From Malacoraja senta (taxonomy: Eukaryota), in contig CM075998.1 in assembly GCA_038087875.1 (NCBI GenBank), forward strand, positions 2,170,001-2,234,000: a stretch of DNA of 64,000 nucleotides, read 5' to 3'. This document shows positions 1-64,000 of the stretch, piece after piece (position 1 is the stretch's first letter; the number at the start of each line of letters is the position of its first letter). Below the pieces are notes generated by a model. That model was not told the origin of the DNA. It saw only the letters and a list, made by a program, of their open reading frames with translations, and searched no databases. The position numbers and the translations under genes were made by a program.

Positions 1-319
1 ATTTTGAATTCTGTCAGAGCCAGTATGTGCATGGTTAAGCCGAATGGTTTCTTTGTCTTCTGTATGATTTCCAGAATATGACAGATTTCCAGAAATCATT
101 TTTTCTTATAGCCTGAAGTTCCCAGCAGAAATTGTACTCCTCGTTACTACTTCAATAACCCCACCTTCCCAGCTGGCTGATAAACATTATCGATCTAATT
201 TCACTGAATCCAAAACAGCATCAAGTATGAAAACTCTGGTCTTGAGCGTGCAGAGTTGTTTTTCGTTATTAAACTTGTTTTACTTCATATTTTCTCCAAC
301 CTCCGGCACAGCATGCCTT

Positions 320-414
320 GTAGTCAATGCCTACTATGTTCTGTTGTGCTGAAGCAAAGCAAGAATTTCATTGTCCTATCAGGGACACATGACAAGAAAC
401 TCACTTGAACTTGA
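320..414 (+). mobile_element. LINE 3' tail (Rex/Babar-like)
   Basis: aagaatttcattgtcc...acatgacaa followed by an (ACTTGA)n tail. Confidence 0.55.
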
Positions 415-1442
415 GCAGAAGAAATGAATGTAATTCAAGCCTGAAGGCTGGGTTTGGACAGTTTGCTTGTGGGTGTTGAAATTTGCCCATCCTTCTGGCA
501 CTGCTGATATTCTGACGGTTCTTTGAAGATTGTTTATTCTTACAATGCTTTAAGTGCTTAATGTTTTTCATCTATAACAGAGGCCAGATGAATTTGACAG
601 TGTCAGTGGAGATCTATCTATTAAAAGTAAAATATTAATTTATTGCCTTCAATATTGGCCTTCTAAGTCAATATCAGAAGCCTAACATCTATAAGCTGAT
701 CTCTATTTTATCCTGCTAAATCCGATTATGATAGACTGGCGGCAAACTTGGAGTTAAAGGTAAATCCAGGTCTACAAACCTGCCGGCAATAAGCAGAAAC
801 TGAATGTAACAGCAGGAATGCTGCCTGACTATTTACAGGCACTGAGCTTCAAAGCTTGTAGACCAGTATGAAACTGGCTTTTAACTTGCCCCTTTTCTTT
901 CCTGATGTGTTGACATTTTGTGGGTCTACAGAAAGTTGTTTTTGTCTCTTCTGAAGCTGGTGTAAAGTTTCACAGGTGACAAGAGCAGCAACCTTGCAGT
1001 ATCTTGCAAAGTAGCCATTAATTGGATAATCCTGGACAGTAAACATCTCAAAGCTGCCTCATTTAATGTCCATGTGTACACATTCTACAGTGTCACTGCA
1101 CATCATTTGGAGTTGTGAGAAGTTGATATGATTTCTCACCCTACTCTGGGGCATGAGGACAAGTATAATCTGCTCTAACCTGATGAAAACCGTAAGCTTT
1201 ACATTCTTGCTCAGCAATGTCTATTACGCCACTAAATTACTGGCGGAAAGGAATAGGAACTTAAATAATTTATTCAAGGAGTATAAATACAGATTTTCAT
1301 GAGAAGATGTTTTTTGGTTCCAAAATCTATCAGAAGTGTTGAGACTATTCTTAACTTGTTTTTCTTTTTTAAATCCACTATCAATCTTCAAGATGCCTCC
1401 CTTCACCTTGCTATGTGGCAATAGATTGATTTAGGGTGAAGA

Positions 1443-2185
1443 GGGTGGCGCTTCTATGGCAGCCTCGCCTACAGTCTGTCTGTTCTTTTTGTCTTTTTTT
1501 TGTTATTTTTAGTGTGTTTAAAAAGTATATGTTAATGTTCACTGGTTTATTTTATGTGGGGGGTGGGCGGTGAGGTTGGGGGTAACTTTTTTCAATCTCT
1601 TACCTTGCCGGAGATTTTTGGATCGTATCTCTGGTTGCTCTGCGGCCTAACATCGTGCAGCTGGAGGCCTTGCTCGGGACTGACTTTGAGCCCCACCGCG
1701 GGGCATGGACTTGCAATCGGAACCGATCCCTTGCCTGGGATCGACGCTCCAACCGCGGCCTGCGGACTTTAACATCAAGGAGCTCGCAGTCTCTGGTTGA
1801 GACCGACGGCGGAAGCTCCAAAAGGCGCATGACGTTCGACTAGCCCCGACCCTGGGTAGATCGCCCGGTGTGGGGGAGCTGAGACTCCCCCCCCCCCCCC
1901 CCCCCGGATGCAGGAGCTTGATCGGCCCGCCGCCGGCTACGGGAGTAAGATCGTCCCGTCAATGGAAGGTTAGTGGCCCCCGACCGCTGGAGGACAAAGA
2001 AGGGAGAGATTTAACTTTTTTTCACCTTCTATCACATTGAGGAATGCGGAGGAGTCACTGTGGTGGATGTTCATGTTAAATTGTATTTAGTGTGTTCTGT
2101 TGCTTGTTATTGGTATGACTCTATGGCAAATCAAATTCCTCGTTTGTTGCAAAACATACTTGGCTAATAAAGTATGATTATGTTT
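1443..2185 (+). mobile_element. CpG-rich non-autonomous retroposon with LINE-type tail
   Basis: Abrupt GC/CpG-rich block with internal repeats, ending aaattcctcg...catacttggctaataaagtatgattatg (poly(A) signal plus short-repeat tail). Confidence 0.65.
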
Positions 2186-2560
2186 ATTTAAGTGATACAG
2201 GTTTACTTGCCAGTGTAACTGGTCAGCTTTGAAAGAATTCTTAATTATATTAAAAAAAACATGACAGCATTTTGTGTTGCCTTATTACAATTGCAGCACT
2301 ATTATTTCTCAGCGTTGTTTTGGTTGATAAACGTTCTTGCAATCCATCTTATTTGAAGGGAGGATTATGAGGTTCGTCGTTCTAAAATTTTAGTTGTAGT
2401 TTCTGAAATTATTGGAAGGTTTTCAAGACGTGCAAGGTTTTGAGCTTTTCATTGGTGAAATTTATTTCTGTTCTTAGGCCTTGGCTTTGAAACTCCCATC
2501 CAAAATGTATAATCATTCTTGCCAACTCTCTGTCTCTGAGACAACTTTAAAATCCTTTTG

Positions 2561-2677
2561 TGTAGGAAGGAACTGCAGATGCTGGTTTAAACTGAAGATA
2601 GACACAAATAGCTGGAATAACTCAGTGGGACAAGCAGCATCTCTGGAGAGAAGGAATGGGTGACGTTTCGGGTCGAG
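2561..2677 (-). mobile_element. Short Penelope-derived hammerhead element, truncated in stem II
   Basis: Matches the 26785-26905 terminal repeat; TSD-like AAAATC(C)TTTTGT on both flanks. Confidence 0.85.
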
Positions 2678-4470
2678 AAAATCTTTTGTCTGTCTGTCTG
2701 CTTTGACCGCCTTTTACCTATGTTTTCCCTCTTTCTATTGCGGACTTGTGTAAGGATATTCAGAGATGCCGTCTAATCTTTGCAGTGCACGATGTAAATA
2801 GAATTTGTTCCATACACTCTAACTAGAAATCTCTATCAGATTTAAACCTGTACAACATAAGCCATTGAGTTGGAACCACAATGCACAGACACCCAAGTAA
2901 GGCTGTAATTCAATTAAATTCAACACTTTAAGTGACTGTAAAATAGTTTATTTGAATTTTATATTGTCCTGCATGTTGTACATATATAAACAATTGAAAG
3001 AAATACACATATGCCTGAGACTTGAATGAGGAGGGCAAGACTGTTCCCTCTGACACTTCCACTTGTTCCTATCGAATTTCTATTGAGTAAAATAATACTG
3101 ATCTAATGGTAAATGTATGTGCCACTATAACTGGATTAACCAGTTTCCTTTATCTTCAGAATGTGATTTGAAAAAAAGGTTGCGTGCAAGTAATTCTATA
3201 TGTCAGAAATGCAGCACAGCTTACTTGCTTGTACTACTGTTGCCTTTCCACAAGCATTGGATAATTTGAATCCCAGTGAGTAATTTTCACCTTTATTCTA
3301 AGAGTAAAATCGTTATTGTTAATCTGATATTTGACAAAGAATGGTTCAAAATTTAAATCAAAAATAAACTTCACCTGGAACTTCCCCTCAGTCATGGAAT
3401 GAGCATGTAGTGAGTGTGGTGTGGTGAAGCTGACATTTAAACACTGAAACCAAAGCGTTGCAATTTTAAAGATGTACCTTTTTAGTAGCTTCAAAAAAAT
3501 TGGGCTTTACAGAATGAATGAGAGCTCTTCTTAAAATTAAACCTTTTTAGTGCTTTGCATTGTAGTTGACAACTGCAAAAGATCTCTTGGTGAAAGATAT
3601 TTCTTGCAGCCTTCATTCTGAAAGCTGATAATGCAGAGAAGCTTGGTTGAATGATGAAGTAATCATTTGGAGTTCTCTGAATTTCTCTACTCCATATTTT
3701 TCCTTTTAAATGTAATACACTCAAATCAAAGTCAGTCCTCTAGACGGGATGAATATGGAAACTCTCAGTTGAGTGTATTTGAATCCTGAAACCGCAATGC
3801 AGCTGTAATTCAGTTTGCACTTCTTAAATATAATTGATATTTGTTCATTTCTAGCATAAGCATTGTTATGCACATGTAGTATTTAATAACTTAAACTCCT
3901 ACAGCCAGTTTGATGGATATTAAACTGGTGAATCAGCTCCTTCATTTTGCTGAGTTGCAAAGAGGAAGGAAAAAAATACTCTTTGGACCAAATCTTGTTA
4001 TTGCTAATTGATTATGACAGTTTTCTTCCTTGGAACATCAACATGGAAGGAGCCCAAGAAATGGACTGGAAGGGGTTCTGCCAACAGAAAATTGAGGCAA
4101 TGACGGACTTTCTTTTGAATGAGCACAGGGATTTGGGTGCCGGTGGAAATGGCAAAGAATGAGACATTTGATGAGTATGACTTGGTTTGGGACGGGCAGC
4201 AGAATTTTTGAGATGTTTGAACTTTGTTCTTGGGATGCTAGTAATGAGGATATTGGTGAAATTTGGGATAAGGAAAATTTGATAAAGTTGGCATCACTTT
4301 GAGGGATAAAATGTACAATGCGCAAGAGATGGATGTTGCTGTGGCAATGGATAAAATGTGAGTTTGAAACTTTGTACACAGTGTCACAAACAAATTGTGT
4401 TTGCATTGGGTAGAGTATCATTTAGAATCTGAAGATTTTATGCCATGAAAAATCAATGCAATGGTACATG

Positions 4471-4602
4471 TGTAGAAAGGAACTGCAGATGTTAGTTTAC
4501 ACCAAAGATAGACACAAATTGTTAGAGTAACTCAGCGGATCAGGCAGCAACTCTGGGGGAAAAGGAATAGGTGACGTTTTGGGTCGAGACCCTTCTTCAG
4601 AC
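4471..4602 (-). mobile_element. Short Penelope-derived hammerhead element
   Basis: aactgcagatg...gtaactcagc...gtgacgttttgggtcgagacccttcttcagac. Confidence 0.88.
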
Positions 4603-6437
4603 AAGTCCTTGTGGACACAGAAGGGAACGATTCCATTTAGTATTCGCCTAGCACTGAGGGCTGTTTAAGATTGTGACATTTCCAGATTTTGTGTGTGTGC
4701 TTCCTCATGCAAGGTGCATGGATTGGTGCCTAAAGTGCCATATGATGCAAATGTATATTTTATGGATCTAGCTCTTTTGTTTCTAAATGTTTCTCTGCTC
4801 TTTCTAAAGTTATTTTTTAAAGCAAAAACATTTCCACTAAATGGAATGAGACCAAAGTATATATACTCTTTGCATCGAGTAATTTGCAACCTGAAAAGCT
4901 AGAGAGGGAATGAGTCAGCCTTCAAATTACGTAGTGTTTTCATAACCATTCAGCTCCTTCATTTAAAGTCACTTGTTGCATTTGGAGCTGCGGCACATTG
5001 CACAAGGACTCCAAAAGTATCCATTGTGCTACAGCAACAAAGGGACAAGTCAACATGTCAAACCCTCATAGTAACTCTGTAAGTTCTAAATATTTTATCT
5101 AAATGTTTTACATTCGAGGAGTGCTACCTTTCGCAGTTGTGCATTCTCTGTATTTGATATATATTAAGTTCAGATCTGAACTTTTGCCTTTTGTCCATAA
5201 TTTGGTCAAAAGATGTACCATTATCATCCAGAATGATTCATTTTAAAATTAACTTTACAAATGCTTATTTACAAACTAATTTCCACTCCTCACCTGTGTT
5301 TGTTGTGTAGTTATTACAAATTATAATAGCCACAGCCTCCAATAATGTCAGCGTTAAACAGTTTCTGTCAGTTTCCATCGTCTTTGTGATTTTAATTTAA
5401 CACTGATCCCTGAATTAATTCTAATTTTATATTTTTATGAAAACCCACTGATTTGAATTATATTCTGATTGACTTTGCTGTTGGCCCAGCTTAATTGAAA
5501 GCCTGATCTTTTTAAAATTCATTGGAGATTAAATGTTAACGGATTGGAAATGGAACAGATTTAAGGTCTATACTAAACTTGTTAACAGAGCAAATCTTAA
5601 GTCATCGTGCTGAATTGGCCCATTCTAGCAAGTTAGTAATTGGATTTAAATGTTGCCAAGTGCAAGTGTATTAGGTTGGAACCTTGGTTGAAATTGATAG
5701 TTTTTAATATTTTGCATTTAGTAGCTAATTAATAGCTTGGAATCTGCATTTATGGTGTACTTGTAAAACTAAGCAGTGCCTACTACAGGGAATGGTAGTA
5801 CTGTGGTGTAAATTTATCTTTTTTTAATCCATCTTTGATCACTCAATGTTTACTCTACTTCAGGATGAATCAATCTGGTATGTGTAATTTCCAAAGTGAA
5901 AACCTGTTTTTCACTTATCCAGGGTAGCAACAGTGTTGTGGTGTGAAGATAAAGCACCTACATTAGTATTTTATATGTAGCTTTCCATTGTCTTTATCAT
6001 TCATGTACAAACTTGGATTGTTTGTATTGATTCTTTCAACAGTGGAGTGTTTCAAATTCAAATGCAGAACATCTTTGCTTAAGATCCCCGCTTAAACTTG
6101 CTCAAAGGACTGGGTATTAAAGTAGTCTGCATGAAAGGATATTTTTCATTGGATATCTTTCTCTCCCCCCCCCCCCCCCCCCCCCTTGCTCAGATCAAAT
6201 TGCATTTCTACATTTTTTCTTCTATCCTCTTACCCTGCCCACCACAATACACTGAAGTGAATCAGGAATATACTTTGTTGGACCCCAGATTAATATCTCA
6301 TTTGAAAAGTGGGCTCTGCTCTCTAACTGCATTGGAGCAGGGCTTGAACCTTTGAGCACAGGCTGAACAAAACCAGACAAATGCATGCATAAAACCTTGA
6401 TTTTTAATCATTTTTTTATCAGCTGTGGTGCAGTCCT

Positions 6438-6637
6438 GACCTCTCATCTACCTCACAGGAGACCTTTGAACATTTAATCGGGCTTCAATGTTATATCTTG
6501 CACTAAATGTTGTATCCTTTATCTGTGCACTGTGGACGGCGTGATTGTATTTATGTATTGTCTTTGACTGGATAGCATGCAAACAAAAGCTTTTCACTGT
6601 ACACCTGACAATAATAATAAACCTAAAGCTAAACTAA
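6438..6637 (+). mobile_element. Rex/Babar-like LINE 3' UTR
   Basis: gactggatagcatgcaaacaaaagcttttcactgtac...gacaataataataaa followed by a (CTAAA)n tail. Confidence 0.6.
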
Positions 6638-8233
6638 TGGAGTTGTTCAGATTTGTTTTAATATGATTCATAAATGGCATGAATAACTGTTCCGATTGGT
6701 TTACCAATCAAGTTCAAGTTGCAAATAGTTAACTGTCACTGACCAGCGTATGTCCAATAATGAGTTATTTTTCTCTCAAAATGAAATTTATTCAGAATAA
6801 AAAAAGATATACAAAACAAGAACTCTTCATATATTCTCAGTGTCTCTACATTCAATAGTTAATTGTGTTTGCACCTATCTTTTAAACAAAACACCCTGCC
6901 ACGCACATGGCCTCCCTTCCCTTGTTACTGAGAGTTGCTCCATGAACAATTGTACACATCAACTGCATGAATTTGTGGTTCCCCTGAAATGGTACAACAT
7001 AATGATTGCAACCATACATCACTTGGACAACACCAAACATGTTTTGTGATCTATATCCAGCTTTCCTTCCTTGTTAGTGGATGAACAATCAAGACACTTT
7101 GACATCCCCCCCCCCCTCTCCCTCACTTGGCTTATAGCCATCTGTCTTTGCATCAGCATACATTGCATAAACTGCCTTCCTTAAACCACTGATGGATTCA
7201 CAGACCCATGAAAATTTATGTCTGTGATTTTGCCTGTGGGGAAGCTGATATTAGCAATGTAAATGAGGAGAGATCGATCACAAATTTGGGCTCCCGTGAC
7301 CTGGACTGCAGGAGCGTGAAATATTAAAGTACCTTCAATTTACTTCAGTTCAAGAGTTGGCATCGAGTAATTCTCAGGTGACTGAAACCAGTTATTCCAA
7401 GTTTTTTTTTTTTGTCTGATACCTAAAATCCAGTTCCCTTGTGGAATGCTGCTAGTATAGATTTTAAAAATGCTTTTGCTTGCGGTGTTTCATGCCTCCC
7501 CCCCCCCCCCCTTTATAAAATTTGATTGTGATGTTCATAATTTCATTCTGATATTTTTTGAGTAAAATGTAAGCTCAATGTGTTGATTGTATGTATTTAT
7601 GTGGCTCATTAGTTAGACTCCTTACCCCTCATCCTCCAGATAGAAAACTTCATGCACTCCACATTTTTGAAAGTGAGAGCATCTATCTGTCTTATGGGTA
7701 AAAAGATCAGAAAGCTGAGAAACGAAAGCTAGAGAAAGTAGTAGCTCCAATTTGTCAAACTGGGTGTAGAAAGAAATGAATGGGAAATGGAGATTAATTT
7801 AATAGCGAAGATAAATTTAAGTATATGATGTTTAAAATAAAAGCACAACAATTTGACATCTCTCAGATTGAGACTGCATTTTTGTTTTGTCTCTGTTCAG
7901 TGGCTTAACAGGAATACAAGTCCTATTTTATACAACAAGGTTTGAACTGCTTAGTACTACCCTGAACTTTCTACATGGAGTTTAATTTGCAATTGGTGTA
8001 CAAATGCAACAATTTTATGAATATCACGGGGAGATTATGGTAAGCTGTTTTCATATGGCAAACACTTAATGTGATGCAAATCATCTAACAATTTGTGATC
8101 ATTCATGGCAAATCTCTTGCAAATTACTAAATGATTTGAATGATAATGGGGTATTAAACTTTGCACCATTTAGCTTGTATCATTTTCCCTGCACAAAAGA
8201 TCTAATTCACAGAGTTTTCATTTTTCTGAACCA

Positions 8234-8340
8234 CATAGAAGGGAGACATTTGGCCCATTGAGTTGACGCCAGCGCTCGGTGCAATCCCATTTGTATGGGT
8301 AATTTGCGGCAGCCAGTTAACTTACCAACCAATACATCTC
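8234..8340 (-). mobile_element. V-SINE 3' fragment
   Basis: catttggcccattgagttgacgccagcgctc...ccagttaacttaccaacc. Confidence 0.5.
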
Positions 8341-8727
8341 TCTATCGACCCTTAACTTAACTCAAGGTGAGAAGATAAATTGTCCTCTCATTTGACGTCA
8401 GAATCATTTGTTTGAGGAATAATGTATTTCAGCTACACTATTTTACCAGAGATGCAAAAGTTATTCCTGGAGGAAAGGAGATTAAGAGGATATTTGATGA
8501 TGGTGCATGTGATCATGCAAGCTGCAGGCTGGAGAAAAGCTATCCGCATTGACAGATGGTTCGAGGATGGGGGCACAGAATCAAAGTGATGGGTAAACAT
8601 GGAGAATGTGAGGGAAATGTTTTCAACACATGTTTGTGGTCTGAACTTCAGCCTGTAAGGATGGTGGAAACAGCCAATCAAACAAAACTCGGTTACCACT
8701 TGGAACATGATTTGATAGGAGTCAAAA

Positions 8728-8879
8728 TGTAGAAACAAGAACTGCAGATGCTGGCTTGCACAAAAGGACACAAAGTGCAGGAGAGTATGAGGAAAGGTCT
8801 CCACCTGAAACGTCACCTATCCATGTTCTCCACAGATGCTGCTTGACCCGCTGAGTTATTCCAGCACTTTGTATCCTTT
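8728..8879. mobile_element. Penelope-derived element, inverted (fold-back) arrangement
   Basis: Antisense tail at 8728-8782 is followed by a sense copy; arms aaaggacacaaagtgc and gcactttgtatccttt are complementary. Confidence 0.8.
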
Positions 8880-9075
8880 CATGATTTGAGAGGAAATGGG
8901 ACTGAATAAGATGCTCTATGATTGGGAACAGAATGATGGAATCCTGTGCTGTAACAATTGTTATTAATTTAACACAACCAAATGAGATGATGAGCCTTCT
9001 CTCAATTGTGAATGAAATGGAATCATTGTGACATCTGATAAATAGCCAGCTCACACTAACTTATAATGTGGAAAC

Positions 9076-9257
9076 CTGGAACTACAGATACTGGTTTATC
9101 AAGGAAATACACAAAATGCTGGAGGAACCCAATGGGTCAGGTAGCATCCTGGAGGACATGGATCATGGATAGGTAACATTTGGGTCTTTTAGTTTAATTT
9201 TAAACTAAAGGGTCTGGACCCTTCTTCAGATGTTTTGGGTCGAGACCCTTCTTCAGA
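9076..9257 (-). mobile_element. Penelope-derived element with duplicated hammerhead half
   Basis: gggtctggacccttcttcaga is followed by gggtcgagacccttcttcaga, with an AT-rich hairpin insert just before. Confidence 0.8.
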
Positions 9258-9419
9258 TGGTTTGAATAAGCTCATCACAAGTTTGAATAAGCTGAATATT
9301 ACAGAGAAGTTGAGAATAGCAACTCTTGACATCAAGGTAGCATTCATGCAGCAGGAAGTCCAGCAAAGATGAAGTGATTATGGGTTAATGGTAGAACATT
9401 TTGTAGCTGGAGTTATTTT

Positions 9420-9750
9420 GATCTAAGCAGGTGACAATGGTTGATGGAGACCAATGCTCCCAGGACGTATGTATAGGAGTTCGTCAAGGAAGTATCCTTG
9501 GCAACCAACATCAGTTGTTTGATCCAAAGACTCTCTTTACATCCTACTCGAGAGTGGGGCTGCTCACTGACTTTGTGTTCTAATTCAAAGTGAAATAGCC
9601 TGTGCCAACCCACATCAAGACTCCAGGCTTAGGTTGACAAGCAGCGGATAGGCATTACACTGCACAGATGCCAAATAATGAGACGAGGGCACGCAACATA
9701 TTCCCTCAACATTCAAGGCACATTGTCCACAACCTGAAAACATACCCTAT
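9420..9750 (+). mobile_element. Highly decayed CR1-type RT fragment
   Basis: caagactccaggcttaggttgacaag...cacagatgccaa resembles the QQDL..IQAWADKWQ.TF..HKCQ segment of CR1 RT. Confidence 0.45.
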
Positions 9751-10065
9751 GCCTGTATTTCAATTGGTGTATCTTTTAGCACATTAAACCACATTGCAGC
9801 AATGTTGGTGAAGTTGAAACAGTAACATGATGTTTTGTTGAAATCTTAACTAGTTGTCAGAATGTGGTTCACTTGAAAAGGGGATGCTTCATTCTTCTCT
9901 GGAATAGAGTCATGACGTGTTGACATATTCTTTGACGTGAGTTTCGAGGCTGCTCTCTGAACCATTTTTAAAAATGACATTCAAAATATACCCTTGATCT
10001 GAGTTAGTATTCATTAAACATTTTCAAAGGCACCATTTAGATTACTTATTTTTCCAAATTTAAAT

Positions 10066-10255
10066 AATAAAAACAAACTGCTGGAAAGACTCAGCAGTCA
10101 GCAGAAAGAGAAGCAGAGTTGGCATTTATGATCAAAGACCCTTATTCAGACCCTTCATCTGAAAAATGCTCTGCCCATTTCCAAAGATGCTGCCGGACCC
10201 GCTGAATATTTCCAGCGTTTTCTGTTTTTATTTCAGACTTTCCTATATCTGCAAA
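10066..10255. mobile_element. Older inverted Penelope-derived element
   Basis: aaactgctggaaagactcagc ... gatgctgccggacccgctgaatatttccagcgttttctg. Confidence 0.7.
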
Positions 10256-10618
10256 TTTTTTTTTTTTTGATTTTTGGAAAAATTAGTCACTTTCTGGCTG
10301 TGCTGCAACTGCTCAAACAATTAATTTATTTAAGATTGACTAATTTTGGATGTGTTACTGAATGTTTTCATGTTTGATCAAGTTTCCATATAGATAATCT
10401 GCCAGTCATATGCACCGACTCAATTGAATAATGAAGTGATTAAGCATTAAATAACTCTGGAAGATCATTTAATTTTATATGCTGATTAATGTTCCCTTTG
10501 GGGGAGATCATTAAATGAGAGTTGCGTATTATAGATATAATTTACTGCTTTTTCTTGACTGGGGTTGACATGTAACATTGGTATACTTTTTTAAAATAGC
10601 GCACGTCAGTGGACACAC

Positions 10619-10881
10619 AATTACCTGAATATTACAGGTTGAAATTACTGAAATTGTGTGTAAATAAAAGCAACTGGCTCACTTGAATCATTCTATAATG
10701 CCGGTGAAAAAGAACATGTGCCATTGGATTTCCAGATTTAAGAGACACATACCTGATCTAAATCTGGAATTCCAGTAGCTGGTATGTTCTCTTTCACCTG
10801 CATTATAGAATGATTCGAGTGAGTGAGTTGCTTTTATTAACACGAATTTCAGTAGTCTCAAGCTGTAGTATTCTGTAAATT
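10619..10881. repeat. Long imperfect palindrome (~120-bp arms), MITE-like
   Basis: Arm 10619-10740 is the reverse complement of arm 10759-10881, e.g. ctcacttgaatcattctataatgc versus gcattatagaatgattcgagtgag. Confidence 0.9.
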
Positions 10882-11610
10882 AGCATAAATTTTCCAGTAT
10901 GTGTTTTAAGTATAATCAATGTGGATTTAACTCGCATGAATGTCTGATAAGCATGTTTTTTTAAAGTGACGTACAAGTTGGCCTTTCATTGGGATTCGGG
11001 TGTACAACACGGCCAATCTGAGATCATGGACTTTTGGGTTATCTGTACAGCTTGATTTTCAACTTAGTACATAGTGCATTAATTTTCCCAACTTAACGCC
11101 AGTTTCCTGTTATTTAAAAAAATATTGTAATGAGGCTTTGAATTGAATCTGTACGAAGGATGCTAATACCACTCACAGCCCAAGCTCCCCCCCCCCCGAG
11201 GCATTGTATTCACCATTTCCATAAACGGATGAATCTCTTTTGAGGAAAATCTTTTCGTCCTTCCTCTGACAATGGGTTAACGTTGCCATCATTCAGTAAT
11301 ATACCATGAATCATAGTAAATCCGTTAATGTCTTTTCCCAAATATTCTCCACTGTCCGTGCATTGCTTTGGAAGATGGATAGGTCAGTTATCCACAAACA
11401 AACTTGTGACAGCTCAGCCACATAGCAATTCAGTGCAACAACCAGGAGTTCAACCACGACTTTCTACTTCTTTACCATTTTTGGGATGGCTGACGATATT
11501 GTAGTTTACTAAGAGTCTCTTAAACGTTACATTTGAAAGATTCTTTCCATGTCAGGAATGGTTTTTAAACCCTTTTTTTTTTTTTAACTTTCTAGCACAG
11601 CACTTTGACA

Positions 11611-11650
11611 ATGGACATAGAAGATTGCAATGGTCGTGGTTACATCTCTG
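11611..11650 (+). CDS. ikzf4: IKZF4/Eos first coding exon (MDIEDCNGRGYIS-G)
   Basis: Poly-T tract with TAG/CAG acceptors (11593-11600), ACAATGG start context, G|GTAAGG donor. The peptide matches the MDIEDCNGR N-terminus of Eos and joins the next exon in phase 1. Confidence 0.9.
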
Positions 11651-11861
11651 GTAAGGGAAAATTGTGCTCATTTTCCAAGTGTCAGAATATTTTGACTCAA
11701 ACTTGCTATATCATGGAGCAATTAATTTCCTCTAACTTTCCACTCAAGATATTTTTGGAATGTTTTTTGCAAACTTTAATGTCATGATTCCATGTATTTC
11801 TGTTTTACTGAATTTTATGCTATTCGAGGTGTGATATGTTGCCACTGGTGAACAGTTGGCA

Positions 11862-13150
11862 TTGGTTCATTATTGTTGCATCTAGTGTGGTACAGTGCGA
11901 ATCTTTGTTTAGCATGCTATCCAGGCAAATCATACCATACATCATAAAATAAAGTGCAGCTTCAAAGAAAGTGCAGATTAAAAACAGTGCAAGTGGCATT
12001 CAGAATAGGATGTTTTCTATGGTACATCTGTAGAAATTGATAAGTTAGTGGAGACATGCTGAATTTCCTTAGTCTTGTGAGGAAGTAGAGGTGTTGGTCT
12101 ACTTGGCCACAGCAATAACATGGTTGGACAAGATCAAATTGTTGGTGATATTTACAGCAAGGAACCTGAAGCTCTTGACCATCTCCACGTCAGCACCATT
12201 GATACAGACTTGGGCGTGTACTTCACCCCACTTCCTGAAACCGGCCAGCACCTTTGTCTTGCTGGCATTGAGGGGTAGGTTGTTGTCTTGACACCATGTT
12301 ACTAAGCACGCAATCTCCTTCCTGTGCTCCATCTCATCATTGTTTGAGATCCGGCCACTACGGTGGTGTCATTTCAAACTTGTGAATGGAGTTAAAGCTG
12401 AATTTGGTCACACAGCCATATAGGGGGTGCAGGGGGCTGAGAACGCATCTTTGTGGGCCACGGGCGTTGAGAATTATTATTTGGAATGTTTTGTCGCCTA
12501 TCCTTGATGATTGTGGTGTGTGTCAGGATGATGAGAATCCAGCTTTGGAGAGGTGTGCCCACTCCAAGGGCCATGTTTTTGGAGATGAGTTTGGTTGGAA
12601 TTATAGTATTGAAGGCAGAGCTGCAGTCAATAAATGGGAGTCTGTCCTAGGTGTCCTTGGTATCCAGATGTTCCAGAGCTGAGTGTGGGGCCATGGAGAT
12701 AGTCTGATGAAGGGTCTTGACCCAAAACGTCACCCATTCCTTCTCTTCAGAGATGCTGCCTGTCCCGCTGAGTTAATCCAGCATTTTGTGTCTGCTAAGG
12801 AGATAGTGTCTGCCGTGGACCTGTTGCAGTGATAGGTGAATTGCAGTAGATCACGGCTGTCTGGGAGGCTGGGGTTGATGTGCACCATGACCAATCTCTT
12901 GAAGCACTTTGTGATAGTGGATGTCAGAGTCACTGGGCGACAATCATTAAGGCAAGCTTCCTTACTTTTCACGGGATTACAGTGGTCTTCTGAAAGCAAG
13001 TGGGAACCTCGGATTGGTGTAGGGAGAGGTTAAAGATGTCCGCGAATACTTCTGCCAACTTGTCCATGAGCACGTGTCCAAGGACTACATCTGGGCCAAT
13101 TGCTTTCTGAGAGCAAAAGCCAACCTGACATCTATGATGGTAACCATAGG
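11862..13150 (-). mobile_element. Degenerate Rex1/Babar-type LINE (RT fragments and 3' UTR)
   Basis: Minus-strand peptides [23 protein letters not shown]...[14 protein letters not shown] and WCQDNNLPLNASKTK...VKSFRFL. The 3' tail resembles 6560-6620. Confidence 0.85.
12704..12798 (+). mobile_element. Penelope-derived hammerhead element nested in a Rex/Babar LINE
   Basis: CTGATGA-AGGGTCTTGACCC-AAAACGTC; direct repeat GGAGATAGT at 12695-12703 and 12799-12807. Confidence 0.88.
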
Positions 13151-15265
13151 CACAGGTGCACCCAGGGTTGTAGAAGCGGGTGACATCATTCCACTAACCT
13201 TCTGTTCAAAACTAGCATGCTATGTGTTAACCACTTGGTAGGGATCGCTCCTTGCGAACATATCCTCCTTATCTGCGCAGTCTTGGTTAAATGTGTGTTG
13301 AAGTTCCAACGTATTGTTTGTCTAACCTCCTAAAAGCACCACGTTATACGTGTCTGTTTTGAGGAGGTCGGTTAAATTTGCTTTTTACGCGGGTTTAATT
13401 AGTTGGTCTGTTTAGATGGACTCAACCAGGGATTTTGGGGATTGTTTGGTTGACAGTAGAAGTGCTGGGAATGGAAAGTTGGCTGGGTTATCTGCTCTTC
13501 AGCACATTTAGTCCTACCTGGTGTATCAAAACTGACCCCTCTGCTACAGAGCTAATGAGTGGGTAAGTTGTGCAAGGCTTTAGTTCATAATTTATCATAC
13601 AATGATCCATATTGTAAGCTGGCACTTACGGGTGACGAGATATGATTTGGGTGATGACCTCGGCCGAATAGTCTGCTGATATCTTGTGGACATTAATATT
13701 GCCATTTTGATATGCTACCACCATTGTCTTTGTGTCTCTGGAGCTATATTCTTTTCAGGAATGACTTTAGCAATGATATTACATTTTTGACAAAGAAGTG
13801 GGGAGGTAGCTATATTCCCAAGTCTCTTCAATGCTGTTCTTGGATCAGTGAAAAGATGCACAAAAACTGAAGCATTTTAATTTTCACTTTTTTCTTGCAT
13901 AAGTGCTCCAACGAGCATGAGGGTAAGATTGACCACCATGAATAACAACTAGCAAACCAGCATTGTGTGTGCGCTTTAGAATATTTCTCGTGACTTGGAA
14001 GAAATCGTGGAACACTCTCTGCTGTCCACACTACTGGAGGTGAATGTGTGGACAGAATTACTGCTTGAATTTCTCAGGGCTGAAGCCACCATACTGCTTC
14101 ATATTTTCCTGGAGCGTTTCTATTGTTGAAGTCTTGAGATAATATGCACTGTGCATTCCTGGAAGTGAGCCTTCCCCATTACTGGAGCCATAGAGATTGT
14201 ACCTCTGGCAGACTGTATGCATTGACAAACCGAAATCCATTCCTTAACCTTTTTTATTTGTTTACTTTCCACTTTGTAACTTGAAGTATGAACTAAAGAC
14301 ACAATCTCTAATCTTCCTGTACTTTATGTTAAAAAGAAAAATTGAATACTTTGCACAGCCTTTCACATCTCTTACTGGTTTTCTAAACTAACTGCATTAT
14401 GTTAAAGCCGTTGAGATATTGTGCTTCTCTCTGGTATTTTTCATTTTCAGTAGCAGAATGCGTGTTTCTTTGCAAATTTAAAATTATGGGTGAATAGTTA
14501 TTGTATAAGTGATTAGGTAGCAATTTTGTTTTAGTGTTGTCAATGCCAATTCATCCCAGCCTAATCCTGACGTGGTTCCCTGCCTTGGACTAAGTAGTTT
14601 TTAGGCTTTTTTAAGTAATAAAGTGTCAAAAGCTTGCTTTTATGCTTGAATTGTGATATTTGTCTCTTGTAAACTTATCTTCTGGTATTTCTTTTTCAAA
14701 GTATGAATAAAGTGACATTGTTTGCAGAAAATCCAAGTTATGAAAGACTACAATCTTTTAAATCTTTGTCAAGTATCATACTGAATCCTGCCTGAATGTT
14801 TTGCCAAAAAAAGCACATGCACGCACCACAAGTATTATGATCAAACAGCAGTGAACAAAATGAGTAGCTCGTTAACCAGTGAGATCTGAAGGCCCGAAGC
14901 TTCAATATTTTAGCAGTGCATGTGTTATGCACCTTGTGATACTATTGAGCATCATCAATACTTTTAAATTATCAGCAAGTCCTCCTTAAAGATGTATTCT
15001 TTTGTGATTTTACAAAAAATTGTTTTTGAAAAAGAAAAATTAACACGTAGTGCATTATAGCATCGTCGGGAATGTTGGCAAGGACACAAGAGAACTTCCT
15101 GCTCCTCTTCCATCAATGCATGCGATCCTACATGCCCTTAACAAGAAGCAAGTCTTGCTCATGAATACAAGTGCCCATAAATGAAATACCACAATCCATC
15201 ATTTATTTTGAATAGATTTTTTGGACAATTTGAAGAGCTCAATATTAATTTTAAGGTGGGAGCAG

Positions 15266-16306
15266 TAGCAATGTTACAAAATTTTGAGATTTTAAAAATA
15301 AAGTCTGCAATTTATCCCATCAGATAAAGCATAAAAAGAAGTTTAATTTGACACTTAATTCACTTTCATATCTTCAGTATTAAAAAAGTTATGGCCATTA
15401 TCATACTCAGAAATTAGCATCTAGTTCCCTATTGCTTTTCCATTGACTTAACACAAAAGCTGTGATCGAGGACAGTTAAAAGCCCATAACTTTCTTAAAA
15501 ATTATGGTAACTGAAAGACATTTTCAGGTATTATAGATTGAAGCATTCTGAAACAAATATGAAACAATCTTACTTCGAAGACATGAAAGTAAAGCATATA
15601 ATTAGTTAGTTACCTAATTGTAGCTAATTACAAAATTCAATTACTAGATCTAAACATCTATCAATTTCTTAAGAATAGATTAACATTTTTAAATAGCCTA
15701 AGTGTCCAAATAACATTCACACAATAATTCACAATATAACATAATTTTTAAATCTAATTTTCATGAATTTACAGGCCAAATGGAAGGAATTGAATGTTTA
15801 ATACCTGTAAATTAATGGGGATTTAATTCATCTTGCAAGTGAGGATTACTGGAACGCGATCTTTTGGAACGTTGATTTGCGGTGAATTTAACCCCGTATT
15901 GGCATGAAAAATACTGCCGTTAATTCGGGGAATAAAATCACCGTGTCGCATGACAAAATGTGAATTAAAGGCTTCTTAAGAAGCACTTTTATACATTTAA
16001 AGAAAGCACTTTCGTTTACCTGTCCATTGTGTGAAATCCGTCCCCGTTATCGGCGTTGACGCATCAGGAGCTGCTTTTAAAATGACTGTAGCGCTGACAT
16101 TGACGATTTAATAAAAATAAAAAATTCACAAAACGCCGGTAGGAACGATTTTGTCAGCCAAGGTTTGTACTCCAACAAAATATTTCCAGGACAAGGGAGG
16201 AGAAACCGTGTTTTAACCCCGCCCCCCCCTTAAAGGCGCCAAAATCGCGCACACGGCCAGTGGCAGAATTACAGCGCGACTGAAGGTAAGTTTTGTAACA
16301 TACCTA
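15266..16306. mobile_element. Non-autonomous TIR DNA transposon (TAG...CTA termini)
   Basis: Imperfect TIRs TAGCAATGTTACAAAATTT and AAGTTTTGTAACATACCTA. Direct repeat GGAGCAG at 15259-15265 and 16307-16313. CpG-retaining interior with no ORF. Confidence 0.85.
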
Positions 16307-16964
16307 GGAGCAGCAACTCAGTTTTCACCATCACATTTTTTTTTTTAAAGCAAAATAATATAATACCCAGGTGCTTAATTTGTGATAATTTTTTTTAAAA
16401 ACTACTGCACCATAAACCTGCAAGTTTAAAAATTGTACTCACAAGGAAGGAGTAATAGAGAATTACCTTGTCCACTTTCACCTAGTTCCCAGGTTGACGA
16501 ACAAAATTGGCTATCTACTTTCGGAGTGGAGAAGGATGAATGTATGAAATTGCATGATCAAAGTGCAGTAGAATCTTCCTGATGCAAAATTGTGATGATT
16601 AACATTATTTCTAAGCTTGTGAAATTTCCAAAGATGGGTCCTGAAGAAATTGTGTTTATTTGCAGAATAAAGGTTTTGGCCAAATGAGAAAATATGGAAA
16701 ACATTTGGCGAAAGTTGGCCAAAGCAAGTTCTCCTTCTCCTTGCAATCCATGTGGTTTAAGCACGAAGGGGCTGACGGAGGGTCTCTTTGCTGTCCATAA
16801 CTAAAGGCGTTCTTCCTTTAACCACAAGGCGGTGTTTAACAATAGCTCAATGCTTGATGCCTCCCTGATATTAAAAAAAAAGCCTGGAGTTATCATTTCT
16901 TGCTCGCATGGCATATCTCAAACGCAGTTCTGAAATGCAAAGTCAGTTCTGTACCCTCTCACCA

Positions 16965-17188
16965 CAGGAGGAACACTTTTTTTGGCAAATATTGGAATGA
17001 GCTGTCAGATGAAGTAGTTGACGCAGGTACCATAAGAACATTTAAATGCCATTTGGACAGGTACATGGATAGGAAAGGTATAGAGGGATATGGGCCAAAT
17101 GTGGGCAGGTGGGGCTAGGGTAGATGGGCATCTTGGTTGGAATGGGCAAGTTGGACTGATGGGCCTGTTTCCATGCTGTATGACTCTA
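16965..17188 (+). mobile_element. CR1/HER1-type LINE 3' end
   Basis: WNELSDEVVDAGTIRTFKCHLDRYM ORF2 C-terminus, then a gggcctgtttccatgctgtatgactct tail. Confidence 0.85.
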
Positions 17189-19514
17189 AATAAAGGGGCC
17201 TAATTCTGTCTGAGCACAGTTGGCGTATGCATTCATTGAAATGTTCACATTTTCGATTTATAAACATTTAAATCATTAAAGTAACAGTAGCTCAAGTGAT
17301 TCCCTTCAACTGCAAGGGAAACCAGACAGCTGCAAGATGTCAGAAGCCAAGTGGAGTGAAAGCTGCCAAATTTTAACACCAGAGTACATATGGTACTCTA
17401 GCCTGCCAGTATTTATTACACTTGCACCTCGACATTTACTAGAACTGGATTAATCAAACTTCATTTTTTTTAAATTTTAAAAGTGTTGTTATTGTGTTAA
17501 ATTTGTGACTTGTCCACAAACATTGAATGACTCCATTTGGAATTTTGTGCATATAAACTAGGTTAAAACGTCTCTTCACCGTTCCTATTGCTGGTACTCA
17601 CAGGAATAATCAAAAATTGCTTAATTCATGAATTCAATATGTTCATTTCCAAATGAGTTTGCAATTTTTTTTTAAAATACTAATGAAACCTTTAATACAT
17701 GAACATCAATGAGCTGCACCTGAATGAAAAGCAGGTGTATGCAGTGTTGCACGATATAGAATTTGCACTCACGACACAGGAAGGGCCGAATGCAAGAGGA
17801 GGGGACATTGCAGTATTGATCAAGGAGAATATTATTGCAGCACTGGGGCATTGTGACCAGCATGGATGAGTTAGCCCGAAGGGCCTGTGTCCATGCTGTA
17901 CGACTCTGAGACTCATACAATGGATCCCATACCTTTGATACCTAGAAGAAATATTACCGGATGCCATTTTTGACTCGTAGACATTCAGTTAAATATATTA
18001 GTTGCAACCCGCAAGTCGTATATTCTTTTTATACTCTGTTTGGCCATTTCCAAACCAAGGGGTTTAAATTATAGGTCATAATGGAAATGCCAATCTCTGC
18101 TAAATATATACTTAAATGATTTGCCAATTTCAGAAACAAAAGGAGGAGTGCAAATTTAGAGGAGTTAATAAAAAATATTTTCTTTAACTTATCCTGTTAA
18201 TAAAAGAAAAATTACAGAACAGCTGCTTTAATTTGGATTCTGAGTTCAACATCCAGGAGCTGCCTCGTTACATTAATGCTGTAAAATCTCTTTTTGTACA
18301 TCTATTCCCAAGATGTCCAAGTTTTTTGCCAAGCTATTGAAATCTATTTGACAGCACAAACACACCCACCGGATGTCAAAGTCCTAGAATGGAGTTTCTA
18401 AATACAAATAGAAGACTATTGTTAAAAGTCACAGGGTGACCTGTAGAAATGTTTTGCTGCAGCATATTTCAAGTGAACTGCAGGCTATACACAGTGCATT
18501 GTATAATTAGTGACAAAAGCGCATAGGATTCCCTAAAAAAATGTGTACAGTATTATTTGTCAGCAAGCATTCCTCAACTGTTTTTATTAAATAGGGAGGG
18601 ATGAAATCGACAGTCAAATACAGAAGATTTGATGCTCGGAGGGAAAATTGCTCTTCCATTTTATAATGTAACTCGAGCCTCAAGAAGAAAATAAATCGGG
18701 CCACACCACTGCCAGGTATTTTCATACTTTTGGTAACCTATCTTCCTGGAAATGCATCTTCCAAGAAATGAAACTGAGCCAGCCTCTTTAGTGTCTCCCT
18801 GCACTGATCGCGAGGAAATGACCTACAGCATCAAATAATACCAACGGATTCGTAGCTTTAAAGTGCCCAACCCTGAAACTTGAGTAGCAAATTCTGAACA
18901 GTGTTGCATTTACTGGATCTCTACTTCATATATTTGAGAAACCAATTCTGTGATATTCTGCAAATGTTTCTACGAGCACCTACAGAAACAAAAGCACCAT
19001 ATTTCAGGTACATCTTGAATTTTGAAATAATTCATATAGTTAGTTAACTAGCACCATCTTAATTAAATTACACATAATTCCCAAGCCTGATAGAAATTGT
19101 GTAATCTCTCCCTTATCTCGCTACCCTTGGCTATTTGCATGTTTTTCTTTTCAGTCTCCATTTCCTCATAACCTTCAAATGTGTTTGTTTTGCTTTACTT
19201 CCCAATTGCATATCCACCATTCCTAAAGCACCGCTACTCTAACAGAACTGACCAAGGTAGTCTTAATCAAAATCACAAACTTCACCTGTAATTGTGAGCA
19301 TACCATATTATACTTTCTTAACATTTCCACTGTCTTCAGTGTAGTGGCTACACTATCGTCCTATGGTGCCTCATCTGTTTCTGGCTCAGTGGGACTGTCT
19401 GTGGTTTCATTCTACTGCATCCAACTGTGTCAAGATTTATTTGTGTCCCATTTCCATTCGTATTCTTAATTTCCAAGGATCTGCAGTTGGTTGCTGCCTT
19501 TGTCGCACGCAGAC

Positions 19515-19802
19515 GACATGGGTTGAAGGAGAGAGGGGAAAGATTTAATAGTAACCTGAGGGGCAACATTTTCGCACATTGAGTGGTGGGTATATGGAGC
19601 AAGCTGCCAGAGGAGGCCGTTGAAGGAAGTACTATAACAGCATTTAAAAGACATTTGGACAGGTACACAAATAGGAAAGGTTTAGAGGAATATGGACCAG
19701 ATGTGGACAGGTGGGACAAGTATAGATGGGGCATCTTGGTCGGCATGGGCAAATTGGGCTGAATGGCCTGTTTCTGTGCTGAATGACTCTGACTCTGACT
19801 AT
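19515..19802 (+). mobile_element. CR1/HER1-type LINE 3' end
   Basis: aacctgaggggcaacattttc...catttaaaagacatttggacagg, ending in a (TGACTC)n tail. Confidence 0.88.
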
Positions 19803-20498
19803 ATGCCCGATGGACTTTATATGCCCGAAACATGGAAGCTGCGCTCATTCAAATGAGCATAACTTCCATGTTTGCATTGATGATTCCCAGCTCTACCACT
19901 CTACTCTTAACTGCTTCTATGCTGTTGGGTTTGTGAGTATTTTATTTTAAAAATCCTGCTAAATTGTATAACTCCTGATGTCTTCCTTTTGACTGCACCC
20001 TGAAGTGATGTAGGACATTTCATAACATGCCCTTAACAGAAAATATGTCACACTTGTCCAACAAACCAAAATTTGGAAGATTTCAATTTATGAATGCGGA
20101 CAACTTTATTCAAGGGAATTTTGTTTTGGCAGGTTGAATTTGTTGTAATTTTACCCTATATTTTGGGTAACAGTTGTGCAAACTGAAATCTGCTGCTCAA
20201 GGATTGAAGGACCTTTTCTGTCATTGTTTTTAAGCCTTGCTCATTCCAGATTCTCTGGTTTTAAAATTAATTTGGACTTTTGCAATTGGGTACAATGCGC
20301 CTTTATGAAGATGATAGTCGTTAAACAAGATTGTGGTTGTATCAGCTGCTAGTGTCTCTTCAGCTGAGTTAATTTAAATAATGCATGAGATAAAGTTGTG
20401 TGTGAGAATTAACTAAGCTGTTAATTTCGTTTTAAAAATTAGCTCTTATGTCATAAAGCAGAAAAAAAAAAAGTGGAATAAAGCTTGGTCATCTCACT

Positions 20499-20697
20499 TG
20501 TGTAGGAAGGAACTGCAGATGCTGGTTGAAACCGAAGATAGACACAAAATGCTGGACTATCTCAGCCAGGCAGCATATCTGGAAAGAAGGAATGGATGAT
20601 GTTCAAAATAAGTGTTTCGACCCGAAACATCACCCATTCCTTCTCTCCAGAGATGCTGCCTGTCCCACTGAGTTACTCCAGCATTTTGTGTCTACCT
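20499..20697. mobile_element. Inverted (fold-back) Penelope-derived element
   Basis: Antisense then sense copy; perfect 14-bp TSD TTGGTCATCTCACT at 20485-20498 and 20698-20711. Confidence 0.92.
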
Positions 20698-21197
20698 TTG
20701 GTCATCTCACTCCTTTGTAATGATTGTCCATTGAAACTAAGAAAATATAAAGGTTTTGGGGTGTAGGGTAGATGTAATTCTTTTATGATCCCTTCTCATC
20801 GTGTATGGATTTCGAAGACACAAAAAATAAGTTTGTTTACAAAAGTGCAAGATGTTAGGTTTTCTGACTGTACAGGTGCAATTGGCAAATAAAGGGAATC
20901 AAATCCAAATGCACATTGAGAAAAGCATGATTAATAATACTATATAGAGATCAATAATTCTGTTTGAAACTATGCTGACTGACTGATGTGTAAGATTTCT
21001 GCCTCCTCTCAGTAAATCTGTGACACTGCCCCAGAATATAAATACAAAAAAAAGTTCTCACTATTGATAAGTGAAGCGTTGTCCACCTTGTGTGCCTCAC
21101 CAAATTTGGTCAATTAATTTAGAAGATGTCAAGCACTGAGATCCTGAAATATGTTGAACCTTGATCAGTATTCTGTATCTTGAGTCTTGGCCATACA

Positions 21198-21409
21198 TTC
21201 GACATCAGCCACGGAAGACTGTGGAGCCCAAGTCAATGGATATTTTAAGGCATGCCTAGATAGATTCTTGATTAGTACGGTGTCGGGAGTTATGGGGAGA
21301 AGGCAGGAGACTGGGGTTAAGGGGGAAAGATGGATCAACGATTGTTGAATGGCGGAGTAGACCTGATGGACCGAATGGCCTAATTCTGCTCCTATCACTT
21401 ATGAACTTA
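21198..21409 (+). mobile_element. CR1-type LINE 3' end, second subfamily
   Basis: tatttttaaggca...gggttatggggagaaggcaggaga...ccgaatggcctaattctgctcctatcacttatgaacttat. Confidence 0.85.
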
Positions 21410-21489
21410 TCTGTGCTGGTAGTGTATAAGTGAATGACTTGTCTAGAATTATTGTTACTCTTGCTGTGATGGTATTGACATATATTGAC

Positions 21490-21924
21490 AGTGGGCAGGT
21501 GCTATGGTCCTGCACGGGAAGGTAGACGCCCCCGCCCCCATGAGCCTCGGGCAGATGGGGCTCGTCAGCCTGGGAAGGCAGTCCATCTAGGAGAGGGAAA
21601 ACTCTGATTTAAAACCTCCACTGCCTTGTGGCCATATCCAGTCATGGAAAAGGCTCCTGGAGTAAACCTCAAGAAAATCCAGAGTCGGAGCCCCGAAGGC
21701 AGTTCGTCATTGTCTACAACCTCGCTCTGGCAGCTCCTGCGACGGCGCTGGTGCCAAACTGTAACGGCCCTGCTGTTCCTTTGGATCGATCAGTGACGTG
21801 GAGAGGGGGGGACGTGCTGCATGGGCTACAGCCTGTCCTCCATATGACATCGCCCATCCGACCACACGTCACCTGCAAACTAGGATGCATAATCCATGGT
21901 CAGTTATGACCGAAGGGGGCCTAC
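21490..21924 (+). mobile_element. RTE-derived non-autonomous retroposon
   Basis: RTE 5'-UTR-like motif ggcagtccatctaggagagggaaaactctgatttaaaacc, CpG-rich body, TSD TATTGAC at 21483-21489 and 21925-21931. Confidence 0.7.
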
Positions 21925-22221
21925 TATTGACCCAATGTATCCAGCGTGACTGTCTAAGTTTGAAGCTGTGTGTTGGTGGCGCTGTGTGTTGGTGGCACTG
22001 TTTTGTTTGGCCAACTTGTTTCTGTATATGTTGTTGAATTATCATATCAAAAGTTAATGTGAACCCTTTTAAGCTTTTTTTTTTGAAATAGCAAATCCCA
22101 ATGCATACTGTTATTTGCATCGATGTTGCGTTAAATTTTATTTTAAATGTTTTTTCCATGTGTAAATGTGTTTTGAGCAATAAATGACAATATTGCTAAA
22201 CCATATTTTTTCCCTGTGCAG

Positions 22222-22326
22222 GAAGCGGTGACTCTTCAATGGACAAAGAATTCTCTGGGACAATGGTGGGTCCCACAGTGAGCACACCCAACAGTCAGCA
22301 CTCTTCACCCAGCCGTTCTCTGAGTG
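22222..22326 (+). CDS. ikzf4: IKZF4 coding exon 2 (GSGDSSMDKEFSGTMVGPTVSTPNSQHSSPSRSLS)
   Basis: ttttttccctgtgcag acceptor and G|GTATGT donor, 105 nt. Close to human Eos SGDSSLEKEF...VSTPNSQHSSPSRSLS. Confidence 0.95.
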
Positions 22327-23959
22327 GTATGTCTAAGTTCTCTTTTTAATTATTTGTTGGTTTCACTCATTTAACTTCACTCATCTAACCCTTCTTGGAT
22401 AGTTTTTAGGTCAATTAAATCTCTAGAAGGCAAAATTAATTTACTGAGGATGAATATAGAACCTGGTTTGAGTTTATTTCTAAAACTAAATATGGATGAC
22501 ACTTTTGTGCAGTTTGACTTGGCAGGAAATGCACATGCTACACAAAGAAACTATTTAAAATGATTAGTTCCAACAGGAGGTAGAATCATTGTTTATATAA
22601 TCTTTGGGATTAGTAGTTGTTGCAAATTTGCAGTTCTTGGTTATTTCCGTTAAAACTGTTCTTGGTCTTTTCCATTAGTGAAAGATTAGCTTGTATTTAC
22701 GTGTGTGTGGTTAAGTCATTTGATCGTGGCATTGGACCTCTTATCAGTAAAGAGCTCTTCAGAGTTTGCTGGAGAAGCATACTCTTGGGTGTGCTCCATC
22801 AATTTTTGCCCCCTCCTGTCAGCTGAAAGATGTTATGCAGCTGAAAATTGCGTTGACTACTGATAAGGTTAGGGTCTATGGATCTTGAACCGTGATGAAT
22901 GATGGGACCAAGCATCCAATGTTAATTTAGGAGGAATAAGAAATGAATAGGGCAAGCGGAGGAGGAAATTGTCACACCAGAAAGAAATAGTTTGATTGTG
23001 GGGATAGAAATTTAAGACTGGAAAAAAACTGCATTTTCAAACATCTCAGAATAATTTGCTACCTACAGAGGTGAGATTCAGAGGTGAGGTTCTCTCTTCC
23101 TTGCCTAGAGTGGATGAACAACATAGCAAGGGCATCATTCTCATCCTTGAGAGGATCCTGGGTTTAAATCCAAATCCAAATTTTCTCCTGTGCATTTTAG
23201 TTCCTTTTATAGCAATTTCATGAGACTTGGGTGACCACCTTATTATACAAAGCGGAGCAGCGGTGTGCCACACATCATTTGCTGATATGGTGGTGACGAA
23301 TTGGAATTATGAATTCCCTCAAGTTGCTGGAAGTGCAGTTAACAAGCAGTTACTTTCTGACTGATGTAGTTTAATTGAAACATTACAATCTATTCATTTT
23401 CAAATACGCAGTGATACACTTGCGTGCCTATTATTCCAAACCTTTTGGAACCAGGCAAACAACATGGTGAATATTCCATGACTGATTAAGCGGTGAGTAT
23501 GCAAATATTGTGGACCGTGTTCGTGTATTATTAATTATTCGCTTTTACTTTCATGAACACCATTTCCCAATATCTCCATTGAATATTCAGCTTTGGTGGA
23601 GATTAGATATTGCTCTGAGACACATGAGAATCATGAATTAGACCCCTTGACCTTGCAAATCAATTCCAAACTTGCTTTTGTCTCAAGACCAAGGATGTGT
23701 TGTTGCTGCTCAAATTTGTGTCTATCTTTCCCGAAACTCCGTTTGAATCTTTCCAAGGTACGAAAACATCTCTTATCAAAGATGAAATAACAAATGTAAT
23801 CTCTCTACCTTTCTTGCCCAGTTTGCTGCCGTTGGTTGTGACAGCGTCTCACTAAAATGGCTGTTGGCCATCATCCAGCTGTGTAGGCTGCACCTGGTTC
23901 ATTTTCTCTCCCTTCAGTTGGGAACAGAGAATCACTTGCAATGACTTCTCTTTCTTTTC

Positions 23960-24250
23960 CTGCACCATTAATATTTGTGTCCTTCAATGATTAGACCTTG
24001 ACCACCATCTGTTATTCATCTACACACTGTGCCTTGGCAATGTCAGCCAGCCTAAAATATATTAGCTTCCACGTGCACCGTGATGACGCCCAACTCCATG
24101 TCATTAGAACCTCTTGCCACGACTACACTGTCTCCATGCTGTCAGATTGCTTGTCCAGTGCTGGATGAACAGAAATATCCTTCAACTGAGTCTTGACATG
24201 ACTGAAGTCCTTGGATGTGAAGTCTTTGTGATCTTTGGATGCCATATCCA
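23960..24250 (+). mobile_element. L2-type LINE RT relic
   Basis: agcttccac...gatgacgcccaactc (SFH..DD.QL) and tgctggatgaacagaaatatccttcaactg (CWMNRNILQL) match the L2 YADDTQLY...WM..NFLQLN region. Confidence 0.65.
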
Positions 24251-25125
24251 CTCGAATAATATCTGTGCCCTTTTTTTTTTTAAATCTCTGGACATTATTC
24301 CTATGGGTTCTTGGCTGCTCTCCCTTGTTCTATCCTTGGTAAGCTTCGGCTCTTAGAAGCTTTGGTTCCTTCATCTTAACTCTGATTAAGCCCCTTCATC
24401 TGTCACTGTTGGGCTTGCTGACCATTGTTAACTCATAATTAAGCAAAACCTTGCTTTTGAATTTTTCACTGCTTTTACTCCACTGTCCTGCTCCCTTGCT
24501 ATACAATCCTTCAAGATCTCTGCACTTCTCTAATTCTGGTTGCTTATCTTTTTAAAATCTGCACTTTTTTAAAATCTTACTTTTAGATCTTGACAGGACT
24601 TCTAAAAGGGAAGAGGGACTGAGTACAGCTGGGCTTGAATGACTGGATTTTTCATTTGTATTTGCTGTTTCCAATGCCAGTATATCAATTTTGTACCAAA
24701 ATGGTAGTGCACCAGCGATGAAAATATCGTTCTGGACAGGGCTTGCATCTCGTGAAATCACCATCACCATCTGGGCATATTAAACACAGGTGCATTGATT
24801 CTGAGTATGGTACGTCGTCCATGTTTTAGGAGAACCCTTGGGATTTTCATCCTTGTTCCTATTTGTGATTTATTTTAAATCGCTGCCAAGCTGTTTTTGT
24901 TTTATTGCTGAGCAGGATATGCCTTCAAGTTAGAAATGGCATGACTTGCCATTCTAAGCAATGATATATTGGTACACCTGTGACTACAACACGAAGCTTT
25001 TTCAGCATTCATAAATCAGCTGAAAACAAAGGCCTGCGTGAAGTCTTATCAGGATGTGGTACATTACAAATACCGTCGGGTTCTTACAAGAGAGTTTGGG
25101 GAATCATTGATTCCCTCTGATCCAC

Positions 25126-25245
25126 CAGTCTGAAGAAAGATCTCGAGCCAAACGTTGTCTGGCCATCCCTTCCACAGATGCTGCCTGACCTGCTGAGCTC
25201 CTCCAGCTGTTGTTTTTTGCTTGGGATTCCAGCACCTAGAGTCTC
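25126..25245 (+). mobile_element. Penelope-derived element, diverged
   Basis: cagtctgaagaaagatctcgagccaaacgtt...gatgctgcctgacctgctgagctcctccagc. Confidence 0.8.
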
Positions 25246-25749
25246 ACGTGTTTTTGATTCCTTTACGTTTTTTCATGTTTCCTTCTGAGATGGGAGGCTA
25301 TTCAGTCTATCGAGTCTATGCTGGTCTCGGAGCAATCCTATAACCTATTCTCTCACGTACTGATCAACTTCCCACCCTTTCCTCTTTCCCCATCCCACAC
25401 CACACCTCAATTCTCCTTTAATCCACCTAACAACCACAGATCTTTGGGATGTTCGTCCATTGTAAAGGTAACCCTGACAAATGAGAAAAGGAAGACAAAG
25501 GAGTGATAACTGTAATCAATTCAAAACTTGCCCTGGAGTTAAATATGTTTTTGATGATTATGAGGTGATGGATTTGATGATGAGATTGTGGGTCTCGAGT
25601 TTTGTTTTGTATACCTTGCTGGAATGATGCGTTCAATCATCTACTTGAGGGCTGATCCATGTCGCATGCACCTCTCTGAAGCAAGTTAGGACCCAGCTTG
25701 CAATATTGCCTAGTTTGGCCTGACTTTGTCTAAGCCTACCTCCCAGCAG

Positions 25750-25890
25750 ATTATCTGGCCATTATCACATTGCAGTTTGTGGGAGCCTGTGCTTCCTACA
25801 TTACAATAGTGGCTACACTTCAGAGGAGAGCTTCACTGACTACAATGCTTTTGGGTAGCCTGGGGTTGTGAAAAGCACTGCATAGGTCAT
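25750..25890 (+). mobile_element. DeuSINE (SacSINE1/AmnSINE1-like) 3' remnant
   Basis: ccattatcacattgcagtttgtgggagc...ttcctacattacaatagtggctacacttca...gttgtgaaaagcactgcata. Confidence 0.7.
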
Positions 25891-25893
25891 GTC

Positions 25894-26018
25894 GAAGGTA
25901 GACAAAAACGCTGGAGAAACTCAGCGGGTGAGGCAGCATCTATGCTGCCTCACCCGCTGAGTTTCTCCAGCTTTTTTGTCTAACTTCAATTTTTCCAGCA
26001 TCTGCAGTTCTTTCTTAA
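25894..26018. mobile_element. Fold-back Penelope-derived element forming a near-perfect hairpin
   Basis: 46-bp arms at 25894-25939 and 25942-25987; TSD GCATA(G/A)GTCATGTC at 25880-25893 and 26019-26032. Confidence 0.9.
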
Positions 26019-26312
26019 GCATAAGTCATGTCTGTCTGTCTTTTGAGTTTTGCTACCAACAGTGTCTATGGACATTAACCTTCAATTCCTGCAGACTCCA
26101 AAGCGTTGAGTCCCTTCAGGGTCAATAACCTTAGTGCTGTTGTTTGCTTGTAAATTAAGTATCTTTGTTTTCTACACATTCAGCGAGATGGGCCAAGTCT
26201 ATCTGCTGAATTATGCCAGTAACATGGAGTGCTCGTGGTTGTAGGAGGGGAAAGTCCATCTGTTTGCAGGGAAGCTGGATCAGCGTCCCTGTAAAAAGTG
26301 GAGCAAAAAGCT

Positions 26313-26905
26313 ACACTTGTCGCTTTACCTCCCCCCTTGACTCCATTCAAGGACCCAAGCAGTCTTTCCAGGTGCGGCAGAGGTTCACCTGCACCTCCTC
26401 CAACCTCGTCTATTGCATCCGCTGCTCTAGATGTCAGCTGCTCTACATTGGTGAGACCGAGCGTAGGCTTGGCGATCGCTTCGCCGAACACCTCCGCTCG
26501 GTTCGCAATAACCAACCTGATCTCCCAGTGGCTCAGCACTTCAACTCCCCCTCCCATTCCGAATCCGACCTTTCTGTCCTCGGCCTCCTCCATGGCCAGA
26601 GTGAGGACCACCGTAAATTGGAGGAGCAGCACCTCATATTTCGCTTGGGCAGTTTGCACCCCAGCGGTATGAACATTGACTTCTCTAATTTCAGGTAGTC
26701 CTTACTTTCTCCTCCCCTTCTCAGCTCTCCCTCAGCCCACTGGCTCCACCTCTTCCTTTCTTCTTCCCGTCCCCCACCCTCACATCAGTCTGAAGAAGGG
26801 TTTTGGCCCAAAACGTTGCCTATTTCCTTCGCTCCATAGATGCTGCCTCACCCACTGAGTTTCACCAGCACTTTTGTCTACCTTTGATTTTGCAGTTCCT
26901 TCTTA
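26313..26905 (+). mobile_element. 5'-truncated Penelope-like retroelement: GIY-YIG endonuclease C-terminal ORF plus 3' terminal repeat with hammerhead motif
   Basis: Open frame to 26698 (NLVYCIRCSRCQLLYIGETERRLGDRFAEH...VAQHF...GMN). CTGAAGA-AGGGTTTTGGCCC-AAAACGTT at 26790-26817. 11-bp TSD AGCAAAAAGCT at 26302-26312 and 26906-26916. Confidence 0.93.
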
Positions 26906-27994
26906 AGCAAAAAGCTTTGTGTTGTGTCTTTGTTTCCTGCACATTCAGTGAGATGGGCTGTGTTAAGTCTGTGTGCTGAATTGTGTTTTTTGCCAGTAAC
27001 ACAGGGTGATCATGCTTGTCGGAGGGGAAAGTCCATGCGTTTGTGGGGAAGCTGGGTGAGCAAGGAAGAAAGCAGCAAATTTGAATTGACTCCGCAAAAT
27101 AGTACTTTGTCAGACGATAGTCCCTGGCCAGACATGAAAGCTAGTATCATCCTGAGAAATGAAGTTCTGTGAAATGCTTGGTTAAAATTGACGCCTTTTC
27201 AAAAGGGTGGTATTACTGTGGGGTCAACATTTCAGAAATTGGCATATTTCCTAAGTTGGCTAATGAGTAACCCTGGACTGCCATGGGCAGATTTCTTTGC
27301 CATGCATGACTTTTATATTCAATTCTGCTTCCATTAAATTATGTAGCTGCGACATAGTTCGTTCCTTCCATATGCCCCTGGTCCAGTTAAGTCTCAGTTC
27401 AAATGCTCATACAATGCAGATAGAAATCACAGGTTTTCTTGCAGTGATGCCAAAATTTGAGCTGCTTCTTGTTCTATTGTGAGTTACGAATAATGGCATT
27501 GGTGCTTCAGTTATTCTCAATTATCTCTTCCCTTTAAAGATATTAAGAATTATTCCTGATTAGCTTAAAGTTACGTTTGAGCATACTTGATAACAAAAGG
27601 TTGTGCCACACTTTGTGCCGAGTCAGTTTTGTTGTCGTTTGCACAATGTACGGTGAGGTACAATAACAATCTTGTTTGCAGCAGCAACACAGTCCATCCA
27701 TTATGTAGCCTCTTTTTGTTTTAAAACAGCATTGGTTGAAACATTTGAGCAAGTTTCTTTATGAATGACTAGTCCATTAGAGTGTGGCACATCTCACATT
27801 TGTGTAGTTGTTGCTAATTCAGCAAGAAGAAAGCAGGCAGGCATTTGGTAATGGTTGGATTTAGAAGAAAAAAATGCATTTGGGTTTAATTTTGTAACCG
27901 AACAAATCTCTGGTCCTAACTAATGCCTTTCTGTTTTTTTAAAACAAAGGGCTATCTGGTCATTGTTATATGGTTGTTTATGAGAACTTGTCGT

Positions 27995-29445
27995 AAGTGG
28001 AAAATAGGAACCGGCGCATATCATCTGTTATTCAATAAGATTGTTGCTCATCTGATCTTTATCTTTTTTTCTGCCATATTCCCATATCGCTTAAATGCAT
28101 GTAGTAATAACTTAATATTCACAACTCTCTGGGGAAACGATACACAGCCTTAATGAGAAGAAATTCCTCTGCATTTCAATCAAGTGACTGACCCTTTATG
28201 TGAGACTGTACTCTTGTCCTGCACCCTCCCACTAGAGGAAATATCCTCACAATATATCTGCAGCCTTAAGCTCCCTTAGATACTCGTACCTTTCAATGAG
28301 ATCATTGATTCTTCTGAATACCCAGTGGGTTGGCCCAGGGTGTACTACCTTTGCTCTCCTTCCATCCTAGGAATCACTGCCCTCAAAGCAAATGTATTTT
28401 TATAAAGACCAAAAACAATGCTCAAGGTATGGTTTCACCAAAGTCCTGTTGAGGTGTAGTTTAAAAAAAAACACCTCCTGCTCTTGTACCCCGTCCACCC
28501 TGACATGAAGACCAATGTCTTTCTTTTTCAGAGGGGTGCTAACTGTGTTTGTTGTACGAGGACACCCAGATCTCACCAAACACCAATATCTAATCATCTC
28601 GTGTTGTGAAATAATATTCTGCCTTCTCATCTTTGTACCAGTTGGTAACTTTGTATTTCACAGAATTATTTTCCATCTGCTATCACTTTGCCCACTCACT
28701 TAATCTGCCTATATCCCTTTGTAGATTTAAAAAAGAACTGCAGGAGGTACTCAGTGGGCCAGGCAGCATCTGTGGAGGGAAATGGACACACGACATTTCT
28801 GGTCAGGATTCTTCTTCAGCAGTTTTTTTTTAACACAAGATTCCAGCATCTGCAGTCTCTTGTTTCTCCCGTCAATTATTTTTATATGCTCTTTCCAACC
28901 CGAGTACTGTTAGTGCACATAAATGCATTCCACCTTGTCCCATTATCTAAGTCATTGTAATAGATTAATAGCTGAGGCTTGACACTTGGGGAACCCCACA
29001 GCTTACCATGTCAAAAATGATATTTTTATAGTGCCATTGCAATCAGATAGGCCATCCTCTACCATGCTGAGGTCAGGTGTCGGCTCAGCTAGTGATGTTT
29101 TAGGAATCCAAAAACTCTACATCCACCAATTCCCCACTGTTGGCCCTGCTTATACGTTTCTTAAAGTTTCATAAAACAATATTCATTCTCTATAATTACA
29201 CTGTGTTCTTCTACATGCTCAGTTATCATTTCCTTAATACTTCTAGCATTTTGCCCACAACCCTTGATTTCACTTGTGGTACAAAAATCTTTCTCAGTCT
29301 TCAATGCATGTAATAGCCATGATGGCTAGGCATCAGGCAAGTTCCTGTTTCCTCCTCCCTTTCTTCTACAGCTGTGTCATGTTTGCTGTTCTATTCTCAG
29401 TCTGCTGGGACCTTTCCAGAATCTAGGATTTTGGAAAATGGCAGC
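27995..29445 (-). mobile_element. Decayed CR1-type LINE, interrupted
   Basis: Minus-strand LHLNRTLVKPYLEHC (compare CR1 LY.TLVRPHLEYC); CR1 3'-like sequence near 28000. Confidence 0.65.
28731..28868. mobile_element. Penelope-derived element, antisense body plus sense tail
   Basis: ctcagtgggccaggcagcatctgtggaggg...cttcttcag then ttccagcatctgcagtctc. Confidence 0.75.
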
Positions 29446-29554
29446 CAATGCATCGACTGGAAAGAGAAGCACAGTTGATATTTCAGGTCAATAAGCATTC
29501 GTCGGATTCCTTGGTGAGGTGTGGTCCCATTCCACACATTGCGTCTATACTCTT

Positions 29555-29693
29555 TGAAAGGTCATTGAGCTGAAACATTAACTGTTTCTTTCCCCACAGA
29601 AGCCACCTAATATGCTGAGCATTTCCAGCACTTTCTGTTTCTGATTTTCAGCACTTTCTGTATCCGATTTCCAACATCCTGCAGTGTTTTGCT
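29555..29693 (+). mobile_element. Old Penelope-derived element, with an antisense partner at ~29445-29505
   Basis: gaaaggtcattgagctgaaacattaactgtttct...tgctgagcatttccagcactttctg. Confidence 0.6.
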
Positions 29694-32292
29694 CATCAAT
29701 GCTTCCAGTATTGCTGTGGGACACTGAAATGTATTTCATGAACCCATCCTCAAGATCACCTTTTGTCAATTTGATTTGAGCAGTCTCTGAAGATTTTAGA
29801 TATGATAGAGGCATTTAAGAGGCTTATGGATATGCAGGGATATGGATTAGGTGCTGGTAGATAAGAGATGGTCTTGGCATCATGTTCGGCACAGGTCAAA
29901 GGTCCATTTCTTGTGCTGTACCATTTTATATTCAGATTTCCAATGGTCAGTACACAACTTTTATTACAGTCCCTATTATTTCATGATTGATGCCATGTCC
30001 ATCAGTACTGTTTCTGTCAGGGAATCTCTAGACTTCTCACTAGTATTTTTTAATTGTCTTTTTGTGTTGCTCCGATCTTTAGCCGAGGTGCGTATCTCCC
30101 TATCCTCATGCAATTTGTTATTATCAGAGTTGCTATCTCTTTCATTTTTCACCCCCCCCCCCCTCCATTTCCATTCTGCCTAGTTTTCCAAGCGATCAAG
30201 TACCCTGAAACATTCAATTTACAGGGTTGTCCACCTTGAAGTTATGTCTCTATAAAGGCCAAGAGATCAAGCCCATTTTATCTCTATTTTTGCTGCAAAC
30301 TTGTCTATCATGTTATGAATCCTCCATGCACCTACATAAAGACCCATTAGTTTTTTTTTTAACCCATTTGACCCTATTTACTGCTGATCTATTACCCCAT
30401 ACCCTTTGGCTTTCAAACGATGACATGCTTCAAAAATATTTCATGGGGTGCAGAACACTTTGGGTTATCTTGTGGCTATGAAAGACATGAGAGAATTGAA
30501 GTTTATTTTTAATTGTTCTTGCGCATTTCTGTTGTTTAAGAAGAGTTAGAAGGATAGACAGTTAAATGTGTCTATCTTTGATCAATGAAGACAAATTGTG
30601 CTCCAATGGAAACACTAATTTGTTCAAATGAAGGAATTGAATTGTATACTTGGGTCGCTCCATTAAGTGGTCAGCAGTCTCATTTTCTGAGCTCTGGAAT
30701 TCATTACGAGGAGATGCACAAAATAAGTTTGTGGTGCACTGCAGGCAGCTTTTTGGTTCTGTTCCAATTTAATGGGATTTATTTATTGCGGATTGTTTCT
30801 GAACTGATTTGTCAAAATGAAAATGATCTGTAAAGGGGTCCTTCATAAAGGAGCTGAAAGGATTTAAGCAAGAGGACAGACTTATGTGGTCCGCAGCTTG
30901 GACATTGCCAACATTACAATTGAGTGAAAGGAAGAATGTTTGTTGTGGGACTCAGGACTCTCATGCACCCAAGTTATATTTTCGAGCTTTTTTTCCTGAT
31001 ATTTCTTGATTAAATGTCGAGGTGTTTCGGGAAACATTTGTATTTAAGTGCGAGAGATGACAAGCAAATCGCATATTTAATCAGCAAACTTCCTAAGAGC
31101 GGTTAAGAAGTATAATTTGTTGGTATATTCAGCATAATTTTGTTGACCAATTTGTGCAATGTATTGTGTTGTCTGTATAATCTTTTAATTTGATGTGTCG
31201 TTAATGCTTTCATAGTTGCATGCTGCTTGCAGTCTTTAAAAGATATTTAAGTTATATCTACAGTCATAGTTTACCGCTGGGCTTGGAAATAAAAAAAACT
31301 GAGCACATGTCCTCGTGGAACTGAGAAATCCTTTCTCCTCGAGCTGATTTTTCCCTTGCCTTCTTGACAAGGTGTTGGCTTTTTTATTGTGGTTCTGTCT
31401 CTTTGTCACTGTTTGCCCTTAGTGCTTGATCAAAGTACCCATTTAAGTCAACAACACATATGAAAGGCAGCCCAACCACAGGGGAGGTTGTCCTCTGTTA
31501 TTCCTGATTGAGTTCTCCCCTGATGCTTGTGTACTTCCAGCAGGGATCACTGGATGGGGGATTGGGAACAACAACCTATTTCTCCAATCCAGCCAGTTGT
31601 AGTTGACAGCTGCTGTTCTGTTAAGCACAGATCTGAAACTGAACTGTGACAACCTGGTTGGGTTTATCTTATCCATTCACTGGATAAATGTTGGTGCCAT
31701 TAGAGATGCATATTAAAAATCTTTCAGACTGCACATTTCCCTGGCGGACAACCCAGAAAATTGCAAGCCTCTTCAATTTTGCATGCTTCCTCTTTTCCTC
31801 TCATCCATATAGGTTGGGTAGAGTACTACGAACTCCCAAATACTGAGCCACCAGATGCATTCAGCGCTGTTCAAATGACCACAATTGCTTGGGAATCCAA
31901 GATTCCGCAATTGGCTTTTCAAAATGTTGACCTTTTTCATGTTGTCAATTTGAATAGATATAGCCCTTCAGAAGGGAAATACACGTTGTAAAATATTTTC
32001 ATAATAAAAGCCTTTCACTATATGAATAGGTTGGTACTGATTGTAATATTCCTGACGTATTTAGCTAATGTAAATAGCATTTTAACAGCATTTTTGAAGC
32101 GGTTTTGACTGAAAAATGTTTGAAGATTATTCTGCACAATTAAATTAAATCAAGATTATTATTCTTCTGCAGCAAGGTGCAAGGCAGCAATCGTTCAGGG
32201 CTGAATGTAAAGTTCATAAATTTAAACTTCCTATCTATATATAATAAAGGAGCTGTTCTGTTTTTAATACTTGCTGAAGCCTCCATTTTAAT

Positions 32293-32431
32293 GTGTAGAA
32301 AAGAACTGCAGACGCTGGTTTAAATTGAAGGTAGACAAAATGCTGGAGTAACTCAGCAGGACAGGCAGCATCTCCGGAGAGAAGGAATGGGTGAGGTTTT
32401 GGGTCGAGACCCTTCTTCAGACCATTTGTCT
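32293..32431 (-). mobile_element. Short Penelope-derived hammerhead element
   Basis: Full unit; 12-bp TSD GCCTCCATTTTA at 32279-32290 and 32432-32443. Confidence 0.9.
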
Positions 32432-32639
32432 GCCTCCATTTTACTACTACTTTTGTTTACAGTTGGGCTTGGACCAGTTTATTTAAAATCCCATTTTACA
32501 AATTCCCCAATTCCAAGTGAAATTACTCGCAAATAGTGCTTGCTACTTGCTGTTGATAATCTTAACATGCAAAACAACGTTATACACCAAGGAAGACAAA
32601 AGAACAAAAAACAATCATGTAACGTTTTAACATTTCTTG

Positions 32640-32950
32640 GAAATATCGGTGTTTCAGACACAATCAATCTCTTTGAAGTGCCTTGACTGCTTACGCAGGC
32701 AACTGATGAAGTGGGTTACACAAAGTGAGAGCTGACAATCTGCAGTGCAACAAATGATCAATTAAGCTGCTATTACTAAGAAAGCTAACTGAGGTTCATG
32801 GTGAACTTCTTGCTTTTCAATGCTTAGCGTATAATCATGATGGCCATCACAATTCTGCAGATTATCCAAAGATGTTTTCCTCTGGCTCTGAAGCATCTCC
32901 TTTGTCCTGAAGTGTAAGCCAAACATGGGTGTCCAAGTCCTACAGAGGCC
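32640..32950 (-). mobile_element. Old DeuSINE-like remnant
   Basis: Reverse complement resembles the Deu domain and tail (tttgaagtg...gactg...aaatgatcaattaa...ccaaagatg...tgaagtgtaagcc). Confidence 0.5.
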
Positions 32951-34221
32951 TTAAATTAACTGACCATTGAATTCAGTTCAGCAAGCCAGAATATGATAGT
33001 GCTCATAATTTTGAGGGGAGCGAATGAGTGTAACAGCTCAATAATGTGATTGTGGTTGAAATTCTGAACACTAATTTCAGGCGTGCTAGGACAAGATACT
33101 GCGAAGAATGCGTCTTGATCTTTGCATGGTCCAACATATGGGAAACAATAATTAGACCCTTTTACAAAATAACAACAAAACAAATATATCTCTGCCTTGT
33201 GGTGTGTTTGTACCCCACTGCACAGCCTGCATGGGGGAGGGGGGGTTGTGGTAGAATAAGTAAGTATCCTTTCAATGTCTCAAACTTAATTTTATATGAG
33301 ACTAACGTACAAGAAATTGTTCTTGCATGTTAGTTCCATATAAAATTAATTGTAGTTTCTTTGTTCAGACACTTCAAATATTATTTGAGATGTTGAATTT
33401 CCAGAGTTAAGTGCAAGCTGCACATATTCAAATAAATTAATTGAAGTTGCATTTTCCAATTTACTACCATGCAGCAAAACTAAAATCATCTCGGTTTACC
33501 AGTGCTATTTAAACCAGTTTGGCAGGGGGATGGGAACCTCAAAGGGGATTTGGGTAGGTGAGAGAGCAGGAAGAGGATGTCATAAATGGTGAAATAAATA
33601 GATGGTAAAAACAAAGTTGAACAACAAAGGGGTTAAAGTACAGAAAATACATGGCATCTGAATGTTTGTAGCATTTGCAATGAGGTACAAATGTTGGTAT
33701 GATCCTGTTGCCATTACAGAAACATGGTTCCAGAGTGACCAAAACTGGAAACAAATTAGTCCAGAGGATTTGACTTTGTGGAAGGGCAGGCAAAAAGAGG
33801 AAAGGAGTGATCCAGCACTAATAAGGGAAATGATTAGTGCAGTGGCGTGAAATGATCTTGACAAAACAGATCATGATATTGTACGATTGGAATCAATTTG
33901 GATTGAGTGGTGAAATAACAAAAGGCAGAAAAGCATTGGAAGGAGTTATTTATTGACCACAAAATGGTTGTAATGTTGGTCATGTCGTGAATTGGGAAAT
34001 TGGAAATGTGAGACAAGAATAATACTTTAATTGTGGGATACTTTAACCTACATAGAGACTGGATCAAGTTTACTTTAATAAGATGGAAGATGAATTCTTA
34101 TAATGTATTTAAGATTTTTTAGATAAATATGTTGAGGTACCAATTGGGGAAAAGCTATTTTAGATCTCCTTTGATGCAATTGTTAGATAGTTGATGAGTG
34201 ATGAAGTCTGATGACTTCATC

Positions 34222-34315
34222 CAGTCTGAAGGGTCTCAACTCGAAACGTCACCTATTCCTTTTCTCCAGAGATGTTGCCTGACCCTCTGAGTTGCTCCAG
34301 CATTTTGTGTCTATC
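34222..34315 (+). mobile_element. Penelope-derived element nested in a CR1 relic
   Basis: cagtctgaagggtctcaactcgaaacgtcacc...ctccagcattttgtgtctatc. Confidence 0.85.
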
Positions 34316-34638
34316 AATGGTTAGACAACTTTTGTCAAGGGGCCTTTGGGGATGAGTGACCATAATGTGATCAATGATGTAAAACATTGTGAAACTAGGG
34401 GTTTAAATTAAACAAAGAATGCAATGAAGGCATGAGGGTAGAAGAGTTGGCCGTGGTACATTGGGAGAACACGTTGAAAGGCATGACGGTGGATAGACAG
34501 TGATTAGCATTTTAAAGAAATAGTGCACATTTAAAAAAAAGTTAATGCACAAAAAAACAACAGGGCAAGTAATTCATCAGTAGACTGACTTGAGAATGCG
34601 GGTGGTATTAAATTAAAAGAGGCATATAAAGTTGCCAG

Positions 34639-34720
34639 GGTCTCGACCTGAAACATCACACATTCCTTCTCTCCAGAGATGCTGCCTGTCCTGCTGAGTT
34701 ACTCCAGCATTTTGTGTCTA
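34639..34720 (+). mobile_element. 5'-truncated Penelope-derived element nested in a CR1 relic
   Basis: Starts in stem II; TSD TTGCCAG at 34632-34638 and 34721-34727. Confidence 0.85.
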
Positions 34721-36745
34721 TTGCCAGCAATGGTAGTAGGTTGGCTGAGGTTGGCAGCTTTTTAGAATAACTGGTGAGTAGAGATGAAACATTTCTTCCC
34801 TCGGGGTGGTGAACCTTTAGAATTCTCTGCCACGGAATGTTATGTGGACTTGATCATTATGTTAATTCAAAACAGAAGTCTGATATCTAGGCATCAAGAG
34901 AATTGAGGTTTATGAGGGTAACGCTGGAAAATGGCGCGGAGGTACATGATCAGCCAAGATCTTAATGATTGATAGAGTGATCTCGACAGGACAATGGTGC
35001 AATTCTGCTCCTTATGCTAAGTTTGGCATGGAATCGGCCTGGGGTTGCTCTTCCTCTGTACTATAATGAAAGCTTTAAGTTCAAATATGTGCTTGAGTGG
35101 GATGCAAATGCCCAGCTGAATCATCCCCTTGCTGATTTAAGAGCAGTCTTGCTAAAGTTGGGCAATGTAAATCAAAATGATGAAACAAAAATGAGAGAGG
35201 TTTTTAAATGGTAAAGGACAATGGGTCCCACTTGTCAACCAAGTTAGTGATGGATCTGGGCACAGCTTGGGTGTCATCCAAAGCTGTACCAAACACAGGG
35301 TTCCAGATTTTACTGGCAGTATATGCCACATTAAGTGAACGTAACTGCCGTAATGTGAGCCTTGGTGCTCCTGTGATTAGGTGGGTATTATTAAACCAGT
35401 CATGATTCCAGCTCCGGATGCTCCTTTATGGTGAAGGCAAATTGAGCTCAGCTGTAATATTCTTTTTTTTGTTCGAACCCCCACTTGCCTCTTCTTGAAT
35501 CTTTTTTAAAAAAATTGAATAAATAAGCTGTTAACTTCCTGTCAAAGCTCTCGAATGAATAGCCACCTGGACAAGGTGCTGCATCAGCAATAGAATCGTA
35601 TCCTAGCAAATACACAAAAGGAGAAAATTGGAAAGAAACAAATAGATAAAAAGAAACAGATGGAAAATATGACCTGCATTTTAAATGGCAGTTTGTTTTT
35701 GCTCGTTATGTATGAGACTTGCAGTTTGGTTCTCAGCAGGCATTTACTACTGGACCAGAGTGGTCTGCTACCATGGCAAATCCACTGGTTGCCATGACAG
35801 TTTTTGAATTGGATATTTTAATACATAAAGTAGAAAGTCTTTGTTTTTTATTCAGACTAATTTTGCATTCGTAGAACTGAAAGGCCAAGGATTATGGGAA
35901 TTGTACTATGGGGATGGTTTGTTGATTCTGTCAGTTTGGCTTATGACTCGAGCACAATGATAAATTGCATGGATGCATTTCATCCACGGGATTGAATCTG
36001 TTAGAATCTTTTTTTTTCCCCTTTTAAACTGAATGCATTTGTGAATTTAATCCCTGAAGTTAAATTGGATAAATTCTCTCCTGGACAATTATAAAGCAAT
36101 GTGAATTCTATGAAGCAGCATTTTTGTGTTTTTGTTTCAAATTTAGCTGTTACAATTGTAAATCCCTGTTATTTCATTGACCTTCGAGCTGCTTGTAAAG
36201 TCCAATTATGAATCTTCATCGAATTTTAAAGAAAAATAAATTTCAAATTGCAGGTAATGTTTTATCTTTAACCTGGGTTATTTTACATTTATTTTGCTTG
36301 TTTTTCGTGTTGGTAGAAAGCAGCCAAGATTAAAGAAGTATTTTGTGTAAAATGTTATTGTGGTCCAGATACAGCACTAATTGTGTCACGTGATTGCTCT
36401 CGAGGTTGAACTTAATATAGTGAATGCTCAGCTTCTGTTCATAGGAGGTGAAAGAAATAGGAGTGTAGTGTGTGTCTGAAGCTGTTTTCTGACTACTGAG
36501 TGGTGTTAAATGCTGCTGTAATGAAGGCTTTAGTCCAAACTGACCAGTCTCCTGGTTGAAAGATGAACTTTGATAGGTGGCCACTATGCTGGTGGAGGGA
36601 GCAGGGAAGTGGGTGGTGAAGTTCTCCGGAACAATTTAATCTGTAAAAGTGTTCTTTTGGATATGTGGATTATTTCTGAAATGATCTGTTTCTCGAGTAA
36701 CACATATTCATAGCTGATTTGTTACTACCAAATCAAAGAATGGAT

Positions 36746-36864
36746 TGTGTAGGAAGGAACATCGAAGATAGACAGAAAATGCTGGAGTAACTCAGCAGGT
36801 CAGGCAGCATCTCTGGATAGAAGGAATGGGTGACGTTTTGGGTCGAGACCCTTCTTCAGACTGA
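36746..36864 (-). mobile_element. Short Penelope-derived hammerhead element
   Basis: gctggagtaactcagc...tgacgttttgggtcgagacccttcttcagactga. Confidence 0.88.
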
Positions 36865-37431
36865 TTACTGCACAGCTCAAACCATAAAAGTAACCCCACC
36901 CCCTCCCCCCACCACCCCAACCTCCTCCTACCTGCTCTCCCTGAAATCATTTTCAAACGTATTATCCATCTCTTGAGCAGTATAGGTTTAAAGCACTAGC
37001 ATTTTGTAAGCTCCTCTTACTGGGATCTTTAAGCCGACAATTTACCTTGATGATGATTTGGGGCGCCATACTGGGCTCTTAATTTTATTCGCAATATGTA
37101 TGCTTGATGCAGAGAAGAGATACCAAAGGTGGAAATGTTCCATCTTTACTTTGTACTATTACTTTGTATGACCAGAACAAAATCTACATTTTCAGCATAG
37201 TCGTGTTTATGTAAAATAAGCCATATATCTCAAATGCTGAATGGTAGCATCAACTCTGTACAAATCTTCTCTTATATTGTTTTACTTGTGGTATTCACTA
37301 TTTATTGTGGTTGTGGGAAAATTCATGCTCCGTACCTATTCCCTCTTAGCTGAAGGCAGATAATCACTGGTAAGCAGTTGAGAACATGAGGCAATGAGCA
37401 AGTAAACAGCAGTGTCAAAGGCTCTAATTTA

Positions 37432-37975
37432 AAAAAAAGTGCTGGAGGAACTCAGCGGGTCAGGCAGCTTCTGCGGACGGAATGCACACCTGACATTTGG
37501 GGTCGGCCCCCTTCTTCAGACTGATTGGAGTGCGGTGGGGGAGGGTGGGTGGGGGGAGCTAAACCTGGAAGAGAGAGGTGGGGGTGTGACAAAATCTGGC
37601 AAGTGAGAGGTGGATACAGGTGAGGGGGTAGATTGGCAGATGGGTGGAGATAGTGACAACAGCTGGAGATGAAAGAGGGACAAACGGGTGTCAGATGTGG
37701 AAAGAAAAGGAGTGAAATGTAAATCTGGAGGCTTGGGTTGGTTGGAGTGGGGGAAAGAAGGGATATAGGGAAAATGTGGGACCCGGAGAAGGGAGATGAA
37801 TGTACAAAGGAGGGGAAGGAGTAGGTGAATGTGGGAGTGGGATAAATGTGTGTGCACGGGGAGGGCGGGTGACGTGTAGTGGAGATAGTACTTGAAATTG
37901 GAGAATTTATGTGCATACCATTGGATTGTACGCTACATAAGCAGGTCATACAGCTGGGTTGTAAGCTACCCAAGT
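37432..37975 (-). mobile_element. Second, more decayed Penelope-like 3' fragment
   Basis: The minus strand carries remnants of the LGSLxPxGMxIxFSNF endonuclease C-terminus, a pyrimidine-rich 3' UTR and the same terminal repeat (CAGTCTGAAGAAGGGG...GCTGCCTGACCCGCTGAGTTCCTCCAGCAC). Confidence 0.85.
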
Positions 37976-38297
37976 GTTACAGGCTTAGTTGTTTCTGGCA
38001 GTTGTAGAAAGTTCCATTTTTCTTTTCTCAGCAAGTGGTCTTCATTTCAATATGCTTCTGCTGTTATAACTGCCCCATAGTGCTTCCATAGTGCTCTCTG
38101 GTGCTCTCAACTTGCTATTATCATATACTCAAGTCCAATTTTGTCCATTTCCAAACTTTGAATGGATCTGTATGCATTTTGTTCTGTGAAGAAGGATTTT
38201 AGATCTGCTGTGGTATGATCCAAAGTCGCTAAAATGTTGCAATTACTCAATTCAATTAAAAGGCTGTGCAAATTCCGTCTCTTCATTCCTTCTGTGT

Positions 38298-38620
38298 GTG
38301 CCCCACCGGGCCCAGCAACCCTTCCCACAGCTGCGCAGGCGCGGCTGATGGGCCCGGCAAGTGGAAGCACACTGCGCAGGTGCGACTGCCACGTTGAAAC
38401 TTGTCCCATTCACAGTATAAAGTTCATTAAAGTTTATAAAGTGATTTAAAATATAACGAAACTTGCTACTGCACACCGCAGGCGAATGGAGAGTAAGGCG
38501 CCCTAAAATTGTTGCGCTATCGTGTACCGTTTTGGCTGTATTTCGGGAACATACATACATATATATACGTATACATACATACATACACATAGATATATAG
38601 ATATAGATATATAGCTAGAT
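38298..38620 (-). mobile_element. Helitron/DINE-like non-autonomous element with (TATG)n/(TA)n microsatellite
   Basis: CpG-rich block adjoining the microsatellite at 38549-38612. The minus strand begins with TC-like ATCTA...; internal CTGCGCAGG(C/T)GCG(G/A)CTG repeat. No 3' CTRR end was seen. Confidence 0.5.
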
Positions 38621-38919
38621 GTTCATTGTGTGCTCGTAAGCTGAAGGACAACAGTACTGTAGAATTGGATTTTTTTTTCTTCCCACATTTTCTGTGAGCA
38701 GTCATCTCCCGTGTGAGATTTGGCATTGGGTCACCTGTAGTGCTGGGTCCTCTCTTGCTTCAAGCTTGCAGATATTTGACTCCACGAGGGCGCTGAAAGT
38801 TTGATTGCTGCACACTTGTTGCCACCTGGCTCACCTTGAACAACACCTGTACTTGGTGTGTGTCTAGCTAGCCCTGTCATCTTATGGCTCCATCTGACAT
38901 TTCTGATGTTCATTTGCAG

Positions 38920-39180
38920 CCAACTCCATCAAGGTTGAGATGTGCAGCGATGAAGAGGCAGGGAAACTTCTGGCACAGGAGGATGGCGCTAGTGATAAAG
39001 ATGAAGCAGTCATTGCGGATGAGTCTTTGACGGAGCCGCTAGGATTCTGTGAGGGGATGGGGCAGGGACCTCATTCTCCTGGAGGGATTCGCCTTCCAAA
39101 TGGAAAACTGAAGTGTGATCTATGCGGAATGGTCTGCATCGGACCGAATGTTCTTATGGTACATAAGAGGAGCCACACTG
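38920..39180 (+). CDS. ikzf4: IKZF4 coding exon 3, includes C2H2 ZF1 ([21 protein letters not shown])
   Basis: catttgcag acceptor and G|GTAAGT donor, 261 nt. Encodes ANSIKVEM...[16 protein letters not shown]. Confidence 0.97.
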
Positions 39181-39896
39181 GTAAGTATGTTTACACAAAT
39201 AAGGAAATGGAGTGACGTATCGTGGGGATTTAAAGTCTCTATCTGTGGTGGCAGTTGTTTGAACTCACTTGTTGATTTATTTTCCCATGAAGTTTGGGCA
39301 TTTATTTCTGCCCCTGGGAGCAGAATGTAGGCACTTATTAGAGCAAACAGATGGAAGTTGCTATGTTCAATCAGCTCTGGCAGCTGAACTTGTTGAGGAC
39401 AATAGAATTCAGCTTGCACATATATACATTTCCTTTGTGAAAACTTCCTGCAAATGATCTTGCAGCATCTTTTTTTTGGTTCTTGCTATTTTGCTTTTTC
39501 TTTCTTGACCTATAAGAGGACTTCTGCAACGTAACTACGACATAAAATGTAACCAATTTGGGGCCGCTTTGGTTTCACAGCGCACGACTACAATGAGTTG
39601 CCATTAAGTTCAGTGAAGGTTTGCGGCATGGGGAATGGAAATAATGACTGATACAGCAGGAGTAGTTCTTCTGTAGTTGTTGAGGTGCGTTGAGGCATAA
39701 GGTTTTATCCTGCGCCAGACCTATGCAATATTAGACCTGTGGTTGCCAATTGCAAGGTTGTTTTTTTTCCCCTCAATAAAATTCTTTTCCCAGTATTGGT
39801 GTCCCTCAGCACGAGCACAAAATTTACTGGAAGAAATTTAGAGTTGTTTATTACCACCATGCTGTGTTCACAGAAAGATGTCTAATGAAACGTGTT

Positions 39897-40170
39897 GACA
39901 CGAGACTGTAAATGCTGGAATCTTGAGCAAAAAAAAACAAACTGCTGGAGGAACTCAGCATGCCAGCCAGCATCCATGGAGGGAGATGCACAGGTGACAT
40001 TTTGAGTCAGCACTATATAAATACTTCCAGTGCATTTTTAATCTTGTGATCTGTGCGACAACTAGTTTGACCGAGTCTGAAGAAGGGTCCCGGCTTGAAA
40101 CGTTGTCTGTCATTTTTCCTCCACAAATGTGGCCTGACCCACTGAGTTCCTCCAGCAGTTTTGTGTTTTG
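39897..40170. mobile_element. Inverted Penelope-derived element
   Basis: Antisense arm to ~40012 and sense arm from ~40074; TSD-like CTAATGAAAnnTGTT at 39882 and 40171. Confidence 0.82.
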
Positions 40171-40554
40171 CTAATGAAATATGTTTTCTGTTCAGTTTTG
40201 ACCGATCTATGGCAAGAACGCTGAAATCACTGTTCCTTGGAGGGTTCAAATCTTTTTGTTCCAGGTTCCAGCACCTGTACTTTTTTGTGTCCACATCTAA
40301 TTGCACCTTGAAATGAGTGGAATTGAGCATCTCTTAGATTGGTTGACGTAAATATGTAGTCACTTTTGATGCTACTCGTGTTAAAAGGCTCGGTTAGTGC
40401 TTTCGATATCTTTTGACTGTTCCTCGTAGATATTTAAATGCTGCTATTGTCGATAGCATAAGGGCCAGGTTGTACCTGACAGTCTGACCAACTATTCAAC
40501 TGGACATTAACATCACGTTGGTGTGTTTGGTTTATCTGGAAGTTATTTTCATTC

Positions 40555-40925
40555 ACTGGTTTAGTTGGCAGAATTCTTGCCTCTGAAGGTTCTCTATCTA
40601 GACATCATCCAACACTTGAGTACAAAGTCTGGAATGCAGCACCAGACAGGTGCCACAATGTCAAATCTTTGGATGAGTCTTCCTGCATTACACTTCAGCA
40701 TCACACTTGCACATTTTTAAGTGTTGCAGGTGGATGTTGAATCGATGGGCACCAGTTAAAAGCCAGGAAATGTAACAAGTGTATCTAGCTGCAATGAAAA
40801 TCGTCAACTGCTTGCTCATTTGTATGTGATATCTTTACTGGGCATAAAATGGCTGCTGCATTTAAACAAGTGTCTGTGGTCCATAGAAATTAATTGGAGT
40901 GCCCTGAGATATGATCATGTCTTAT
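40555..40925 (+). mobile_element. Old DeuSINE-like element
   Basis: cttgcctctgaaggtt...cacttgagtacaaagtct...tctttggatgag...caggtggatgt...ataaaatggctgctgcatt. Confidence 0.6.
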
Positions 40926-41087
40926 GCACACAAATTATTTCTTTAGTTTACTATTGCCACTTGGTCTATTTGACACGTTCTAAAATATCTTTCACATTTC
41001 AAAGTATGTACCAGCTCTACATCACTTTGAATTCCAGAAAATGAAAAATCTTTTGCTTTCAAGCCTTGTCATCCTTCACTTCATTGA

Positions 41088-41348
<261 letters not shown>

Positions 41349-42280
41349 TAGTGGGTGGAATCCTGTTCGGAGAGGGGCAACAAGTGAACTTCATGTTAAA
41401 TTCTTTGTACAGCAGCTGTTTCAAAGATTAAAAGGGAAGTTAATACACTCCAAAAACAATGAAACATGACATATATATTTCTGTATTTAAATCCTCTTGT
41501 AATATTGGCCAGCGCACTATTTGCCTTCCTAATTGCTTGTTGCATCTGCACGTTTACTGTCCTTGAATTGTAGGCAGTAATGTTTCCTAATCTGCCAACA
41601 CTTTTTTAAAAATCTGCTCTTTTGTTTTATCTACCAAAGTTAAAGATCTCGTATTAAGTTCTATCTGCTGTGTTCTCATCCAATAGCATATGTTGGCTGT
41701 ATCCCCTTGAAACCTCTTTACATTGTTATCTCTCATTTTGTGTCATGAGGTGATGTTTGAGGCTCCTGTAGATATGGACATTACCAGGGCAAGATGTATA
41801 TTAATGTTTACATTTGAAGCTCGCACTTGCCAACCTGTTTTTGTCAATGCTCAAGCAACAATTGTCAACTGCAAACATTTAAGTTTGAAAATGAGGGGGA
41901 CAGAAATTGGTTATCTAATCTTGCAGGGAACATGACTGAATAATAAGTAATTCTTACAGGATAGAAGATCAGGTGCATTGGCGTGTAATTATTGGTAAAC
42001 GTAGAACTTGGTTTGAACATAAGACTACAGTAAAATACCTTCCATGCCCAATCCTTCACATAGAATAGTAGATAAGTCAAGGGGAATAGGTGTGGCAAAG
42101 GCACTTCACAGCTCGTTGATATACTTGTAAAGGAGCTTCATTAAATAACCAAACAAAAACCAGACTGAAGAATATCAAGGATAAGAGCAGACATACCTGG
42201 AAAATTAATAATGATTCTTGTGCCACAAATTAATTGATGATTCTTGTGCCACAAAGGACATGAAAACATGCGCAATTAAC

Positions 42281-42410
42281 TGAAAAAGGGTCTTGACTCG
42301 AAACGTCACCCATTCCTTCTCTCCAGAGATGCTGCCTGTCCTGCTGAGTTACTCCAGCATTTTGTGTCTACCTTTGATTTAAACCAGCATCTGCAGTTTT
42401 TTCTTACACA
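42281..42410 (+). mobile_element. Full-length short Penelope-derived hammerhead element
   Basis: ctgaaaaagggtcttgactcgaaacgtc...gcatctgcagtt...acaca; TSD CAATTAAC at 42273-42280 and 42411-42418. Confidence 0.9.
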
Positions 42411-45169
42411 CAATTAACATAACCAGCTTCAATTAAGAGTGCAAATTGTAATATGTTGGGTTGATGTCTGGGAGGTTTGCAAGTTTGCTGTTAACTCCCT
42501 GGGAGATATTTGTTGCCTATTTTTCTCTGGTTCCCCATTTCCACATGAATTACTGAAATTGAGTAGAATTCCTGAAGAATACATATTAACTGGTCTGTTG
42601 AAAGAAGGCTTGGTAGTAAAGTAACTTTCCGTCCCAATTTTTTTGCATCAACTGCAAACACTCAATTTTAGATCTACATATTTTTTAAGGGAGGAAATTA
42701 AACTAAGAATATTTTATCGTTGGAATCTTTTTACAAGGTTCAATTACGTAAATATGCCCTTGGGTAGCAGCTCAACTGATTTGTGCCAGTTGGTTGTGAT
42801 ATGCAGTTCTGAAATGGAGATATCTGTGATCTTTTCGTTGTTGCCAGTTCATCAGGTGCCACTTTTTTTCTGTAAAAACAGACTCAGAAGAAAAAAATCC
42901 CCTAAATTTAAAATCCCCTAAATGATTGTGTTTTACCTTATACAGCCATGCTAGGTGGTAGATCACAAGATAAAATCAGCTGGGTTACAAATACATCATT
43001 TACTTTAGAAACAAAAGGTAAGCTAAAGTGCTCTTTAACCTTTAATGCAAGGGCTGCCACTGTCTTAAATACCATTTATGCATTGGGGTGGGCGGTGATG
43101 ATAAATGGCAGATTTGCTGGGTGATGGAAACCTGTATATTTTATTGTGGCTGAGCACACGCCCAGTGAGATGTTTTCTTTGAATTGAATGCTCCGGAGAC
43201 TTTTCTACCTCTAGAATGGGGAAAATTCCCGGCTTAACATTAAAACCGAATTTGGGGAGATTTCATAGCTGATGAAACTAACATCCTAAAGCACTTCATA
43301 GTTAGTTCACTAACTGCGGTAGATGATCATTTAACGCTTGTGCAAACGATCGGTGAATCCTGCAGGCCATTGTTTAGAATACTTCATTATGTGTTTTAGT
43401 TAATTAAATTAGTTGGCATACAATTACTCAATGTAGCTTGTTCCTTTTGCGGGTTTGTATTGCTGATCAACCGAGCTTCTATAACAAATCTACATGAATT
43501 TGTCTAACGCCATCTTGTGATTGGCAAAAGTGAATACAATACATTTGTGATTATTTGGAATTTATTGAAGGAAAGGTGTTTATTCATGTCATTCGTTTGA
43601 CCCGCCAGCTTGTATTGGAATTGTCTTTTCCCAGTGAAATTAATTGGAGAACAAGGCTTATGCCTGTGGTCTTCAAAGCTGTTTTGTCATATCTTACCCA
43701 AGCCATAATGGACCTTGCCTGCTGTTAGCTCCCACACTTATTCCTCCCATCATCCAATGCCATTTTTGCAACTTCCAGCATAGTGGCAATACCAAAAACG
43801 TTTTCTCCCCCCTCTGAATTTGAGGGGACCAGCTGGCCAACTTTTCAATCACTCCCAATATTCACTGCATTTCCTGCAGCATCTTCTGTGCAATTGCAGG
43901 AGGTCATTTTTCAAGCGCAAAAAAAAAAACCATTCCAACTAACCAATCTTATTAACCACTACTATGGCCTAATGGTGTGTTTAAAATGTTCATTACGTTC
44001 AAACTTAATGCGCAAACCAGATAAAATACAGTGCAATTGAATGCACGATATTAAATGTTACCATCGAGACAGAGGATTGAGTTGAAGTATTCTTGGCACT
44101 ACCTTCCATTGTTCGGTATTCTAAACGATTATTTTGGGATAAAAAGCAAAGAACTTCATTCTCAATTGAGTGTGCTGTTATCACATTGTTGTTCATCACT
44201 TTATGATAACATTGCCTTCATTGGTGAAAGTTTACTGTAAATATATGGTACTTTCTGCCATTTGTGCACTTTATCACGTGTCACTTACCTGTCTAAGCCA
44301 GTGAGTGTCATATCAGTGTCACATGAGGTTCAAAGATCACATTTTTCAGAAGATGCTGAAAATTCAGACAGGCTGTTCACCGTGAAGGATAGTTCTTTGC
44401 ATGCAACCACAAGATTGTAAGCTATTTTGCTCTTGCTTTGTTATAATTCTTTCTATCTTCGCAAATTCTTTACAACTAATCCAATTCTATCTTCTATCTG
44501 GGGTTTTTAATCAGCATTGGTCATTTTGTCGCTTTTGTAAATTTATGGTTTAAGGTTAAAAATTTGAATTTAAATTACGTTTAATTTATTCCCATTTAAA
44601 AAAATAAATCTTCGGTTTCGTCTTCTAGTTTTTTCCCTCCCCCCTTATTTTCCCGTGAATGCTGATTCACGCTGGTGTACATGTATGTGACTTCACATCC
44701 TCTTTCTTGTCTAAGTGACTGTGTCTACGTGTGAGATTATTCACTAGGTTTTAGCAAAGTAATTGAGTGCAGTAGCATGACAGCTGAGCCTGATTCTGCT
44801 CTCAGCAGACGTCAACATGCAATTTATTAGCCTTGTGTGAATTACTAAATAGAAATCAGTGCCCCTGTTGTATTTCCTCCTCTTTCTCTCGAGACAGGCC
44901 ATTTGGGCTCCCACTGCCATAATAACAATTTTTAACAAATCTGTGAGATCGCATTTCCTCAGGAATTTGGTATAGAGGGGATTGAGCTTTATTAAACGAT
45001 AGAGTTGCATTCAAGTAGCAAATCAGTTTATAATCTGTATAATTGCAAAAAAAAATTGAAGATTGCAGCTGGTTTCTTCAGTGTTGTTCTATCCTAATTT
45101 AAATTTCTGCAGTACAAGAGTTTTATTTTTCTAAGTTTTTTTTCCCCTCTCTCTAATTGTTGTTGGTCA

Positions 45170-45412
45170 AGTCTTTTTTTCAGTGAAAGCCTTTAAGGAT
45201 GAATTTGTGCCGTATGCATCTTTTAAATAGTTTGTGCAGATCTTTGGAATTTTCTAGCTCAGAGCTTTGAATGCCAAGTCAATTAATGTATATTCCAAGG
45301 TTTAGAGAGATTTTGGATTGCAGGGCAATCTAGGGTTATTGGAATTTGGCAATCAAGTAGAGTTGATCGTATTGAGTGGCAGAGCAGGTTTGAGGGAGTG
45401 TATGACACTCTT
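45170..45412 (+). mobile_element. Old CR1 3' end
   Basis: tctttggaattttctagctcagagc...tatattccaagg...attgagtggcagagcaggtttgaggg. Confidence 0.55.
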
Positions 45413-47037
45413 TTTTGGATAAATGCAATAACCCTGCATGTCCCTTTGTGCAACAAATTATCAATGTGTTGTGTTCCTATTGCACGTTGCAGTGTAGATT
45501 AGTTGGGCTTTTCTTTAAAGAGACGTTAAACCATTTCACATTGGGTATGGGAAGTGCTTGGCCTACTTTCCGGAGTAGAGGCATAGAACAAGGTTTTGGC
45601 CAACTACTACATAACATGTACTGGACAGGGATGCCTATGAAAAATATAGTTATATGGCATGATGAGATTAGTTGGGTAAGTGGCCTGTAATTAGTTTATA
45701 ATAGTAAATCAGTTTATGATCCTCACCAGACAGGACCATAAACTAGGCAGAATAATTTCCAGTGCCTGCTCTAAAGCTATTAATACATCCCACTTTGTTG
45801 ACATTTATTTCAGTAAGGCAATGCTCTGACCTGGTCTGAACTGGCTGACTCCTGTCATTTGAACTGCTCATCCTTCTGTCCTTGAGAGTTGGAGTCAAAT
45901 GCAAATTCCAATGGCATGGGTCAGTCTCTAATGCAATCCTCTATTGATACTGAAATTTCCGATAAATTATCTTCTTCTCGTGTGTATCGTTCACAAGCTA
46001 TTAAAAACATGATTCTTATCAGGATTACCAGTCATCTCCAAATTATTTTAGTCTACTAGTGGCTATCCTGTGGCATTTTTTGCAATGCATTAGATATCAT
46101 TGTGTGATGGAAAATAACATGCCAAAGATGGGTGGTATGTGAAAAATGTGTCCTGTTTTATTAGAAATTTTGTAGTAAAATTAGACAATGTGGTTATTTG
46201 TGTGGAAACCAAATCAGTCACGTTGATTACCATTGGAAGTTCATTTACCAATCTTTTTTTTTGAGCGATCAAAATATTGAGGCATTAGAATATTCAGGAT
46301 ATTTAAGATAGTTAAGGCAGGCGATGCTGGCCACTGGAAGGAATTGTATGTGGTAGATGTGGCATTGTTGATTGGTAGTTGAGAGTTTTTTGAAGATTGG
46401 TTGGTGGGTTGTGGGAGCATTTCTGATGTTGTTAAACCAGGAAAGGAATTGTAGCATGTGGAGGAACACTGGATGAAGTTGTGGGTGTCTGAAGATGTGG
46501 AATAGGGAAGACTGGTTTGTTCAAAGTGCCAAAGAAGAGTTGAGATATGGCAGTTCTAGGACTAACCATTGTGATGAAGGTAAAGGGCTGTAGGATGCAG
46601 ATGCTTGTTTGGGGCAGAGGGGGAAGTGGACGTTTGTTCCTGGGATGTGGAAGCTCTGAGATGGCAGTGCCAGGGGGGTGAGTGGGACCATTGGTGGCAC
46701 ATAATTGACAAAAGTGTAGGAATGGGTGGTTTCTTAGGTTAGCAAAGATTAGACAAGAATACATTGTTACACGTGGATGGAAGAGATGGGAGAAGGTGAC
46801 CTTTCTTGGAACCGTTTGGGAAAGACAAAGGTAGAGAGATGTGGCCTTGATAAGGGGAAAAGGGATTTAAGTTTCTTGATAAGTGACAGATGGGAACCCT
46901 GAAATGTTTCCTGAACATGTTGAACACATTGGTGGTGGGAAGGTAGTGTTTCTAACTGCACTAAATTCACCAGAATTTACTGTATATTTGCTTTATTGCA
47001 CAAGTAGAATATTTGCTTTATTCCACAAATTGCACAA

Positions 47038-47346
47038 GGGTGGTGCAGCGGTAGAGTTGCTGCCTTACAGCGCTTGTAGTGCCGGAGACCCGGGTTCCAT
47101 CCCGACTACAGGTGCTGTCTGTATAGAGTTTGTATGTTCTCCCCGTGACCGCGTTGGTTTTCTCCGAGATCTTCGCTTTTCCCCCACATTCCAAAGATGT
47201 ACAGGTTTGTAGGTTAATTGGCTTGGTGCATGTGTACAATTGTCCCTAGTATGTGTACGCTAGTGTTGGTGTGTGGGGGTCAGTGCGGACTCACTGGGCC
47301 GAAGGGCTTGTTTCCGCGCTGCATCTCTAAACTAAAACTAAACTTA
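47038..47346 (+). mobile_element. tRNA-derived V-SINE (HE1-like)
   Basis: A box tggtgcagcggtag, B box ggttccatccc, V domain gagtttgtatgttctccccgtg...cccacattccaaaga, CR1-type tail and (CTAAA)n. Confidence 0.9.
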
Positions 47347-47924
47347 AGTAAAACTTGTGGGGGGTTTTCTCCTGTTCAAATTAGCTTAATTGATTTGGAG
47401 TACAAATTCAAACTGAAGCCTAATAAGGAAAATGAAGAATAAACTTTAATTGAGAACAGAATGTTTATGTTGTGAACATGATTTTCAAAACAAGACGGTG
47501 TGTAGTTGTGAATTACCTAAACAATTTCAGATATTATTCAGCTTTGTCTTTGCTTTAATTGCATAAGAATTCATAAAAGCATTTCCCTAAAATGGTGACA
47601 CTTGCTACATTAGTATTACTTATTGAATTGGAACCTTTGAGTAGTTTCTGTAAAATCATAGATGCACAAGATGACAAAATTCGAGATAAAGTGTCAGAAT
47701 GATGAACGACTGCACATTAATGTACCTCCAAAGTAATCCCACCCTCAAAGTGTTCAAAAGAAAAAGTTGGTTGAGGTTAAACCTTAAGGATGAATGTCTA
47801 TGTGGTCGTTTAAATCTGGATCTAATTCTGTAGAAATGGACCTGAAATATTATCAGAATATCTAAGCATCAGGAACTGATACTGCATGACAGAAAAATCA
47901 ATCCGTGTACATGGCAATCTCTGC

Positions 47925-48053
47925 ACGGGTGTCAGAGGTTATGGGGAGAAGGCAGGAGAATGGGGCTCGGAGGGAAAGATAGATCAGCCATGATTGAATG
48001 GTGGAGTAGACTTGATGGGCCAAATGGCCTAATTCTACTCCTATCACTTATGT
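47925..48053 (+). mobile_element. CR1-type LINE 3' end
   Basis: Same subfamily as 21198-21409. Confidence 0.85.
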
Positions 48054-48174
48054 TCTATTAGTTTGAAATCTAGCCACGAGAATTTGGGCTGCACCCGAGC
48101 AAATGAGCTCAGATGTGCCCGACATTTGTTCGAAAAATGAATTTTTGCAGCACTATTACACTGTTTCTCTCTAA

Positions 48175-48319
48175 GAAAGAATTGCAGATGCTGGAAAAAT
48201 CGAAGGTAAACTAAAAATTTCGGGTCTGAAGAAGGATCTCGACCCGAAACGTCACCTAATCCTTCGCTCCATAGATGCTGCCTCACCCACTGAGTTTCTC
48301 CAGAATTTTTGTCTACCTT
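48175..48319. mobile_element. Inverted Penelope-derived element carrying the intact hammerhead core
   Basis: Perfect 14-bp TSD CTGTTTCTCTCTAA at 48161-48174 and 48320-48333. Confidence 0.92.
48222..48257 (+). ncRNA. Minimal type-I hammerhead ribozyme motif with intact catalytic core, inside a Penelope-derived element
   Basis: GGGT-CTGAAGA-A-GGATC-TC-GACCC-GAAA-CG-TC^ACCT: stem I GGGT/ACCT, stem II with one mismatch, palindromic ACGT stem III, GUC cleavage triplet at 48251-48253. Confidence 0.7.
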
Positions 48320-49508
48320 CTGTTTCTCTCTAATATCGTTATATTTTATTCTGCAGCTTGCCTTAAATATGTAATCCCTGATTCTCGATTGACAAATAAC
48401 TATTATGGAAGATACAAAAATTTGATTGAATCTGAACAGCAAAAACCATTTCCAAGTCATTGTATTAATTCACATTAGTGTCCTATTACAGTGAGAGCAT
48501 TGAATTATATTGGATTTTTGTTCTTTTGTGTTCTTTTGGAGATGTATCACATTTTAACATACAGGTAGTTATAATGTGTGAGCCACGTTCCTAGGAATCC
48601 TTGTGTTATAGAAAACCGCATGATTAAAAACAAGTGTCATTTGGGGTAATGGGGGGTTGAATGCCACTCACGATAACCAATTTATTTTTCTTTGCAGAAT
48701 TTTCAGAAATAAAGATCTTTTTAATAGCTTTAAGTTTATTTTTGTTACTGCAAGCTCAAAATACTAAAGTATTTATGATACATTGTTTAATAGAGTAAAG
48801 TTGCACAAGTGTCAGTAGATGCAATTGCTTGTCAATTTCAATGGCTGCCTGTGGTATAACTGACTCTGTTCTCAAGAGAATAGGATGTCACTTCCCAAAT
48901 TCATCTTTAGTCTTTCTCACAGTCCCAAGGTAAAATTTCTGAGCTTGGCTTTCTCCCCTTACCATAAGCTCTGTAGAGGCCCTAATGACACTCTCAGATG
49001 ACACCAAGGACATTCCTTCCTTAAACTCTTGTAAAAAAAAACTCTGATATTCTACCCTGGTAACACATATTCTACCTCTTTTTTGCTGATCATCAGTCCC
49101 TTGACATGTTGAATCATCATTTGCCTCACAATTCTATTTCCTTTTATTCTATGGCTGTCGATTCTCATTTATTTCTCATTCTCGATGGGTCGAACAGCCT
49201 AATTCTACTCCTATGACTTAAACATGAATTTTATTGTCACCCCTCTTGATCAGAGACTTGCATATTTTGGATTGATTAATAAATGTTCCCGTTGATTCGA
49301 GCTCGTGTTAATGTACAGAGATGCTGCTTTTTTTTAGAACATGCTTATTATGAGGGGAAAGTAAGTGCATGGTAATGAAGGCTTTCAGCCTGGAATGTCC
49401 AGCATTTTCTGTTTTAATTTCATACGTAATGTCCAATTCAAGGTAGCATCTTAATGAAATCTGACCTTGCGTGATTAATGCTCATCTGATCATTTTCTCT
49501 CTTTCTAG

Positions 49509-49658
49509 TCTCTTCTCCCACTGTCGGCAAACCGTATAAATGTAACTACTGTGGGCGGAGTTACAAGCAGCAGAGTTCACTGGAAGAGCACAAGGAACGT
49601 TGCCACAACTACCTGCAGAGTCTGAATGCTGAGCCCCCACAGCCATCTTCTCAGCAAG
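49509..49658 (+). CDS. ikzf4: IKZF4 coding exon 5, ZF4 of CCHC type ([39 protein letters not shown]...)
   Basis: ttttctctctttctag acceptor and G|GTCTGT donor, 150 nt. The VSSPT linker is characteristic of Eos. Confidence 0.96.
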
Positions 49659-52600
49659 GTCTGTAACCAGCAATATCACAGTGTCACAAAGGACTGTACA
49701 TAATAATGTCGGTAATAGAGGGATAGTGAGCCGTTTACTAACCGTTGCTGAACCAACAGCATAATTTTGCTTTTAGCTTAGATATCGTGTCAACAAGAGC
49801 TACTTCTTTAGATACATTGCAGTGTATTAATGTTTGAAAATGTGCATTTTATCATTCAGGATTAATTCGCAAATCACAGGAGCTCGTTCAGTCACATTTT
49901 GGTTTGATACAATGGAGTTGCAAATGTGTCGGTGTTTAATGGCATTATTAAGAACACCTCTTGGGTGACAAACTTTAACCCCTTACTGTACAAACTGTAT
50001 AAAAACCCAATGTCTCCCTGACAGTGCAGTGACCAAACCATATCCAATCATTGTCCTACATGAAGGGTAGAGTACATCACCAAAGGAGTGAATTGTGGTC
50101 GGTGTCTGATAAATAAGCAGGTTGCTGAGCCATGACACAATTTTAGATTCAATAGCTCTAATATGTTAATACAAGGATGTTACAATATGGACAGACTATC
50201 CCAGTATAATTTAATTTGAGGTTATACTGAAAAGGCAGTGTAAATATATAAATCTGCATTAAGTAGGGAACCTAAATGCCTGGCATGGTCCCAGGAGCTG
50301 TGCTTGATCCCCAAGTATATTTCATTACATACAGTAATGCATGTTTAGTGCACAACTCGCTATTTTTATAAACCTTTTTGTTATCAGTTTTGGTGAAAAT
50401 AGGAACATGTCTGGCTTTCATAACACTTGTTATTCTACTCTGTTCAGGCTTCAGATTCTAATGAAATCTGTAAAGAAGTCCTCCCCTTGGGGAACCTGTT
50501 GAGCAATTCACTTACTGACCTGAGCCTTAGAGAGCCATTCTGTCACGGCCCTGAATGACTTTAAGAATTACAGTGGGATTAAGACAGCATAATCTATCCC
50601 GCCATTGATTTTAATGAGACTCTAATGAGTTCTACAACTTTGAGCTCACATACCCACGTAGATCATAACTGATCGCAGTCAGGATAGGACATCAGCTTAA
50701 AGGGAAGTTATCCAGTATAGCTGTCTTCATTTGCATTCTGCACCCGTTTTTTTTCATGGGTTATACATTTAAATTATTGGCATACCCACTTCTGATCAAG
50801 GCGCTATCCGAAACAAAGTGTCTCTGAAATTCGTTGACTTTCAGTATGTTTTTTTTAGCAGTAAATATTGGATTTTCACACCTATTACCTGTGGCCAATT
50901 GGTCAAATGACCTTTGCACTACTTTCTGGATCCTGCTAAACAACCAGTTCCTCAAAAATCCTGTTCGCTTGCATTAAGTGACAGAACCCTGGTTTTGAGG
51001 TTAATCCCTGTGAATGTATGTTGTTGCATTAATCCTGCAATCAATCATCTCTTGGGTATTGCTCAGTTACCCGTAGCTGTGTACAGAATCCTTTAGTTTT
51101 TCTAGCCCTCTTAGCTTCTTTATGGAGTACCTAGCAACTGCCTCTGTGTAACTCAGCCTGTAGTATATTCTTATTTGATCAACTGGTTAATCCAGACAGC
51201 CCAGAAAGTAATTGATATCTTTCAGTTGCTGATAATTTATTGATTAGCACCAGCAAGATTCTTGTGAAGACTCATCTGCTTCATTCATGTCCTTCAAAGG
51301 AGGAAATCGTGTCTGTCTCAAACTGTTTAATTGACTCGATGGCAAATAAATATTGGGTTATTCGGGTCATCCATTTTCTTAAAACAAAAGTGGGTTTACA
51401 GGAATATTCCTTGCTTAAGTCTGTCAAAATATTTGAGAGACAGTCCATTGTATTTCTCAAGAAAAAAAAATTATAAGCTCGTGGACTGCATTTGAAACAT
51501 TTTTCAAACTGATTGTTTTAAAGCTGCTTTGTTGTAAACCATGTTACTTGGGCTTTTCTTCATCAATTTTTCTTGGCATATTGCACTCTTGCACATTTAC
51601 CAGACATTACACAGTGAAATTTGGGCAGCCTTCAGGTTTTTCTTGTCTGTTTTGGCAGTAGAGCGTATAGCTTTGCAGTGAGGGCCTTTCTTTGCAAGTG
51701 CTGTGCTGATGTGATTCCTTCATTGTGTGAGGGCTGCTTGAATGTTGAAGAAGTTGTGACCTGGTAAAGTCGTCCTCATTCTTCGTACATCGCCATCCCC
51801 TCTTACCTGTTATATTTTGTTAGATGGTTGGGGATATGTTAATGGAATCATTTCTAAGTTTTTGTAGATAAAAAAAAGCTGAAATTTTTGCAAAGGTCCT
51901 GGACCTTTTAAAGAGTGCAGGAGCAGGATGTCACAAGGGCCACGTTGTCAATGATGCCCTAATCAAAGAGAATGTGATTTCTAGGACAAATCCAGAATGG
52001 GCAAGCCCCTATGGCTTGTGAGGGTTGCTATCATGTGAAGAATCAAGGAGACTGTACAATGTCGGCCATTTTTCTTTGCCTGTGACTCCCACATTTCAGC
52101 AATGTTGAAGGAGTCTCTGACAGGAGGGGACACGGGAACAGAAAAATTACTGTTGCTTTAACAATTTCCACATTGAAGTCTTATGAGTACATTTAGTTGC
52201 CCATTCACCACCTTAACCAGGGAATAGGATATGGCCACGGTAAGGAAGAGTAGAGGGAACAAATGACCATATGACACTGTATAAGTAATTGATTTAATGA
52301 ATTGTAAAAAGTTGTTCTGTTTGGTGAAAACACGTGTAAGCTAATAAATTGTTGTTTACAGTATGATCTGGAGGAGTGGTAGCAGAGTAATAATGAATTT
52401 GACAAGTAAGATGGAGACTATACATTCAAATTCCAGTGTGACATTTTAGTGAATATCCAATAAATTGAGATTACACCAAAAATGTAATTGCCATTTGCAG
52501 TGAACCTGTGCTATGGATGTAATATCTCAGCATTAACAAACATAGTTGTAAACTCATTTAATTCTGTTACTAATATTTTGAATATTTGCAGTGGTGTTTA

Positions 52601-53321
52601 GGAATCTGCTAAACAGAATATTAGTGAGTAGTTGAGTTTTGCTAAGATTCCTGTGGCTGTCACTATGATGGTTTTAACTGAAAGTTTTCTGCAGTTTTTA
52701 ACCACTGACTAATGAAGATATCAGAATATTGATAATTTACAGTTTTATCTGCAGAAATTAAGTTTTGAAATTGTTGTATATTCATAAATTGGTTTCTCTG
52801 TACTCCTTGGAAATTGAGTAGTTCACAGTTGTCACTGATTCTCTGGAATCGAGTTATCATTTGTTTACTGTCTGCCCAATTTTAAAATCATAGCCCATTT
52901 AAAGGACTTTTCTTCATACAGGTGTTTAAGTGATTAGGCACATATTCCTACTGACTGGCACATTTTGCAGTGGAACATCAACAACACTTCTCATCCCTGC
53001 ACAACATTGTTTTAAACATTTGTTTTATGGACATTTAAAGCCGCAAAAAAAACGTTGGAAATATCTGTATGTGTGGCTCCAGCTGATGCTGTAATATAAT
53101 GCAATAGATGCATCTGATGGCATTGTTTAAATCTTGAAGCTGCTTGCTGCAAAATGCTGTCCAGAGCAGTTGATTTCTGAAAATAAACATGTTTAGAGAC
53201 AGGAAATATCAGTCATGGTTCCAGCTTTTGATTGCTGTTCTGTGCTCAATCGTGAAACTTATGGCAAAGCCAATCATGAACTCAATTCACATTCAGTCTA
53301 GGGTTACCCCTGAAGAACTGG

Positions 53322-53588
53322 CTGCACGGTGGCGCAGCGGTAGAGCTGCTGCCTCACAACGCCAGAAACCAGAGTTCAATTCTGACTACAGGTGCTAACT
53401 TGTACGTTCTCCATGTGGTCGTATGAATTTTCTCTGGGTGCTCCAGTTTCCTCCCACATTCCAAAGATTTGAAAGGTCAATTGGCTTCTGTATATTGTGC
53501 CTAGTATTGAGATTAGTGTATGGGTGATCGCTGGGCGGCATGGAACGAAGGGCCTGTTTGCACACTGTATCTCTAAACTGAGCTAAAC
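53322..53588 (+). mobile_element. tRNA-derived V-SINE (HE1-like)
   Basis: ggtggcgcagcggtagagctgctgcctcac...gagttcaattct...gggtgctccagtttcctcccacattccaaaga. Confidence 0.9.
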
Positions 53589-53964
53589 AGACCCAATTGG
53601 CTGAGGTAGCTGAGGGCTGCCCTTGTCGTCATACAAATGAATTAGTTACTTTGAGAGACCCAAGTTCTCCAGAACCTGCAAAGGATACCTGGTGTGTGCA
53701 GGCACGAGTCTGTAACTTCAGCAGGATTGGTTGGCGGGGAAATCAAAACAAACTTAACCCACCAATTATATCCAATAGCACATCTGAACATTGGAACTAC
53801 AAAGAAAGTATCAACATTGAGTTGGTCCATCGTTTGTCTTGAAGATATGTTTTATGTTATAACCACGTTGAACCCTTTGGATCACATTTTCCATTACTTT
53901 TATTGAATACGTTACTTGTTTCCTTCATGCATTGAGCAATATTAAGTTAACAAGTATACATTGA

Positions 53965-54216
53965 CGGTGAGAATTAAAATATTTAAAGGGGATCTGAGGG
54001 GCAGTTATTTTACACAGAAGGTGGTGGATATATTGAACAAGCTGCCAGAGGAGTTAGTTAAGGCAGGTGCATTTAAAAGACAATTGCACAGGTGCTTGCT
54101 GGATAGGAAAGGTTTAGAGGGGTAAGGGCCAAACACGGGCCGGTGGAGTAAGTGAAGACTGGCATCGTGGTTGGCATGGGTGAGTTGGGGCAAAGGGCCT
54201 ATTTCCATGTTGTGTA
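53965..54216 (+). mobile_element. CR1/HER1-type LINE 3' end
   Basis: gatctgaggggcagttattttacacagaaggtggtgg...gctgccagaggag...catttaaaagacaattg. Confidence 0.82.
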
Positions 54217-55549
54217 CCTATAAATCAATGAATGAAAAGAGAGAAATTTTGTTATCCACCTAAAGACAAGTCCTTGGTTAACAATAAAAGTTTAAATCCA
54301 GTGTAGAATGACCCCCCCCCCCCGCCACTTTGCTTCCTATTTTCGCAATTAGTTTCTGCCATACCTCCATGAATGCTCGCTACCATCGAATGCATTGGCA
54401 GTTGCTGATTCTTTGTGCGAGTTAAGGCAGGAGTTGTAGTTAGGAGCTGGAACCCTCGCTTCTCCTTTCTCTTCCCTTCCTCCCCTCTTCTCTCTTCAGC
54501 TGTGACGGCCCCGGCTGTTAGTCCAAACCGGAAATTTAGCCTAGGAGTTGATTCAGTTTAGTGTGGCCCAGACATTTAAGAGAGCCATTCTATATAGTGT
54601 TAATGAAATAAACTGTGCCATAAATTTGAAATTATAATGACCAATACAAATTTACAGCTCTTGCCTTATTTGTAGCTTTTTAAAGAAACTGGAAAGGCAC
54701 CAAGTTATTGGTGAAACATTATTTGGGATGTTACAAATAAGGATTGAGTGTTCCAGTCTTTTAATGGTCTACCTTTGTTTTCAAAACCTTTATCAAGTTT
54801 AATGTCCTTAATGGAGACTGTAAAATTTGTTTTTAAACAAAATTAGTTCAGATTCCATAACTTTGATATTGGAAAGTTGCAAATATAGTTCTCATCAAGG
54901 TAAAATATATTTAAGCTGTGCACTGGAGCACTTTCCATTTTCCACCCAGTATTGGCAACAAGCACACCCAAGCAATCTCTTTTTTTCCTTGGCAGTTTAC
55001 GTGTTAAAAGGTTACAAATGGGAATGTTTTGTGTTGTAGGTCCATAGCTACCTGAAACCACATTGAAGTGGTTCAAACTCATTTTCACAAAGGACCTAGT
55101 TAAGACCTGGCGCTGCACAAATGAAATAAGTCAATAATTTGTAACTGCATTGAAAATGCATGCCATTTGGAGTGAATGTGCTGAGTGCCCTCACTATAGC
55201 TTCACGTTGCATATCTCTTATGCTGCACTGTTCTCTAAAGAAAGCTAAAATGAATTTTGCTTGTATGACACCCGTGGACCATTAAAATTAGGAGCTGGCA
55301 AAACTATGGACTGGCCGACAGTTCATTGGCTGTCTTAATTATGGCGCAAATGCGCAAAATGCCTCTAAAATGTCATGGAGCTCTGATTGTTGCCAAAGTC
55401 AAATTCCTTAACAGGAACTTAAACGGTTATGCAATATAAAATGATCGCTAAAGCTGGGTCAAAGCAAGTTGCACTGTTTTTCCCAATGCCGCATGTACAA
55501 TGTGCATCAGTTGATCACCAGATTTTAGGGTGCTTTCTCTTATCAGCAG

Positions 55550-55681
55550 GGGAGGAGTGCCGTGACATCGACGTGATGCCAGACCATATCCTTCAGCCCG
55601 TCCCTGACAGACCTTCTTTTATAGATAGGCTTGCTAACAGCATTGCAAAAAGAAAAAGATCTACTCCACAGAAATTTGTTG
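55550..55681 (+). CDS. ikzf4: IKZF4 coding exon 6 (GEECRDIDVMPD...DRLANSIAKRKRSTPQKFV)
   Basis: Tandem CAGCAG acceptor (alternative start 55547) and G|GTAAGA donor, 132 nt. Contains the conserved KRKxSxPQKF motif. Confidence 0.95.
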
Positions 55682-56380
55682 GTAAGAACTCATTTATATT
55701 TTTTCAATTCCCTAGAAGGACAGTGGATGGTTAGGGTTTGCACAACTATTTCCACATTTTGAAGCTTAAAGATGTTTCCCCAGTAGTAACATAAATGTTT
55801 TTCTGTACTTGAAACTTGATTTTGAGGGACTAAACTCGACAGAAGTGACCTGTACTAATTTGTACAAACTAAACAACGCCATTCTGGGTATTCTGCTTAA
55901 TCCACTCATTTGGATGCACATAGTCTTGGTTTGAAGGTTTCCAAAAGCACAAATTTAGATTGTATTAAATTAAATTAAATATTAAATATGCAATGCAATT
56001 CTCAACAATATTACAAAAGCTCAAATGAAACGGTTATATTAATCATCCACTGTTCAAATACCTTCTGTTGGATTTAGAGTCGGGCCTTTAGTGACACTAC
56101 ATCTAGAGAATTCTATTTGTTTTGAAGTTTTCTGTCACTGCCAGGTAGAAATGTGAAATCTTTCTGGCTGCTTTTAGATTGTATTTATAAGTTTTGGTTG
56201 TTTTTTTATTCCAGAGCTATTTCAAATTCCTGACCGTTATCTAACCTTAGCTTGGCTCATCCATATTTCCCTCATTACTGTACAGATTCTCCTTTGTAAA
56301 ATCATGATTTCCATGTACTTTGCTTTTGCAGTTATCTTCATTGCATTGGTAACGCAAAAGTCCAACAAGAATTTAGTCAT

Positions 56381-56463
56381 AGGTAGACACAAAATGCTGG
56401 AGTAACTCAGTGGGACAGGCAGCATCTCCGGAGAGGAGGAATGGGTGACGTTTCGGGTCGAGA
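56381..56463 (-). mobile_element. Truncated Penelope-derived element
   Basis: gtagacacaaaatgctggagtaactcag...gtgacgtttcgggtcgaga; flanked by GAATTTAG(T/A)CAT. Confidence 0.85.
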
Positions 56464-56734
56464 TTCTTGCTCCTGAATTTAGACATGATCAATTTAATGA
56501 CAAGACCATTTGGTCTTGAAGGCAATTTATATTTCTAAATGAATATTGGGACATTGTTGAAATCATTTCAACTATTGCATTGATTAATTTAATTTAATTT
56601 GGAAATGGGTAGTTTCAGTTATTGAAAAGCAAAGAACTACAGATGCTGTAAGTCACAATGAAGTGCTAAAATAACACGTCTGCTTCCAGCAGCGCTGTTC
56701 ATTAGTCCCAGTCCTCTGTACCCTCCAATTCATT

Positions 56735-56957
56735 CTCATTTGCCTGCATTTTAGTCCTATTGCCACTTATCTATACTAAGGGATAATTTACCGTGGCTAA
56801 ATAACCCATCAGAGTATCTTTGGGATGAGAGGAAACCCAGTAATGGGAGCAATGTACAAACTCAATTATATATATATATATTTTTTTAAAGCCTATTGTC
56901 AGAATTGAACCTGGATTGCTGGAGCAGCAGCCTACCTGCTGTACCACTGTGCTGCCT
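56735..56957 (-). mobile_element. Decayed V-SINE
   Basis: tctttgggatgagaggaaacc...gtacaaactc...gaattgaacctggattgctgg...ctgtaccactgtgctgcc. Confidence 0.7.
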
Positions 56958-57105
56958 GAACTGTAGCATTTTATTTAAAACCAAATGGATCCAACAGAAT
57001 TGGTGGGTGGGAGGGTGAAATTGTAAATTAAGTTTACCCTTTGATTGCCTGGCTGATTTATTTTCCTGTGCTTTCTGATTTTAAACCCTAATCCTTTCTT
57101 TTCAG

Positions 57106-57830
57106 GTGATAAACACATACGCCTCAACCTATCCGATGTTCACTTTGAGATGAACTCCAGTTTTGAGAAGGATGTAGAGATGATGGCTCCTCACCCCATG
57201 GACCAGAATTTGGGCAGTGCACTGTCCTATCTAGGAACAGAAGCAATGAGGCCTCCAAGGTTGCCCATAACCAGTTGTTTGCCGGAGATCACGCCTGTGA
57301 TAAGTGCTGTCTACTCCCATGTACATCCGATCCACAGCCGAGCTGAGGCACAGGGAGGTCGAGAGGCAGCAGAAGGTCATGAAGACGTGCCAGAAAATAT
57401 GAATTCTAGAGCAAAAAATCAACTGGTTGAGCTTGGAGTGTCTCCAAGCAATGGTTGTCATGATTCCACAGATACAGAAAGCAGCCATGAAGACAGGAAT
57501 GCCCATGCTTTTCCTAGTAACTATGTCACAAGGCAAAGCCCGGCCTATTCCAAAGAGGACCCAAAGGCACAGGAGCCTCCATCATCTGCCAAAGCAGCTC
57601 AAAGCTCAGCCAAAGAGGTCCTTAGAGTCTTAAATGAAGATGGAGAACAAGTTAAGGCTTATAATTGTAACCACTGCCGGGTTCTCTTTCTTGACCATGT
57701 AATGTTTACCATACACATGGGTTGCCATGGATTCAGAGACCCTTTTGAGTGCAACATCTGTGGCCACCACAGCCAAGATCGGTACGAATTCTCCTCACAC
57801 ATTGTCCGAGGAGAGCATAAAGTGAGTTAG
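57106..57830 (+). CDS. ikzf4: IKZF4 last coding exon with C-terminal dimerisation fingers ZF5 and ZF6 (...HIVRGEHKVS*)
   Basis: cctttcttttcag acceptor. Contains SPSNGCHDSTDTES, CRVLFLDHVMFTIHMGCHGFRDPFECNICG and SQDRYEFSSHIVRGEH; TAG at 57828-57830. Confidence 0.98.
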
Positions 57831-60800
57831 AGAGGGCCACATGGACTACACTTTTCTACTCCCCTTGCACTGACTTCATCTAAAGAAGGAGGTGTTCTTA
57901 CCAGGGTTGGACAAGATCATTGTTTTCAGGGATTAATCTACAGAATAAACGAGGGTTAAATTCGGCTCCAAATAAAACTAAGTGTACTCCATCTGGATTT
58001 TTTTTTGTTGCATCTTTAACAAAAATATGCTTACTTAAATTTTATTTAGTTGAATTTCAGAGGAGGAAAAATCCATATTTCTGGGGGCCCAATTTTACAG
58101 TTAATGACTTATGGTACCTTTTTTTTCCAAGCACTGATTTATCTGTAATGTATATAAGGCAGTATAGGTGGATTTAATGTAATAGGGATGAATTCAAAAT
58201 GAGGCTTTAATTCCTATCAAAGCTCCCTAATTAATGGACTTCAACTCTATTTTATCCTTCTAGATAATTAAGTGTTCAACTGTTCTTTAATCCTAAAGAC
58301 CTTGTGTAACTTTAGAAGAGAATCATCCAGTGGAAACTACTGACCCTTTTAGTGTCGTATGAATTCTTAACTTAGATAAGTAGCAGTAATTTATCCAAAT
58401 GACATGCATCAAAGAGAACTACCTATGTTTATGCCTTTGTGGAATTTGTCTTTGAAGTTTGATGTTTTATAAATGCCCATCTTTTTAAATCATTAATGAG
58501 GTTAGGTGAACTATCTAAACATCTTGGCATTTTGACATTTTTTTATGATGAAATAGATGATGCCTGTAATTGTTTTCTTAAAACTAGTTGGAAAAACTGT
58601 GGATTAATCCCAGACCATTGTGACTTGGCTATCAGTTGCACATTTAGGGTGTCCAGCCAGATTCTGTGAAAGCATTTTTGGGGAGGGAAGGGTGAGCACA
58701 GGCTCAGTGGTAATTTATTGGCAAGAATGACAGAAGAAATTTAAAATAACAGAAGATTTTAACTGCTTCAGTTTGAAGATGCCCAATAATGTAGTAGTGA
58801 ATGTGCCTCCTTTGTCACTGTGGTTACAAATTCATATCCTGTCAATGGTTCACATGTACTTGCCTACTGAAAGTCTGGTTGAGTTTGGCAAATTCTGGGT
58901 TGAACCAATGCACCATCTAGTTCTGTGTCAAATGACCAGCCTGTATGCTGAGCCACTGACTACCCTGGCGATATGTAGGGTAATTAAGCCAGGGTCGTCA
59001 GTGGGCGTGAAAATGGGATTTGAGGAACTATTGTGGTGAACTCAGACAATTTATGAAATTAGTGTCATAAGCAATCCAAACTACCTCGTTCTAGCTGTTG
59101 GATCTAATAACTACCATGACGCAACATTGGCTGATGAGAGGCTTTGAATTGGTGGCTAATGGTGACTTGCTTATTCCCCTTCCCCTCACCAAGCTGTTTG
59201 AAGATGTCAGTGTCACCAACCACTTAGAAAGTGTACACAAATTGAAATGCTCAGTCTTACGGGTGCACGGTGGCGTCTGTTGTTCAGTACTTTATGTGCT
59301 TGAAAACAGTGCCCCGTTTACATAAAATGCCCGACAGTACAGTTTCTGTGTATACTTTCTGAAGTTCAAACCTTCTCCAAAGTCAGTATTCCAATCCATT
59401 AACTATCACATGCATGTTGAGTTTCTTTAGGTTTTTTTTTTGGCTGAAACACTGCAGTGCTTCTTACTCTGTGGGAAGAGGTAGCCATCTGTGTTCATGC
59501 TCACCAACACTGGAGCAGCATTTGTCCTAGAAGCTGTGATGAAGTCTGGGTGTTTATCTAGGAATATGCAGTTTTAAAAACTTTAATCATATAATAAATA
59601 CTTTTACTTTGGACCAAATGAGGTTTGCAGGCAGAAGGTTAATATATTTTAAGCAATTAATGTGTTCTTATCTATTAAAAGGACTTTTCCAGATGTTGAC
59701 TTTTAAATAGTGTCTGCATTCATATTTATAAATTAAAAATTCTGCAGCATAAAAACTTCACACTCCTGTGGTTGTAGGTTCAAGTCCCAGGCTCGTGCAT
59801 ATTGGCCACGTTAATGGTGAATAATAACTAATTCTCAGTCTACTGACTGGATATGATCTCTGATGGGAGTTGGATATTGTCAGCCGCTCCAGTAGTGAGA
59901 TGCAGGAAACTATTTTTGGTGCTGGGCCTTGAGGGGAGGGTAAAATATGAAGAGAACTGGGAAGAGACTATTCTGCTTGTCTTTAGTAAAGGATGTTGGA
60001 TGGAGGGGCACAGCCATTATGGAATGCAAGAGTTTATTCAGGATGGTTTTATGGAGTTAATAGATTTTTGTAAAGTAGGAAACCCAGTGACATCTTCAGT
60101 TTGCAAGACATCAGTGCAAATTCTAGATTATATTTTTCGAGGAGGAGAGGGGCTTCATGTTTTGTAGATTTTTTTTGTCCAACCCTAAGTTTTTTAAGAT
60201 TTTCAGTTATTTAATTTCTTTTGAACTGACACTTCTAGAATTATTTTCTGATTTTATTTAAATTATCTTTGCACATTAGTTTCTAATGCACACATATGTT
60301 GCACACTGTACGGGCAGCTTGTTAGCTTCCTATTTCTTCTGCAGAGCCAAAGTCACAGTTCATTTTCTTCTCGTTCCAGTTATTTCTAACACACCTTTTT
60401 TAAATTAAGATTTAAGACTTTAATCTGTGCAAATTACATTTATTTAAAATCTACTTTAAGGAGTCCTGCTGCATTAGTAGAAATATGTACCCCTGAGCTC
60501 TGATACAGTCTTGGGTTTCTGGTCTCTGAAGGAATGGGTCTGGCTGCAAATTTGCAAGGGAGAGCTTGAGTCCCTCTCCTGCTGCCGCCCTCTAAGCTGT
60601 TGGGACAGAAACCAGGGAAATGAAATTTATTGTTCTGTATCAGTTCAGTTAGATGCAAAGGGAGCAAGCTTTAAATTGTTAATAAGATTAAAAAATCAGA
60701 ACAAGTTGCTGCTTGTGGGAATGGAGACAGCAGGTTGCGTTGAACTGCAGGAAATCCCAGCCAGTGCTGGTGGATGATGGTTCAATGTAGGAGATGTTTG

Positions 60801-63800
60801 TGCTTAAGACTGTAAGTTCATCTTTCCCACAGGCTTTTTATGCGCCTTTTTTTGTGCTTGCTCTTGTCGCATAATGGTACTATTGTTTTGCAAATTAAGT
60901 GTTGCGCTAAACTTGCAATCCTACTGCAAAAGGCAAGAATGGTCAAGCATTAACAAAAGGGGCACTTCTACCCTCAGAATCAACATATTTGGATGTTTGG
61001 AATCTGGGCGCATTGTCAAGGCTGACTTAAGCATCCTTTCCAAAATGATTGTATATTGTGGCGTAAAGGTGGAAATCCTGCACCAAACCAGCAGTCCAGT
61101 AAGTGTCCGAATCAGGTGATGTACATTTGGGCTAGATTGCATTTCGCATTTTTCCCCTAAGAATTGGCGGCCTTCACCCAATGTCAGTTATCCAGTAAAG
61201 TGGCTCCCAGTAGCTGCCATCTATGATGTGAAAGAAACCCATTTTTCAAGTGTGACTATTTTTAATTTATCTCATTGTAATCTTGAAGCACTTTCAAAAT
61301 GATCTTAACCTGAAACAAATATCCTTTGTGCCTTTAATTATAGAGCATTGTAATATGTTTTGTATTTGTAATCTTAAGTGTATTTTTCAACCCTACGTGG
61401 GACTATGGATCATAAATCATTGATCTAGTTAACCCCACCTAGTCACACTGATATGACTGTCTACACCAGAGATAAGCAGATGCAATTCTATTATTCTTTA
61501 ATTAAAGGGACCTGGTTGAATATGTGTTTCCAACAAAAAAGATTTCTGATTGCGAGACAGTGCCTTGCAGCACCATTTTTGTTTCTATATTGAAAGTATT
61601 CAGAGTTGCGCAAACCATAATGAACAAAGTGTTTCCCAAAACCATTGCTTCAACACTGTGATCAATCTTAGCTTCAATGAAGATAATCTGCTCTTTTCAG
61701 CAAAACTTCATCTTCAGTGAAAATGACCTCATCTTTTTGACCTTGGAAGTAACTGCTGTGACCTTTCAGCAGGCTTTTTCCCTGTTTTCTAAATCATTTT
61801 GTACTGTCTTGCACATCTGAATACACATCAAGGAATCTTGTAATTCAAATCCTGGCCGGCACAGTGGCGCAGCTGGTGGAGCTGCTGTCTCACAACGCCA
61901 GAGACCCGGGTTCAAACCGGACTGTATGCAATTTGCACGTTCTCCCTGTGATTCCTCCAAGTGCTCCAGTTTCCTCCCACATCTCAAAGACATTTGTTGG
62001 TTAATTGGCCCTCTGTAAATTGTCCCCCAGTACGTAGGGAGTGGATGAGCAAGTGAGAGAACATGGAACTATTGTGAATGGGTGATTGATGGTCTGCGTG
62101 AACTCAGTGGGCGGAAGGGCCTGTTTCCATGCTGTGTCTTTTTTTTAAAACTGCCCTCGTAAAATGGGGATAAAAACCTCAATTGGCTTTTTGATTTTGG
62201 AGATAATTTGAAGATCGTGGAGGATCACTGGATAGTGAGCTTATTTGATGAGTGCATGTATTGAGTTCATGAGTGACTTGTATGTTGCTGTACATACATG
62301 GATTTGGACTGTGGTGAATATATGCAAGGGCTTTTTGAGTTCATTTGCAAAAGCATGAATGTAAAGCCATGAGTTTTATCCAGCTTTGCGAAATGTAAAG
62401 GAGATGATCAGAAACAACCAAGCTTTCCCCCACCCCCATAGTCATGAAGTTTGTTTTTAATGAATCTTTAAAGAAATACTACTTATTAACACAAGATTTG
62501 GGCATTAATTGGGCTGTTGGTTTGATGAAGCACTTTGGTCTGCAATGTTAAGACCTTCAATGGAATGAAACACTGAATTTTGCACAAGGAGATTTCAATC
62601 TCTGTCTTTCCTTATTTAAAATATGTATGTTTAACATCAAGATTCTTTTTGATAGATGCGGCATTTTGATTTTGGCAAGCTACTTCTATATTTAACTTTT
62701 CTGTATGCCTATGAGGTTTATTTTGCTGTTGAGAATTTTGTATTGATACTCTTGGAAAAACAGCAATCCAATAAAATGAATGTGCTTTCAAGTTGTGAAA
62801 AGCTATGTCATCCAGATTGCAAGGTATCTTTGGGGCATTTGTCGCCATCATAGATGCACAGAAATACATTGCTTTGTTATTATTTTTGGTTTTTGTTTCT
62901 TCCTATGCCTATTCCCACTGCTAAGGAGTCCAACTTCATGGATATCCCAGTTGAATTTGTGCATCAGAAATCTTGGAAGTTTGCAATGTACTTAAAATGT
63001 CTCTGATCAGCCTGAGAAAGTCCTGGCATGGGTAAGAATCAAGACTAGGAAGTGAGCTTGGCAGTCAGTTGCTTCATCCTTGTTGCTTTATTTTAAGGTA
63101 TTAATAATTTGGGTAGTTGTCTTTTGAGTGAAAAATATTATACTTTAAAATTACCAGGGGCTTGCTGTAGATTAACTGGTGTGAAGCCAACCCTTGCAGT
63201 CCAAACTAGTTTCAGGTGGATAGAATGATGTTCGAGTCACTCAACTATTGCAGATTTTGTTTGCAAATAATTTTTGTACTGACTTTTGTCGGTGATCTTA
63301 GTTCTTTTCCTGGCCATGTTCTTTTTAGCACTATAGATTCCACCTTCCACCCCCCTATCCAGCCTTCGAAGAGGCCATTTGATGTGTTGTGACCTTTAAT
63401 GTATTGTAGAGTGATGGGTGCTGGGGAGTGAATTATAAAACAATAATATCTGCTCAGATGACAGAATGAAGAGTGTATTGTTAATCTCTATTGTGTGAAC
63501 TCAGCAAGGTCATTACCTTAGGTTCCACCTTCTGTGTTAAAGCTTTGTATTATATGTAGAGTTTATGTCATGTTATAGTGTTTTTGTTTTCAAAGTCTGA
63601 TTTAATCTGATCCTTTAAATGTAGGAAATTTGAAATGCAGATATTTTCAGATCCAACGGTAATTTGGAAAAACTATACAATATGGCAGGTGCCAAGATAC
63701 TTTGGTATCTGACTGCTGGAAGGTAATGCATACGACTATTTATTATGTGTTACAGCAATTCCATCCCAAACCATTATTCATCCCTAACCTTTCCAAAGAG

Positions 63801-64000
63801 CATTGTATATTATGCTGAGCAAGGCACCAAAAATATAGTTTGAAATTCCTCAGGTATTGTAGTCCCTTACTCTTGTGTAGTAGTTGAGGGTTTTTTAAAC
63901 CTCAGGCCATTATCAATGATGTAAGTGATTATATTAGATTGCTTGGTGCACACTTTTTATAGTTTATTTTTCCATTAACTCTTCTCGGCCCGCTCTCTAT
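57831..64000 (+). other. ikzf4: Probable long IKZF4 3' UTR and/or 3' flank (true end undetermined)
   Basis: Follows the stop codon, is U-rich and lacks the Penelope-derived copies that fill the introns. AATAAA at 57944, 57971, 59593 and 62770. Confidence 0.5.
61854..62142 (+). mobile_element. tRNA-derived V-SINE (HE1-like)
   Basis: cagtggcgcagctggtggagctgctg...gggttcaaacc...ctccagtttcctcccacatctcaaagac...gaagggcctgtttccatgctgt. Confidence 0.9.

Follow-up and report, generated by a model that had tools for sequence, protein, structure and literature searches.

Minimal hammerhead ribozymes occur as dispersed single motifs, thousands per genome, and have been read as truncated Penelope-like elements (PLEs; Cervera and de la Pena 2014, PMC4209133). 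The insertions of PLEs are marked by 5' truncation, a 30-40 bp tail, an inverted copy on the 5' side and variable TSDs (Craig et al. 2021, PMC8557442), and two start sites of the reverse transcriptase (RT) have been proposed to explain these features (Frangieh et al. 2024, PMC11167929). Here we describe a short unit, ~100-140 bp long, that recurs throughout a 64-kb stretch of skate DNA (hereafter the window). Its kind is not new, since single hammerheads of truncated PLEs were described in 2014 (PMC4209133). The unit is a very abundant member of this known kind, because its ends fit the signature of PLE copying and not that of ribozyme cutting. A literature search found no named elasmobranch family for it, and the searchable literature gave no description of such a hammerhead repeat in cartilaginous fishes.

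The unit was modelled by an nhmmer profile of 140 positions, in which CUGA occupies 7-10, GUC 32-34, the short 3' end ~97-104 and the long 3' end ~137. The profile matched the window 28 times, on both strands between 2558 and 56472, corresponding to ~24 insertions and four inverted "tail" pieces; blastn with two copies as queries found ~22 loci in the window. These numbers agree with the preliminary description of this DNA, which had counted about 20 copies on both strands and whose consensus is that of our profile. It had also called the unit Penelope-derived, separately inserted each time and the dominant short repeat of the window, all of which our results support: there is one copy per ~2.7 kb, and together they cover roughly 4% of the window. 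The density in the little skate (contig L003) is one unit per 4 kb. The 28-nt string of the hammerhead core occurs at seven sites of the window with at most three mismatches, against none expected from shuffles. One detail of the preliminary description needs correction. It had several copies begin close to the CUGA box and, although 5' ends do cluster there, the positions 4471, 32293 and 36746 are the 3' (tail) ends of minus-strand copies, whose CUGA boxes lie at the high-coordinate end (~4600, ~32420 and ~36859).

The origin of the unit can be read from the few copies that extend further upstream. The 3' end of a PLE ORF, encoding part of the GIY-YIG endonuclease, lies at 26306-26692 (+), 5'-truncated at ~26306-26313. 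Its stop codon (26695-26697) opens a C/T-rich spacer (26695-26789, +), with GTAGT at its start and CAG at its end, that leads to the hammerhead. There follows, continuous with the ORF end, a unit with tail (26786-26910, +; CUGA at 26790), which was our reference for comparison with the run contigs. The unit thus ends the GIY-YIG fragment, as had been noted. This fragment scored 22.1 bits with the Pfam GIY-YIG model, just below the cut-off of 22.6, and has 111 homologs, some with the RT motif FLRYIDD upstream of GIY-YIG. Run contigs show a loose end at 26313, where the ORF continues upstream in other copies with a CX4CxxC linker. A second long copy (37431-37960, -) holds the last few ORF codons, a ~370-nt C-rich spacer ending in CAG and the unit itself (37431-37523). 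Upstream PLE sequence was found on only two of the 24 insertions, and there was no full-length PLE of the unit's family in the window, the little skate locus or the other contigs examined. The unit is the 3'-terminal module of a Penelope-like retrotransposon, and its source probably belongs to the Neptune-type group.

Two other readings of this region found no support. In the Anolis PLE the motif overlaps the ORF start, whereas a coding role of the skate unit as the N-terminus of the ORF is not supported: one frame across the unit is open for 45 codons, but its matches among 1.8 billion proteins were limited to spurious short ORFs or gene models, plus a single repeat protein that is unrelated. 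The spacer 26695-26789 has the look of an intron (GTAGT...polyY-CAG) and recalls the D. virilis intron, whose end is at helix I; this reading is possible but likewise unsupported: no GT..AG joint spans it in the contigs of eight runs, where the joints seen over it are non-canonical length variants. No clearly spliced genomic copy was found either, the spacer of the plus-strand copy at 48222 resembling the ORF end only loosely.

The profile alignment revealed two alternative 3' ends, ~35-40 nt apart. Complete units with the tail lie at 4468-4604 (-; profile 3-138, G12 lost at CpG), 32291-32425 (-; the youngest copy, at 1.2% non-CpG divergence, with the 12-bp TSD TAAAATGGAGGC) and 42278-42411 (+; 2.4% non-CpG divergence, TSD CAATTAAC abutting the CUGA box). 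The tail is also present at 2558-2679 (-; profile 17-138, 5' end within helix II, TSD ~ACAAAAG(G)ATTTT), at 36745-36862 (-; tail with an internal deletion) and at 9078-9262 (-), where the unit carries a 23-nt palindromic internal insertion and is preceded by an extra 27-nt piece (~9236-9262). The short form is found at 12699-12800 (+; starting at the CUGA box, TSD GGAGATAGT), 34226-34323 (+; 5' end stuttered, with a second AGTCTGATGA piece upstream), 34636-34722 (+; 5' end within helix II, TSD TTGCCAG) and 56375-56472 (-; TSD CTAAATTC). Other units lie at 25126-25242 (+; divergent subfamily, starting ~14 nt 5' of CUGA, TSD TTGATTCC), 29556-29686 (+; divergent, detected by the profile only), 39902-40013 (-; divergent, 5'-truncated in helix II) and 40074-40164 (+; starting at (A)GTCTGA, catalytic boxes intact, TSD TTTGACCGA).

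Several insertions are compound. Inverted tail pieces occur at 8733, 28815 and 48168, and at 2046 of contig L004. The first of them (8733-8783, -) adjoins a short-form unit (8784-8887, +) within 8733-8887. The second (28815-28862, +) sits on the 5' side of a unit with intact catalytic boxes (28734-28819, -; whole feature 28734-28862). The third belongs to a single insertion at 48168-48325, in which one 14-bp TSD (CTGTTTCTCTCTAA) encloses the inverted tail (48168-48219, -), a 15-nt spacer and a short-form unit (48222-48325, +) with the best-preserved hammerhead core of the window. Head-to-head pairs are present in the window and in other contigs. At 20498-20702 a minus arm with tail (20498-20616) meets a short-form plus arm (20601-20702) within the hammerhead region; at 25870-26022 two 5'-truncated units (profile ~51-138) meet head-to-head at a palindromic junction; and partial units form a divergent inverted pair at 10070-10227. 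As previously claimed, copies have TSDs of their own, 7-14 bp long, which we confirmed in nine cases, in part by manual reading. A flanking repeat of at least 8 nt arises by chance at 1.05% of loci, and P(at least 4 of 22) = 8e-5.

The PLE insertion signature (PMC8557442, PMC11167929) shares with these copies the spacing of the 3' ends, the tail pieces at either end and the inverted partial copies at the 5' side. Also shared are the variable TSDs, the flanks rich in A/T, the hammerhead, which precedes the 3' ends by roughly 70-110 nt, and the absence of ends at the cut site. We therefore consider it probable that the 3'-terminal module of a PLE was inserted repeatedly in the form of very short copies, with two RT starts at the 3' end, run-off at the 5' end and the hammerhead as cargo. 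The PLE's own reverse transcriptase/GIY-YIG endonuclease would have inserted the copies, and RT starting at two adjacent internal sites would give either a short form ending near ...GTCTACC or a long form with ~35-40 further nt, the tail. For the skate PLE, these start sites are suggested by analogy with one lizard element, the Anolis PLE. Full-length PLEs whose two direct repeats had recombined would also leave a single unit within the original TSD, as seen. Yet, no full-length or 5'-repeat-bearing element is present in the window or the skate locus, the youngest copies are all short, and neither the inverted tail inside one TSD (48168-48325) nor the mixture of short and long 3' ends would be explained by such solo repeats, which we regard as highly improbable.

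The skate copies depart from the PLE signature in that their truncation is not graded. Over half of them (13 of 24) have their 5' ends in one 16-nt window just 5' of the CUGA box (P = 1.5e-10 against truncation at a constant rate), and the same boundary appears in the contigs of eight public runs of related species, so that the sharp clustering at the 5' edge of the hammerhead, already remarked upon, is well founded. In these contigs the best-supported loose ends with heterogeneous A/T-rich flanks are at 26785-26790 and 26882-26884, and none of the best-supported ends lies at the cut site 26817/8; their depth profiles were excluded as copy numbers. Units in the little skate and other contigs start at profile positions 3-8, as they do in the window. 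The boundary is a cluster and not a point, because some copies (36745, -; 25126, +; L004:1360) carry 5-14 nt of upstream spacer. Two observations bear on how it is made. In some head-to-head pairs the joint coincides exactly with the 5' edge (contigs L003:12158 and L005:1270), and internal joints in X1, X17 and X19 among the run contigs have an extra G 5' of AGTCTGA, which fits run-off at an RNA 5' end. We infer that the RNA 5' end is at the unit boundary, 0-3 nt 5' of the CUGA box, where the cDNA would run off.

The clustering could instead result, in line with the alternative given in the preliminary description, from a long PLE RNA on which the RT usually falls off at a folded or protein-bound hammerhead. 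Across the hammerhead the truncation hazard is indeed ~30-fold that of the sequence to each side of it, and a second small cluster of five 5' ends lies within helix II. But the main cluster is on the far (5') side of the motif, past a helix II that has already been copied, and the predicted fold is not unusually stable (z ~0). [quoted passage not shown] An RT stop is thus quite unlikely to explain the main boundary, whereas the helix II cluster looks more like pausing or truncation.

If run-off sets the boundary, the transcript might start there. The boundary TCAGTC matches the initiator YYANWYY, a short motif expected by chance at ~1 in 250 positions. The Penelope element of D. virilis contains an internal promoter of the LINE-like type, including an initiator (PMC2377424). 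Its start, however, was mapped to 46 nt upstream of an intron whose end is at the hammerhead, rather than to the hammerhead itself (PMC2377424, PMC4209133), which counts against a start at the boundary. A sharper version of the preliminary "SINE-like" reading is that the unit contains an internal Pol II promoter of its own, with the initiator at its first base, as well as its own internal RT start sites, and that solitary copies are recopied in trans by PLE proteins. PLEs are documented to have internal promoters (PMC2377424) and to initiate RT internally (PMC11167929), non-autonomous derivatives have been proposed (PMC8557442; bioRxiv preprint 10.64898/2026.07.22.740005), the density is very high in both the window and the little skate, and none of the long copies in the window belongs to the young main subfamily (1-5% non-CpG divergence). 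However, transcription of solitary copies from their own first base is putative, and an autonomous PLE whose copies are heavily 5'-truncated and whose 5'-proximal product is abundant would give the same picture. Besides, most copies lack the catalytic core and show plain neutral decay, and the subfamily structure rests on 24 copies. We find recopying of solitary units rather unlikely. Its fullest version is unlikely too: the unit (~96-135 nt) would be a self-sufficient Pol II-driven mini-retroposon with its own transcript start, a 3' end made at the internal PLE RT starts whatever lies downstream, and re-amplification in trans. Were it true, copies in skates could be of the order of a million, provided that the local density holds genome-wide, and the 5'-terminal hammerhead would act only post-transcriptionally, e.g., by shedding a capped 31-nt leader.

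The hammerhead in the unit is the minimal PLE type. The elements named in the preliminary description (CUGAAGA, an extra A, GGGUC/GACCC, GAAA, ACGU and GUC) are all in the profile consensus, which, once the CpG at 26-27 is restored, holds the catalytic boxes CUGANGA, GAAA and the UH triplet in type I order. It resembles the published PLE motifs (PMC4209133) in the G10.1-C11.1 pair closing helix II, GAAA, the palindromic 15.2-16.2 (ACGU) that replaces helix III and the GUC site, as well as in its place in the PLE terminal repeat region and its occurrence as dispersed single motifs. The A after CUGAAGA is present in every copy that covers this position, and helix II (GGGUC/GACCC) is closed by a G-C pair. 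Helix III is absent, and GAAACGUC holds the palindrome ACGU (15.2-16.2) of the type that permits dimers; in cofolding two copies do pair, but the hammerhead dimer is not specifically produced. Beside the core, only a U-A and a G-C can pair in helix I (AGU against ACC, read manually), i.e., ~2 bp in cis, whereas most published families have 4-5 bp; D. virilis also has 2 bp (PMC4209133). Further differences are the host, a skate, and the sharp 5' boundary at the motif edge, which PMC4209133 does not discuss.

An Rfam search for the hammerhead, the check proposed earlier, gave no match in the whole window at the gathering threshold and none for the best copy at E values up to 10, as expected because the motif lacks helix III. 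The stability of both unit forms relative to shuffles is unremarkable (z = 0.19 and -0.24), and in the minimum-energy fold the CUGA box pairs with a downstream CCUUCU run instead of forming the hammerhead. Single boxes are kept in most copies, but all of them are intact in only 3 of 22; the commonest lesion is G12 -> A at CpG (seven copies). Most copies are dead on arrival or decayed.

The ends of the copies are not "ribozyme-defined", contrary to one of the two readings first offered: ~28 nt separate the 5' ends from the predicted GUC cut site downstream, the 3' ends correspond to the two termini of PLE type, and there is no hot spot at the cut site. The minimal hammerhead would be cargo of the PLE module, with no part in making the copy ends. 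This bears on the comparison with animal non-LTR retrozymes (PMC7229834; bioRxiv 10.64898/2026.07.22.740005), which are likewise short and non-coding and bear hammerheads. They are relatives of PLE terminal repeats, are found together with PLEs and have been proposed to owe their mobility to them. Retrozymes, however, are by definition marked by tandem arrays, by type I hammerheads of the canonical kind and by circular RNAs, whereas the skate copies are monomers, dispersed, with a minimal motif and ends off the cut site. If dimeric hammerheads cut tandem or circular RNAs of the unit at GUC and a rolling-circle mechanism copied them, this could account for head-to-tail unit joints (26882 -> 26785 and 26884 -> 26787) in single contigs of two runs, for the 27-nt piece at 9236-9262, which spans the 5' hot spot to the GUC site and ends at that site or within 2 nt of it, and for inverted-pair arms that begin at the ACGT/GUC position (contigs L006/L007 and L008); the 27-nt piece and these arms are no more than indirect hints of cleavage at GUC. 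Yet, the window has no tandem array, ends are off the cut site in 22 of 24 copies and in the contig loose ends, and neither the type of hammerhead nor the lack of Rfam matches up to E = 10 fits retrozymes. We judge this origin very unlikely.

The term "SINE-like" applies loosely. The unit is short, non-coding, flanked by TSDs and has a 3' end in common with an autonomous partner, but in the strict sense the term fails, there being no tRNA, 7SL or 5S head. SINEs, including the hammerhead-bearing Sm-alpha of Schistosoma (cited in PMC4209133), are likewise short, non-autonomous and of high copy number, with TSDs and such a common 3' end; unlike them, the unit has no detected Pol III-type head and its partner is a PLE, not a LINE. 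ARAGORN found no tRNA genes and Rfam gave no hits. Although the sequence of helix II is faintly similar to a B box, an A box would not fit and nothing folds like a tRNA, and we rejected a Pol III reading. With no Pol III head, no Rfam hammerhead match and no tandem arrays in the window, the unit qualifies neither as a classical SINE nor as a retrozyme.

Few repeats in this cartilaginous-fish genome appear to be as numerous as this family, which should be listed as Penelope-derived in repeat annotation. Its sharp 5' boundary provides a natural data set on how PLEs choose the template end, a poorly understood step of their mechanism. End positions, available from thousands of natural insertions, argue that self-cleavage of the hammerhead does not shape the inserted copy, in agreement with the one in vitro study available. 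Finally, the family also lies within genes, here for example in introns of IKZF4.

A nine-copy nhmmer profile of the unit (140 positions, with CUGA at 7-10, GUC at 32-34, a short 3' end at ~97-104 and a long one at ~137) gave 28 matches on both strands, spanning 2558-56472 and together making up ~2.8 kb (4.4% of the window). Searches by blastn with two copies as queries recovered ~22 loci, and the 28-nt hammerhead core string occurred at seven sites with at most three mismatches and at none in 100 shuffles. These counts bear out the ~20 copies on both strands of the preliminary description, whose consensus agrees with that of the profile. There was no strand bias window-wide (~13 plus and 11 minus copies).

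The sole GIY-YIG coding fragment of the window (26306-26692, plus strand, stop codon at 26695-26697) is followed by a unit with its CUGA box from 26790, which confirms that the unit ends this fragment. The fragment scores just below the cut-off of the Pfam GIY-YIG model (22.1 against 22.6 bits) and has 111 homologs, several of which combine a CX4CxxC linker with an RT motif (FLRYIDD) located ahead of the GIY-YIG part. Contigs of a related species extend the window copy upstream, from a loose end at 26313, with the same linker. The order RT then GIY-YIG is the Penelope-like architecture; the linker, which resembles a Zn finger, would tentatively place the parent element on the Neptune/Nematis side of the classification in PMC8557442. 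In the second long copy (37431-37960, minus strand), the unit is preceded by the final codons of the ORF and ~370 nt of C-rich spacer, and no upstream sequence of a Penelope-like element (PLE) was detectable in any other window copy. The spacer at 26695-26789 looks intron-like, being C/T-rich, opening with GTAGT directly at the stop codon and closing with CAG; that of the second long copy (37524-37900, minus strand) is also C/T-rich and ends in CAG. D. virilis Penelope has an intron that extends up to hammerhead helix I (PMC2377424, PMC4209133). No GT..AG joint matching spacer 26695-26789 was found in the contigs of eight public runs. A 10.4 kb ENA contig (ctg53251c) consists of tandem repeats with a period of 1195 bp. 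Every repeat contains a segment with 87% identity to the opening 31 residues of the window GIY-YIG fragment but no hammerhead unit of the skate family, and the array may be a satellite derived from a PLE.

The family has a sharp 5' boundary. Among 24 window insertions, 13 begin from 7 nt before to 1 nt into the CUGA box, as had been noticed for several copies, five begin in or beside helix II (profile 9-20), four further inside the unit, and two extend ~440-475 nt upstream. This clustering is far from random under a constant-hazard truncation model (P = 1.5e-10), and the same starts recur outside the window: six little skate copies, within 24 kb of genome sequence, and copies in three other public contigs begin at profile positions 3-8. 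We also aligned contigs of the eight public runs, from eight organisms, to the ORF-attached copy; these contigs tell where copies end in DNA and have no bearing on RNA starts or levels. Among loose ends whose flanks were heterogeneous and A/T-rich, support was strongest at 26785-26790 for the 5' end (122-368 contigs per DNA-type run) and at 26882-26884 for the 3' end. Loose ends were also frequent at 26615, 26824 and 26874, but there a consistent consensus merely carries on the family sequence, and we regard them as alignment breaks and not as unit ends.

The preliminary description offered two readings, a ribozyme-defined retroposon or a strong RT stop at the ribozyme fold. The 5' ends lie ~28 nt upstream of the GUC cut site, so the 5' end is not set by self-cleavage; the contigs of the eight runs showed no end hot spot at the predicted cut site (26817/26818). 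Arrest of the RT at the folded hammerhead is possible but disfavoured, because the main cluster of ends lies beyond the entire motif, the predicted fold is weak, and in vitro the Anolis enzyme copies past its hammerhead region as far as the end of the template (PMC11167929). We propose instead that the boundary is an RNA start. The transcript would begin there, at the hammerhead motif, the RT start sites would sit ~95 nt and ~135 nt from the RNA 5' end, and initiation at the two sites would yield exactly the observed short and long units. We count four points in favor of this model. The boundary sequence, TCA|GTC, is initiator-like (YYANWYY). Two head-to-head pairs (L003:12158, in little skate, and L005:1270, in a contig from another species) have their junction exactly at the boundary. 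In three runs, an additional G is present at internal joints onto 26787. Such a G would fit copying of the cap, as at retroelement 5' ends. Finally, the internal promoter of D. virilis Penelope is LINE-like, lacks a TATA box and contains an initiator (PMC2377424). Against the model, the start in D. virilis was mapped upstream of the intron that ends at the hammerhead.

The other features of the insertions fit those of known PLEs. Target site duplications (TSDs) of 7-14 bp abut the unit in nine copies by computation and manual reading, in line with the preliminary description; a flanking repeat of at least 8 nt has a chance of 1.05% per locus (P = 8e-5 for at least 4 of 22). The 3' ends form two classes ~35-40 nt apart, near ...GTCTA(CC) in ~nine copies and near ...CTACACA in ~ten in the profile-anchored alignment. 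Isolated, inverted 35-40-nt tail pieces lie directly 5' of a unit in four matches (8733-8783, 28815-28862, 48168-48219 and, in a contig from another species, L004:2046-2099). At 48168-48325, one 14-bp TSD surrounds a unit together with its spacer and inverted tail, which indicates that the whole structure arose in one event. Head-to-head pairs occupy 20498-20702, 25870-26022 and 39902-40164 and are also present in other species' contigs. All of these features are among those reported for PLE insertions, namely frequent 5' truncation, a 5'-truncated copy in inverted orientation, a hammerhead close to the 3' end and, at either end, an optional tail of 30-40 bp (PMC8557442). In an Anolis element, the tail is the stretch separating two adjacent internal reverse-transcription start sites, and both DNA strands are cut and extended (PMC11167929). 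By analogy, the two 3' ends of the skate unit may be read as two adjacent RT start sites. GAUGCUG (profile 54-61) could pair with either of two CCAGCAU motifs (82-89 or 112-119; for example, window 42327-42393), one ahead of each alternative 3' end, which suggests two alternative hairpins at the presumed start sites.

The hammerhead elements reported earlier are all in the consensus, which has CUGAAGA, an extra nucleotide before helix II, GGGUC/GACCC closed by G-C, GAAA, GUC and, replacing helix III, the palindrome ACGU. These are the defining features of the PLE minimal hammerhead (PMC4209133), and the ~2 bp of helix I possible in cis are shared with the D. virilis variant. Rfam hammerhead models did not recognize the motif, as expected from the missing helix III. 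All catalytic boxes survive in only three of 22 window copies; G12 to A at a CpG is the most frequent lesion (seven copies), and non-CpG divergence from the consensus ranges from 1.2% to 28%. The youngest copies lie at 32291-32425, 34636-34722 and 42278-42411. Core loss and this spread imply neutral decay, with long activity of the family and a young main subfamily. The best-preserved core of the window is at 48222-48325 (plus strand). The predicted fold is not unusually stable, and its minimum-energy structure sequesters the CUGA box, which fits the reported need of such motifs for a dimer or protein help (PMC4209133, PMC11167929). Two anecdotal observations hint at cleavage in vivo: an extra 27-nt piece (9236-9262) that extends from the 5' hot spot to no more than 2 nt from the GUC site and is joined to the start of a second unit, and inverted-pair arms in contigs from other species (L006/L007 and L008) that start at the ACGT/GUC position. 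The minus-strand copy at 9078-9262 also carries, inside helix II, a 23-nt A/T-rich palindromic insertion (9188-9210) flanked by duplicated GACCC.

Overall, the unit behaves like a short, non-autonomous retroposon that depends on a partner. Rfam and tRNA searches found no Pol III head in it, which rules out a SINE by definition, and the label SINE-like does not hold in the strict sense. Retrozymes combine a canonical hammerhead with arrays, whereas the skate unit has a minimal motif, forms no arrays within the window and ends off the cut site, so this class is ruled out as well. The most fitting label for the copies is PLE 3'-terminal mini-insertions. A 2014 study described dispersed single minimal hammerheads in many animals, fishes included, as "probably related to truncated PLEs" (PMC4209133), and non-autonomous derivatives of PLEs are being discussed elsewhere (PMC8557442; bioRxiv 10.64898/2026.07.22.740005). 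Our search of the published literature found no description of the skate family; its sharp 5' boundary, the initiator-like motif there and the sheer copy density may be of modest novelty. One reading frame is open across the whole unit at 42280-42414. In public data, 20 short predicted proteins or gene models contain translations of this frame, which indicates that the repeat is being drawn into gene predictions, and in some gene models the unit is perhaps exonised.
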